Shown: positions 1 through 64,000 of the stretch, in pieces
How the letters are laid out: the number at the start of each line of letters is the position of its first letter
How positions within the stretch are numbered: position 1 is the stretch's first letter
Assembly (NCBI RefSeq): GCF_018977255.1
Contig: NW_024704743.1
Coordinates: 8,682,001 to 8,746,000 of the forward strand
Direction: 5' to 3'
Source: Callorhinchus milii
Taxonomy: Eukaryota
Length of the DNA stretch: 64,000 nt
The notes under the pieces: model-generated
Seen by the model: only the letters and a program-made list of their open reading frames with translations
What the model was told of the DNA's origin: nothing
Databases searched by the model: none
Translations under genes and position numbers: made by a program

Positions 1-2744
1 CTTTACAGTATATTCTGTGAAGCGCTTTGGGATGTCTAGAAGACGTGAAAAGCGCTATATCAAATGCAAGGATTATTATTATTATTCTCTCTTTGGTGGG
101 AACCATCCAAGTGTGCATTGGGGCCCTCTGGGAGTCTAACCAGCTAAAACCGCAAGGCTTGCCATTGATATCACTGTCTCGCAAGCTTTCCCGCTGCTTG
201 TTCAGCTAGGGCCACCCGATCCGTTAGGGCTTTGGCTTCCAGGGTTAAAGAGAGCTGAATGGGATGATTCCTTGCCTCCAGTGACTGGTTTGCCCTTCTA
301 AGTCCTGCCAATGAGCTGGGCCAATAGAAAAATGAGGTCCCATCTTTTCCGCAACAAAGACCCACGCCTGCTACAAACCCCCCATAAATGCAGCTTCTGG
401 CCGTGGGCCGCTCGCGCTCTTTACCCGAGGTCACTGCGGGAGGAGACTCTCTGGGTCTCTGAGTGTGTTTGTCTCTAACTAACCAAATCCTGCATTTATG
501 GAAATTTGCAGTTTAACAATTCACTTTGGTGTTCTTTTGTAGCAGAGAGAATATGAACCTGTAGTTACAATACTAAAAGCTCCAAATTAAGTTTATTTTT
601 GAAATAATTGGCCCCTTTACAGAGCTTTATAAAAAAAACGGACTGGCTGTAATCAGCAATCATTAAATAATGTGACTGTGAACTTTATTCAGTAAATACC
701 ATACATGTAAAAATCTGAAGCGTAAGCCAAGGCAGAATATCTAAATTTCAAAATCATGCTAGTTTTAAAGTCTACAAAATACCCTAGTTATTGCCAATTA
801 CAGCAAGTCCTTTTGAATATTAATATGTACTTTGCAGAACTCATAATAGCATGTAAAACCATTAATTTACAAAAAGGAAAAGAACCTAATGGAACATGGT
901 TGTTTTATTGCAGTGTGAATTTAGACTTTAAGCAATTCCAATTAATAACCCAAGGCAATTTTCTCTTTTCTAAACACCATGCCTAAAGTGGAATGAGATC
1001 TTACAATATCTGGATACAGTATAGCATTTATCTGGGAATGCTTTCAAAACAGCTGTTCTGGTAGTGAGTCTGCACAACACTCCAGCATTTAATAATGAAT
1101 CTGTTGCCATATAAGGTCACTCACTTACAGGCTGTTTAAAGTGTTACAGCCTCCCCAACGCCCCAGGCAGCTTCCTTGAGCAAATAAGCAACATTATCCA
1201 ACAGCATCTTTCCCAAAATGGGACCTTGGTTTAACATGTCATCCGAAGAGTGGCACCTCTGACAATGCTTCCCCAACACTTGACTGGAGTGCCAGCCTAG
1301 ACTGTAGCTCAAAAGTTTCAATGTGGGGTTTGAAACCAGTTTGCAAATAGAACTCAAAAGAGAGTCATTTCTCACTAGAGTAAGAGACTTCAATTAAACC
1401 TCCGGGTGAAAACGGGACAGATGGAGAGGAAAGAGATGTAAAAAAAATCAATTACAACTCAGGTATTTGACAAAAACAATTATGGTCAGCAACAAACGCA
1501 ACATTGATGGACGACTAAAAACATTGGTAGTGGACTCTGCAAAAAGGTCTTGGAAATGTCCATGGCAATGACAAATTAATCTAAATATTCCAGAAATTAT
1601 CATTAGGCAAGAACATCATTCATATAGCAACCATTCTGTCAATCAGATCAGAACATTCAAGATGCTGGAACTTTGAGAGTTTTTATTATGGCAGAGATAA
1701 CATTACAACAAATTGCACTAGTGACGACAACATAATACTAAATAACTCTTTTTGAAAAGAGCAAACAAAGGACGATACATAGAAACAGGAGTAGGCCATT
1801 CAGCCCCTCTAGCCTGCTCCACCATTTTATACGATCATTGCTGATCTGTACCTCAACTCCATACATAGTGCTTAGTCAGTGCCAAGCAATTTGCAATAGA
1901 TTTTCATTCTGCTGATGTCCTAAGTATAAAGACATACTATATTTGGATGCTATGTAAGGTTCTATGCACTTAAACCGAACACTCAATTTCTTTAAAACTC
2001 CATTTATAAATCATAACGACAAGCATTAAATCTGCAGCTGGTGGTTAGAATCAGATGTACAAATACTCAAATACTATCTAATAGGTCAACTGATTTAAGC
2101 TTGTACTTGCGAATGGATCAGTGAAAGTTTCAAAGTCCTTTTCCAGGACTCATTATTTGACTCTCTGGGATACCACCACAGTGAGGTGCGCTATATAAAT
2201 GCAAGTTATTGACTCCCAGGTGGCTACTGGCATGATCGAGGATTGTCATTAATAATCCATGCATTTGCTATAGAACCTTCACATCAAGACTTCACAGGAT
2301 ATGCTGTAAAGTGGATGAGCAGCTAGCTTTGCACAGCAACGTCCCACAAGCAGCCATGGGGGAATGACAATTTTATTTGGGGAATTATTGGCCAAGACAC
2401 CAGGAGAAACTCCTTTCTCCTTTAGAACAGTGTCATGGGATCTTTCCCCCTTTTACAGCAGATCAATCGAGCTTTGGTAGTAGCCTGGATTATGTGTCCC
2501 TCTCTCATGTTTCAATGTAAATATATGTAGCTGCATTTCAACATTGATCAGTTAGTATATTCATCGTTACCTGGGCCAACAGAATCCGCTACAAAGGCAC
2601 TCCTACATGACAAATTAAGTTTCTGGCCTGCGGGCCTCTTGCTGTTTAACTGACGTTAATGTAGGTGGGGTAGATCTGGATGCGTTATGCACAGTGCAGC
2701 ACAAACGGCAGATGGGCTTCATTCAAAGGCCCCACTGTTGTGAT

Positions 2745-2904
2745 TGTCTGTGTCTCTCTTTGTGTGTGTCTGTGTGTGTGTCTCTGTTTGTGAGTTTGTG
2801 TGTGTGAGTGTTTCTTCTATATGCATGTGTGTTCATGAGTATCTCTGTGTGAATGTGAGTGTGTTGCTCTCCTTTGTCTGTGTGTATACATATGTGTGTG
2901 TGTT

Positions 2905-2936
<32 letters not shown>

Positions 2937-3020
2937 ATCTGTGTCTATATATATATATATATACACACAATCTGTGTCTATATATATATGTCTATATACG
3001 TGTGTCTCCTTTTCTCTCTG
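2745..3020. repeat. Mixed (TG)n/(TA)n/(CA)n microsatellite
   Basis: Direct reading. Confidence 0.9.
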
Positions 3021-6000
3021 GGTCTCTGCGTGTTGTCAGGCCCTGAGAGGCAGAAGGTGGTGAGCGCCTGTAGCCTCGCTGGTGCTTCCCCCATCCCCTC
3101 AAAAATGGGCCACCCAGTTTTTGTTAAAGAAGCAATTAACATTTTTTTGCAACAATTTGTTATTTCCTCATATTTAGTTTTAATAAAGTGAAAAAAATGT
3201 AGGTTGATAGTAAAATGCACCTCAATAGCACCAACCCCTGCAATTTTCTGCAAATCCTGTCAAAAATTCCCTGTAATTTTCCAAATGACTGCATTTTGGA
3301 CAGATATTTCTGTACTTTTCTATCAGCCCAGATCATTGCCAAAGTTTCAGTAATAGGGACAATTGTTCTGTCATTGCAGTCAGTTATTTCAAGGCAGAGG
3401 AATTAGACAAGTATCAACGTTAATTTCAAGGGGGATAGGTGCAGGTCAGGTAGTACCAAGACAGCATATCTTACCTTGGTGAAGAAATTACATAGTGGTA
3501 ATGTGTACTTAGCATTTGTTTAAGTACTGAATTTCATCTTGGTTTTCATAGGAGACACAGTTTTGGCTAGTCGTTAGTTATAATGAGTCCTCACTTCGCC
3601 CATTGTACCATACCTGCCTGCATGGGTCCATACACATTTGTTTGTACCAAACTGCCTATGCTATTTTCCATAGATTCATAGAATCCGGAGTACTTTGAGA
3701 CATTTTATTACACTCTATACCTTCTTCATTTGAGTTTGAGGAAAGCAACCTGAAGAATTTAAGCAATTTCTGCTATTGTAGTTTTGAGCCATGAAGTGCA
3801 AAATTGTGTTTGTTGGCTGCTGTGAAAGTTTGGCTGTCTTTATTTGCTGTATTTGAAGCCAATCTTCTTTCCTTCTTGGAAATTGAAGTTTTAGAAACAA
3901 GCACATGTTGATCTTCCATTGAGGAAAATAATGAAGTGCAGGGGGGTGGGGGGGCGGTGGGGGGATGCACCTGTAAAACCCAACATAGTTGGGACATCAA
4001 AAAAAACTTCTTAAAGGGAAAGGTATCCCTTTAGAAATTCCAGATGCAAATCAAATGCAAGGAATCTACAATTAGCTGCACCTAATCACATGATATGTGG
4101 AGGATGTTGACAATGAAGAAACTTATCTTGCAGGGCTAAAAAAAATCAAGAGAAACAATATGGATCCCATGTCTCAATTGCAAACTACTATCGCTTAAAA
4201 TCAAGTATGTATAAAGCATTTTCAATTAGAAGATTTCAATGAGTTAAAAGTATTCTAGTACTCTATAAATATTATCCCAGTAATGGAATTTTTGCTCCCC
4301 AGTCAATAAAAAAAACATTAAACTTAGTTGTCAAATGGTTGCACAGCTTGTACAGACTACATTATGGGCCAGGAAACTAATTTAAGAGCTGTGAGGCCCA
4401 ATATTTCCATCCCTGTGGCTAGCTTAACTTTATTGAAATCCTGGAACTATATGAACAATTTTAGTTTCTTGAAATGCAATTTGAACATTGAGATACAATA
4501 GTTTTAATCTTTTGTAGGATAATTATTTTACTGTACTCTTCTATATTGTATGTTTGGTGGTTTACATACCAATAAAACATTCAGCCAATTCTTTAATAAC
4601 TATATTGTTTTCACCGCCATAAAGGCATGGAGTTATCTACTTTCATGTAAATATCTTTATTTTGTATTAATGCAAAATGTAATTGATGCACGTCTACCAG
4701 AAAGACTCGACTCTTGGCAACATTTACAGAACTGAATCATTGCTGTGGAGATTTTCTTTACTCAACAGAAGGAAATGTTACATCTAATTGAGCTTTCTGT
4801 CATAATTGATCAATTTGATTTTAGATAGTCGAGAACGATGCAGCGTGTTAACTGATATTATTAAACATGCAAAATTTGAAGTATTATACTAAAGAATCAT
4901 TAGTCCCTACTTCATTTGGCTTTTATGCTGCGTTATTCAAAAATAAAACTTTTAAAATCAGTAATATCTGTAAGAGCCCATTAAGTTAAACAGTCAGTAA
5001 ACAGATACCGTATGTTAACATTCCACCAATATAAATAGTTGGTGGAAACTATGAGCTCTTCAAACCTTACAGAACTTCTGTGGTATTTCCGCACAGACAG
5101 CTCATTCTGGTACATTCTATCAATGCAAGAAACTATTTAGCATAGTCCACACCATCTGCACTTTACAGTTAAGCATACGAGTCAACAGAACTCAAATTTT
5201 AGAACTGAAAGAGACACCTATTCAGTTAATATTAAAATTTCATAGAAACTGCACACCTGAAAACTTGATACTTTAGGTGTAAGAAAGCTGTGATTGGAGA
5301 TCTTTTCGGCCCCTATACAATTTATGCCTTTGATAGTTTGAGACGGTCTTCTCTTCGACCGTGCCTTCAGCTCCCCTCGCGACTCTCTACCTCCCTCCCT
5401 TCCCTCCCCTCATCCTGACCATTTCCCCCCTGCTCGGATCCCGACCCAACTGTCCAGCACCTTGGGACATCCTCCCGACGTGAAAGGCGCTCTATAAATG
5501 AAATCTTGTTGTTGTTGAAACAATGAATTTCTAATACTTGAATTAGGCCTGGAACAAACAAAACCGGTAAGCTCCAACTGTAACAACTGGGACAATCATT
5601 TGAGGGTGGTTGGCCAAGTACAATAGAAGGAGATAATAAAAATATCAAAAACAATAAAAATCAATGCAAATGAATGCTTGGGAGCATCGAGCATTAGTTT
5701 ATTCAACTGAATGCTGCTAGGTCTTAGGGACTCAGACAAGTATTAATTTGTACTGTCCTCACTTTTAAATGTGAAAAATTGTACTAAGAGATTAACAGGG
5801 CAGGTACCATTAGACAATCTATCAGCCTAAACCAGACAGTCAGGACAGTTTTTGAGCCAATGGAAACTACTTTAAAGTTGCTGCCACCTTCAACACCAAA
5901 GCAATGGCATTCATCTTGCTACTAGCCATAAACTTATTGCTACCTATGCTTCTGGCAATAAAACTTTAATTTTATTAAGAGTAACCCTAAATCAGGAGGC

Positions 6001-8519
6001 AAGTATTAACATAATTGCAGCATATTGTCATAAAATTTAAATTTCAAGCCCAGCATTTTATTTCCTAACTTTTCTCATGGAAATAAAAAGGGAAAGAATT
6101 CTCTGGGCCAACTTCATCTCAAATAGCAAGAAATTAAATTGCATATAAATGCAAATTGTTGTTGTTGAAGAGTCTCACATGTAAAGAATATGCACATAGG
6201 AAAGATATTATAGGATTCTGGCACTGTGCAAATACTAACCAATAAGTCAGCCTTCAGGAGGAGAAGAGGAAACATTTTAACAAACATTGAAAACAAAAGT
6301 TGCATTAGTCTAGTTACTTTGTTCAAGTCCACAAGCAGATAAACCAGCACAATATAAGTTTTGGCAGAACAACTTTGCTAAGTTAAAAATAAACAATGAT
6401 TGGAGAGCTTCAAACTACAGAAATATGAACTAGCATTGCCAAAAGGAAAAAGAGAGGAAACAATTGTCTTTTCTTATGCTTACTGGTCACATTTTACAAC
6501 CATTACCCTCCCTTCATCTACATTCAAATCTTTCTGCAGTAAGCCAACAAAGATAATTTATTTGGGTTTGTTCTCTGCTGCACATGACAACAACTTTAAA
6601 AATAACCACAATCTAATAACTCAATACATTTGGGAAGGATTTCTGGGTTCCATTATTGGGCAAAATTCTGAAATGTTTTAGAGTATTAACCTTTAAAGCA
6701 ATGACAAAAATGAAAAAGTGAGAAACCAATTTATTTACTCCCAAGACCTGATACCTCTAAAGTTAGCCTTCATAATGATTTCAATTAAAATAAAAATGTA
6801 TTCTGTTCCGCAATGCTTATTGCATTTCCAAAATTTGGGTAATTAGCATATAGCTTAGCTATATGCTAAATTGGTAGCATTCTCATGTCTGAAGTGAATG
6901 TACTTAAGAGGCCCAGCTTCCAGGCACAATGCCTACCATACAAATTGATACTGAAATTAAGGAAGTTGCGAAATCCAAACAGTGGATGCTAGACAGGCAA
7001 GAGGATAAGTGGCTATACGTCAACTTTCAGGCAAAGCTATACTAGTTTTGAAAAGCGCTGTACCAAATGCAAGGATTATTACTACTAAAACTGACAATGA
7101 ATTACTTGATTTATAACCCACCCTCTGACTTATCTCACATTCTTGCATACAACAAGGGCAGAATCATCATCAGGTAGAAAAAGCAGTCCTTAAATTAGCT
7201 TCACAGCAAGGGCAGTTTAATAACTTCCTACTGAAAATCTTGTTTGAAGAGTTTACCACTTGCTACATATTAGCCGAGCTTTTCATATGCAGAATTGGGT
7301 TCATTGAATAACGAGAACATACCTGCATATAAACCACCACTTAGTTTAATAATATCTTGCTTTGACCCCTGAAATTAACATCACGGCAAAGGTCAACTAT
7401 GCATTATATACACACACACAAATGCATAAAAACAGAAAATTGCAGGACATCATCAGTCAATAAATTCTCCTAATAAGGTTGCGTTATCAAGTTGAAGTGT
7501 AATGATGTGTTCTGAAATGGATATACCGTACATTATAATGATCTTTGCATTATATAGTGCCTTTAACTTTGGGAGAACGTCTCAAAACACTTCACAAGAT
7601 TTACTATAAAGCGTAATGACTGTATTATGTAGGTGAACATAACATCCAATTTGTAATGCCTCACGAAGAAAATGCCCAAATTTATTTGGGGATTATTGAC
7701 CAGGACACCAGGAGAAATTCTCTTCTCTTTCCAAATAGTGCCAATGGATCTATAACGATCCACACATTAGGGAAGACACACCAGCAAGTAATTCTGATCA
7801 ACAGTTCGCTAAAGGTTTCTCTTCAAAGCCAGAATCACACAAGTCTCAACAGCTTAAAATAAGTAACATTGCTGACTGTCTGATCAGGAGTTGAACTTTG
7901 ACAAGGTACATCAAAAAGCTTGTTTTGAAAGAGCAAAGAACACAAAAGTTATACTGTATATTCAAATGAAAAAAACACAACAAATTAAACTTGTTTTTCT
8001 ACAAGGCAATTACAATAAGGAATTCAGCCATTAACTAGTCAAGTTATTGACCAACAGAGTGACAATAGGGTCAGGACAAGGTGCTGAAAATTTAGTTGCA
8101 ATAACAATTGCTCATGGACATTTCAGAAGAGGTCTAATAATTAGAACCTTAGTCATTGTGAGATTGTGTATTGTTGGATTTCATGCCCATAGGTCCAAGG
8201 TGTTTCTTTTAAAGCTACATTCACACTTGAGTGATTTTCACTGAAGCAAGGAATGTTTCTACTTATTTTGCACCACCATACTCTTACTCCACAGGATTAT
8301 TATTATTACTACTAAACCTGACAATGAATTACTTCTACTTGAACACTTAAGTCTTTCCTAGCTTCATTCCACAGAATTCTGCAGTTCAACTACTTTCCCA
8401 AACACTTTTACACACCCACTCTTACTAAGTTCCATTGCTCACAGTAAATTAGAGGTCCTATTTTAAGATTCTACTCTGGAGATTTATCTATGGCCAAATT
8501 CCTGCATGGTGTCTTAATT

Positions 8520-9330
8520 GTGGTAAACAGTGAAGGGATTCAGTAGAATGCAGGAAGACATAAACTGACTAGCAGAATGAATAGATAAATGGCAAATGAA
8601 GTTTAATGAAGGAATATGTGAAGTAATTCACTTCAGCAGAAAAATAAAGAGGCGGTCTATAGTCTAGAATATGATTGGAACCCAAGATAAGTAAACAGAT
8701 CTGAGGATTCAGATCCACAAATCTCTGTAAGTAGCTACACTGGTAGATAAGGCTAAAAAAAGGCTAATGGGATCTTATATCCAGAAGGATAGAATATAAA
8801 AGTGAGAAGGTGAAATTGAATTTATACAAATACTTGATCAGACCACATTTGTAGTATTGTGTCTAATTTGGGTCTCCACATTATAAAAAGGATATAGCAG
8901 TAATAGAAAGTGTGCAGCGTAGGTTTACGAGATGAGACTAGGGCTGGCCGGATAAACTGGATAGGTTAGGCCTTTTTTTAAAACTAGAGAAGAGACATTT
9001 ATCGGAGGGACCTAATAGAAGTGTTTAAAATTATAAAAGGGTTTGATAAGGATAACATAAATAGGCTGTTTCACTAGTTGGGGACACATATAAAATAGTT
9101 ACTTTTATAAGATAGTGATCAAAAAGAGAAGTTAGGAGGAATATTTCATGCAGAGGGTAGAGAGAGTGGAACTCACTGCCTGAAGCTGTGGTTTCAACAG
9201 TTAGTACAGATGCATTCAAGAGAAAGCTAGACCTTCACATGAGGGAGAGAGAAATAGAAGGGTACGGGAGGTAGGAATGAGTGAAGACTCTTGCAGCGTA
9301 TGAACGCCAGCACAGACTGGTCCATGCTGT
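8520..9330 (+). mobile_element. CR1-clade LINE 3' fragment, old
   Basis: Homologous to 20660-21525 (TGGCAAATGAAGTTTAATG, AGACCACATTTG..TATTGTGT), many stops. Confidence 0.8.
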
Positions 9331-12170
9331 ACGTTCTTTGTAATCTTTGGAAATTTTCTCCAGCCTGTACTCTTCCTCTACTTAGAAATCTATGTGCGCA
9401 ATTGGCTGCCCTGTTTCACCCACAAATATACAGTCAATTCACTTTTACAGCATATTCTGTGAAGCGCTTTCAGACATCTAGAAGACGTGAAAAGCGCTAT
9501 ATCAAATGCAAGGATTATTATTATTATTTCTTGTCTATTATTCACTTCCAATTCCCTTCACTCCACCAAGCTTTCAGCCACGATGCTGTGGTCCTTTGCA
9601 ACTTTCTACCAAAACCACATTCCTTTGCTCTTTCTCTGCTTTCAAATTGCAAAAGATCGCTCTTTGACCATGTCTTTGGCCAAAATCTTTAAATTTAATT
9701 TATCTGGTGGGTGTCCACTCTACATTTGTTAAGCACTTTGATGCATTATGTTATTTGAAAGGTAGTGCATAAATGCACATTGTGGTCTGGTTTCTTAACA
9801 GAACAGAAAACATCCTAGCTACTAGCATGTTTATGTATCTATGCCTCATTCCTCATAAGGTGATTTATTACACTGGTAATATTTAACATGAACATTAAGC
9901 AATTGAGATATTTGGCAAAACTGGATTAAAATGCAAAAGCTTTTGCAGTGTAGCTACATTTGAATGAGACATGTCCTGAGAGGGAAGACATTTCTCTATA
10001 AAGAATACCAATATCTGATATTTTAATTCTTCAAGCAATGTAATATTACTGCATTACTATTCATAGTTTTTGTTCCCAGGATACCAAGGTATTTTCCTGC
10101 TTTTATAAGTGAAAATCGACAAACTTGTTTTGCTCTTCTATCAGTAAGATATATTTCATTGCAAGAAAAGGAAGCTAGTCCTTTGGTTATTTGCTATGTG
10201 CTTCTTTGTAGTTGATCATGTCATGCTTTTGAGTTAATTTTGCTTTTTGGCCAGCCAGAGTCTTGACAGATCACCAGATCAAATGTCAATCTGATTCAGT
10301 TTAGTAGCACTGAGCCAGAAAGTTGTGGGCTCAAGCCCTTTGTCAGGACATGAGCTCATTGTCACTCTAAAGCAGTAGTGGGGGAAAACTGACATTCTCA
10401 GTAAGTGCTGTACTTTGGGTAAGACATTAAACAAAGGTCCCAACTTTGTTTACAATTCATGACATTTTAAGCATTAGTTCACTGAATTGCAACAAGCATC
10501 ACTACATATAAAAAGGCTAGGATTTCATTTTTCATACGTTTTCATTTTTAAATTCATTTTAAGCAGTAGGCAGGAAAATATTTCACACAATGCAAAATCA
10601 TTACTTCAATTTTGCATCTATGACAAGCTAATGAAATTCTCAAACATGTGCAGGCAGCTACATACCCTTCAACCACTCTTAAATCAGGTATGATTCCAGC
10701 ACACTGCACAACAGATCTTCAGATTTTTTTTAGTTGGCAGGGTTGCCAAGTACGATATATAATATTCAAAGTTTTTNGTGTGAAAATGATCTGAAATTCA
10801 CATGGAATTGTTCAATTCAAATATTGAGTCTGCATCTAAAATGTGTTTTAACACTTGAATTCAAGACAGATTAAAATTAGCATGTTTTTATTTTCATTGT
10901 TTTATTGTAATCACTATGTACCACTTTAATGCTGAGCAGAAACCTGCGCCCGGATTTCTACCAATGATATTCTGGACAAGGTGCTAGAGGTAAAAAATGT
11001 TTCCTTTCTGTACTAAAACAACTGAACTTTCAATAATATAACATTCACTGTGTGGATTAACAGATACCTTTGCATCATTAAAAAGTCAAAATACTCTGCT
11101 TACATTTGATAATTCTTTCTAATGTTTGGAAGGAGTGAATGGTAAAACCAATGTGGTGCAGTGAGCTCACACACTATTCTTTCTCATCTGGACAATATTT
11201 TAGAAATTCTTTCCATCTCTATTAAATCAATAGGCACTCAAAAAATGCATCAACTGCCAATCACAAAAATGCCGTAAAGATATCTGCTATAGGAAATGAG
11301 ATTAAACCACTGTTTGGGTATGGTCTAGGATTCTGCTCTGCATCTGACACATAACTAAGCACTATTAAATAACATAATAGTAATAACTACAATGAACGTT
11401 GTTTTTCAACAACAAAATAACAACAGGGGTACTGTAGATTCAGGGTCTACTTTTCATGCCAAAAAAAAAATTTGAGGGGGGGGGGGAATTGACATTAAAA
11501 CCTCCTGGTAAATTCTGTGAAAAATTATAAATATCTGCTACTGATTTGTGTCTTGGGCTGCATTTATGTTAGGCAGAGACCACCACAATCTTTTCCACAG
11601 CACTACTGCAGATTGCTCCTTTACTTGCAGATTGTTAGCAACAAATGTAAGCAATTCTGGTGCCAACAATGTATCCTGAAATACTACGTCATACGGTGCA
11701 ATGCTGTGGTCATCTGAAAGGTTCAGAGGCTATTGGTGATGTGCAAATCAGCAGGACTGAGAGTCACACAGCTCAGAAATTGGAAAGATCAAAACAAGTC
11801 AGAAATTGGGATCTTGTTGAGAGTTTTTCTTGTCCGATGCATGGAAATCCATTACTACACTAAAGAGTATGCAAACCAGACAGAGTTCCACATACATACG
11901 TATGCCACTTTTACACACAACAATCTCCCTGGATCTGGAATGGAATGTGAGGGATGCCGATGCTGAAACATCTTAAAACTCAAAAAATCATCAATTAAAA
12001 ACATTCTGTATTTTACTATCTGCAGAAGGTAATGGAGGCTTTGTGTGATTTTCAGGAAATGTATAATTTGAGATTGTGGATTTTGTTGCAGTACATCATA
12101 ATTCTGGCTATAGAAAAAACCTTCAAGCTCCAATTTAGAATACAAATCATCAAAAAGGCATTATAACAAA

Positions 12171-12371
12171 TAATAATAATCCTTGCATTTGATATAGCGC
12201 TTTTCATGTCAGGAGGACGTCCCAAAGCGCTTCACAGAAGACCTGTAAAGTGAATTGACTGTATATTTGTGGGCGAACGCGGCAGCCAATTGCGCACAGC
12301 AATGTCCCACAAACAGTCGTAGATTGAAAATGACCAATTTATTATTGTTTTTGGTTTTGGAGGGATTATTA
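12171..12371 (-). mobile_element. 5'-truncated SINE (other partial copies at 1-86, 9395-9527, 30020-30160, 36771-36975, 42070-42177, 45535-45740, 52130-52220, 63504-63735)
   Basis: Shared body CAATTGGCTGCCGCGTTCGCCCACAAATATACAGTCAATTCACTTTACAG and tail. Confidence 0.85.
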
Positions 12372-15300
12372 ACCCTAAAATGTCGCAAACTTTCCTCTTA
12401 TTATTCATCTACATTCTACTTCTGGATTTATTTAAAATTTATTTCTTCATTTGATTCACATTGCTTTCAACACATGGCAGCTGGGACAAACTGGATTATG
12501 AAAGCTGCTCTAATTAAAAGGTGCACTTCTCCATTGTGAGATTATATTAGTTTATCCTCCCAATCTGAAAATCTCTGTATAAATGTAAATTTGTATTATA
12601 TCTATCTACACACTCCAAATTGGGTACAGTTGATACTCCTAACTTATAACTGCTTTGTTAAAGAGTCAATGTTATCTGTTCGACTTGCAAGTCTGAACAC
12701 GGGAATTTATGGTGTTGCATAATTGGCAGCAGTAAAGGTATCATGATATAACCACAGTATCAAATCTTGTTAAAATGACACCATTTCAGTGAAGGCAGGT
12801 GAAATCATTAATCCCTGGCTAGACTTCAAATTCCCAGTCCACAGTATATCAGAAAGACAAAAAGTGGACAAAGCTTCACCCTTTAGATAACCAGGTTTTC
12901 TATTATTCTGCCCAGAAAAAAAGGAGTCTTTGACAACCTTTTGGTTTTACAGAAAGTTAAGAGCTGCAGAAAAAATATTTTTCTGAAAAGAAACTTTTTG
13001 AAGTTTTGCTTTAGCAAAAGAGGCAGTGTGATAGTTTCAATTGAAATCAAAGATGGTGAGATAAAAAATGTTGATAATGAAGGGCTAGAATAGAACCAAA
13101 CTGTCTTAATTTTTCTTTATAAGGGCTTGGATGAAATCAAAGCTTAGTGATTCAGCAGTGAACTGCATTTGTGATGGCATTCGACCTGAAGGAAGTTGAA
13201 TCATCAGCAAAAGAGTCAACAAGGTTGAATGAGTCTCGGCAGGCATCAATGCTACGGGGAAACTAACTAAGCGAGGAGAGAAAACTAGATAGCCATAAAA
13301 ATAATCATTGAAACCCATAAGACAGTCACATGAGTTTACGAGAGGTTGAATGTGATGACAAATTCATCACCATAGTCACCTTCAATTTTAAACCTTTGAT
13401 TTACTCCAGCCAGCAATTAGCCCTTGAGTGGCACCTTTAGCCACATGCATCAAACATATTATTAAGAAATCACCTCTCCGACATCCAAGCTACACATCTG
13501 CCTTCAAGTCAAAACAAGAATGAGGTAGAAAAAAAAGTTGCTGGTTGTGAAATGAATGTACTTGCTGTTATCATGAAGAATTTTGAACAATTATCCTTTC
13601 CATCTTTGAACAGAGAATGATGAAAATCAAAACAAGGCAGCCAAATATTTTAAATTGTATAAAAAGTGGGAAACAGAACTAGAAAAGTCTGCATTTGAAA
13701 AGAAAACACCTTTAAAATATCATTATTGTTCTGGAAATTTGAAGCTGGCAAAATAGGTCAGTCAATCCAAATGTTGTACTTTTAATGTGAAAATAATCAA
13801 AACACACAGAAGTTTATTGGGACTCATTAACATGCAAGTTGAACTTGTGCTTATTCATAGCAAGGCAGTTTCTAAAGGCCCTTCTCTAAATACCCATGCA
13901 TAAATACTGTAATGACCAAGAGTCCAAGAATAAAAAATGAACAGCTATGAATAAGAGTAGAACATACTAGAAAGGAAAAATGAAAATATACCAAGTCATG
14001 CTAAAGTTATCATTTCTATTTTTTTCAAGAAATGTTACATTGACCTTCATTGTATTTGTGACCACATAAGCAAGTGTTCTTCTTCAATTATTGTACAATG
14101 ATTGGATAGGCAAGCATGGGCAGAGAATAGCTTTTAAAAATACATTAGAACATTATAATGAAGATAAAAAGCTTTAAGGTGCACTTTCACAGAGGAAAAA
14201 GATGACTAATATTAAACAATGAGACAACTATAGTTCATGGATAGTAATTGCAATTACTTCGCTACTACTTTAACTGATTTCAATTAACTCAGCATAGAAC
14301 AGAGATCATCAAACTTGAGCCCTGGTTTGATGCAATTTCATGAAGGCATGAGATGACAGTGTCACTCAATTTTTTTTAACAAAATGTGCCAAATACCACA
14401 AGTATCACGAATATCTACAGGCCAAATGATTAAATTGTATTTGCCAAATTAATCACACAAAAATATAAATGCACCAATAATTGCGTTTTTAAAAACAATT
14501 CTAGAATAGTTGACTGGTGTGATTTCAGAATTGGTGTCATTTACCCAAACGTACTCAAATGGGGACACATTATTTCAAATATGGGATATGGGGAAAAAGC
14601 AGGGAAATCGGATTGAAAGAATTGCTCTGTAAGAGACAGGGCAGACACGATAGGCCAAGTGGCCTGCGCTGTAAATATCTATGATTCAAGGTTTACATTG
14701 GAATTCACATATTTAATGAATTATTTTAAACAGATCAGTCAACATTTCACACAAGATGATAAGCATAACTCAGTTTCTTTGTTACACTAAAGAATCTGCA
14801 TTTTGTTATGAAAGGATGAGATGGCTATGACTGCCTCCACGCCTCTTCATATTATCTCCTTATTTGTACATGTGCGAGTGTAATATACAAACACAGGGCA
14901 TAATTTTCAATATATTAAATACCGCCATAGCAATTTTCATTTAAGTCACTTTCAGTAAGCCTGGAGGCACGACATTTCACAGCAGCAGGGATTTGTGTAT
15001 GTCGTCCGTAAGATCGAACCCATTTGACACATTTTTAAAAGAAAACACAAGTCTTTGCCGATCACGAAGAAATAGGCGATTAAGTTTCTCTGGAAACAAA
15101 AGGCAAACTGCAAGGCAAAGAGAGAGAATGCACGCCCTGAGCAAACCGAGGACAGCTGCGTTTCCTACCGATTTAGAATAAAAATGATTTCCTTTTTTAA
15201 CGCAGAGAGAGTTTTTTTCACCCCCGGATGATTTAACAATTAAACATTTCTAAAGGAAATGGAAGCTCATTGCTACAGTGGGCGACCATGAAGTGTTGCC

Positions 15301-15654
15301 AGTCGGTGATCAAAAAAGGAAATCTCTTTTGAACAGTGGGGAGGGGGAGGAAAGGAAAGGCGAGAAACTTTTTTCCTCCCTCCCCTTGTGAACTGGAAGT
15401 CAGAAAATCTCAGGCCCAGCAAAAGTTTGAGAGAGAAAGAGAGAGCAGACGAGAGAAAGGGAGGGGTGGGCAATTCTGAGAGATCTCAGGAACCCCCGCC
15501 CCATGAACACGACATGTTTACGGTAAAAGACTGTAACTCGACGATTCATTTTGCAGCCCTCCCTCTCCCCCCTCTCTGCAACATGTTTAAACCAGTGCCA
15601 TGTCTTTCCCCACTCAAAAATAGGGACAAGCAACAGTATCAGATTGACTGTGTT

Positions 15655-16068
15655 GCACGGCAGTAGCTCACAGACAGACATGGCACGGCAGCAGCTCACA
15701 GACAGACAGACAGGGCACGGCAGCAGCTCACAGACAGACAGACAGACATGGCACGGCAGCAGCTCACAGACAGACAGACAGACATGGCACGGCAGCAGCT
15801 CACAGACAGACAGACATGGCACGGCAGCAACTCACAGACAGACAGACAGACAGACAGACAGGGCACGGCAGCAGCTCACAGACAGACATGGCACGGCAGC
15901 AACTCAGAGAGATAGGGCACGGCAGCAGCTCACAGACAGAGACAGGGCACGGCAGCAGCTCACAGACAGACAGACAGACAGGGCACGGCAGCAGCTCACA
16001 GACAGACAGGGCACGGCAGCAGCTCACAGACAGACAGACAGACAGGGCACGGCAGCAGCTCAGACAGA
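15655..16068. repeat. Minisatellite GGCACGGCAGCAGCTCA(CAGA)n, about 13 units of variable length
   Basis: Constant core with a variable number of CAGA tetramers. Confidence 0.95.
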
Positions 16069-16099
16069 CCATTACCACAAAGCACAAAAGGGACAGACA

Positions 16100-16600
16100 C
16101 AAAAACACCGCCCGTCGCCAAACACTTACCTTTAAAACGTGCTGAATATTTACAGTGGTTCGGCTCCTGCTTTCATTTATATCCTCTTTTCTCCCTCTCT
16201 GAGATGTGCGGTTGGTGTTTTTCCCTGAGAGCGCCCCCGGGCCCGCGGCGCTTTTCCTCGCCCTTTTCTTCTCTCCCGCTCTCTCTCTCACTCACTCACT
16301 CGGTACCGTTAAAGTCTTCCTTTCTTCTTTGTTTCTCTCTCGTCGACTTTTTTTAAAAATCTCTCTCTCTATTTCCCTCACTCAACTCTTTTTGTTTCTT
16401 TCTCTCTCTCTCTCTCGCTCTCCCCCCCGAGCTGGTGCGGCGCGGCGCGGCTCCGCTCCGTCCTGCGGTGGCGGTTGGCGGCGGCTCCTGGCTGCCCCCC
16501 TCGCCTCCCTCTCGCTCGAGCGCCGCCGACACGCACCGGAAACGCATTCCAGACCAGACACGTCACTGCGTGGACACCGCGCCCGCCTCACAGCTGATGT
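16100..16600. promoter_or_regulatory. CpG island / probable promoter
   Basis: Dense CpG cluster in otherwise CpG-poor DNA; CCGGAA (ETS-like, 16536-16541), TGACGTG on - strand (16559-16565), GC box CCCGCC (16582-16587). Confidence 0.7.
16130..16550 (-). other. Probable non-coding first exon of an unidentified minus-strand gene (5' end approximate)
   Basis: Consensus donor AAAG|GTAAGTG on - strand (GT at 16129-16128) at the edge of the CpG island; GC-rich then purine-rich leader with only a short uORF (MKAGAEPL*). Confidence 0.55.
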
Positions 16601-16879
16601 CATGGGGGGGGGGGGGGGAGAGTGGTCATAGCTGAGGGGGAGAGAGAGAGAGAGAGAGAGCAATCAATGGCTGAGGAGAGGAGAGGGGAAGGGGTCATGG
16701 CTGAGGAGAGGGGTCATGGCTGAGGAGAGGGAAAGGGGGGAGACATTGGTTCAGGCTGGGAAAGGAGGAGAGAGGGGTCGTGGGTGAGGGAAAAGTGGGG
16801 GTGGGGGAGAGAAGAAGGGTGGTGGATGAGGAAAGGGGAATGAGAGAGTTGTTATGGTTGAGGCTAAGGGGGGTGGAGG

Positions 16880-17541
16880 AGAGAGTTGTCATGGCTGAGG
16901 GTAAGAGGAGGGGAGAGAGTTGTCATGGCTGAGGGTAGGGGGGGAGAGAGTTGTCATGGCTGAGGGTAGGGGGAGAGAGTTGTCATGGCTGAGGGTAGGG
17001 GGAGGGCTGAGGGTAGGGGGGAGAGAGTTGTCATGGCTGAGGGTAGGGGGGGAGAGAGTTGTCATGGCTGAGGGTAGGGGGGAGAGAGTTGTCATGGCTG
17101 AGGGTAGGGGGGAGAGAGTTGTCATGGCTGAGGGTAGGGGGAGAGAGTTGTCATGGCTGAGGGTAGGGGGGGAGCTGAGGGTGGGGGGGAGAGAGTTGTC
17201 ATGGCTGAGGGTAGGGGGGAGAGAGTTGTCATGGCTGAGGGTAGGGGGGAGAGAGTTGTCATGGCTGAGGGTAGGGGGGAGAGAGTTGCATGGCTGAGGG
17301 TAGGGGAGGAGAGAGTTGTCATGGCTGAGGGTAGGGGGGAGAGAGTTGTCATGGCTGAGGGTAGGGGGGAGAGAGTTGTCATGGCTGAGGGTAGGGGGGA
17401 GAGAGTTGTCATGGCTGAGGGTAGAGGGGAGAGAGTTGTCATGGCTGAGGGTAGGGGGGAGAGAGTTGTCATGGCTGAGGGTAGGGGGGAGAGAGTTGTC
17501 ATGGCTGAGGGTAGGGGGGAGAGAGTTGTCATGGCTGAGGG
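16880..17541. repeat. G-rich 30-bp minisatellite GAGAGTTGTCATGGCTGAGGGTAGGGGGGA, about 20 units, degenerate copies from ~16605 to ~17570
   Basis: Direct reading; many perfect consecutive units at 17180-17540. Confidence 0.95.
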
Positions 17542-18949
17542 GTAAGTGTGTAGAGAGTGGTTATGGCTGAGGAGGGAAGTCATCAAGGAGATCATATCTA
17601 ATAAAGGGAGAGCTTAATGTGATAGCACGTGTACGTGGAATGTTTAGGATGAAGAGTTGATGTCGGAATCGTATTGCCTGGAGAGTGGTTTAATGTCATG
17701 GATGGAGGTCAAAGTGGATGGAGGTAAACAAAAATGCACAAATTATTCTCAAAATATTTCCTGCTATTCCTGTTATTCAAATAATAAAGGGACATGGTTA
17801 AATATCTACAATGCAGGCAGCTAGGGAAGCATATGCATGTTGGCGGAAATGTTCTTTTTCTACACCGAAATACCCTGTAAGAAGCTACATATGCGATTCT
17901 GTATTGTATTGGGTACAGAATAAGTAGAACTCTACAGAGCAGAAGGAGGCCATTCTGCCTATCGAGACAGCACCAGATATCAGACCAAGTTGTACTTTAA
18001 ATCCTACTTCCTTCCCTATCTCCATACCCCTCCTCCATATACTAAGCCTCTTCCATATACTAAGATAGGGTTAAACTGTTTTTATCCTTGACTTGTGTAG
18101 AATCTTTCCCTGCCTACATCTAATCTTTGCCTATTTGACTCTCCCCATTTGGACTTTGTGCCTGTGGTGGGGAATTCAGAGGATGTGTGAGAGGCTAACA
18201 ACTCCTAAACAAATCCTCTCCCAAGACAAATTGATTATTAGTAGTTCTCTCACATAGGAAGGAATATTGTTTGCAGAATTTTTAGTTGATGTCACAAATA
18301 GTTGCAAGTTGCCATTTCATATTGGATAAACTTAATGGTTTTGTATCTTAAAATTTGGGGTTTAACAATTTTATCCTATCCTGAGGGGACTGACTCTTCT
18401 CAGAGTAAGGTTTGACAAACAGCGGTTTCCCTGCAGTACTTCACCCAATCAATCATTGCGGAGTGATTGGGAGATGGAATTCCAGAGATTGGGGGCAGAG
18501 TGCCTGAAGGCTCTCCCACAATGGTGGGGCGGATGAGTCGGGGGACGTGGAGCAGGCCGGAGCTGGAAGGTCTTGAGATGGACCTTGAAGGAGGCGCAGA
18601 AGTGGTGAGGTGAAGACACTCTAGGATGGAGTGCCATATAGTGGGGGCAGAATGGCTGACCACCGTTGGTGGGGTGGGTAGGGTGGAGCAACATGAAACA
18701 GGTCAATGCCTAACGAGTGGAGGGAGTTGGGTAGGGTTATCAGACGGTCAGAAATGTATGGTGGGGCAAATGTACCCAGAGTTGAGTTCACATTAAAATC
18801 TTTGTACCCATGAATTAAACTGATACATTTTCACTTCTTGCATTAATTTCTAATTGCAAATAAAGCCAAATGGAAAAAAAGCAAGACATAAAACCTTTGA
18901 ACATGAACAACAAATCCTGTCTCTACAAGATACTAATTAACACAATGAA

Positions 18950-19450
18950 AGATCCCTTGTACAAAAAAGGGAAGAAGGATAAACAAAGGAACTGCAGGCC
19001 AGTCAGCCTATTGTCAGTAGTGAGGAAATTTCTAGAGACGATAATCTGGGACAAAATCAATTTTCATTTAGAAAAATATGCGTTAATAAAGGGGACAGCC
19101 AACACAGATTTATTAAGGCAAATCATGTCTAACAAACCTGATAAAAATTTTTGATGAAGTGACGGAAGGATGGATGAAGGCAGTGCAGTTGATGTAGTCT
19201 ATATGGATTTTCAAAAGGCTTTTGATAAAGTGCCACATAATAGACTTGTTAGAAAAATTTAAGCCCACGGTATTAAAGGGACAGTGGCAGCATGGATACA
19301 GAACTGGCCAGGAGACAGAAAGCAGAGAGTGGTGGTGACCAGTTGCTTTTCTGACTGGAGGGAAGTGTGCAGTGGCGTCCCCCAGGGGTCGGTATTGGGA
19401 CCACTGCTCTTTTTGATCTATATAAATGACCTAGACTTTGGAGCACAATT
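18950..19450 (+). mobile_element. CR1 LINE reverse transcriptase fragment
   Basis: [49 protein letters not shown]. Confidence 0.9.
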
Positions 19451-19901
19451 TCCAAGTTTTAAAATTAATTACACAGTGCTTTTAACTTTGTTTGATTGAA
19501 AGTGCAGCTTTGTTAATGGTTGTTACTTTGAGACATTCAGATAATTTTTATTGACTTGATCTTGGCAGAAATACAAGGCTGCAATGAGTTCACTGTATAG
19601 TTTTGTGCCCTGGGCGCACACTTACATTTTAGTCTAAATTTGTTACAAATCAGTTTCACATCCTGGCCAGTTTTAACTGCTGCTTTGCATTGGGACATGT
19701 CAGCAGACATCAGAGTGGCAGGAGTTCATTGTGTATAGATTCCAGATTCTGATATGTGCCAAGGCATCACTGCCAATTCCTTTAACCTGGAGCTTTGGAA
19801 AAGGTGAGAAAGGGGGAAATTTACATAAAACTAAGGGACTCTATGCTCAATACTAAGGGCTGCCCAATAGTGCAGTGGGCAAATGCGCCACATACATTAC
19901 T

Positions 19902-20216
19902 GAGTCCTGTAGCTCAGTGGTTAGAGCACTCGCTTTGCAAGTGAGAGACCTGAGTTCAATTCCAGGCAGGGCGAAACCTTGGGCAAGTTTCCTTACTCCA
20001 CACGCCTAATAATAATCCCTCCAAAACCAAAAACAATAATAAATTGGTCATTTTCAATCTACGACTGTTTGTGGGACATTGCTGTGCGCAATTGGCTGCC
20101 GCGTTCGCCAACAAATGTACAGTCAATTCACTTTACAGTGTGTTCTGTGAAGCGCTTTAGGACGTCCTCCTGACGTGAAAAGCGCTATAACAAATGCAAG
20201 GATTATTATTATTATT
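19902..20216 (+). mobile_element. Full-length tRNA-derived SINE (tRNA-Ala-like head, L2-like tail, (ATT)n end)
   Basis: A box TAGCTCAGTGG, anticodon arm with TGC loop, B box GAGTTCAATTCC; near-identical copies elsewhere in window. Confidence 0.9.
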
Positions 20217-20659
20217 ACAGTTGGAGAGCCAGAAGACCCCAGGTCCTTGCTGTGTTGGTTGATATCAGCTGGGATGGCAATGCAAATTTTATGTCGACTT
20301 TGTGTTGTAAGGCTAGATGGGCAAAATGCAGCCAAGATATTCCATTTAATGTCATGAAACCTCTATTTATGAATACATAACAGGTTCAAATAAAGAAGAT
20401 TTCAGCCAAGTTGATCTAATCCTTCCAGAATACCGAGCCTACCTTCTTTCCATGATAACTCCAAAGTCCACTCTGAGATGTTTTGATCAAAGGTTGAAGA
20501 TCCCCAACTTACCTAGCATTTCTTCAAAGCTTGGGGGGGTGGGGGTTGTACCTGATCCAATAATTAACTTTTTGCTAAATGTTGTTCAGCCATTTTCATG
20601 TTGGATTCTCTTTCCCCATTGCTGTGCTTTCTGACTTTTTGATAGGCCTCAAGGGACAG

Positions 20660-21526
20660 ATGATACTAAGCTAGGAAAAATAGTAAACAGCAAGTGGCAT
20701 AGTAGCAGACTACAAGAGGACTGGTAAAGTGGGCAGATAAGTGGCAGATGTGGAGAATTGTGAAGTGATGCATTTTGGGAGGAAGAATGAGGAGAGGCAA
20801 TATAAGATGATGGTACAATCTTAAAGGGGTGAAGGAACAGAGAGACCTGGGGGTCCATATAAGCAAATCTTTGAAAGTGGCAGGACAGGCAGATAAAGCT
20901 GTTAAAAAAGCAAAAGGGATACTAGGTTTTATAAATAGGGACATCGAATACAAAAATCAGGAAGTTATGGTGAACCTTTATAAACCACTGGTTAGAACTC
21001 AGCGAGAGTCCTGTGTTCAGTTCTGGGCCCTACACTTTAGGAAGGATGTGAAGATATTGGAGAGGGTGCAAAGGAGACTTACCAGGATGGTACCAGGAAT
21101 GAAGGACTTCAGTTATAAGAAGAGGCTAGAGAAGCTAGGATTATTCTTCTTGGAACAGAGAAGGTTAAGGGAAGATTTAATAGAAGTTTTCAAAATTATG
21201 AGTGGATTCAATAGGATGAACAGGGAGAAACTGGTTCCATTGGCCAGTGGGTCGATTTAAAATAGTTGCCAAAGGAACCAGAGGGGAAGGGAGGAGAAAT
21301 TGTTTCTCACAGTGAGTTGTTCGGATCTGAAATGCATTGCTTGAAAGGATGACGGAAGCCAATAACAACTTTCAAGAAAGAAGTAGATATATATTTGGGG
21401 AGGACACATTTGCAGAGCTATGGGGAGAAAGTGGAGGAGCGGGATTGAATTGGATAGCTCTTTTCAAAGAGCCGGCACGGACACGATGGGCTGAATGGCC
21501 TCCTTCTGTTCTATGTGATTCTATGA
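20660..21526 (+). mobile_element. CR1 LINE 3' end
   Basis: RDLGVHI..SLK, LYKPLVR, LERVQRR, EQRRLREDLIEVFKIM; GATGGGCTGAATGGCCT...TTCTATG tail. Confidence 0.9.
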
Positions 21527-21884
21527 TCTGCAGTCACATTGTTGAAATAATGTGTTGAATGTTTATGAATCTATTAATCACTAATTAGCTCTACAATGAA
21601 ACTCATTTTTGTTTGACAGCCGGGTGGCTGACACATGCAGAAACCCATCATCATGCTTAAGAGATTTCCATTCAACCCATCTATACATGCATATCCCAGA
21701 AATAGGTTGTTAAAATGGTAGGCACACCCTCTCCCTGAACGGACGCATCCTGAAGCTAACAACAACATTAGAACAAATTAATAAATGTATCCATAAGAAT
21801 AAAGAACTTAATCTCAGATTGACAATTGCCTTAATATGATACAATTCACAGAGCACTCTGGCACACTTATTGTTTGTATTTATC

Positions 21885-22727
21885 ATATGTATGAGCGCGA
21901 ATTTCCTTCAGCTGAACATTGACAAGACGGAAGCCATACTCTTTGGCTCTCGTCAATGTCTAAAATCACATGGTTCTCACCTCCTCCACCTGCCCGATGT
22001 CCCCCTAAAACTCTCCGAACCCTAGGCGTCAGGTTTGACCCCCAATTATCCTTCCTCCTCCACATCCGGTCCCTCACCAGCACCGCTTTCTTCCACCTCC
22101 GACGCATCACCCGTCTCTGCCAATACCTCACTCCAAAAGCCGCTGAAACCCTGGTCCATGCCTTTGTCACCTCTCGGCTGGACTATTCAAATGCCCTCCT
22201 CGCCGGTCTCCCCTCCATTACCATTCATAAAATCCAGGTCATACAAAATTCTGCTGCCCGCATTCTTACCCGCACCAAACTCCGCTTCCCGATTACCCCA
22301 GTCCTTGCCAGACTGCACTGGCTGCCTGTCCCAGAGAGGATCAACTTCCAAGATCCTCACCCTTGTCTTCAAATCTCTCCACTCCTCTGCACCCCCCCCG
22401 ACCTCTCTGACCTCCTCCCTCCTCACAACAGTGCCCGTTGCCTTCGTTCCATCTGGACTGGCCTCCTCTTTGTCCCCTGAGTCCTCCGCTCCACCATCGG
22501 CGGCTGTGCCTTCAGCCACTATGCCCTGAGGCTCTGAAACTCCCTTTCTCACTCACTTCACCTCGCCCCTTCCCACTTTCAGGTCTTGGCTGAAGACCTT
22601 TCTTTTCGACTGCGCTTTGGTCACCTTCCTCCCCCTCACCCTGGCTCGGCCCTGGGATCCGTTATTGTGAAGCACTCTGAGACGCCATCCGGCGTTGAGG
22701 CGCAATATAAATCCCAAATTGTTGTTG
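21885..22727 (+). mobile_element. L2 LINE 3' fragment
   Basis: LGVRFDPQLSF...[19 protein letters not shown]...LHWLPV; TTG tail. Confidence 0.9.
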
Positions 22728-23184
22728 TATTTAAACATCAGGCAAAGTCAGGTAATGAAATAAGTGCTAAAGATATCTTGTATTGTGTAGTGTGGTTTTG
22801 ACTATGGTTACATGAACTATGAATGTTTTAATTGTCCCTTTTTGATTACGGTAATCAATATTTTGAATATTTCTATATTTATCCACCTTTTGAGGTTTAT
22901 ACTGTAAAATCTGGTTGGCACATTCCAACCTGGTTTGCAGATTCCAGCCAATAACGTTTTTGGAAATAACATTTTTAGAAGTATTTTGGACTGACATACT
23001 TATAAATAATTTTGAGAACTCAGCAATGAAGTGGCTGCTTCCTCTAACCACAGGTAGTTGCAAATTGATGCAATGCAAGTTATTTTTCTGGACTTGTGAA
23101 TGAGGAAACAATAACAAATTTTGCTGATGAAACCAGCAAATTTAGTTAGGGAAAATAGCATATTGTGAACGACTGCAAGAGAAG

Positions 23185-23465
23185 ATGGATGGGTGGGTGG
23201 GTGGGTGGGTGGGTGGTTGGATGGATGGATGAGCAGGGTGGGTGGTTGGATGGATGGATGAGCAGGGTGGGTGGTTGGATGGATGGATGGATGGGTGGGT
23301 GGGTGGATGGATGGATGAGCAGGGTTGGTGGATTGATGAGCAGGGTTGGTGGATGGATGAGCAGGGTGGGTGGATGGATGAGCAGGGTGGGTGGATGGAT
23401 GAGCAGGGTGGGTGGATGGGTGAGCAGGGTGGGTGGATGGATGAGCAGGGTGGGTGGTTGGGTAG
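23185..23465. repeat. (GGAT/GGGT)n repeat with 21-bp unit GATGAGCAGGGTGGGTGGATG
   Basis: Direct reading. Confidence 0.9.
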
Positions 23466-23954
23466 GGGGCAGATTCAATTTAATGTTTACAAAAATAGCA
23501 CAGGTGACTAGAGCATTAGAATATTTTTTTTCACTTGAGCTGAGAAGGTTATAAGGGGTAACCTGATATTGTTCTAAAGGATTCTGAAGACTTATGGCAG
23601 GGTAAATAGTAATTATTTCCACTGGTTAGAGTATCAGTAATGAATAGGCAGAAATTTAAGTTAAACACAAAAAATTAAACGGCAGGTTAGAGAACATCCT
23701 CAATGGCAATGTTGAATTTTCTACCACAAACTATTGTTACAACAGCAACAACAACAAGATTACATTTGTATAGTGCCTTTCATGTTGGGAGAACGTTAAG
23801 GTAGAATCCATAGATTATTTTAAAAGGGATAGATAGATACTTGAAAAATAGTAATATTAAAAGGATATGTTTTATTTACAATAAGCACCCTCGTTGTATG
23901 GCAGCATCACCACAGTTGTAGTTCTTGTCCCAATGGACCAGTCAGTAAATATAA

Positions 23955-24375
23955 TAATATTAATAATCTTTGCATTTGGTATAGCGCCTATCACTCAAAA
24001 GGACATCGCAAATGAAATGTATTTGTAGGCGAATGCAGCAGCCCAATTTGCAGGCAGCAATGTCCCACAAACAACAATGAAGTGAATAACTAGTTTTATT
24101 TGGGGGATTGTTGGCCAGGGCATTGGGAGAAACGCCATTCTCTTTTCGAATAGTGCCAAGGGATCTTTAAAATTCACCTGAACAAGCAGATGGGACCTCA
24201 GTTTAACATCTTATCTGGAGGACGGCACCGCCGACAATGCAGCACAACTTCCAGCACTGCATTGGCGTGTCATCTTACACCATGTGAGTTCAAGTCCTGA
24301 CATGGGATTTCAACCCACAACTTTCTAATTCAAAGCCTGAAGGTTACCAATAGAGTGCTACCACTGAACCAAGCT
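23955..24375 (-). mobile_element. Older SINE resembling SacSINE1/Deu-domain SINEs (related copies ~1200-1340, ~10290-10450, ~29590-29925, ~51200-51500)
   Basis: GTTTAACATCTTATCTGGAGGACGGCACC...CAATGCAGCAC...CAACCCACAAC...AGAGTGCTACCACTGA pattern recalled from shark SINEs; family name from memory. Confidence 0.6.
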
Positions 24376-26719
24376 GGCGTTTACAAATAATTGGCAGACA
24401 TGCTTGAGGCCTTCAGTATCTGTCTTAACATAGAGATAACATCCTGCCAGCGCATGTTTTAGCAGCAGTGCAGAAACATACATTTCACACCCGTCCTCTT
24501 CCCATTGAAGGTTCGTATTAGGGAGTGTTGCTGTTTATATTAGTCATCCATACTTGCCAGCACAAAGTAATTTGCAGCATTTTTTCAGGACTTTCAAGAT
24601 GTGAGTCAGTATTATAAGGGGAATCATGTTTCTCAAAGGCTTGATGCACATAGCATGAGCAACTTATTCCTAAAGAGATATTTTTATCCCGGGAATGAAT
24701 AGTTTGGCCTATGAGCAGAGACTGGCAGAACTAGGATTTTTTTCCTGTTGGAACAAAGTGGGTTGAGGGGTGACTTGATAGAGCTCTTTAAAATTATGAG
24801 TGTTTTGATAAAGTCAATAGGGAGAACTTATTTCCACTGGCTGATGAGTCAGTGTCTGGAGGGCATCAATTTTAGTTAGCAAATGAGGAAGTTAGGAGAA
24901 TTTCTTCAAACACAGAGGAGATAGGATATAGAATGCCCTGCAGGGAGCAACAATTGAGATAGAATCTGTATTAGCTTTCAACAGCGAACTACATAAACGC
25001 CTAAAAAGGAGTAAACTTCAGGGGTATGGGGAAAAGGGAAGGTGAATGAGACCGAATGGATTGTTCTTTAAAAGATCCAGCACAGACACCATGGGCCGAA
25101 TAGCCTTCTGTAAATTTCTACGGTTCTGTAGATCTAAATATTTTATTGCAGGAAACAGCCCTGAAGCCAGATATCAACTTCTGTGAAATTAATTAAAGAT
25201 AGTCTAGTAGTCATGTTTATTTAGTCACTTTATAGACAAGCAGATATGATTCTACAGAATACTAATGGTTGAATAGGTTTATGGTGTAGTTGAGGGCTGG
25301 GCTTGCTGACCCAGGTCAAGGTCTGTCTTCCATCAATACAAAGAGCAGGAAAATGATCAAATAATGAGTCAGAGCCCAGTACTCTAGTCACAGAATAGCT
25401 TCATTGCATAGCTTATATGAACATGCAGAAAAGTTGACCCTCCTTAGAAGAAGAGATAACTACCTTTATCTAAATGTGACAATCGACATGTAGAAAAAAG
25501 AACAGTCCAGTTACTGATAGCAAGGAATACTCCCACTCAGCTCTTGTTAATGCTGCAATCCCTGACATGTTTGGTAATGGAATGTCAGAATCGAATTAGC
25601 CCTCTATGGTGGTCTCAGTAGTCCGGTTCCTGAACCAGGCGGTCTGCAGTATTCCAGGGCACTGCTGATGACAGCACAGCCAGCCTTGCTCATTAGCAGG
25701 ACTTGGAAGGGCAGACCAGTCATTGGGGGGCAGAGAATCATTCCACTGAGCCCCTGTTAACCCTGCAAGTCAAAGTCCTAACAAGGAGGGTGGTCCTAGC
25801 TGGACAAGCAGCAGGAAAGATTGCCAGACAGTGCTAACAATGGCAAGCTATACGGAATTAGCTGGTTAGACTCCAGCAGTACCCCAATATACACTCCAAG
25901 CCTTGGCTCTTGCCAACCTAAACAGGATGCATCCCTTCAGGGAGAGAGTGTGAATTCCATCAATTTATCTGGAATATCAATGTGTAGGTGGAATGCATGG
26001 CATTCTCAAGTTTGGTTTGGATAAGCTTAAGCATGGTGATGGGTTTCCACATGTGCCAGACACCTGACTCACCAAATAAAAAGATAAAATAATAAAAATG
26101 ATTTATTAATAATAACTCCAATGCCTCAATTGGTAAAGATAATGTCTGGTGTTAAAATGAGCTTGACAGACTCAGAAAGCCCCAGGTTTGACACTCAGTC
26201 TACTCAGTTCGGTGATTTCAGCCAAGAATTGGATTGCACATCGAATGAATTATAATGTAGCGATTGTGTTTATTTTATTGGCTGGAGTGAACAACTTGGA
26301 AGAGGTGAAGAGGCTAAAGAGAGGATAAAATTATCCTCAAATTATACTGCAGAGGCCTGAAATTACTCATGGTCTTAGCCTTGATATCATTGTTTTAAAT
26401 AACAATGACAAATTGCATTTATATAGTGCCTTTCATGTTGGAAAGATTTCCTAAGGACAGTCGAGGGATGCTCCAACAACAACTTGCATTTATATAGTGC
26501 CCTTCTTGAGGAGAGTAATGTCTTGTAGCACTAAATGAGAATAAAGTTAACGTTGTGCAGAATTCTGAAAACAGCAACAATGTGCACTTAAATAATGCCT
26601 TTTATGTGGTTAAATGTTTCAATGAGCTTTACAGAGATGGAAGTCAAAGCCTGAGCAGGATTGGAGATGTGGGGAGGGAGGGAGAATGGAAGCAAGAGCC
26701 AAAGTCAAAGAGTAGGTTT

Positions 26720-27870
26720 TCAACAACAACAACAAAATGACATTTGTATAGTGCCTTTCACGTTGGGAGGATGTCCCAAGCCGCTGGACAATCTGTGTGT
26801 CGGACCCTAGCTGGGGGTTAAGATCAGGGAGGGTGGAGGGCAGGGGGGGAAGGAGGATGATCAAAGGCACGGTTGAAGAGAAAGGTCTTGAGATGGGTCT
26901 TGAAGGAGGTAAGGGAGGGGTGAGGTGGGTGGACTGCGGGATGGAGTTCCAAAGGATGGGGACAGAGTGACTGAATGCCTGCCCGCCAATGGTGGGGTGA
27001 GGTGGGGGATGTGAAACAGTCCAGAGCCTGCTGAGCAGAGGAAGCAAGCAGGTTGGTCTCAGAGGTAGGGGGGGAGCAAGACCATGGAAGGCTTTGAAGG
27101 TGAGGACCAGGATCTTCTATGTGATGGGAGGCAGTGGAGTCAGGTGAGGATAGGGGTGATAGGGTCACGCAGCCTGTTGCGGGAGAAGACATGGGCTGCA
27201 GAGTTCTGGATGATCTGCAGCATCTGGAGGGAGGATTTGGGGAGGCCGACATGCAAGAAATTTCCATAGTGAAACCTCGATGTTATTGAAAGCGTGTGTG
27301 AGGTTTTCGGCTCCCTGCGGTGTGAGCCAGTGGGGGAGCCAGGTGATGTTGCGGAGGTGGGGGAAGGCAGAGTGGGTCATGATATGATTGTGGGGTAGAA
27401 AGGATAGTTGAGGGTCAAACAAGATGCCAAGGTTCCCGACTGGCTCAGTGAGGTGGAGTGTGCACCGAGGATGGTGATGCTGTCAGAGCCTGAGATGTGA
27501 AGGCGTTGACGGGAGCCAATCAGGAAGGTCTTGATCTTGTTGACATTTAACTGAAGAAACTTAGCTCTCATCCAGGACTTGATGTCTGACAGACATTCAG
27601 TTAGGACAGCAGTGGTCCTGGAGTCAAGGGTGGAGGTAAGGAGATAGAGTGGATGTTGACCCCATGTCTGTGGATGATGTTAACAAGAGGGAGGATATAT
27701 ATATTGAAGAGGAGGAGACCAAAGCCAGAGATCTGAGGAAACGCCGCACAAGATGGTGCGGGGGCTAGAGGAGAAACCGTTTGTGGAGATGATGTGGAGA
27801 TGGTGTGAGAGGTAGGATCTGAGGATTTTGAAAGTGGAGAAGGAGGGTACAAGACATAGGGATCTAGGAA
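26720..27870 (-). mobile_element. L2 LINE 3' fragment, degenerate
   Basis: Reverse-complement homology to 58510-60352; CAACAACAA tail at 26720. Confidence 0.85.
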
Positions 27871-28639
27871 AACAAATTCGCCCATCAATTGTGGAGAGGA
27901 TGGGGGAGGTGGAGCAGGCCAGAATTTGGTGAGAAAAAGAAGTGTGCAGAATAATAGGACTGCAGAAGATCATAGAGGTAGGGTGGGGCAAGGCTTGATG
28001 ATCAAACAAAATGCTGAGATTGCACATTGTCACTATGAGCTACAGTGAATAGCTGGGGAGATTGATAAAGTCAGAGTTATAAGTAAGGTGGTGTTGGTCA
28101 TAAGCCAATGCACAATCTCAGCATTTTGTTTGATTGATGGGCAAGCCTTCAACCACCTTTGCCCCCTCTCTAGAATTATTTTTCCAAAATGTCCATTCCC
28201 ATCCTTGCTCTTCGCTTTCAAAATTGTTTTAAAAATCTAAACTCTGGCTTTCGTTCTCCTTTCCACTCTCCTCCCTCCCCTCCTCATCTTCCTTCCTGCT
28301 TACTCCCACATCACTCAGCTGGTTCCAGCCTTCTATAATTCCCTCATCCCCTTTGCTCCACCATTTGCAGCTGAGCATTCAGCCTCAATCTCTCTGCATT
28401 GCCCCTTCCTTGCATGTCTCACTCAGCCCTTCCTCTTTGATGCCTTAGGTCATCTCCCCTCTCTCCCTGGCTCAGGAGTCAAGATCTACCATTGTTAAGC
28501 GCTCTGTGACGCTATCTGTGTGAAGATGCTATATTGGAATGACACAGGCATAGTCTCCTTTAATTCACGGACTACTGGATAGCAACCAGCAGGAGGATTC
28601 CTGGTCGACAATGCTCAATGTTAAATATTTTTCCAGGGT

Positions 28640-29121
28640 TCCAGAGTGACCCCATCACTCCCACCCTTGCCCGACTCCACTGGCTCCCCATCCCTCAGAG
28701 GATCGAAATCAAGATCCTTGTCCTCACTTTCAAGGCCATCCATGGCCTTGCCTCCTCCTACCTCTCTGATCTGCTGACTCCCTACCAACCTGCCCGCTCC
28801 CTCTGTTCAGCGGACTTGTCTCTCCGTGTCTCCCACCCGACTAGCCCTATCATCGGTGGCCGGGCTTTCAGCCTCTCTGCCCCCACAGTCTGGAATTCCA
28901 TCCCAACAGTCCCTTCGCCTTGCTTCCTCCCTTGCCTCCTTCAAGGTCGGTCTCAAGACACTTCTTTGATCGTGACTTCAGTCACCCTCCCACTTCTCTG
29001 CCTTGCCTCCCCCCTACCCCACCCCTCCTCAATGCTCGGGTCCCGACTCTTGACTGTCCAGCGCTTTGGGACGTCCTCCCGACGTGAAAGACGCTCTATA
29101 AATGTAATTTATTGTTGTTGT
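28640..29121 (+). mobile_element. L2 LINE 3' fragment
   Basis: [22 protein letters not shown]; tail GGGACGTCCTCCCGACGTGAAA...TTGTTG. Confidence 0.88.
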
Positions 29122-29877
29122 TTGAAACACACTGCTTACTACAGGGCACCAAGGCTGAAAGCTAGAGAAACTACCATTCAGAGGGATGGATAAATGCTTC
29201 AGAGTGGTCTGTTTGACCATTTAGCAGATAATAATAATAATAATCCTTGCAATTGATAAAGCACCTTGTCATGAATTGTGCACACCAGTATTCTACAAGT
29301 AGATGCGGATTGAATGACCAACTTTGTTTATTTTGGAGGGATTATTACTCCCAGAAAGCGATCCGCCAATCGACTAACAACTGGGTTCCTAATTACTGCT
29401 AGGTAAACAGGCATGTGGAGCAAGAAAACTTGCCTAAGGTTTCACCCTGCCCGGGAAGAGTGGAAGTGGAACAAAGATAGGATGACTAACTTGATATAAA
29501 ATAATTACAATGTGTAATAATTCCATTTGAGATAGTGCCTTATAACATTGTTCAAATGTCTCAAAGGATTTCTGAAAAGTGTGGTGACTGTATTTGTAGA
29601 CAAATGTGGCAGCCAATTTGCGGACAGCAGACAATTTACACACAGCAATGTCCTTAAACAGCTAGGAGGTGAATGACCATTTTTTTAAAAATTAGGACTA
29701 TTGTCCCAGCATTGCTGGGAGAAACTCCCTTCTCTTTTCAAACAGTACCATGGGATCTTTAATAATAACATGAATAGGCATTTAGGGCCTCAATTTAACA
29801 TCTGAATGGCAGCACTCCCCATCACTGTACTGGAGCGTGAGCCTAGATTATTGTCTCCATGTCTGGTTTGAATCCAC

Positions 29878-29908
<31 letters not shown>

Positions 29909-30419
29909 AGCTGAGTCAGACTGCCATCTTTGTATTGAATTACACAAGAGGGTTTCCTTTTCTTTTAAATTTATGTGATATACAAAGAAAGATTGGAATT
30001 GGAAGCTGTTACACACCATAATAATAATAATCTTTGCATTTGATATAGCGCTTTATCACTCCTTTTTAAGATGTCCCAAAGCGCTTCACAGAATATATTG
30101 TAAAGTGAATTGATTGTATATTTTGTGGGCAAAACGGAGCAGCCAATTGCGCGCAGCACCTGAATATATAGCATATACCATTGTATTCAAGGAAACAGTA
30201 TTGTTTTCATTATGTGCTTAATGGAAGGGCTGTTCAGAAAATGTAGGAAATAAATATGTAATTAGTAGGCAATCTTTATTTGATGATTGATAACCAGTAG
30301 AATTGTCAGCAAGTGGTAGGAAATGAATGCCGGTCGCCATTACTCAGTTTGTGGATTAGTTGCCATACAGGTCCTGCGTTGTGACATGCACAAGTGAGGT
30401 TCAGATGAGGAAGACCCTT

Positions 30420-31180
30420 CCATGCCATGACCCACTTGTCTTCCCCCACCTCCGCAACATCGCCCGGCTCTGCCACTGCCTCTCCCCTCAGGCCGCCGAG
30501 CCCCTCATCAACACATTTATCACATCTAGGCTCCACTACGCCAAATCCCTGCTGGTTGGCCTTCCCAACTCTTCCCTCTCCAAGATGCAGGTTATTCCAG
30601 AAGTCTGCAGCTCGTGTCCGTTCCCACACCAGGCTCCATGACCCTACCACCCCCACACAACCCTGGCTCCACTGGCCCCCAGAGGGTAGAGTTCAAAATC
30701 CTTGTTCTCGCCTTAAGGGCCTCCACGACCTTGCTTGTTCCTACCTCTCTGACCTGCTAACCCCATATCAACCTGTTTGCTCCCTGCACTCAATAGGCTC
30801 CGGCCTGCACCAACCAGGCTCCAGCCTGCTCCAAATCCCCCGCACAGCCTGCCCTACCATTGGCAGTTGGGCCTTCAACCTCTCTGCCCCCACCCTTTGG
30901 AACTCCATCCCACAATCCCTTTGCCTTGCGATCCCTTGCCTCCTTTAAGTCACGTCTCAAGATCCTCCTCTTCGACCACGCCTTTGGCCACCCTCCTACC
31001 CCTACCTTCCCTGCCCTCCACCCTCCAAATCCCAACCCCCCCACCCAATCCCAATCCACACCCCAATTCCCTACCCCCCCAATCCCAACTCCCTGCTTGG
31101 GTCCAAATGCCTGACGGTCCAGAGCCTTGGGACATCCTCCTGATGTGAAAGGTGCTATACAAATGTAATTTTGTTGTTGA
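30420..31180 (+). mobile_element. L2 LINE 3' fragment
   Basis: [14 protein letters not shown] motifs and L2 tail. Confidence 0.85.
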
Positions 31181-32395
31181 TCTCATCCTTCCAGATCACC
31201 GACTCTGCCAACACAACAGCAAGCTGTTTCTTAAATTAGCCTCAATCAGCCTTCCTGGTAACTTGTTCAAGTTGTTAACTACCCTCTGGATAAATGAATA
31301 CTTATTGGTATCTATCCTGAAATTGCCTTTTGCAGCCCTGAACTTGTGCTATCTTGTTCTGTTGTCTCGGCATAGCAAAGTATTTTTCTGGATTTACTTC
31401 CTCAATCCCATTTAAATCTTACCTCTCTATGGTCCCCTCTTAAACATCTCTTTTGATGACTGAAGAGCCTATCTTATCTAAACTTTTCTTTTAACTCATT
31501 CCTTTGGAGATGAGCTTCAAATAGAAGCAGGAGACTGAGATTCCTGTTATGGTGGATTCATCCTGTTTCATTGAAGGGTGAAATACACAAACATCCTTAG
31601 CAACCCTGAAAAGGCTTTGCAAGGATTATTATTATATTGTTTCCAAGTTGATGAATTGCAACTTTATTTTCTAGCCATGTGCATTCTTTGCTGTCTGGGG
31701 AAGAGCTCATGGTAGTATGCAATGTGAAAACAGCATTGCTTGCCTATCTGGACATGCTGAACTCTCAACCTGTCTGTGACTAACCAGTGATCTATACACG
31801 GTTACTTACTTACAGTCAAAGACTTTCAAAATCCAACCCAGTATTTCATTGCAATCTTTTCACAATGTCTTTATAATTGGGATTCTGGTAAACATAAGTG
31901 AAGGTCACTATAGCTCGCCATCTGCGTAGGGTAGATCACATTGTGCACAATGGAAACACAAAAAAGAAAGACACGTTCATCAGCCTTCTGCAGGCAGAGA
32001 GTAGATTTTCTGATTTTCATTGTTTTATATGCCCATATACTGTCATATAGAAAATGCAGGTATAAATTTCAATTGGACCCTGTTGATGCTGGTTCCCATT
32101 TTAAAATGACAAAAACAATTTTCTCCCAGTGAATGAAAGTAACAATTGGAGAGAGCAGAGTCTTTTGACCTACCTGCACTGCACTTTCAAAAAAAAGTTT
32201 GTGAAGTGCAGACGTGGAAGTAGCTGTAACTCACACTTAGAGCAGAATTAAACCAGACATTGTAAGGAAGCAACTAAACAAAAGGATGACATCATGGGAT
32301 TTCCTCTATTACAGATGGCATCTTTCCTTTGGAGAGGTAGCAAGATGAATGGGAGGTTTAGCTGCGGAACCAAATAACTATGAGAGGAATGGCAT

Positions 32396-32710
32396 TGTAG
32401 CTCAGTGGTTAGAGCACTCGCTTTGCAAGCGAGAGACCTGAGTTCAATTCCAGGCAGAGGGCGAAACCTTGGGCAAGTTTCCTTACTCCACACGCGAAAT
32501 AATAATCCCTCCAAAAACCAAAAACAATAATAAAATTGGTCATTTTCAATCTACGACTGTTTGTGGGACATTGCTGTGCGCAATTGGCTGCCGCGTTCGC
32601 CCACAAATATACAGTCAATTCACTTTACGGTGTGTTCTGTGAAGCGCTTTGGGACGTCCTCCCGACGTGAAAAGTGCTATATCAAATGCAAGGATTATTA
32701 TTATTATTAT
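32396..32710 (+). mobile_element. Full-length SINE, same family
   Basis: Near-identical to 19902-20216; perfect CTCGC-TTTGCAA-GCGAG arm. Confidence 0.9.
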
Positions 32711-32749
32711 TGGATTGCTGCTATGATAGATGTTGGCTTGTGGCTGATG

Positions 32750-33420
32750 TTGCTTAGGTCCCTGACCAGGACCGCCATCCGCCATCTCCGTCACATTGCC
32801 TGCCTTCGAACGTACCTTACCCAAGAGGCAGGCAAGACACTCGTCCATGCGTTTATCACCACTCAAGAAGTTGAGTGGTGATGGACGCATGGACGAGTGT
32901 TCTGCCCTCTTTGCCGGTCTCCCCAGGTACATCACACACAGGATCCAGCTGATCCAAAATTCCACCACCTGCATACTCACCGTACTAAACTCTGTACCCC
33001 CATCACACCAGTTCTAGCCAGACTCCACTGGCTACAAATCGCTGAAGGATCAATTTCAAGATCCTCACACTTGTTTTCAAATCCCTTCCTGCCCTGGCAC
33101 ACCCCTACTTCTCTGGCCTGCTTAATCACCAACTCACAACCACTCGACTGGCTCCGGCCTTCCGCACATCACTCATGCCCCCCGTTCCACTGTTGGTGGC
33201 TCCGCCTTTAACCACTATGCCCCGAAACTCTGGAACATTCTTTTTCTATCCCTCCGCTTTGCCCCTTCCTTCCCCATCTTCAGGTCGCGCCTGAAGACCT
33301 TCCTATTTGACTGTTCCTATGGTCACCTCTCCCACCCCCTGGCTTGGCGTCTTGCTCCGCCATTGTCAAGCGCTCTGGGACGCTACCATGCATGAGGAGC
33401 ACTATATAAATGCAAGTTGG
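32750..33420 (+). mobile_element. L2 LINE 3' fragment, degenerate
   Basis: HLRHIACLR...TLVHAFIT, ITPVLARLHWL. Confidence 0.8.
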
Positions 33421-36400
33421 TGTACCCTCATATAGCATATGGGTCAGCCTGGCTTATCACACCTTTCATCATCACCACACGCTTCTCAAATATAGTAGGT
33501 CAAGAAAAAGCACGAGTCTTTGGGTATTGAGCTTATTTAGTCTAGAGAAAACATCAACATTTTTTCCAGTGACCTTGAACGTGTTGTGAGATACACACCA
33601 GTCTGTTCATGTTGATAGGGGAAACAAATATGTCTCATAGAGAGTTGAGGTTACCCATAGTGGTTAAGTGGAGAGCATGGTGAAAAAACATTGGAAATGA
33701 TTCATTAAGAAAAAGCAATATACTAAAACATCTCAAAACACTTTACAGTAATTATTTTCAAGTATAATTGTTTTGTGTAAGCGAACATACCAATCATTTT
33801 CCACACAGCAGAAGCAGGTTCCACACACAGCCACAAGGTGAATGTTACAGTATATTGGACAAGAACTTGTCCAGGGTTTTGGATTGTCCCCAAGTTAATT
33901 AGTGAATTGGGATTGATCTTCTACCCAAAGTGTGGAGCTGAAAACTCTTGTCCTGAGTTCATTCTCTATTCTTCTCTTCAGTCTGTCATTAAGAACTGCT
34001 CTGGTGTCTGGGCTGATCTGTTGCTTTTATTTTTCCCTATCTTGCTATGGTAAATACTTTATATTACAACTAAGTGGAGGGATTTAAAAAGAGATGGAGG
34101 AGCTTGAATTCAATTTGCTGGTGGATGGGGAGATAGTGGAGCAGAACAAGGATGGGACTGATAGACTTGAAGATCCTGGTGTGGGAAGGTCATTGCAGAG
34201 TTCTGAATAGTCCGCAGCTTGTGTAGGGAAGATCGGGAGAGTTCAGCAAGCAAGTCTGGATATGATAACAGTAACAACAACTTGCATTTATATAGCACTT
34301 TTTACGCCAGGTGGTATCTCTAAGAGATAAATGTGTGAATGAGAATCTCAGCAGTCCTGGGGGGCAGAGATAGTGGTGGAGGCGGGCAATGTTATGGAGG
34401 TGAGGGAAAGATGAGTCTGGATATGGGGTTTGAAGGACATTTCAGGTTCAAAAGAGACACCAGGTTAGAGATGGGTCAATAGCTAGAGAGCATGTTTTGA
34501 GGGGTCAAGGGAAGGTTTCTTTAGAAGGGGGTGATGACAGCAGTTTTGAAAGGAGTGGGTACTGTACTCGTGGAGAAGGCGAGATTAACAATGTCAGCTA
34601 GCGGGGTGCAAGGAGGGAAAGCTAGATGGCGAGGAACGGTTTGGGGATGGGTCAAGGGAGGAGGTTGTGGGTTTCATGTTGGGAGGGAGGAGAGAGATGC
34701 ACGAGAGACAGGGTCAAAGGTGTGAAAGGAAGGGGATGGAGTCTGCAGGGAGGGGGAAGAGGGGAGTGGGGATGACGGAGGCAAGCAGAGTGAATCCTCT
34801 CAATGTTGGACTTGAGGAAGCGCTTGTGTTTTGAATTGAAACATGATGGAAAGAGCAGGGGTAGGTGGGTGAAGGAGGAGGTTCATGATAGAGAAACAAA
34901 CATTCACTACACTTTACAGAAAGTGCTTCGAGACATTCTCAACCCTATTTTCCCTATAACAAATGAAAGGATGAAGATAATGATTAGGAATGAAGGAAAA
35001 AAATAGCTCTTAAGTTCCATCTATTGTTCAAATCATGAATTGCAATTTTTGGTATTGTTATTCTACCAAATCACTAATACGACAGTGCTCTTTGTCATTG
35101 GTGGTGTTAGTTAACTTGAATACCTCGATATAAAATATATGAGACACAGGGAAGTAATTTAAAAAAGTTATAATGAATTTATGGTTGGGTCTGTAGTTAA
35201 ATAAGATTGTGAAATAAAGCATAATTGTTTCTGTATATTTTCTGAAAATAAGCTCAAGATTCCAGTAATTTGCTTTGTAATACAGATGAGATGCAATTAT
35301 TAAGTATTGAAATTTGTTGGAACTTTGCCTGTGGAAAATGTAATTAAGTTGGATGCTTCTTATTTGACAATGTTGCATAAAAGATCTCTTTAATTTAATA
35401 TAAAGTGGGCTGTGGGGCTAAAAGCTGATTTTTTTTAAAGCAAAAAGTCAATAATTATACAGACTAACTCAAAATTAATTGGTGGCTGCATAATTATCAT
35501 TTGATGTTTTAGGATAGTAAAACCTACACAGATGCAAGCAACTCACATCGTTTCAGATTTAGTGAGCAGAGATTCATCATCGACTCTCTGGTAGCATTCA
35601 TTAATTTAATTCCTGTCCCCCATCCTATGGCAATTTACTTTAACAAAAATTCAAATACTTTCTTGATACCATCCAGTTTCAAATTAACATCATTTTTGTA
35701 AGTAAATCAAATGTAATTAGCAGAACTGGTTTATTATGGTTTAATAGTGCAATAATTTAACAATCTTGTAAGTCTTGTAATGCTGCAGGTTACAGTCATG
35801 AGCATGAGTTATGAGCAGTGACTTAAATTCCCTATATGGAATAGTCGCTGTTAATTTCAAATTTCTAGAATTTGCTTTAATTCAAGGTTGTTTCTTGGTT
35901 CACATCACCTTAATAATTATGAAATAATTCTCATGTTTGGCTAGTAGTGAAATCACAAGACATGTCTTTACTCGTACAGTTATGGGATTGTGGAATTCGC
36001 TTCCTCAAAGGACTGAGGAAATGGGAATGGTTAAGGTGGACGTAGATGAATATTTGGCTAGTAAGAGTCTTGGGGAGAGAGTTCCAGATTTCTACTATGC
36101 TCTGGGTGAAAAACTGCCTCCTAATTTCACTCCTAAATGGCCTAGCTCTAATTTTAAGACAATCCCCCTTGTTCTGGATTCCCCCACCAGAGCAAATAGT
36201 TTCTCTGTATCTACCCTATGGAATCCCTTTATTATTTTGAAAACCTCAATCAGATCACCCCTCAACCTTCTAAACTTAAGAGAATTGAGACCAAGTTTAT
36301 GCAACCTGTCCTTATAATTTAACCCTGTTAGTCCTGGTATCATTCTGCATTGCATTTATGTTGCAACAACTTGCATTTTATATCGCGTCTTGGAATGCTC

Positions 36401-38248
36401 AACCGTGGCTTACTCACATTGTTGTGTTCTTATTGGATATTATGACTATAATGTGAAACAAAAACAAAAGTGCTTCTAACTCAGAGACAATACTGCTACC
36501 AGCTAAGATGACCCCTGCTATGAGTGTATTGGAAGTGTGTTGAGGAAATACTTTAAACTGCTGATTGGCATTTTTAATTAGTTTGAATCAAAGTGAAATT
36601 AGGGTGTAACTCTTTCAAAAAGGGAAGGTGAATTTCTTAATTAAAAAGCAGAAGGAAAGACTTATATTTTGTCTCCCTCTACTCACTGTTCAGTGTTCTC
36701 GTAATCTTCTTGTTGTTCTCACAGTGTCTCGGCGGGCACTTCAATGCAGTGGAGGAGTGTCAGAGTGTCATAATAATAATAATAATCCTTGCTTTTAATA
36801 TAGCGCTTTATCATGTCTTCTCGACGTCTCAAAGTACTTCATAGAATACACTGTAAAGTTAATTGACTGTGTTTTGTGGGCGAAACGTGGCAGCCAATTG
36901 CGCACAGCAGTGTCCCACAAACAGTCGTGGATTAAGTGAGCAAATTTTTTTTGGGAATGAATTATTACCTCCAGAAAAGCGATCTTGTCTATAATATTCA
37001 AACAAAAGTGATTCTAACCCAGAGACAACACTGCTACCAGCTCAGCTGACCCCTGATGTAAGTGTATTGAAACTGCATCCCTGAGACCCGGTGAAACTGA
37101 TCGCCACATGGCTGTTTGTTGGATGTTGTTAAGTGCTAAATGGCTGCTGTGTTTACCTCCAAAAACAGTTTAACAGAAACTACTTGTGAAGTGTTTTGGG
37201 GCATAGCAATGTGATAAATCATCATAAAAATGCAAGTACTTTCAGGCCTTTCGAAGGCCTAAAACCATGTGTGCTGCTCATGCCATAGCAGTTTCCTGAT
37301 GCCTCCCCAGTTTTATTTGGAGGTGCAATAAAAAATAAACAGGAATAGGATTAGGTCATTTGGCCCATCAAGGCTAGTTCGACCACTTTATCAGATCCTG
37401 GCAGATTTTTAAAAAACATTTCCCTTTTCTCCATGTTTCCTCAATACCAGCTTTCTATTACCTCTACCACTCTCACTTTAACTTGCTTTCATGGGTTTAC
37501 CTATCATAACTAAAATGGGGGGCAGGAAGAATATACAGCTCTGCTCCTTATGAACGAGGAAGTGCAATTCACCTCTTTCTCCCGGAGTACCATTTCTGTA
37601 GGAAATGGAGTCAAACAGTACAGTGCTATTGAGATTAATGTAGCGCCTTTCAAGTCAGGAGGTTGTCTCAACGCACTTTACATAGCCACCTGGGCACTCA
37701 AGCTAAAGGAGGGAACTGAAGAAAATAAAGGAGGGAGGAGGGAAAGATTATCAAAAGCATTGTCAATGACTTATGTCTTGAAAATGCTCTTTGTTTTGGA
37801 GGTAATAACAAGTTACCAAGTTCACATCTGGTTGTTACCATCAGTCTCAGTTACAGGCACGCTATTGCAATAGAACCGAGCAAAGGTTGACAGAGATTGA
37901 ACACAGGATGGGTGGGGATGTGGGGGTTAACACCTTGGGAATAGAATAGGAGTTTGTGTATGTTGAGAGAAGGGGAAGGGAGGGGCTTGGAGAGCTTGAG
38001 GAATCGCTGCTGCGGGATTGTGCAACATCACAGAAAGAGAAAGCAGCTAAGAAGTTTGTGATCAGAGATAAAACACCTCCTGACTTGTCACACAAGGAAT
38101 GAGAATCACAGCACTTCCAGAACCTCACAAGCACCGGCAGAATACAAATGGAAGTCGGAGCAGCTGTAACTATTGACTTTATATATTTTTAAACTGTTTT
38201 CTGCCTTTGATAATTAATATTCTGCCTGTCTCTGCCTTGCCTTTTCAG

Positions 38249-38395
38249 TTTTACTGCAACTTAATACCCTTAAAAGCTGTTAAAGCTGAACATTTGGAAT
38301 CCCTTCATCTATTTCTGCAACAGCCTAGGTTTGTAAAGTGGCAAATCAGACTGCTTGCTGCTCACTTTATTCAGGGTGACCGGTATCTATCAGTG
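38249..38395 (+). other. Candidate 5'UTR exon of the integrin gene
   Basis: Strong pyrimidine tract + CAG (38246-38248), GTG|GTGAGC donor, no ATG, non-repetitive; the ATG exon needs an upstream non-coding exon. No transcript evidence. Confidence 0.22.
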
Positions 38396-38467
38396 GTGAG
38401 CTGTCAGATTTTTTTGGATTTAGCCATTTATGCATAAAGTTTAGAAATTCAAACCAGCTACGTTATA

Positions 38468-38578
38468 CAGGGTGACCAAAAAGTCGTGATACCATTACGT
38501 TGCCTAATAAGTCTTAATGAAAGGATGATTTTTTTTATTAGATAATAGGGCAGTTATCATGACTTTTTGCTCACCCTG
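38468..38578. mobile_element. Tc1/mariner-type MITE, 111 bp
   Basis: 24-bp TIRs CAGGGTGACCAAAAAGTCGTGATA (22 of 24 match) flanked by TA on both sides. Confidence 0.88.
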
Positions 38579-38727
38579 TAGATCTAAATGTAAATCCCCA
38601 GCATACAGAAATGTACATTATTCAGTTCTTGTAAACACTGCATGACTTTGTTTTAGTTTATGCTGTTCATGTTATCCAAGTACAGGACACGTTTTGTGAA
38701 TAGAGGAGTATAGGAGAGGGGAATAGG

Positions 38728-39490
38728 AGGGAAAAGCCCTGTTTTATGTAAGTGTTGCTTCCTCCCCTGGAAGTATGTCCCAAGCAGGTGATGTTCCTGC
38801 CATTGTTGATCAGGTCACAAAACCATATCTATGTTAATGTTAAGGGTAAGTAAACAATAACAACTTGCGTTTTTTGTGGGGTTTTTGGTCAGCTGGGTGT
38901 CTGACACTTGCGGAAACCCATCACCATGCTTAAGAGTATCCAAACCAAGCTGCGAATTCCATGTATCCCACTTATACATGGAAATCCCAGAGATAAATTG
39001 TTGGAATGCAATGTGCACTCTCTTCCTGGAAGGACGCACCTACTTACCTAATTCTGGAAAATATTAGGTGCAGGTTGGCAAGAGCCAAGGCTTGGGAACC
39101 CCAAAGTGTGCGTTGGGGTAACTGCTGGAATCCAGCTAAAACCACATAATTTGCCATTGAAAGCACTGTCTGGCAAACTTTCCTGTTGTTTGTCCAGCTA
39201 GGACCACCCTACCTGTTAGGGCTTTGGCTGGCAGGGTTAATAGGAGCTGAATGAGAGGATTCCCTGCCCCTCGTGACTAATCTGCCCTTCCAGGTCCTGC
39301 CAGGTTGGCTGTGCTGTCATCAGCAGAGCCTTGGAATACTGCGGACCCGCCTGGCTCAGGGATGGACTACCGAGCCACAGAGAGTTGGCTCGATTCCAAC
39401 ATTCCATTACCAAACATGTCACCTTGGAGCCACTTCAGCTCCAAGGAGTCCCTGCTTACCTCCTCCCCCCCCCCCCCAGGAGGATAGTTA
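38728..39490 (+). repeat. Unclassified ~750-bp dispersed repeat; other copies ~100-320 +, ~25560-26075 -, ~54250-54580 +, ~54860-55170 +, ~56780-57375 +, ~62830-63234 -
   Basis: Shared blocks AACCCATCACCATGCTTAAG, AGGTGCAGGTTGGCAAGAGCCAAGG, TTGTCCAGCTAGGACCACCC, CATGTCACCTTGGAGCCA; strand is arbitrary. Confidence 0.8.
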
Positions 39491-41353
39491 CAAAGTTGCT
39501 AAAATTGCTAAAAATAGACCACAAAAAAAATAAAAAGAAGCCCAAGTTAAATTATTCCTGACCTCTCTCTATCTCCCACCCTCTGCCTGTGAGACAACTT
39601 CAGGATAAATACCCACCAGTTATTTATAGCTGTTTTAATTAGAGTTGTCTAGCCTGAAATGGATGCACTTATGCTGCATTTAGAACCTATGAAATTTTAA
39701 CTGCAAAATTGTTCAGTGAGTTCTTCAGGCAGTAAATTGTGGCGTAACACTAATACTGTTGTCCGCCAGTCTGCTATGATATCACCACTTAAACGTGTTA
39801 ATGGAAGCCGATCAGTTGAACAGGATTGGTGAAGCTAACTATGAGCAGACAGTGAGAAGAGTCTAACCCTATATGGACACACTGTAGTGCTGTGAAGAAC
39901 TTGTGCCAGAACAGCTTTGTTATTGTTAAAAATTGCAATCCTAGAGGAATGTTACCATATTGAGAATTATTTTGTCAATATTGCACCTTATTCCAATTTA
40001 GGTACAATGATTTCAGTCAGTTTGGGGTGAGGGATTGTTAATGATAGCTTATTAAATGGTGCATATACTGAATATAGGAACAAGGTCTTGTCCTGCATAA
40101 ATAACAATTCTGATAGATGCTTTCTGGTTTTAAAAATGTGATCTGCTTACTGTATATCTTTCTAAATTTTATATAAGGTATCGCTGCAATAGCAACAACA
40201 ACAAATTACATTCATATAGTGCCTTTCATGTCGGGAGGACGTCCCAAGGCGCTGAAACTAGCAATAGCTAGGTTGAAAGCAACCTAGAAATAGTTTGATT
40301 TTAACATTTATTGTACTATTGTGTTCTGAGCACTACCCCGTTTGAAAGGGTGCTAAATAATTGCAAGACATTGTTGTTATTACAGTTTTCATGTTCAGCT
40401 TTGGTGTCTAGTTCTGATTTTTGTGGTAATAACAGCATCATTTATTGAAAAATGCATTATTAGAGGGAAAATGTGATATGTGAACATCAGCGCATCACAT
40501 TTCATTCCCCACCCCCCTAAATTTTTAATTACATTTTTTATTATCAAGGTAAGAAATGTTACCTCTAGTAAATTCAACAGTTTTTATTTGAGCCAATCTT
40601 TTTTGTTTTCAGCCCAATTATAGCACAGTGGACCTCAGAATAATACTCCTTCTATTTTGTCTCCCAACATGGTCAGGTTCTATAATTATAAAATGATATC
40701 TTCCTGAAAGTAGGGATCTGTTCATTTGTTATATAATGGGCCAGATTGCTATTTTTAACAATAAATGTAAGACAGACTCCCTCAGCCCCTATCTCAGAAG
40801 AGAGCCCCTATTGCAATGGTGTGAAATTGTTTTCATTTCCCAGAATACTGTCATGGCCTATACTTTCTAGCAAAAAGATGAAGACTGCCCACCTTACATG
40901 AAAACCTTGCAGGCAAAATTACATTTGTAAAGCACCTTTCACATCGGGAGGACATCTCAAGGTGCTGAACAGTCAAGGATTGAGACCCGAGCAGGGAGGT
41001 GGTAGTTGAGAACAGGAGGGTGGAGGACAGAGAGGGTAGGAGTGTGGCTGAAGGCACGGTTGAAGAGGACGGTCTTGAGACGTGCCTTGAAGAAGGCAAG
41101 GGAGAGAGTAAGGCAAAGGGAATGTGGGATGGAGTTCCAGAGGGTTGGGGCAGAGAGGCTGAAGACCTGACTGACAATGGAGGGGTAGGCCGGGTGGGGG
41201 ACATGGCACAGGCCGGTATTCTATTTAAATAGAATACTTTCATGCTTGTCCAAACCTGTACCTATTTCTTGAGCTGGAATGTGGTATGCTTCAACAACCA
41301 AGATGAAGCAGCTGTTCATACCACAAAATAGTCCACCCAGTGCTCTTTATTAT

Positions 41354-41880
41354 CATAGAATCATAGAATTATACAGCACAGAAGGAGGCCATTTTTGGCC
41401 CATCGTGTCTGTGCCAACTCTTTGAAAAGAGCTATCCAAATCAATCCCACTCCCCCACTCTCTCCCCATAACCCTGCAAACTTGTCCTCCCCAAATAATT
41501 ATCTACTCACTTAAAAGTTGTTATCGAATCGGCTTCCACCACCCTTTCAGGCCATGCATTCCAGATCCGAACAACTCGCTGTGTGAAAAATTTCTCCGCA
41601 CCTCCCCTCTGTTTCTTTGAACAATTATTTTAAATCTGTGTCCTCAGGTTACCGACCCACCCGCCAGTGGAAATAGTTTCTCCTTTTTCACCTTATCGAA
41701 TCCCCTCATAATTTTGAAAACTTCTGGCCACGTGTCTGGCCATTTTACCAGTCTGTCTATGTCCCCTTGCAGTCTGCTACTCCTCCTCACAGTTTATTAC
41801 TTTTCCTAGCATAGTATCACCTGCAAACTTGGAAATTGTATTCCCTACACACCAAGTCCAGGTCATTTATATTTATACTA
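41354..41880 (-). mobile_element. CR1 LINE 3' end, just upstream of the ATG exon (other CR1 pieces 24660-25130 +, 36065-36350 -)
   Basis: CATAGAATCATAGAAT tail and reverse homology to 21170-21526. Confidence 0.85.
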
Positions 41881-41919
41881 CTTTTTAAAAAAATTGAAAA
41901 CTGCTCTTTTTCATTTCAG

Positions 41920-41989
41920 ATGTATTTGAAGCATATCTTGTGCGCGGTGCTGGTTTGCTGCTGGATTCATCATGGATATGCTCAATTGG
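41920..41989 (+). CDS. ITGB1-like: First coding exon, signal peptide [23 protein letters not shown]
   Basis: Polypyrimidine tract + CAG immediately followed by ATG, hydrophobic leader, G|GTAATT donor, phase 1 joins the next exon in frame. Confidence 0.85.
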
Positions 41990-44900
41990 GTAATTCCTTT
42001 CAACTAACAAAGTTCAACCTGAAGGATATCATCCCGTTCAAAATATTCCAACATGATCAATATTATTTGTTTTGCCCACGAAATATACAGTCAATTCACT
42101 TTACAGTATATTCTGTGAAGCACTTTCAGATGTGATAAGGCGCTATATCAAATGCAATGATTATTCTTATTATTACTGCATATGAAATCTGCAACTCACC
42201 TGATGGCTCAAGGAATGTTGCAAATTTGGATTCCATGACCAGGGTCAGGAGCCATTTGATCTAGCTTGTCTGAGTTCGAATTCTTTTTTCAGGTTTCTGG
42301 CTGCTGTAGAGGATAGGAGTCCCAATGTGGAAACAAAAACAGAAGTCGCTGGGAACACTCAGCAGGTCAGGTAGCATCTGTGGAGAAAGGAAGTGACAAA
42401 GGGTCGTGGACCCGAAACATTGACTCACTTTCCTTTCTCCACAGATACTGCCTGACCTGCTGAGTGTTCCCAACGACTTCTGTTTTGTTTTCAGATTTCC
42501 AGCATCTGCAGTATTTTGCATTTTGTTTAATATAGTAATGTGGTTTCCTGATCCCGATTACTGTGTACAAATTGGCTGCTGTGTTTCACCTACAAAACAC
42601 GCAGTCACTCACTTTACAATAAATCCAGTGAGATAATTTGAAGTGTTCTAATTATGTGAAAGGTGCTATATCAATTGCAAGAATTATAATTATTATTTAC
42701 CATTGGGCTAGTAACTATCCGAGGGTAATAATAAATCATAGCAGGGTGGTGATTTCTGACACGATAGTATGTACCTGTAGAACAGAACAACAACAAAATT
42801 ACATTTGTAAAATGCCTTTCACCATGGCAGGACATCCCAAGGTGCTGGACAGAGTTAATAATAATAATAATAATAATCCTTGCATTTGATATAGCACTTT
42901 TCATATCTTCTAGACATCTCAAAGGGCTTCACAGAATAGACTGTAAAGTTAATTGACTGTATACTTGTGGGCGAAATGCGGCACACAGCAGTGTCCCACA
43001 AACAGTCGTGGATTGAAATGACCAATTTATTTTTTCTTGAGGATTATTATCAGACGTGTGGAGTAAGGAAACTTGCCCAAGGTTTCATCCTGCCGGGAAT
43101 CGAACCCAGGAATCTTGCTTGCAAAGCGAGTGCTCTAACCACTGAGCTACAGGACTCCACAGGACTCGAGTTACGGACCCGAGCTGGGGGGCCAGGTTGG
43201 GGAAGGTGGAGGGCAGCGGGGAAAGCACGGTCGAAGAGGAGGGTCTTGAAATGGGTCTTGAAGGTGGCAAGGGAGGGGCTGAGGCGGAGGGACTGCAGGA
43301 TGGAGTTCCGGAAGGTGGGGGCAGAGTGGCAGAAGGCCCGCCCCCCCAGTAGTGTGGCAAGCGAGGTGGGGATGTGAAGCAGGCTGGAGGGAGCTAGCAG
43401 GATGGTAGGGAGGTTTAGGCGGTCGCAGAGGTAAGGGGAAGCAAGACTATGGAGGGCTTTGAAGGATCTTGAACTGTATCCTCTGTGTGATGGGAAGCCA
43501 GTGGATTCAGGCGAGGATGGGGGTGATAGGGTCGCGGAGCCTAGTGTGGGAGAGGACATGGGCTGCAGAGTTCTGGATGAGCTGCAGCCTATGGAGGGAG
43601 GAACAGTCCATTACTATTTCCAAGCAGAGGAAGTGCATGGCAATGAGCAAAAACAGGCAGATGAGCAGACAGTTCAGATTTAATTAGTGATGAACATGTG
43701 GAATGGACTACCAGAACTGCAGCTAGAGGCAGATTGTATCCACAAAGTCAAGAAATAGATAGTTGTTTGGCGAAGATTTCATTTGAGGGAAATAAAAAAT
43801 AATAATAATAATCCTTATATTTTGTATAATACGGTTTCATGTTGGGAGGAAGTCCCAAACCACTTCACAGGATATACTGTCCATACTGTAATGGACCAAA
43901 GAAGCCCATTCAGTAATCCTAAAGTTAGAAAAGATAATAAAAACAAATAATCCTACACTACTTTATGTCTCTTGGCACACAGTCCCTGCAAGACTGTGGA
44001 GGGTTTTGAGGACGAGGATTATGATGGGTATCCGATGGAGCCGGGTGAGGCTGGGGGTGATTTGGTCATGGAGCCTGGTGTGGGCGAGGATGTGAGCTGC
44101 AGAGTTCTGGATGGTCTCCAGTTTGTTGGCCAACAAGCACGGAGTTCGTGTATTCGAGCCTAGATGTGATAAATGCGCGGACGAGGGTTTTGGCAGCCTG
44201 AGGGGAGAGGCAGGGGCGGAACCAGGCGATGTTGTAGAGGTGGAGGAAAGCAGAGAGATAGAGTTGGGTGTTATCCGCATACACGTGGAAGATGTCTGTG
44301 GATGATGTCACCAAGAGGGAGCATGTGAAGTGTAGTGACTATATTTATAGGTGAAGTGGCTATATGTAGGGGAAAACAATAAACGATTTTGATCACTTGC
44401 AATATCCCACAAACAGCCATGAAGCGAATGAGCAATATTATCTGAAGGATTGTTGACCAGAAACACTGGCAGAAAAGAACTGTCCTAGTCAAGTTGAATT
44501 GAAAAGAAAATGATTAATTTGTAAACCTTAAGAGATTCCTGATTTTATCCACTTTTAATTAATTGCATGGATTAAAACAGATCTAAATTTCTAATCCGGG
44601 AGAACCAGAAATTTTGCTAGATGTAGTTATGTTGTATAGTTAAACAGTTTTAGCACTTGTGAATGACTTGTGAATGTGAATGACTATAGTTGCTGTGGTC
44701 TCAGTTTGCCTTTTCATCTTTCAGCTACCAATGAGTGTTTAAAAGCCAATGCAACTTCATGCGGGGAATGTATACAAGCTGGTAAGAATTGTGGATGGTG
44801 CATGAAAATAGTAAGTACATTCATTTGATGTGCATGGACGATAAAGTCAATTTAAGGAGTCCTATAGCTCAGTGGTTAGAGCACTGGCCTTGCAAAGGAG

Positions 44901-47900
44901 AGACCTGGGTTTGATTCCCGGCAGGTTTCCTTACTCCACACGCCTCATAATAATCCCTCAAAAAAAGACACAATAAAATTGGTACTTCAATCCACGACTG
45001 TTTGTGGGACACTGCTGTGCGCAATTGGCTGCCAAGTTTCGCCCACAAATATACAGTCAATTCACTTTACAATCTATTCTGTGAAGTGCTTTGAGACATC
45101 TAGAAGATGTGAAAAGCGCTATATCAAATGCAAGGATTATTATTTCTTATTATAAGTTGTTGTTACTGTCTGAGCTTCTTTTAACAATAACCTTTTCAAA
45201 TCCAAGCAGGATGACATGTGAATGATCCATGTCATAAGTTTTTCAAGTACAAGTGACACAAAATGATCTTTATCATGACATTTGTAATGTTTAATCAGGA
45301 GTGTGATTATAGTATGGAGTATCTTATAAAGTAATTAATAAATTATAACTAAATAAATAGCACATCACAAGATCAGAAGGTCTGTTTGGATGAAGAAGGC
45401 CCTTCGGCATTTTGATCTCATTCTTCCATACTTTTCTATTGTCTCTATCAAGGTACTCAATGAGGGAACACTCATAGCTTCGGACCTGAGGTTTCTTACA
45501 TTTTCCTTGCATGTCAGTAGTTGGTGCTCAAACTATAATAATAATAATCCTTGCATTTGATATTGCGCCTTATCATGTCTTTGAGACGTCTCAAAGCGCT
45601 TCCCAGACTATACTGTAAAGTGAATTGACTGTATGCTTTGTCTGCAAATCGCGGCAGCCAATTGCGCACAGCAGTGTCCCACAAACAATCATGGATTGAG
45701 TGACTTTTTTTAATATATGTTTTGAAGGAATTATTACTCCCGGAAAACTAAACTTTTGTCTTTTTAAAACAACTGAAAATATAGGATATTTGGATATGTT
45801 ATAACGGCTTGGCTTGAGATGGCTATGATCTCTAACCTTCATTTTCACATATGCACCTCTGGAACCTGCTTGACTGTCCTCCCTCCCCCCTCTCTGCTCG
45901 AAGTCAGGCTCTGTCACTGTTAAATGCTCCGAAATGCTGCCCCGCGTGAAAGGCTCCGTATGAATGCAAGTTGTTGTTGTTGTTGACCATGTGGCTAGAA
46001 TGTCAGATAGCAAGAATGGAAATTTACTGCTGCAACGACCTAGAAGCACAATGTGTAATCGCTTGAAGGAGCTATTTGTTTTAACAGATAGTCTAGCTCC
46101 TTCAAGCTATTATTTCTCCCCTCATCCACCACCCTGCCACAACTTCCCTTGGGTAATGAACTGTTTAGATACTTGCTGACTTCAGTAAGTCCACAACAAT
46201 TTGATTGTTACCAGTGCCTGGAGTGCGTTCACTTTTATTCCTCTCGGGAGAATCGCAGACCTTCCAAGTGAATTTCAAAAGTGTTGAGAACTCTTGATCT
46301 CTATTATTTGAACCTATCTACAGTAGTTACTGCAAATCACCAATGGCTTTTGAATGTGCTCTTAAAATGTGGATGCGTTTAGCAAGAGTATATCGTCAAC
46401 ATCTAATGCTGAGGGTATGGAAGGATGAGACGAAATGAAGGGCCTTCTTCATTCAAGCCTCTCTTGTGATGTTGTGAAATCAATATTGCTGGATTTTGAC
46501 AGATTGTTGTTGACTACTAAACAAACGTAAGGGAATTTCTGCAAGTTTTAATCTGTGTTGGAGTGAGTGAATTTGCCTTGATTTGCTATCTTTACAGGAT
46601 TTTGTGCAGTATGGAGTACCAAACTCAGTGCGATGTGATGATCGAGAATCACTTGTGTACCGAGGATGCCCAAAGCGTTACATTGAAAGTCCCAAAGGCT
46701 CACAAAGAATATTTGTCAATAAAATTCCGTTCCGCCGTTTGAGTGGTGAGAAGATGAAACTGGAAGACATCATACAAATTAGACCACAGAAGCTTTCCCT
46801 AAAATTGCGATCAGGTAATTTCAATAACAACAACTTGCATTTATATAGCACCCTTCACATGGGGCAGTGTCTCAGAGTGCTTAACAGTGACGGAGCCTGA
46901 TCCCGAGACGGGGAAGGGGAGGAGGTGACCGTAAGTCGAAGTGGAAGGTTTTCAGTCATGATCTGAAGGTGGAGGGATTGAGTTCCAAAGCTTTTGGGTG
47001 TAATGGCTGAAAGCAAGGCTGTTGATGATGGAGTTGAGGGGATGAGGAACGAACAGGAGGCCAGAGAAGTCGAGCGGATGCAGTGGGTAGTGGAGTGGGG
47101 AGAAAGCAGGTCAGAGAGGTAGGGAGGTGCCAAGGCATGAAGGGATTTGTAGACAAGTGAGAGGATCTTGACATCCGTTCTGTGATAGGGAACTAGCCAG
47201 TGGAGCCTGGTGAGGACTGGTCTGATGGGGGTATGGAGTTTAGTGCAGGTGTGAATTTCAATAACAGTAAAGATGGGAAAATGCTGCAGGAGAATTTTTA
47301 CTTATTTTGTGTGCATTCCTCATAGACATTATTTATTCACCGTCAGTTGTCCATGTGGAGTCCCATTGCGCATTGGCTAGAATACTCGCCTTGCAAGCGA
47401 GAGGCCCTGGGTTTGATTCCCAGGCTGGGCGAAACAACAACAAAATTACATTTGTATAGCGCCTTTCATGTCGGGAGGCCGTCCCAACCTTAGGCAACTT
47501 TCCTTACTCCACATACCTGTTCACCTAACAGTAAGTAGGAACCCGCTTGTTAATCGATTGGTGGATTGCTTTCCCTTCAAACAAAAGTGTGGCAGCCCTA
47601 ATTGCTGTTGTTTTACCCCAACTGTAAATCAATTACATTACCATTTGGGTCACCCAGTGACAAGAATTGCATTAGATGACTAGATTACATAATAGTTTTC
47701 TTACCAGTAGAGCTTTAGACTTCAGGACATCTATACAAATGCAAATTACTGTACACATTTACATTTACACTGTGCCTTTCACATTGGGAGGACATCCCAA
47801 AGCTCTTAACAGTGCTGGTTGGACATCCGAGCTGGGGGTGGGAACTGAGGAGTTGGGGAGGGGAAAGATGACCGAAAGCAAGGTCAAAGAGATTGGTTTT

Positions 47901-50900
47901 GTACTGGACTTTGTCAGAGTTGATGGAGTCAGAGGGACTGGGATGGAGCTCCAGAGAGTGGAGGCAGAGAGACTGAAAGCCCGCCCGCCAATGATGGGCG
48001 GGCTTTCAGCCAATTTCTGGACATCCTGAATTGCTAGGATAATAGAGTAAATCTAGCCCCAAGTGGAATTTACTTATCCCCTATCCCCTGGTCTAGTGAT
48101 TTTGATGATGCTGTGCATGTGGGGGGGTGGTGTGGTGGGGGTTGTTGGGAAGATGAGTATCTTATACTAACTGCTAAAATTTGTCATTTTAAAAAAAAAA
48201 TTACAATATCTTTACAATGGGAAATCTAGATTGATAGCATAGTGGTTTGTTAGTGTAAGGATGAAAATGATCAAGTTTCCTGGTGGACTGAGTTGGGAGA
48301 GGCTGAAGAAACAGAAATGACAGGCAAATAGTCAAAATTTGGGGGTTGGTGGGGGGAGTAAAGAAATTCCATGTGGGGCTAGTTCTTAGCAATTCATTGT
48401 GTCCAGAATTTGGCAAATTGGGAGAATCTCTACAATTTAACATGTTGGACATAATGAAGACAGTCCTTTCACCATAAAAGTAAAGAACTAAAATCCTCTT
48501 ATTGCAACCCGCCCTTGGAAAAATGTGCCTGAAATATATCACCCTTGTAATCCTGTGCCAGTTGTCTTTTAGAAAGACCTGTATATTTCAGATATCCTGC
48601 TCCTAACACTGAAGGTACCTAAAATCTTGTACTTTTATCCTCAGGAGAACCACAAATCTTCCCACTCAATTTCAAAAGAGCTGAGGACTATCCTATTGAT
48701 CTATACTACCTCCTGGACCTTTCTGCTTCAATGAAAGATAATTTGGAAAATGTAAAGAGGTTGGGAACAGATTTGGTGAATGAAATGAGGAACATTGTTT
48801 CTGATTTTAGGATTGGTAAGAATTTCTGTTTAGTTTCTGATTTCCACTCTTTAAGTAGTTGCTCCCTCACCCCTTTCAAGATGGTCTTGTTATGGTTCAC
48901 ACTCTGGTTCCTGGCTCAAGTGATTACTCTTCAGTGAGTCTTAATAGGCTATTTGACCATCGTGGTGAGATCAATTGTAATTATTCCATCTGCAGGCAGA
49001 TAACAGTGCAGATTGGACCTGGGATATTCAGGTCTGAATGGCTCAATTGCACTCTAGCTAATGGCTTTAACAAATGGCCCACTTGGGCGGCTGCACCTTT
49101 ACATTATATCTCGACATCTAGTAACAGTAATCACATAATTTCGAAGTCCCCACCCTCCCATTACTTGTATTCAATGACCTCCCTCCTGAAACTGAATGAT
49201 TTGGGTAAGGTTCATATAAAGTTGAATTGTATGTGGTATCCAGAGAGAGTGAACTCGACAAGCATGTGGAGTGTGTTTTTTTCTTTTTCTATATCTTTTA
49301 AAAACTCTTACGTTTTCCACTCTTTAATGTTTAATGTTGGCTGCATTTTGTCAGAAGTTGTTCCAGTAAAGTAAGATGTTATCCTATATGAAAGGTGGCT
49401 TACTAAACTGTTGTTACCCTGCAGGGTTTGGCTCCTTACATAAAAACACTTGTAAAGCTGGCGAACAGTGTACAAATCCATTCAGTTTCCGAAACGTGTT
49501 GCCGTTGACCAGTGACATCGGTAGGTTTAAAGCAGTTGTGAACGAGCAGACTGTGTCTGAAAGCCGAGACCCTGCAGAAGGTGCTTTTGATGCTATAATG
49601 CAGATTGCTGTCTGTGAGGTGAGTACAAAAATCCATGGATGAACAAAGTTTACAAGATTTATTGGAAATTCTATTTAAACAACAACCCAATGAGTAAATC
49701 TGAAAGCAGGATTCAAAGCAATACAAAATCATTGAAATACAATTTATATTCATATAGCCCCTTTCACATTGGGAGGATATCTCAAAACATTTCGCACCGC
49801 TGGCTGGATGGGACAAAATAGTTTTTGCTTGCAGTAAAATTTGGAAGGTGCAATTCCACTGGTAATGGATGTCACTGCACAATGGAGATGTGGGTAGATG
49901 TATTGACACTTATACAACAACAACAACAACAAAATTACATTTGTATAGCGCCTTTCACGTTGGGAGGACGTCCCAAGGTGCTGGACAGACAGAGTTTTGG
50001 ACTCGAGCTGGGGGTTGGGATCAGGCAGGGTGGAGGGCAGGGGGGAAAGGTGGGTGATCAAAAGCACGGTCAAAGAGGAGGGTCTTGAGATGGGTCTTGA
50101 AAGAGGCAAGGGAGGGGACGAGGCAGAGGGTTTGCAGGATGGAGTCCTAGAAGGTAGGGGCAGAGTGGCAGAAGACCCGCCTGCCAATAGTGGGGCGAGT
50201 GAGGCAGGGGACGTGAAGCAGGCTGAGCGGAGGGAGTCAGCAGGATGGAAGGGGGTTAAGAGGTCACAGAGGTAGAGGGGAGCAAGACCATGGAGGGCTT
50301 TGAAGGTGAGGACCAGGATCTTGAACTGTATCCTCTGTGTGATGGGAAGCTCGTGGAGTCGGGTGAGGATGGGGGTGATAGGGTCATGGAGCCTGATGCA
50401 GGAGAGGACACGGGCTGCAGAGTTCTGGATGAATCTGCAGCCTATGGAGGGAGGAGTTGGGCAGGCTGACAAGCAAAGAGTTTGCATAGTCAAGCCTCAA
50501 TGTAATTAAAGCGTACATGAGAGTTTTGGCGGTCTGTGGAGTGAGACAATAGTGGAGCTGGTCGATTTTGCAGAGGTGGGGGAAGGCATAGCGAGTCATG
50601 GCTCAGACATGGGGTAGAAAGGATAGTTGAGGGTCAAACAAGACCCCAAGGTGCCGGACTGGCTAAGTAAGGTGGAGGGTGCAACCATGGATGGCTATAT
50701 TTCACTCCTTGTCTTAATTGTTGAGAATAATTAAATAATCAAATTAATAACAGTGAAATCCTTACTAGCAAGCTAAACATCAGAATTTTCTACATTGACT
50801 TTGGGTCAAGTGACATGAGAGGCTTATTGAATGATGCTCTGCCTTGTTTTAAGAAGGAACTGAGACTGTCCCTCATATCAAAAAGACTGTGAAACACAGG

Positions 50901-53900
50901 TTTACACAGTACACATAATATACCCTATTGATCAGAATAAAGAAAAGATTAAACCAAAAATTATAATCGTGAAAACGTTAAGGATGCAGAATGTGAAGCT
51001 AGTATTTCCACTTCTAAACAGACATGGCTGACAACCCAATTATCTCTGGTCATCTTTTCACCCCTACCTCTCTTGAATCTAACCTTCTGCTGGCCAGAGC
51101 TTTGGGACGTCCTCTTGATGTGAAATGTAAATGTAAGTTTGTTGTTGTTGTAATGGGAAGCCAATATGGTGGGATACTATGGAAAAATTATATTGAATGG
51201 AGCAAGGGAGCATCTTTCTGTCCTTCAGCTGAGAAGTTAAACCGAGATCTAGTCTGCCTGTTCAGGCGGATGTTAAAGATCCTCTGTTATGGCTTGTAAA
51301 AGAGAAGGGAGTTTTTCCCGGTGTCCTGGCCAACAATCTCCCAAATAAAATTGATCACTTCATAGCTGTTTGTGGTACATTGCTATGTGCAAATTGGCTG
51401 CTGCATTTGCCTACAAAATACATTTCACAGAAAAATTCTATGAACCTTTGGGACTTCCTTCTAACATGACAAGGCATTATAACAGGTGCAAGGATTATTA
51501 TGTTTACCATTATTATTCATCCCTACATCTCCTGTGATTTCTTGTAAATTTCTGTGATCACTTACCTCTAATACCTTACTTGTGATTTTGTGAAAAACTC
51601 TGTATTTTACAGAATGAAATTGCCTGGCGAAATGCCACACGCCTCCTCGTCTTCTCTACAGATTCAGGATTTAATTTTGCTGAAGGTGGTGATATTGGTA
51701 GCGTGTTGCCAATTGATGCTGGATGCCAGCTGAATCCTCAGGGTTTCTACACAAAGAGTGGCTATGATGTAAGTTTGCTAGTTAATCTTGGAAGCCAGAT
51801 CAGCTCAATCTTCTCAACTTATATTTTAACAAAAAGACGAGCTTCAACCTACCTTATTTGCAATACCTTGAGTTGTGTAAAAACATTTTACTGAACCTAG
51901 TCCAGATCGAGGTGATTCAATTACAATTCCCATTAACGTCTGCTTTAATCAAACGCAGCCTGTGAATTAGTACTAACTTGGTAAAGATCTTCAGAAATTG
52001 TATACACGGTGGTGATTAGTGGGGAAACTTAAATTGTATGAGTGCATTAGGCTGAGTCAGTCTAGGGAAAGCTCTGCTTTCAACTGATGGGTGACAAGCT
52101 TGAAGCTACATAAGATCCTGGTCTACAAAATACACAGTCAAAACCACTTTACAGCATATGGTGTGAAGCTCTTTGATGACTTGATAAGACGCTATATCAA
52201 ATGCAAGGATTATTATTATTAGAGATGATTTGACAAATACCCTTCATAACAACGCTTAATTGCCCAAAGTAGTGCAAAACAACTCCAATTTGAGGATTTT
52301 GTGATATCTAAGGATAGAAGCAAAAACATGTTATGCATGACCATTTGTTAATGATAATAATCCTTTGATATAGCATTTGATATAGCGCCTTATCACGTTG
52401 TTGATATGTCTCAAAGCACTTCATAGAATATATTGTAAAGTGTATTGACTGTGTATTTTACGGGATAAATGCACCCACAAATTTGTTGATTTGTGAAATG
52501 GGTGCAGTAATCTTTCTGGGTTGAAGTTAATGATACCCGGTTAGTACTGTATCCCTGAATGGCAATCACCAAGACTGCAATCCTGTTAATACAATCATCA
52601 CAAGCACTGAGGAGGGATCTTAAGTAATGATCATTTAAAGCTGTTAAAGTGCCTGAACAATTTGATTTAGCATTGAAAACTAATGACCTGAAGAGTGTTA
52701 GTCTCGATATTGTCACCTCCTTAATACTTAGTTTGCTCATCGCTTTGAAGTTAATGAGTTCATTCTTGGAAATCTAAAGCAGATAATACTGCCTAAGTGT
52801 CTAATGTACCTTTCAGCTGAGTCTCCGGGGTCTATTTTATGATCAACTAGTTTCTACAACTTTACAATGGGAACATTGTAATAAATTGATAATTCTCTGA
52901 TAACCAAATCATTGTAAAATAATACCCACTGAACAGTGTGAAATAAAACCCTCTAATTATCTGTTTCTTCTTTTCTTTCCTCATATTTCCTTCCCCAAAT
53001 CAGTGAACTGAAGCAACTCCACAGACAATAAGGCATTCAATTTCTTGTCTCAATGTACTGGTCTGTCTGTGTTCTATGTCAGGGTGGTCCAACCATTTGG
53101 CTGCCATGGGCCGGATTCCCTATTTGAGAAAGGTCCACGGGCCGCATCCAGCCTGGGCCAGCTGAGGGCCCACAGGCCACATCTGGCCAGTGATATAATC
53201 CAGCCCGAGACCATTTCCAACATTCCACCTTCTGCTCCCTGCCTGGTGAACGTTTTCCCAGGGCAGCAGTGGGAACCAGAGGTTGAGGGACACTCAGCAT
53301 GGAGAGTGGAAATAATACCGGCCATTACTCCAGTCTGTCAGGAAGGCAAGCGGGTCTCTTACCATCTTACCAACCATGTCCTTAGCAACAGACGTGCAGA
53401 TAGTGAACCGGAGAGAGAAGGATTGGGGGTGGGGGGGAGTGGAGAGAGGAAGGGGGAGGGGGAGAGAGGAAGGGGGGAAGCAGGTGGAGAGAGGAGGTGG
53501 AGAGAGGAAAGGGAGAGAGGAAGGGGAGAGAGAAAGGGGGGAGGACGGAGGGGGGAGAAGAAGGGAGGAGCGAGGAGGGCTGTGTCTCTCCCAACCGCCG
53601 GCTCCTACCATTACCCTGGGAGGATGTTCACCAGGGAGGGAATGGAAGGTGGAATGTTGGAAATGGTCTTGGGCCGGAAAAAATCACCCGCCAGGCAACT
53701 TGTTGGACCCCTCTGGTCTATGTCACAAATTTACTGATTGTCTGGCTTACCTCTTGTTAAATAACTAACTTCACTAATCCCTTTCTTGGTTACTGCAAAT
53801 TTCTCCCTGATGTAGTAGGTCCCCAATTTTGATTGCATGTTTTTTACACACCAAGTTAGTGACTACTTTTCACAAAAATGGGTTTTAGAGTTGGTCAATT

Positions 53901-56900
53901 TTTTGTACTAAATTCTTTGAACAACTTGTATTTTAGATTCACTTGAACTTCCAAAACATTTTTGTTCACAGGATCATCCATCCATTCCTCATTTGGTACA
54001 GAAGCTCACTACCAATAATATTCAGCTCATTTTTGCTGTTACAAAACAGTCCCAGGCTGTATATAAGGTAAGATGTACTTCCCAAAAAATATACATGAGG
54101 GAAGAAGCAACCTAGAATCATGGACATTAAACCACAGAAGGAGGCCATTTAGTCCATCATGATTTTAGCTTCTCCACTGGAGTTATCTACTCGAGTTGCT
54201 ACTCTAATTTCTTCCCCACACATATTTTGTAAGACAGGCATCAGATCCAAACAGAAACCCACACCATGCTTCAGAGTTTCCAAATCACTGAGTGTTCTCT
54301 GGTAGTAGGGTTTCCATTTGCCTGGTACAGAGTGTGCACTTTCTCCCCGGAGGAGCACACCCTTCTTATCTAACCCTGGAGAGTTTAGGTACAGGTTGGC
54401 AAGAGTCCAGGCTTAGAAACCCCAGAATGTACATTTGGATACTGCTGGAGTTTAACCAGATAAAACTTGCAACTTACTATTGCAAACATTGGCAAGTTTT
54501 CTGCTGCGTATCTAGCCAGGACCACTATTATTTATTAGAGATTTTGGCTTGCAGAAGTGCTGAATGGGAGGAAACTCCTACCCCAGTGTCTGGTGTGCTT
54601 CTCAAAGTCCTGCTAATAAGCTTTATTGTCTAATCTATCATCAACAGTGGTTTGGGGTTGTATGGACCTGTTTGGTTCAGGTATTGGATTATTGAGCATT
54701 AACTAGATTTTGGTCTCCCGTTGCCTGGTGTGTCATCATGGAATCAACTCAAACCCAAAAAGAAGGTGCTTAGTTCTAACTCCACTAAGTCACCAGTTGG
54801 ACATTAGACATCCGATAAGTGCAGGTTTCAGCTTTTTGGGGTCAGCAAGGTATTTGACACAATTGGAAAGCCATTACGGTGTCTAAGGGTATCCAAACCA
54901 AACTGAGAGTTCCATATATTGCATCTATACATATAAATTTCCTGAGATATTTATTGGAATGAAAAGCGCACTCTCTCGCTGGAGGGATGCATCCTGCTTA
55001 TCTAATTCCAGAGAGTGTTAGGTGCAGGTTGACAAGAGCCAAGGTCCAGAGTGTGCATTGGGGTACTGCCGGAATCTAGCTAAAACTGCATAGCTTGCCA
55101 TTGTCCAGCTCTACCGGTTAGGGCTTTCATTTGCAGGGTTAATGGGAGGTGAGTAGGACGAGTCCCTGGCCTCCTGAGCAGCACAACTCATCCTAACTCA
55201 ATCTGTGAGAACATTGGCATGGTCCTCCTTTCTTACTCGAGCATTTTTTATTTTGTAAATGTTATGTTCTATATTGAGCATTTAAAAAACATTGCTTTCC
55301 CTGTATTACTTGCTTTTCCTCAAGGGAGTGTTGATATCCACCCTCTTCTTGGTCCCGAAAATTAACTTTTAGTGAACAACCCAGAGGCATCAGGTCTAAC
55401 CTGCCTGATTTCTACAGAATGTACCTGCTCCTGCACAAAGCACTAATTGCCTGTTATCTCCTTCCTGGCTAGGGTCCACTGACTACCCAGAAAATACACA
55501 CAGTCACACCACTTTACAGCTTAACCCAAGAAGCACTTTGAGACACCTTGACGACATAATAAGGTACAATATCAAATGCAAAGATTATTATTATTACATC
55601 TAAGTGTCTTTTGGTAGGAAAGTGCTTAGGAATTGGGTCCATGTATCATTTAGGCTATTGTATGATTTATAACGAGATAACTTATGCGAGTTTTACTGTG
55701 TTATTACCTGTCTCCCAGTAAACTGTGTTCTATCCTTAAAGTACATTGAATGTCCTCTTTCGTCTACTTATACTCCTGTGTACTGTTTATCTGGTGCTAT
55801 AATTTCTAAACCATATTCCCACCCTTCTTTCCAATGTCTTCCAGGGAACAATTATTACACTGTTGGTCACCTCTCCCTGTAATTTTTCCTACTTTCATTC
55901 AGAAGAGATTCAGCTCTCTTTATGCCTCATTGATTCAAGACTTGGGACCATCACTGTTGCTATCTTTTGTGCTTGAGAGTGTCGACACATGACCTTCCCC
56001 AAATGACATTCCCAGAATGATGTACATAACCAGATAGAAAATGGAAAGATAATAATGTTGCTCTACTTCAACAGGCACTCCGTGATCTCATTCCAAAATC
56101 TGAAGTAGGGGTTCTGTCATCCAATTCAAGCAATGTAATTAAGTCAGTCCTCGATGCTTATCATGTAAGTATTGTCCATTAAAGTAAATCTCATCTGCTT
56201 CAAAATCAGTTTGGCTTCCTTTGACATTCCAGTGCTTGCAAATGTAATGTTCTATTTTTGTTATCCGATGCAGGCTTTATCTTCTGAGGTTATCCTAGAG
56301 AACAGCAAATTACCAGAAGGAGTGACGATAGATTATACAGCCCACTGTAAGAATAATACTGTCTACAAAGGAGAAGATGGCAGAAAGTGTTCAAGCATTC
56401 AGATTGGTGACGAGGTAAGTAAGAGATCTGTGCAAAGGTAATAATAATAATAATCTTTGCATTTGATAAAGCGCTTTTCATGTCTTCTCCACGTCTCAAA
56501 GCGCTTCACAGAATAGACTGTAAAGTGAATTGACTATATATTTGTGGGCAAACCGCGGCACAGTTAGGGCACAATTGCGCACAGCAGTGTCCCACAAACA
56601 GTCGTGGATTGAAAATGACCAATTTATTATTGTTTTGTTTTGGAGGGATTATTATTAGGCGTGTGGAGTAAAAAACTTGCCCAAGATTTCGCCCTGCCTG
56701 GAATTGAACCCAGGTATTTCGCTTGCAAAGCAAATGCTCTAACCACTGAGCTACAGGCTACAGTTAGGAATTTTTGTTTTGTTTAGCTGGTATCTGAGAT
56801 ATGTGAAAACCTATCACCATGCTTAAGATTATCCAAAGAATACTAAGAGTTTTACAAGTGCACGTTTGGAAATTTCCCTGCATCTGGAATGGAATGTACA

Positions 56901-59900
56901 CTCTCTCCCCCTAGAGGAGCCCACCAAGCTTACCTAATAATACCAGAAAATATCAGGCAAAGTTGGCAAGGCTTGAAGATAGTGTGTTGGGGTACTTGGA
57001 GTCTAACCAGTTAAAATCGTATAGCTCATCATTGTGAATGAGGTCTGGTAAGTTTCCCACAGCTTGTCCAGCTCGTACCGCCCTAACTGGTGTTGTCTTG
57101 CAAAGTTAACAGAAACTGAGCGGGAAGAATCCCTGCCCCTAGGGACCAGTCTGCTCTTCTGACCTTCTGATCTTCATCCATGCCGATGAGGCAGGATGGC
57201 AGATCTGTCATCAGCAGTGTACCGCAGGCCTGCCTGGCTCACAGACCAGACTACCAAGACTGCCACAGAGGGTTGACTGGATTCTGATATTTTGTTGCCA
57301 AGCATGTCACCTTGGAGCCAGCTCAGTCCCAAAGCGACCCTACTTACTTCTCCTCCCCGCCAAGGAAGATAATTACTGATTGGTTTGAGCCCTCACTAGA
57401 TAAGACTTACCAGGATTTACCAGCAAGCTTTGTGGTGAGCAGCACAGCTCTGCACAAAATGCATGAGAGCATAGAAGTATAATGCAATTGAATCCACTGC
57501 TCACACTGAAATCTTAGCCACAAATTGATCATTTCCCAACCAATGGAAATGTGATGTTCTGCTAAACAACTTGAGACCCAAGAAAATGTCTCTTTATCTG
57601 ATTTCTTCCATACGTAATGGGTCTAAGCTGGAATCAGCAATCTAAATGGAAAAGCTCTCCTTCCACCATATCTGGCTTGAAAACTTGGCAATTTCTGTTG
57701 GTTTAGAGCAGTGGTGGCCAACCTTTTTAGTCGTCCAACAAAATAAAATATCTTGATTAATATTCTATGATTCATGCCGTAAATCAAGATATACTCAATC
57801 AAGAAAAACTGAAAGAAAACACACTACCGATTGAACACGAGACTAGTGCAATTGTTTGGGAGGCCGCTTATTGACTGCCAGCTTCAGGTCTGTGGGTCAC
57901 AGGTTGGTCACCACTGGTTTAGAGAAAAGCAACATGGTTAATCCCTGGCTTTAGGATTTAAACTGCTATTTCTACGATCTCCTCCTACCCTACTGCTCTG
58001 TTTGCCCCCACTGATCAGCTAACTCTGGCTTCCTGCACATCCCCCACCCTTCCCATGCCAGCATCAGTAGCCAATTCTTTAGCCTCATCCTCTGGAACTG
58101 CCTCCCTCAACTCTTCCATCTGGCCCACTGTGTATCTGTCTTCAGGTCCTTCCTCAAAACATAGCTCTTTGATTGCACCCATGGTTAACTCTTTCCCCTT
58201 TCTCCCTTACCATTCTACATTATTCTACATTATATTTGTATATAAATACAATTTATTGTTACATTACAAAGAGGGGTTGAAACAGTTGGACTTATTTTCA
58301 TTGAAGAAAACCTACTGAGAGAGAATAGATCCTTAAAAAGCAGATACAACGAATAATGTGGATTATAGAATTGTAGAATGTTACAGTATAGAGGAGCTGC
58401 CACCAAACTGAAAACTGCCACCATCACGCCCACCCTGAAAACGTTTGACCTATAAAGTCTATATTGTTTTTTCCCTCCACATTGCCTAATACTAGGAATC
58501 AAGGGAATTCGCTCCGCGGTCACTTCCCCTCCAACATCCACCAACCCCCCACCCCCTCACTCCCACACTCCGACTGCAACCCATCCTCCCCTACTCACTT
58601 TTGTACCCGTTTCCCCACCCTCGGTCACGAAACTCATCCTATCCCTAAAACCAACCACCTGCTCCCTTGACCCCATCCCCACTCCACTCCTTATCTCCCA
58701 GCTCCACTTTCTTGCCCCACATATCACCGACATCATCAACCTGTCCCTCTCCTCTGGCTCTGTCCCCATTCCCTTAAAAACTGCCACCATCACGCCCACC
58801 CTGAAAAAACCCTCCCTTGATGCGTCGCAGCTATCAAGCTACCGGCCCATCTCCAACCTCCCCTTTCTCTCCAAGGTCCTGGAAAGAGTTGTCGCCTCCC
58901 AACTGCGCTCTTTCCTTTCCACCCATTCTCTTTTCGAACCCCTTCAGTCAGGTTTCCGTGCTGCCCATAGCACAGAAACTGCCCTGGTCAAGGTCACCAA
59001 TGATATCCTGACCATCTGTGACCAGGGCTCCCTCTGCCTCCTCGTCCTCCTCGACCTATCGGCAGCATTCGATACGGTCGACCACGCTATCCTACTCCAC
59101 CGCTTGTCCTCCCACCTCAACCTTCAAGGCACTGTCCTTGAGTGGTTTAGGTCGTACCTTTCTCACCGTCTTCACTTTGTCTCGACGAATGGCTTCTCCT
59201 CCACCCCCCGTACTGTCTCATGTGGTGTCCCTCAGGGCTCTGTCCTCGGTCCCCTCCTCTTCACCCTCTATATGCTCCCCCTTGGTGACATCATCCGCAG
59301 ACATGGAGTTAACTTCCACATGTATGCGGATGACACCCAACTCTACCTTTCCTCCTCTACTCTCAACTCCACGACCACCGATGTCCTGACAGCTGCCTGT
59401 CCGACATCGAGTCCTGGACGAGAGACAACTTTCTTCAGCTCAACGTGCGAAAAACCGAGGCCCTCCTGATTGGCTCACGTCAGCGCCTCCGCACCTCAGG
59501 CGCTGACACCATCAGCATCCAAGGCTGCACTCTCCACCTCTCAAAGCCAGTCAGGAACCTCGGCGTTTTGTTCGACCCTGAGCTGTCCTTTCTCCCTCAC
59601 ATCCGCACCACAACTGGCACCGCCTTCCATCACCTCCGGAACATCGCCAGACTACGCCACTACCTCACCCCTCACGCTGCTGAAACCCTGGTTCACGCCT
59701 TTGTCACCTCAAGGCTGGACTATGGGAACTCTCTCCTCCGGCCTTCCCGCCACCTCCCTCCACAAGCTGCAGGTCATTCAGAACTCTGCAGCTCGTGTAC
59801 TGTCCCGCACCAGGCTTCGGGACCACATCACTCCCACCCTCGCTCGCCTCCACTGGCTCCCCATCCCCCAGAGGATTGATTTCAAGATCCTCATCCTCAC

Positions 59901-62900
59901 CTACAAGGCCATTCACGGCCTCGCTCCCTCCTACCTCTCCAACCTACTATCCCCCTACCTACCTGCCCGTACCCTCCGTTCCTCTGGCTCCGGTCTGCTC
60001 CACGTCCCCCGCCCCAATCGCCCTACCATTGGTGGTCGGGCCTTCAGCCTCTCAGCCCCGAGGCTCTGGAACTCTATCCTCCAGTGCCTTCGCCTTGCTT
60101 CCTCCCTCTCCTCCTTCAAGGCCGGTCTCAAAACCTTTCTCTTTGACCGAGCCTTCAGCTCCCCTCTCGACTCTCTTCCCCCTTCTCGCTCCCTCCTATC
60201 CCTCCCCTCACCCTGACCATTTCCCCCCTCCTCGCTCCCTTCCCTGACCATTTCCCCCCTGCTCGGGTCATGACCCAACTGTGCAGCGCCTTGGGACGTC
60301 CTCCTGACGTGAAAGGCGCTTTATAAATGGAATCTTGTTGTTGATGTTGTTGTACTACTTTTCTGCTTGTTCCTAATTCCTTCAATATTCATCTATCTAA
60401 TTCACTTTAAAAAGAATTTAAGGACTTCGCTTCAAGAACAAATTGTGGCAAGGAACTCTACACTGAGTAGCCATCTTTGAGTAAAGCTTTTAATTTGGAT
60501 AGTGGGCTAGAACTGGAGAATGATAAGAATAATAACACCATTCACATTTGGAGGACGTCCCAAACTGGTTCATATGATATACCGTAAAGTGCAGTGACAG
60601 TGTGTTCTGTGGACGAATGGGAAGGAAATGAGAAATGAAAAGAAAAATACAAAGCTAATGACGCTAAGAATCAAAAGATTACTTTTTCTTCCCAGAGCAG
60701 AAGATATGTCAACAGAAATCCTACGAAAAATTGCTTTGCTAGACTCCTCCAAAATGGACTAGACATGGTTAGGAATACAATTGACAGCCGAAAAAATATG
60801 TGTAATAGGAGATGATTGAATACTATAGAATGTAAAGGCTCCTGAGCTGATAGAACTATGGAAATGTCACATTGTCAAGAACAAATAATGTAGTTTGTAA
60901 GTTGAATTATAAACTGGAACTTGCTTGGGTGGTAGTCAGAGGCATTGCTGAGTCTTTCCTCAGGAGATTAAATATGTTGTCTAGAGGCCATGACAGGCAG
61001 ATTGTCCGTTGTTCAATGCAACAAATGACCTTTTTTCTTTGCTTTCTTGTTATTTGCCCTGCAGGTTTTATAGGCTGAAGTCTATTTCATCCTTGGTTGT
61101 ATGGCTTGAATTCATAAGTACTAACCTTCCCCCATTGTAGTTTCACTGCTGTTTGAACGGACAACCACACAATTCATCAGGGTATGGTGGTCAGCGGGGG
61201 GAAAACCAAATTTTTCAAATACAACCTCTCCCCCCACCAAAAAAAGGAAATATGAAACTATGTGTGTGTGTGTGAAGGAGATAGGGGGGATGTGAAAGTA
61301 TGTGTGTGGAGGAGGTGGAGGAATGTGAAAGTGTGTGTGTGTGTGGAGGGGGGGTTATGAAGGTGTGTGGAGGTGGGGGGAAGGAGAATTATGAAAATGT
61401 GTGGGGTTGGGGGAGGGGGAAGTGAGTTATGAAGGTGGGTGGTGGAAGAGGGGGTTATGAAGGTGTGTGGGGAAGGAGGTTTATGAAGGTGTGTGGGGAA
61501 GTCGGTCTATGAAGGTGTGTGGAGGTTTGGGATGGGAAAGTGGGTTTATGAAGGTGTGTGGGGTAGGGGGATTATGAAGGTGTGTGGGGTTTGGGGACGG
61601 GAAAGGGGGGTTATAAAGGTGTTGGGGGAGGGGGGTTATGAAGGTGTGTGGGGCTATGAGAAGGGGGTTTATGAAAGTGACCGTGCCCTGGTCACGATCT
61701 GATGTAGAACCGTTTTTTGATGAATGGACGTTGGTCTAGGAAAACATTTTTGTAAATCTACAATACTATGCATTTGGTGCCTAATAGTTAGGTCTGCCCA
61801 ACTGCATTTGCTATTAGAAGGACAGACTCCAAGACATAACATCCTTAAAATCTGATTTTGATATGTCATTCGGTTTGCAATTGCAATGACAGGACCTTTC
61901 CACAATACTACTAATGATTACCACTCACAAAGCTTATCAGTTTCTGCCAAAGACTTTTGTTGGGCCATTTCCAAGGTTTAGGTATGATGGCCACTGTGAA
62001 TGTTATGACAGTCATAAAATAGTTAAGACAGCCAATGTTGTAATGTAATATTACATTGTAATTTCAGTTTTCTTGTAAATATTGTCCCTTCCCTGTGCAA
62101 TCAAATGAATGTGCAGCTCAGAGGGCTTCTCAGGTCTGTTTTTGCCTATAAAAACAGTCACTGCATTTGACAGTGAGTTAAATGTTTTGAAATGGTTCAA
62201 CATAATAATGTGCATGTTCTTTACCTCATTAATGCTGGTTGCTAAGAGGGATGTGAGATGCACTTAATTCCCCCTCCTCTTTTGCTCTTGTTTAGCATCT
62301 TGTAGTACTCATTGGGGAACTGATCTACAGTGCTGTCCATCCTTCTCAGTGTACAGGATGTTGCTTTCTAAAGTGCCACTAATTTTTTTAATGTCTTCAA
62401 CCAGCAGCTTATATAGTCTTAAAACTGCACTCAGTGAAGCTGCACCAAACTCCTCATATCCACCACCCCCGTCCTTGCTAATCTCCACTGTCTCTCAGTG
62501 GATTAATTTCAAGGTCCTCACCTACAAATTCATTCTCTCTATGGCATCTCCTTATCTCTCTGATCTTCTCCTACTCCTCCGCTTGGCTTCTCTGCTGTAT
62601 GTTCCCTGCCCTCTCTGCACCAGCATCAGTGGCCAAGCCTTCAGTTCCTACAGCCCGACCCTCTGGAATTCCTTCCCTCTACATCTCGCCTCCTCCCTTT
62701 CTGTTTGGTCTCAAATCTTTGAAGTGCCTACGTCCACCTCCCCTTCTCCCTTCTCAGTATCCACCCCCGTCTCTGAACGTGCTCCAAGTAGTTACCTTAC
62801 GTGAAGTACACTACATACATTTTTAGCTGGTTAGACTTCAGCAGTACCCCAAAACACACTATAGGGTCCCCAAGCCTTGGCTGTTGCCAACCTGCGCCTA

Positions 62901-63438
62901 ATACTTTCCAGAATTAGGTAAGTAGGATGTGTCCCTCCAGGGAGATAGTGCGCATTTCATTCCAACAATCTGTCTCTGCGATTTCCATGTGGAGGTGGGA
63001 TGCATAGTTACAATATCAGTTTAGTTAGGATACTCTTAAGCATGATGATGAGTTTCCGCATGGCAGATACCAGACTGATAACGCCCTCATAAAAAAACAG
63101 TTGTTATTGTTTACTCACCCCGGCTAATGTAAACATAAATATGGTTTTGTGATCTGACCATCAATGACACCACCTGCTTGGGAAGTACCTACAGAGGAGG
63201 ATACGCCACTTTTTTAAAACAGATCTTTTTCCCTTTAGGTGAGCTTCAACATACGTATTACAGCAAACACGTGCCTGGGTAAAGGAAAGAAGGCAACTGT
63301 TGAAATCAAACCGATAGGTTTCAGTGAGAGGGTCAAAGTTACCCTGAGGGTTATTTGTGAATGTGGGTGCCAAGAATTGGCTGTTGTTAACAGCCCAGAA
63401 TGTTACGGGAATGGAGCGCTTGAGTGTGGAGCCTGCAG
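41920..63438 (+). CDS. ITGB1-like: Integrin beta-1-like gene (divergent paralogue), 10 coding exons in window, 3' end beyond window: join(41920..41989,44725..44810,46598..46814,48645..48815,49425..49618,51613..51768,53972..54067,56075..56164,56274..56414,63239..63438)
   Basis: Manual splicing at GT-AG sites gives an uninterrupted 1421-nt frame: signal peptide, PSI ([16 protein letters not shown]), beta-I ([41 protein letters not shown]), hybrid and I-EGF1 (CECGC...[10 protein letters not shown]). Exon sizes 86/171/156/96/90/141/200 equal those recalled for human ITGB1. Confidence 0.93.
42857..43157 (-). mobile_element. Full-length SINE inserted in an L2 3' end
   Basis: Reverse complement of the family; L2 tail on the left (42785-42856) and L2 body on the right (43160-43600). 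Confidence 0.88.
44725..44810 (+). CDS. ITGB1-like: PSI-domain exon (A)[28 protein letters not shown]
   Basis: ttttcatctttcag acceptor, ATA|GTAAGT donor, 86 nt, integrin beta PSI cysteine pattern. Confidence 0.95.
44856..45143 (+). mobile_element. SINE, same family, small internal deletion
   Basis: Head, body and ATT tail recognisable. Confidence 0.88.
46598..46814 (+). CDS. ITGB1-like: PSI/hybrid exon [15 protein letters not shown]...[14 protein letters not shown](G)
   Basis: tttacag acceptor, TCAG|GTAATT donor, 217 nt; RCDD, GCP and QIxPQxLxLxLR motifs of integrin beta chains. Confidence 0.95.
48645..48815 (+). CDS. ITGB1-like: Beta-I domain exon with MIDAS DxSxS ([57 protein letters not shown])
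   Basis: cctcag acceptor, G|GTAAG donor, 171 nt, very close to recalled beta-1 sequence. Confidence 0.96.
49425..49618 (+). CDS. ITGB1-like: Beta-I domain exon ([16 protein letters not shown]...[14 protein letters not shown]), 15 codons shorter than canonical beta-1
   Basis: ccctgcag acceptor, GAG|GTGAGT donor, 194 nt, frame preserved. Confidence 0.94.
49915..50690 (-). mobile_element. L2 LINE 3' fragment (further - strand pieces at 18460-18720, 34110-34830, 40915-41215, 43160-43600, 43985-44325, 46825-47250, 47750-48000)
   Basis: IQNSAARVL...[27 protein letters not shown] on - strand; CAA-repeat tail. Confidence 0.88.
51613..51768 (+). CDS. ITGB1-like: Beta-I domain exon [52 protein letters not shown]
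   Basis: ttttacag acceptor, GAT|GTAAGT donor, 156 nt, [13 protein letters not shown] motif. Confidence 0.95.
53080..53715. mobile_element. Non-autonomous hAT element with internal inverted repeats, 636 bp
   Basis: TIRs CAGGGTGGTCCAAC / GTTGGACCCCTCTG; 8-bp TSD TTCTATGT / GTCTATGT (7 of 8 match). Confidence 0.8.
53972..54067 (+). CDS. ITGB1-like: Beta-I domain exon [32 protein letters not shown]
   Basis: ttgttcacag acceptor, AAG|GTAAGA donor, 96 nt; matches beta-1 DYPSIAHLVQKL..NNIQ.IFAVT. Not in the ORF track. Confidence 0.94.
56075..56164 (+). CDS. ITGB1-like: End of beta-I domain [30 protein letters not shown]
   Basis: caacag acceptor, CAT|GTAAGT donor, 90 nt; LIPKS.VG.LS.NSSNVI motif. 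Confidence 0.94.
56274..56414 (+). CDS. ITGB1-like: Hybrid-domain exon [28 protein letters not shown]...[12 protein letters not shown]
   Basis: tgcag acceptor after a 109-nt intron, GAG|GTAAGT donor, 141 nt. Confidence 0.95.
56439..56757 (-). mobile_element. Full-length SINE, same family
   Basis: Reverse complement of the family, about 25 bp after an exon donor. Confidence 0.88.
57709..57916. mobile_element. Non-autonomous hAT (Charlie-like) MITE, 208 bp
   Basis: TIRs CAGTGGTGGCCAACCT / AGGTTGGTCACCACTG and perfect 8-bp TSD GTTTAGAG (57701-57708, 57917-57924). Confidence 0.92.
58510..60352 (+). mobile_element. L2-clade LINE, 5'-truncated, reverse transcriptase C-terminal half plus 3'UTR, frameshifted
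   Basis: [18 protein letters not shown] and YADDTQLY motifs, [23 protein letters not shown], (TTG)n tail; frames switch near 59395 and 59735. Confidence 0.93.
61260..61680. repeat. Degenerate GT-rich tandem repeat (TATGAAGGTGTGTGGGG core)
   Basis: Core recurs about ten times with G-rich spacers. Confidence 0.85.
63239..63438 (+). CDS. ITGB1-like: Hybrid/I-EGF1 exon [12 protein letters not shown]...ICECGCQ...[12 protein letters not shown](R)
   Basis: ttttccctttag acceptor, AG|GTAGGT donor, 200 nt, CECxC and GNGxxECGxC motifs. Confidence 0.95.
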
Positions 63439-64000
63439 GTAGGTCACTAACCTGGCTACGAAGCAGTAATAGTAAAATTAGCCAGAGCGCTGAAGGAGTA
63501 ATGAATAATAATAATCCTTGTGTTTGATATAGCGCTTTGCCACATCATTGAGACGTTTCAAAGTGCTTCACAGAATATACTGTAAAGTGAATTAACCCTA
63601 TATTTTGTGGACGAAACGCGGCAGTCAATTGCGCACAGATAGTTATGGAATTGAGTAAGGAAATTTGCCTAAGCTTTTGCCCTGTCGGGGAAGGGAACCC
63701 AGGTCCTTTCGCTTGTGAAATGAGTGCTCTAACCAATACTGAAATTGTTAATCAAGACAGGAAACCAACCTAGAATATATGCTGACATCACCTAGAGGGT
63801 AATTTGATTCACCGTTCCTTCAGTACGAGCACTTCCGTAATGGTCCCTTCAAAGCTGCAATAAATGGCTCAGTATCATTACAAATAACGTTATTAAAGCT
63901 GTCAGCAATTTAAATGACTTTAAATGAAAACCCGAGACATCTCACCTAGTCTTAGTCTGTAAATCGATTTAGTCTTCAAATTTAAGATCATATTAAAAAT

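Follow-up and report, generated by a model that had tools for sequence, protein, structure and literature searches.

An anchorless integrin beta-1 paralogue beside ITGB1 in Callorhinchus milii, shared with other cartilaginous fishes: a candidate secreted, alpha-independent ectodomain

An integrin beta-1 paralogue adjoins canonical ITGB1 head-to-head in the Callorhinchus milii genome, and ten of its coding exons lie in the 64,000-nt stretch of DNA analysed here (the window). The gene encodes a whole beta-1 ectodomain, PSI-hybrid-betaI-EGF1-4-beta-tail, behind a signal-peptide-like N-terminus, and its product lacks the transmembrane helix and the talin/kindlin tail with its HDRRE and two NPxY motifs. 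A loop deletion in the beta-I domain and the absence of a canonical anchor are common to all 19 paralogue proteins examined (from 17 named species among chimaeras, sharks, skates and rays, plus two others). On sequence grounds, we favour with moderate confidence the interpretation that an inverted ITGB1 copy has turned into a secreted beta-1 ectodomain, which does not signal and would fold without an alpha chain; secretion, alpha-independence and function are all predicted.

The ten window exons total 1421 nt (473 codons) with no stop, and each is bounded by an AG acceptor and a GT donor (10/10; Table 1). Exon sizes of 70, 86, 217, 171, 194, 156, 96, 90, 141 and 200 nt follow those of the neighbouring canonical gene (70, 86, 217, 171, 239, 159, 96, 90, 141 and 194 nt), bearing out the open spliced frame, canonical splice sites and ITGB1-type exons described in the initial annotation. 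RefSeq isoforms use alternative 5' exons, for example at window 17660 and 38148. The protein is 68% identical to ITGB1 of its own species (corrected gene model, protein P0017), its best match class is beta-1 (869 bits vs 529 for beta-2), and database entries with an identical protein carry the label 'integrin beta-1(-like)' of Callorhinchus milii. Its mature ectodomain contains 56 cysteines, the same number as the canonical protein and as six shark paralogue proteins. With canonical ITGB1 next to it, the paralogue is not the only ITGB1 in the genome.

Table 1. Exons of the paralogue and of adjoining canonical ITGB1. Positions are those of the window unless a contig prefix is given.
Feature	Position	Strand	Remarks
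Paralogue coding exon 1	41920-41989	+	Signal peptide
Paralogue coding exon 2	44725-44810	+	PSI domain; dS to canonical gene 0.095 (gene-conversion tract)
Paralogue coding exon 3	46598-46814	+	PSI, then first portion of hybrid domain
Paralogue coding exon 4	48645-48815	+	Beta-I domain start; DxSxS intact; ADMIDAS DD->DN
Paralogue coding exon 5	49425-49618	+	45-nt internal deletion in betaB-betaC (specificity-determining) loop
Paralogue coding exon 6	51613-51768	+	MIDAS/ADMIDAS Asp retained; alpha-facing DGKL->GGDI, loop 1 residue shorter
Paralogue coding exon 7	53972-54067	+	DYPS->DHPS
Paralogue coding exon 8	56075-56164	+	Canonical splice sites
Paralogue coding exon 9	56274-56414	+	dS to canonical gene 0.107
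Paralogue exons 8 and 9 with 109-nt intron	56075-56414	+	Gene-conversion tract
Paralogue coding exon 10	63239-63438	+	Hybrid domain end, EGF repeats begin
Paralogue intron leaving window	63439-64000	+	Four further exons past window end
Paralogue exon 11	G000:C2 8746275-8746513	+	EGF repeats
Paralogue exon 12	G000:C2 8746834-8747056	+	EGF3-4; alternatively skipped
Paralogue exon 13	G000:C2 8747729-8747937	+	Shortened beta-tail
Paralogue last exon	G000:C2 from 8751747	+	Three codons to last beta-tail Cys, stop, 3' UTR
Canonical ITGB1 coding exons	C2:8680441-8659449	-	Just upstream of window
Probable non-coding first exon of canonical ITGB1	16130-16560	-	GC-rich, ends in minus-strand splice donor

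Read contigs from four of four runs, belonging to two studies, join the beta-tail exon through a GT-AG junction to a last exon of three codons; spliced onto this stop exon, the beta-tail leaves the paralogue with no transmembrane or cytoplasmic part. This splice evidence covers the 3' exons, and the runs, none of them on record as RNA, are presumed to be RNA from the GT-AG joints themselves. Exon 12 was included in the contigs of one run and skipped in those of three; skipping shifts the frame and yields a 583-residue form that stops 135 nt ahead of the last junction, so that this transcript may be subject to nonsense-mediated decay. No hidden transmembrane exon was found: a tail-family search of the genome returned no integrin-tail exon for the paralogue, its six membrane-proximal matches lying at six other beta loci, and blastn over 60 kb downstream of the paralogue revealed no transmembrane or tail remnant. 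The last exon contains a single AATAAA (8752294) and no transmembrane remnant. Among 18 paralogue proteins, 17 have a hydropathy peak below 1.5, compared with 3.05 in the two canonical proteins scanned; the exception is the Pristiophorus model, which ends in a different hydrophobic stretch (2.15). Two Logan proteins have the same 15-residue deletion and the same C-terminus; their contigs, 2482 and 2315 nt long, are short enough to be compatible with spliced cDNA. The paralogue is very probably anchorless and exported, and among the options raised in the initial annotation it is the secreted one that fits.

Long open frames of the paralogue were found in 17 species. The Scyliorhinus canicula orthologue is labelled LOW QUALITY PROTEIN, and carpet sharks and Narcine had no paralogue among the matches listed (best 120 of 300). 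Outside C. milii, the evidence for adjacency is indirect: contigs were of equal size for the two genes in all 11 species where both were listed, and accession numbers were near-consecutive in nine of these. Phylogenetic analysis (one quick tree of 36 proteins; later LG+G4 trees of 22-26 proteins) grouped the paralogue with chondrichthyan beta-1. A paralogue clade including the chimaera gene was recovered in four trees, with support of 92 (SH-aLRT only), 74/75, 83/79 and 84/94, none starred. One tree of 351 columns, in which converted exons weighed heavily, placed the chimaera paralogue with its own canonical gene (90/89), a union that was not rejected (p-AU 0.059); by derived sites, the chimaera paralogue has seven in common with elasmobranch paralogues vs three with its own canonical gene. 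The best explanation is an inverted ITGB1 duplicate that would predate the chimaera-elasmobranch split. An origin before the jawed-vertebrate split, masked by gene conversion, is possible (p-AU 0.147 with converted exons removed).

Loop deletions were also encountered elsewhere: 10 residues in cyprinids and, among ray-finned-fish-like proteins, 12 in P0250, 17 in P0274 and the whole loop in P0292; the loop-length survey parsed 66 of 148 representatives. Two cyprinid proteins with the deletion stood in for the zebrafish forms; their union with the paralogues was rejected (p-AU 5.7e-6), and with it a common origin with the cyprinid truncated forms. P0292 was placed with ray-finned fishes, at the end of a very long branch; the test did not reject joining it to the paralogues (p-AU 0.131), and no separate P0292-like locus appeared in the C. 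milii genome. Convergence of the chondrichthyan paralogue with zebrafish beta1tr and Pactolus-type proteins is most likely. An ancient or a convergent subfamily had been envisaged at the outset; the gene appears to combine the two, being old within cartilaginous fishes while the best trees make it convergent with teleost forms. We found no literature description of the anchorless chondrichthyan beta-1 paralogue.

The 15 loop residues are missing from 18/18 paralogue proteins, with Rhinoraja as a 19th case, and from none of 14 chondrichthyan canonical proteins. Exon 5 begins at the same GFG codons as its canonical counterpart and is 45 nt shorter, indicating an internal, genomic deletion rather than a shifted splice site; the canonical exon start, use in 5/5 RefSeq models and sharing by orthologues exclude a splice artefact. 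Six of nine UniRef-only models pad or replace exon 5 with other sequence, and these were taken as projection artefacts. Exon 5 retains the disulphide knob and the MIDAS Glu, and its SyMBS residues are gone save D226. The substitutions first listed with the loop loss (GNLDSPE->ESRDPAE, HFAGDGK->NFAEGGD, DD->DN and DYPS->DHPS) were all found in the C. milii paralogue. In human mature numbering, read through canid beta-1 P0100, this protein retains all five MIDAS residues (D130, S132, S134, E229 and D259), carries D138N at ADMIDAS, and at SyMBS has E169 deleted or Lys, N224S and P228A with D226 kept. The early claim of an intact MIDAS holds for the chimaera, whereas across the family D259 is replaced by Asn in 17/17 elasmobranch proteins, and 8/8 batoid proteins have Ala or Ser in place of E229. 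N224 and P228 are changed in 18/18 paralogues and D226 in 17/18, and the E169 column, at the edge of the deletion, is Glu in only 2/18. The Lys-finger change K269D is specific to the chimaera, 9/9 shark-type proteins having Lys, and batoids have a rewritten DGKL loop; ADMIDAS, MIDAS and the DGKL loop have been eroded lineage by lineage. In an AlphaFold2 model, made for the paralogue alone, the integrin fold is preserved (pLDDT 77; top match alpha5beta1, 7nxd_B) and the DGKL-equivalent loop falls below pLDDT 50.

Engineered beta subunits deleted for this loop, and also Pactolus, reportedly fold and are exported free of alpha, and the loop loss may similarly release the beta-I domain of the paralogue from its need for an alpha chain in folding and ER exit; RGD-type ligands would no longer be bound in integrin fashion. 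We consider alpha-independence likely. Counting against it, 15 residues are lost here vs about 30 in the loop deletion reportedly made by Takagi in 2002, after which alpha5 and alpha4 heterodimers are said to have still formed, and the Lys finger is intact in 9/9 shark-type proteins. PMC1538996 describes both the betaB-betaC and the DGKL-type loop as critical to association with alpha, and the basic finger is essential to alphaV-beta5 assembly (PMC10948361). The weakest step of the proposed mechanism is the last: the extracellular product would, in soluble form, mimic the beta-1 chain or act as its decoy, competing through its hybrid, PSI and EGF-leg surfaces for proteins that bind this part of beta-1. 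This decoy role in particular is put forward tentatively, as a plausible minority option. The DxSxS motif is invariant across 18/18 paralogues, which a pure leg-decoy does not account for. A secreted monomeric integrin beta with its own ligand or receptor, predating the chimaera-shark split and representing one of several independent alpha-free beta chains made by deletion of the same loop, is a slightly more doubtful extension.

The paralogue might alternatively pair with some alpha chains, of alpha5 or alpha4 type, as a dominant-negative partner: the alpha chain would keep ligand-blind, tail-less heterodimers at the surface and be titrated away from canonical beta-1. The shark-type Lys finger (9/9), the full leg and beta-tail with 56 cysteines in the chimaera and six shark proteins, and the reported pairing of loop-less beta-1 with alpha5 and alpha4 would suit such a partner. 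The promoters of the two genes are probably near each other and divergent, which would make co-expression possible, and a dominant-negative role is proposed for zebrafish beta1-3 in PMC1538996. Nevertheless, neither alpha-facing loop is unaltered, the chimaera has Asp at K269, the batoid DGKL loop is rewritten and the high conservation of the beta-I domain is lost among paralogues, and we regard this explanation as unlikely. Less probable again is a monomeric lectin or adhesin that would bind an acidic ligand through a working MIDAS in the style of an alpha-I domain, an idea raised for zebrafish beta1tr in PMC1538996; the complete chimaera MIDAS and the invariant DxSxS are in keeping with it, but the loss of D259 in every elasmobranch paralogue examined, of E229 in every batoid one and the family-wide SyMBS damage speak against it.

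Pairwise dN/dS between the paralogue and the canonical gene was 0.197/0.757 (0.26) over 698 codon pairs, the last three of which are affected by a one-base shift of the canonical model at the beta-tail exon end; it was 0.192/0.899 (0.21) in the beta-I exons and about 0.25 with exons 8-9 left out. As far as the sequence tells, the C. milii paralogue is under relaxed purifying selection. With its 3' part transcribed and spliced and a ratio of 0.26 vs the value near 1 of a pseudogene, the gene was judged not to be a pseudogene, in agreement with the initial annotation. Gene-conversion tracts with the canonical gene cover exon 2 and exons 8-9, the latter region being 91% identical over 386 nt with 101 of 109 intron positions identical. 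Mean identity falls from 93% among canonical proteins to 67% among paralogues in the beta-I domain and from 88% to 63% in the tail; the hybrid domain shows the smallest drop (82-83% to 69-71%), and its higher identity may partly result from gene conversion. The final two beta-tail cysteines covary: the chimaera has the pair, 7/9 shark-type proteins keep the terminal one and have the inner one shifted by three residues, and 9/9 batoid-type proteins have neither. A by-eye scan of invariant columns in 15 paralogues revealed no new conserved patch marking a new binding site. A functionless or RNA-level relic, either a decaying duplicate masked by gene conversion or one retained for divergent transcription beside ITGB1, would be in line with the conversion tracts, the long paralogue branch (0.47-0.54 vs about 0.09 for the canonical gene), skipping to a premature stop in 3/4 runs, the LOW QUALITY PROTEIN label and the lack of listed carpet shark and Narcine members, but is the least probable reading in view of the long open frames in 17 species, the dN/dS values outside exons 8-9 and in unconverted beta-I exons, and the compensating beta-tail cysteine changes.

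In the textbook view, an integrin beta chain is an obligate, membrane-bound half of a heterodimer. The exceptions so far, zebrafish beta1tr and Pactolus, seemed young and lineage-restricted; the present paralogue is an old, class-wide exception listed in databases as 'integrin beta-1-like'. It offers a natural variant series, from a full MIDAS in the chimaera through a partial one in sharks to the loss of two of five residues in rays, making it testable which residues tie beta-chain folding to alpha and whether a free beta ectodomain performs a physiological job. Expression studies in sharks and rays may pool two very different 'ITGB1' genes.

Relative to canonical ITGB1 (alpha5beta1, 7NXD), the paralogue shares exon plan, domain order, 56 ectodomain cysteines and fold, and differs in its missing transmembrane helix and NPxY tail, damaged SyMBS and ADMIDAS, lost Lys finger and 15-residue deletion. 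ITGBL1 (integrin beta-like 1) is described as a secreted protein of integrin beta EGF-like repeats only; unlike ITGBL1 so described, the paralogue retains PSI, hybrid, beta-I and beta-tail domains. Pactolus (mouse Itgb2l), reportedly described by Chen et al. in 1998, is said to be a duplicated beta subunit from which the specificity-determining loop has gone, to have no alpha partner, and to fold and be exported without one. P0261, presumably Pactolus, is beta-2-derived and has lost the entire loop (about 29 residues) as well as DxSxS, whereas the paralogue is beta-1-derived, lost 15 residues and keeps the disulphide knob and DxSxS; unlike the Pactolus type, it showed no membrane form in the RNA contigs examined. 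The closest parallels are zebrafish beta1tr-1/2/3 and beta1-3, which, in Mould et al. 2006 (PMC1538996), are likewise beta-1 duplicates adjoining the canonical gene. According to that paper, the truncated forms, proposed as secreted regulators, similarly lack transmembrane and cytoplasmic domains, carry a betaB-betaC deletion and an altered DGKL loop, and have damaged ADMIDAS and LIMBS/SyMBS with MIDAS and cysteines kept. As given there, zebrafish beta1tr stops four residues past EGF-4, has DD->SN and a 9-residue deletion, and arose from teleost beta1-2 duplication, whereas the C. milii paralogue continues through a shortened beta-tail to a 3-codon exon, has DN and a 15-residue deletion, and lies head-to-head with ITGB1 within the chondrichthyan beta-1 group.

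The initial annotation had described an open frame with canonical splice sites, and this description held for the ten exons of the paralogue in the window, which comprise 1421 nt (473 codons) with no stop codon and with AG/GT at all ten borders; every substitution it had listed was likewise present. Exon 5 starts at the same codons in the paralogue and the canonical gene and measures 194 nt vs. 239 nt, respectively; the 15-residue loss is therefore an internal deletion. The window spans G000:C2:8682001-8746000. Beyond it, we located four further exons (two EGF, one beta-tail and one last exon), the last comprising three codons that close with the final beta-tail cysteine, followed by a stop. 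The complete spliced frame of 2103 nt matches residues 7-706 of P0005, the paralogue protein (XP_007907120.1, Callorhinchus milii, labelled 'integrin beta-1 isoform X1 / beta-1-like'). The intron preceding coding exon 10 carries a frameshifted LINE-type reverse-transcriptase fragment, and the other introns contain numerous shorter SINE- and LINE-like repeats, all classed by eye.

Transcription and splicing were confirmed for the 3' part of the gene, where contigs of all four runs (two studies) had the beta-tail and last exons spliced together across a GT-AG intron. The EGF3-4 exon was included in contigs of one run and skipped in those of the other three; these contigs cover the 3' exons and indicate presence, not proportions. 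Skipping of this exon corresponds to RefSeq isoform X5, a frameshifted form of 583 residues whose stop lies 135 nt ahead of the last junction and which may be a target of nonsense-mediated decay.

No counterpart of the canonical transmembrane and tail exons was found in the 60 kb downstream of the paralogue. A cytoplasmic-tail family search of the genome detected membrane-proximal tail sequence at six further beta loci but not for the paralogue, and none of the paralogue family proteins examined contained the canonical transmembrane segment or tail. The hydrophobic peak was absent in 17/18 paralogue proteins, with Pristiophorus having a divergent hydrophobic end. The paralogue encodes an anchorless beta-1 ectodomain; it is spliced and under selection, and its alpha-facing loops are damaged.

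The genome also carries a canonical ITGB1, as the duplicate reading presupposed. It lies on the minus strand, head-to-head with the paralogue, with the first coding exons of the two genes 43.5 kb apart. In its model (P0017), every metal-site motif is present, as are a transmembrane exon and two alternative tail exons that match the beta1D and beta1A types; both tail types also occur in the proteins of sharks and rays. A GC-rich stretch with a splice donor is probably the first exon of this gene. A tandem repeat separates it from the most upstream RefSeq 5' exon of the paralogue, and the two genes possibly have divergent promoters; in humans, a divergent non-coding transcript occupies the equivalent relative position beside ITGB1. 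A neuropilin C-terminal exon lies on the minus strand 40 kb past the paralogue's end, and human ITGB1 adjoins NRP1. The beta-I family matched nine loci in the genome, and a search for a second copy of the paralogue found none. One integrin-EGF-like match outside these nine loci is possibly ITGBL1.

Synonymous divergence between the two genes was about 0.1 in exons 2 and 9 vs. 0.5-1.3 in the other exons, and 101 of 109 bases were equal in the intron preceding exon 9. We interpret these values as a sign that the inverted copies have undergone gene conversion.

Coordinates of features at the paralogue locus and elsewhere in the genome
Feature	Position	Strand	Remark
Canonical ITGB1 alternative last exons	G000:C2:8662380-8662490 and 8659430-8659530	minus	upstream of window
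GC-rich stretch	window 16130-16560, within region 16130-17700	minus	splice donor at 16130/16129; ~1.1 kb from paralogue 5' exon
Most upstream RefSeq 5' exon of paralogue	window 17660		
Gene-conversion tracts	window 56034-56419 and 44696-44825		between the two inverted genes; intron sequence included
EGF3-4 exon of paralogue	L031:834-1056		
LINE-type fragment	window 58500-60200		
Single N	window 10777		
Integrin-EGF-like match	G000:C4:47103740-47103931		

Searches with the beta-I region retrieved relatives from 16 further named species and two Logan proteins. These comprise sharks (Heptranchias, Cetorhinus, Carcharodon, Pristiophorus, Heterodontus, two Scyliorhinus and Mustelus) and skates and rays (Rhinoraja, Leucoraja, Amblyraja, Pristis, two Mobula, Hemitrygon and Hypanus), drawn from the best 120 matches per search, so that absence from the list is not read as gene loss. 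The 15-residue deletion was present in 18/18 paralogue proteins of the protein alignment A3, with Rhinoraja as a nineteenth, vs. 0/14 chondrichthyan canonical and 0/29 other beta-1 proteins. Contigs bearing the two genes were equal in size in all 11 species with both listed, which is indirect evidence for their linkage in other species. In a 50%-identity library, a family member formed its own representative, separate from the canonical one.

Sites were assigned according to the established numbering of beta-1. The DxSxS motif was kept in all 18 paralogue proteins, a conservation for which the soluble-mimic reading proposed below does not account. The proposal of one intact metal site stood for the chimaera, whose MIDAS is complete, and failed for the family: D259 is retained in the chimaera alone, being Asn in 17/17 elasmobranch proteins, and E229 is retained in the chimaera and nine shark-type proteins and lost in 8/8 batoids. 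The ADMIDAS pair reads DN, DD, DG, GE, NG or ND; relative to the canonical protein, SyMBS positions 224 and 228 are changed in 18/18 and 226 in 17/18 proteins. At the edge of the deletion, the E169 column holds Glu in 2/18. At the Lys finger, the chimaera has Asp; 9/9 shark-type proteins retain Lys. The last beta-tail cysteine pair, whose pairing is known from beta-3, covaries: it is kept in the chimaera, both members are lost in 9/9 batoid-type proteins, and the inner one has moved three residues in 7/9 shark-type proteins.

Near-neutral evolution, as expected of a pseudogene, was contradicted by a pairwise dN/dS to the canonical gene of 0.26 overall, with 0.21 for the beta-I exons; this comparison blends one slow and one fast lineage, and dN/dS on the paralogue would be about 0.5 if all amino-acid change were its own and dS were split equally. 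The AlphaFold2 model (mean pLDDT 77) had its beta-I strands and helices in order. Confidence was low for the DGKL-equivalent loop, and the top structural match of the model was beta-1 of alpha5beta1.

For phylogenetic analysis, deletion and tail columns were taken out of the alignment. Paralogues and chondrichthyan canonical genes formed a clade with support of 99/98 (99/97 with beta-2 outgroups). Four trees recovered the paralogue clade, with support no more than moderate, and a shorter alignment enriched in converted exons placed the chimaera paralogue with its own canonical neighbour (90/89), a union that was not rejected (p-AU 0.059). The chimaera paralogue shared seven derived sites with elasmobranch paralogues vs. 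three with its own canonical gene. A common origin of the paralogues is likely, chiefly because they share the same deletion, a shortened beta-tail and a short C-terminus, together with this distribution of sites. The chimaera-elasmobranch split dates back roughly 400 million years. Duplication before the jawed-vertebrate split was rejected with all columns (p 0.009) and was not rejected without the converted exons (p 0.147). Union of the paralogues with cyprinid truncated forms was rejected (p-AU 5.7e-6).

We propose that the ectodomain would fold and leave the cell without an alpha chain, would not serve as an RGD receptor, and may be a soluble, non-signalling beta-1 mimic. Takagi is said to have reported in 2002 that beta ectodomains from which this loop is deleted can be secreted on their own, with some heterodimers still forming. 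This account cuts both ways, and a dominant-negative role, in which the paralogue still pairs with alpha chains, stays alive as a less likely alternative. Bearing on the soluble mimic, three papers describe the betaB-betaC and DGKL loops, both altered here, as critical for alpha association (PMC1538996), the basic finger as required for alphaV-beta5 assembly (PMC10948361), and the loop as playing a part in heterodimer pairing (PMC11463590).

The paralogue is real, expressed and ancient and, as far as searched, undescribed beyond its automatic 'beta-1-like' label. A full-text literature search, with most subscription journals outside it, returned no title or abstract describing the chondrichthyan gene. 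PMC4237329 deals with elephant shark alpha chains, PMC2359743 added nothing further, and PMC7764012 and PMC9440770 cite Pactolus in their reference lists.

Other beta chains have lost parts of the same loop. A 10-residue deletion occurs in four cyprinid proteins of alignment A3. Among cyprinid beta-1 paralogues, P0114 and P0159-P0164 (Culter, Chanodichthys, Megalobrama and Ctenopharyngodon) combine a loop deletion of 10 residues with E169G; several lack a transmembrane segment and stop just past the beta-tail, and both forms are present in grass carp. A loop survey of other cluster representatives, 66 of 148 parsed, yielded single records that may include gene-model errors: P0292, a beta-1-derived protein (about 37% identical) that lacks the loop and transmembrane segment and ends after EGF4; P0250 and P0274, ray-finned-fish-like beta-1 proteins with deletions of 12 and 17 residues; and P0261, a beta-2 derivative without loop or DxSxS, chosen from the survey list by length. 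The paralogue would work like mouse Pactolus; by tests of membership, it falls outside the Pactolus type. It may likewise work in the manner of the zebrafish truncated beta-1 paralogues (beta1tr), yet by the corresponding tests it is not one of them.

Follow-up and report, generated by a model that had tools for sequence, protein, structure and literature searches.

An anchorless, loop-deleted integrin beta-1 paralogue of cartilaginous fishes with an acidic docking residue in Callorhinchus milii

Introduction

Pactolus, a rodent protein derived from integrin beta-2, lacks the specificity-determining loop and is not known to have an alpha partner; its MIDAS is broken and it has a membrane-bound form. 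An artificial beta-1 construct made by Takagi and colleagues in 2002, in which this loop is deleted, is said to retain the DGKL finger and is reportedly secreted without an alpha chain. In the excerpted text of a later article that cites this work (PMC3206902), loop-less beta-1 is described as pairing with alpha4 and alpha5 and not with alpha6 and alphaV, and the cited title of Takagi et al. (2002) names both autonomous expression and alpha association.

The closest natural case is found in zebrafish. According to the excerpted text of Mould et al. (2006; PMC1538996), beta1tr-1, -2 and -3 lack the transmembrane (TM) segment and the tail, have a 9-residue loop deletion and DGKL substitutions and have lost the LIMBS; the authors inferred that these proteins pair weakly or not at all with alpha chains and may be secreted. 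As to the assembly of receptors, an excerpt of a preprint (bioRxiv 10.64898/2026.10.25.761699) states that the Arg/Lys finger of the beta chain inserts into the alpha propeller and that its mutation disrupts beta-3 or beta-2 pairing. The same excerpt reports that TM association promotes assembly of the alpha/beta head in the ER and that ERAD removes wild-type beta-1 left without a partner.

Here we describe an ITGB1 paralogue of Callorhinchus milii that resembles these proteins in several respects. It was found in a window of 64,000 nucleotides (NW_024704743.1, positions 8,682,001 to 8,746,000), for which an earlier note had drawn attention to a charge reversal at the docking residue of the finger.

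Results

The paralogue lies head-to-head with canonical ITGB1

The spliced frame of 14 coding exons is identical to RefSeq XP_007907120.1 (706 aa, Callorhinchus milii) from residue 7 on. The features are as follows (positions in the window unless a contig prefix is given):

41920..64000, + strand: part of the ITGB1 paralogue located in the window; exons 11-14 lie past the window end at G000:C2:8746275-8751757
C2:8680441-8659449, - strand: canonical ITGB1, head-to-head with the paralogue, 1.6 kb before the window
41920..41989, + strand: coding exon 1, predicted signal peptide (KD19 hydrophobicity peak 1.78)
44725..44810, + strand: coding exon 2 (PSI domain)
46598..46814, + strand: coding exon 3 (PSI / hybrid)
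48645..48815, + strand: coding exon 4, MIDAS DxSxS intact, ADMIDAS D138->N
49425..49618, + strand: coding exon 5, 194 nt versus 239 nt in the canonical gene, with an in-frame 45-nt deletion inside the exon
51613..51768, + strand: coding exon 6, 156 nt, 3 nt shorter than the canonical exon; betaD-alpha5 finger loop
53972..54067, + strand: coding exon 7 (beta-I domain)
56034..56419, + strand: coding exons 8 (56075-56164) and 9 (56274-56414) with their intron, a likely gene-conversion tract
63239..63438, + strand: coding exon 10 (hybrid / I-EGF1)

All introns are GT-AG, the frame is open over the 14 exons, and the phases of exons 1-13 are the same as in canonical ITGB1, the protein of which is 67% identical to that of the paralogue. 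Signs of a pseudogene (stops, frameshifts, broken splice sites, neutral evolution) are absent from the 14-exon gene. The terminal exon encodes Glu-Asn-Cys-stop, and an AATAAA is located at C2:8752294.

The joint between the last-domain exon and the stop-carrying exon (GT..AG) is present in four of four runs from two studies, in assembled contigs that we presume to derive from RNA. None of the holders listed in a run search is registered as RNA, which counts neither for nor against transcription. Exon 12 (223 nt, L009:834-1056 = G000:C2:8746834-8747056) is included in one run and skipped in the contigs of the other three. The skip corresponds to RefSeq isoform X5, a frameshifted product of 583 aa that has 33 cysteines and whose stop lies 135 nt ahead of the last junction. 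The splicing of exons 5 and 6 is taken from RefSeq models and orthologues.

Alternative upstream first coding exons are annotated at 17660-17725 (RefSeq isoform X3) and 38148-38165 (X1); in X3 the upstream exon replaces the signal-peptide exon. Intron 2 holds a degenerate second copy of the beginning of exon 4 (46233-46306), which is 76% identical to the canonical gene. Reverse-transcriptase-like ORFs, which we take to be a LINE-type repeat, lie in intron 9 (58456-59879), with many shorter copies across the window. The canonical gene has, besides its usual last exon, an alternative tail exon at G000:C2:8662472-8662398 (L018), presumably of the beta-1D type.

An aspartate occupies the docking position of the finger

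The codon at 51691..51693 (+ strand) is GAT and encodes Asp in the column of beta-1 Lys269, the Arg/Lys finger residue, which we take to be equivalent to R261 of beta-3. The translation of 51670-51702 was aligned to FHFAGDGKLGG of human beta-1 (residues 262-272 of the chain, numbered on the basis that the 4wjk_B alignment begins at 240) and carries His263->Asn, Asp267->Gly and Lys269->Asp; G266E is a further change in the finger loop, and D259 is kept. Among solved structures, the best match of exon 6 is integrin beta-1 (E 2.5e-10). The Asp and the changed His and Asp ahead of it had both been described in the earlier note, and both were confirmed by the translation and by the register of the orthologues. 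The alignment had also been described as free of gaps, which is true of the 11 residues quoted; a 1-residue gap directly downstream had been missed.

This deletion (exon 6 has 156 nt instead of the 159 nt in canonical ITGB1) adjoins the finger stretch, and the register is therefore ambiguous from the pairwise alignment alone. Orthologues that keep DGK carry the same 1-residue gap after it, which places the Asp in the K269 column; whichever register is used, the finger loop of the paralogue contains no Lys or Arg. The docking codon differs from the AAA of canonical ITGB1 by two bases and adjacent codons differ as well, which, together with the register, rules out a sequencing error or a misalignment as source of the Asp. 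It is found in all 14 database isoforms of the paralogue gene, which may share assemblies of the same animal.

Acidic docking residues are rare among beta chains

Among 115 beta-1 proteins from outside the family, the docking residue is Lys in 114 and Arg in one. For a broader comparison 148 beta representatives were used, of which 138 aligned over the loop and the 10 non-aligning ones were dropped; here we found 93 Lys, 27 Arg, 17 neutral residues, one gap and again no acidic residue. Seven of the 17 chains with a neutral residue have a predicted TM helix. Over these 115 and 138 chains there was thus no alpha-pairing beta chain with Asp at this position, a case that the earlier note had named as counter-evidence. 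Leu at this position (DGLL type) occurs in eight of the 138 representatives (P0161, P0219 and six more), four of them with a predicted TM helix.

Nine beta genes were found in the genome of Callorhinchus milii. Seven have Lys at the docking position, the ninth is the paralogue, and one (L031), which from a sequence motif we presume to be beta-4-like, carries neither Lys nor Arg at this site, although alpha6 and beta4 form an ordinary heterodimer. An acidic docking residue is therefore rare, but the absence of a basic one does not conflict with what is known of chains that pair with alpha. DGK is kept in six teleost beta-1 models in which the loop motif was not matched (P0057, P0063, P0065, P0074, P0077, P0123), and the three of them placed in the tree cluster with bony-fish beta-1.

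The ectodomain is complete and the anchor is missing

The ectodomain comprises PSI, hybrid, beta-I, I-EGF and beta-tail domains with 56 of 56 cysteines kept, and its fold and domain order match canonical integrin beta-1 (PDB 7nxd_B, Foldseek E 2e-78). The deletion in exon 5 takes 15 residues of the specificity-determining loop, which is in contact with the alpha chain in canonical beta-1, and leaves the loop disulfide and MIDAS E229 in place. The MIDAS of the Callorhinchus protein is intact (D130, S132, S134, E229, D259). The SyMBS (E169, N224, D226, P228) is altered by loss of E169, N224->S and P228->A, and the ADMIDAS (D137, D138) by D138->N. In all 13 listed elasmobranch orthologues D259 is Asn, and E229 is lost in six of them.

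The TM helix and the cytoplasmic tail (PF08725) are lacking, and the C-terminal hydrophobicity (KD19) of the 706-aa protein is 1.11 versus 3.05 in the canonical protein. Searches of the 78 kb downstream by tblastn and blastn, with queries that recover the canonical exons, revealed neither a TM nor a tail exon. A stretch of the 3′ UTR that might be left over from the TM exon was unconvincing (local score 113, shuffle maximum 111). Some UniRef models bridge the loop gap by reading through into intron sequence (P0001, P0012, P0014) or carry an extra hydrophobic end, and these were treated as projection artefacts. Altogether, the paralogue departs from a receptor beta chain in anchor, loop, SyMBS and finger; neither the specificity-determining loop nor the Arg/Lys finger of a functional receptor chain is complete.

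A monomer model of the beta-I domain gave a pLDDT of about 76 versus about 62 for canonical beta-1, with both proteins modelled from the same 33-row alignment and means taken over 10-residue blocks; this lends weak support to a beta chain that folds as a monomer. Low confidence in the finger loop (residues 275-287) was dismissed as a sign of disorder, since the canonical control is equally low (282-297).

The paralogue is kept across cartilaginous fishes

Among the matches listed in two protein searches (the best 120 of 796 and the best 120 of 808) were 13 further family proteins of 621-760 aa from sharks, rays and skates. The paralogue is kept in at least 13 named species, spanning chimaeras, sharks and rays. 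The 15-residue deletion and the 1-residue gap occur in all 14 listed members, none of which has Pfam PF08725; 10 of the 13 listed orthologues end where the tail domain ends, and three models stop earlier or differently.

The finger is variable on this common background. The docking residue in the 14 listed members is Lys in seven, Arg in one, Thr in four rays or skates (P0055, P0129, P0134, P0136), Glu in the whale shark (Rhincodon, P0027) and Asp in Callorhinchus; 10 of the 14 retain His263 and eight retain Asp267. The Asp, present in one of the 14, was therefore rejected as a family-defining change, and the Lys-to-Glu change of the whale shark is independent of it.

In a 31-row maximum likelihood tree rooted with lamprey, from which the zebrafish beta1tr sequences are absent, the 14 members form one side of a branch (bootstrap 83, SH-aLRT 95) and are sister to cartilaginous-fish beta-1 (joint group 97/97). 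Shared indels are treated as missing data in the tree and are separate support for the family. The branch of the Callorhinchus paralogue is long (0.49). Over four matched species, identity of the beta-I domain is 59% in the paralogue versus 95% in canonical beta-1; the corresponding values are 45% versus 92% for the loop region and 50% versus 97% for the finger, and leg, tail and other domains are 56-67% identical within the family. In three species the paralogue and the canonical protein list equally long contigs. A literature search outside subscription journals and supplements listed no publication on the cartilaginous-fish paralogue.

Constraint and gene conversion

Comparison of the paralogue with canonical ITGB1 gave a dN/dS of 0.25 (697 codons; a simple Nei-Gojobori estimate from one pair, influenced by conversion) and about 0.2 in unconverted regions. 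The tract around exons 8-9 extends over 386 nt, intron included, and is 91% identical to canonical ITGB1, which suggests that patchy gene conversion between the inverted copies is likely. Conversion lowers dS locally and blurs the position of the Callorhinchus paralogue in the tree; exons 5 and 6 show no conversion signal. Similarity to canonical ITGB1 above background was also seen in the intron flanks of exons 1 and 2.

Discussion

A proposed secreted beta-1 ectodomain

The gene structure, the loop deletion, the missing anchor, the 3′ splicing and the conservation across cartilaginous fishes are all seen directly. The reading we favour, and consider somewhat more probable than its opposite, is that the paralogue encodes a beta-1 ectodomain which is secreted as a free chain and would fold independently of any alpha partner. 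Deletion of the loop might have removed the need for an alpha chain in folding and export, after which the alpha-facing finger could have drifted separately in each lineage, to Asp in Callorhinchus, Glu in the whale shark and Thr in the four rays and skates. Anchor and loop are lost in all listed members and the basic finger residue in some, and thus loop and anchor would have gone first and the finger later. The Asp would then be a symptom of a relaxed alpha interface and not its cause, and a D->K revertant alone would probably restore no receptor. An acidic finger might also stop the paralogue from capturing alpha chains destined for canonical beta-1.

What a free chain would do outside the cell is a matter of conjecture. 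Since SyMBS and loop are gone, we propose that it does not bind RGD ligands in the manner of integrins; given the intact MIDAS, the Callorhinchus protein may still bind a ligand in a metal-dependent way. As a guess, it could act as extracellular soluble binder, decoy or adaptor through the disulfide-intact PSI, hybrid and EGF leg. A single conserved function based on the leg is weakened, because leg and tail are only 56-67% identical within the family.

The earlier note had concluded that alpha pairing is lost or the partner different. This is partly supported: it fits the reports on finger mutations and the Lys of seven of the nine beta genes in the genome. Against a single residue as the cause stand the eight of the 14 listed members that keep Lys or Arg, which have the loop deletion and no tail just as the other six do, and also the beta-4-like gene and 17 of the 138 chains, which have no basic docking residue. 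The note had not mentioned the more far-reaching features, namely the 45 nt missing from exon 5 and the absence of TM segment and tail.

Alternatives to a free chain

Pairing might instead have been narrowed to a subset of alpha chains, of the alpha4/alpha5 type or with a changed propeller centre, and the product would act as a dominant-negative partner that does not signal, or form a soluble heterodimer. The alpha4 and alpha5 pairing of loop-less beta-1 in the excerpted PMC3206902, the beta-4-type chains without basic docking residue, the Lys or Arg in those eight members and the intact MIDAS of the Callorhinchus protein all agree with this, and some family members may still bind alpha chains. 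In the Callorhinchus member, however, H263, D267 and K269 have changed together and the loop is shortened, none of the 115 and 138 other beta chains has an acidic residue here, finger mutations disrupt pairing according to the preprint excerpt (bioRxiv 10.64898/2026.10.25.761699), and the paralogue has no TM helix to help assembly. We therefore regard subset pairing as unlikely.

The gene might also be a decaying duplicate that is transcribed but mostly gives misfolded, ER-degraded protein or transcripts lost to nonsense-mediated decay, with the Asp as neutral drift. Such a fate would account for the long Callorhinchus branch, the faster evolution of the whole family and the frameshifting exon-12 skip in three of four runs; it agrees poorly with an open frame of 14 exons, 56 of 56 cysteines, a dN/dS of about 0.2 in unconverted regions and retention in at least 13 named species of chimaeras, sharks and rays, and we consider it improbable. 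Attachment to the membrane through an unseen exon or anchor, as in an orphan surface beta chain such as Pactolus, is very improbable: the C-terminal stretch of UniRef models P0010, P0011, P0012 and P0014 is mildly hydrophobic and the Pristiophorus model ends hydrophobic (KD19 2.15), but these ends map to intron 13 and require a tiny intron jumping a stop codon, no joint into this stretch is among the best-supported joints listed whereas the stop-exon joint is in four of four runs, and the 706-aa protein has no C-terminal hydrophobic signal.

Integrin beta chains are held to leave the ER folded only with an alpha partner, and here an anchorless, loop-less beta-1 has long been kept in nature. 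The single Asp is of modest interest and the weight lies with the gene family: 14 listed proteins that have the loop deletion in common and carry Lys, Arg, Thr, Glu or Asp as docking residue. Such a series makes the contributions of loop, finger and TM helix to pairing and to alpha-independent folding testable, and likewise the question whether a free beta chain functions by itself.

Comparison with known systems

The Callorhinchus paralogue and zebrafish beta1tr, as far as the excerpted PMC1538996 describes the latter, are both separate tandem duplicates of beta-1 without TM segment and tail. In both, residues are deleted from the betaB-betaC (specificity) loop and the DGKL helix carries substitutions; LIMBS/SyMBS E169 is lost and the ADMIDAS is changed, while MIDAS and cysteines are kept. 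They differ in the number of deleted loop residues (15 in the shark family, nine in zebrafish) and in their ends, since beta1tr stops four residues after EGF-4 and the shark family keeps the tail domain. According to the same excerpt beta1tr derives from a teleost duplicate, whereas the shark family groups with cartilaginous-fish beta-1; the shared combination has probably arisen by convergence.

Mouse Pactolus / Itgb2l (PDB 2iue) has a 212-residue chain that matches residues 16-237 of the query and likewise has a shortened I-like domain. Unlike Pactolus, the shark protein is derived from beta-1, has no anchor and keeps the MIDAS intact in the Callorhinchus member; identity with Pactolus, which would imply beta-2 ancestry, was rejected on the best matches, which are beta-1, and on the position of the gene next to ITGB1. 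The engineered soluble beta-1 of Takagi et al. (2002) is, like the shark protein, an ectodomain without specificity loop, whereas the natural protein retains the loop disulfide and carries an acidic finger. From canonical ITGB1 the paralogue differs by the absent TM segment and NPxY tail, the deleted loop, the lost SyMBS and the remodelled finger.

Loop-less and TM-less models of unrelated beta chains (P0156, P0198, P0282, P0182), each a single automatic model, include ones from gopher, bonefish and burying beetle; the bonefish model ends at the tail-domain cysteine, as does the Callorhinchus paralogue. It is conceivable, and we put this forward tentatively, that the shark protein is a dedicated secreted, alpha-free beta-1 with its own extracellular ligand, kept since before the split of chimaeras and sharks and one of several independent origins. 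The recurrent recipe would then be deletion of the specificity loop, loss of the anchor and decay of the Arg/Lys finger, and zebrafish beta1tr and the gopher, bonefish and beetle gene models would be its other cases. If this is true, free beta chains would be a class of functional proteins that has arisen repeatedly.
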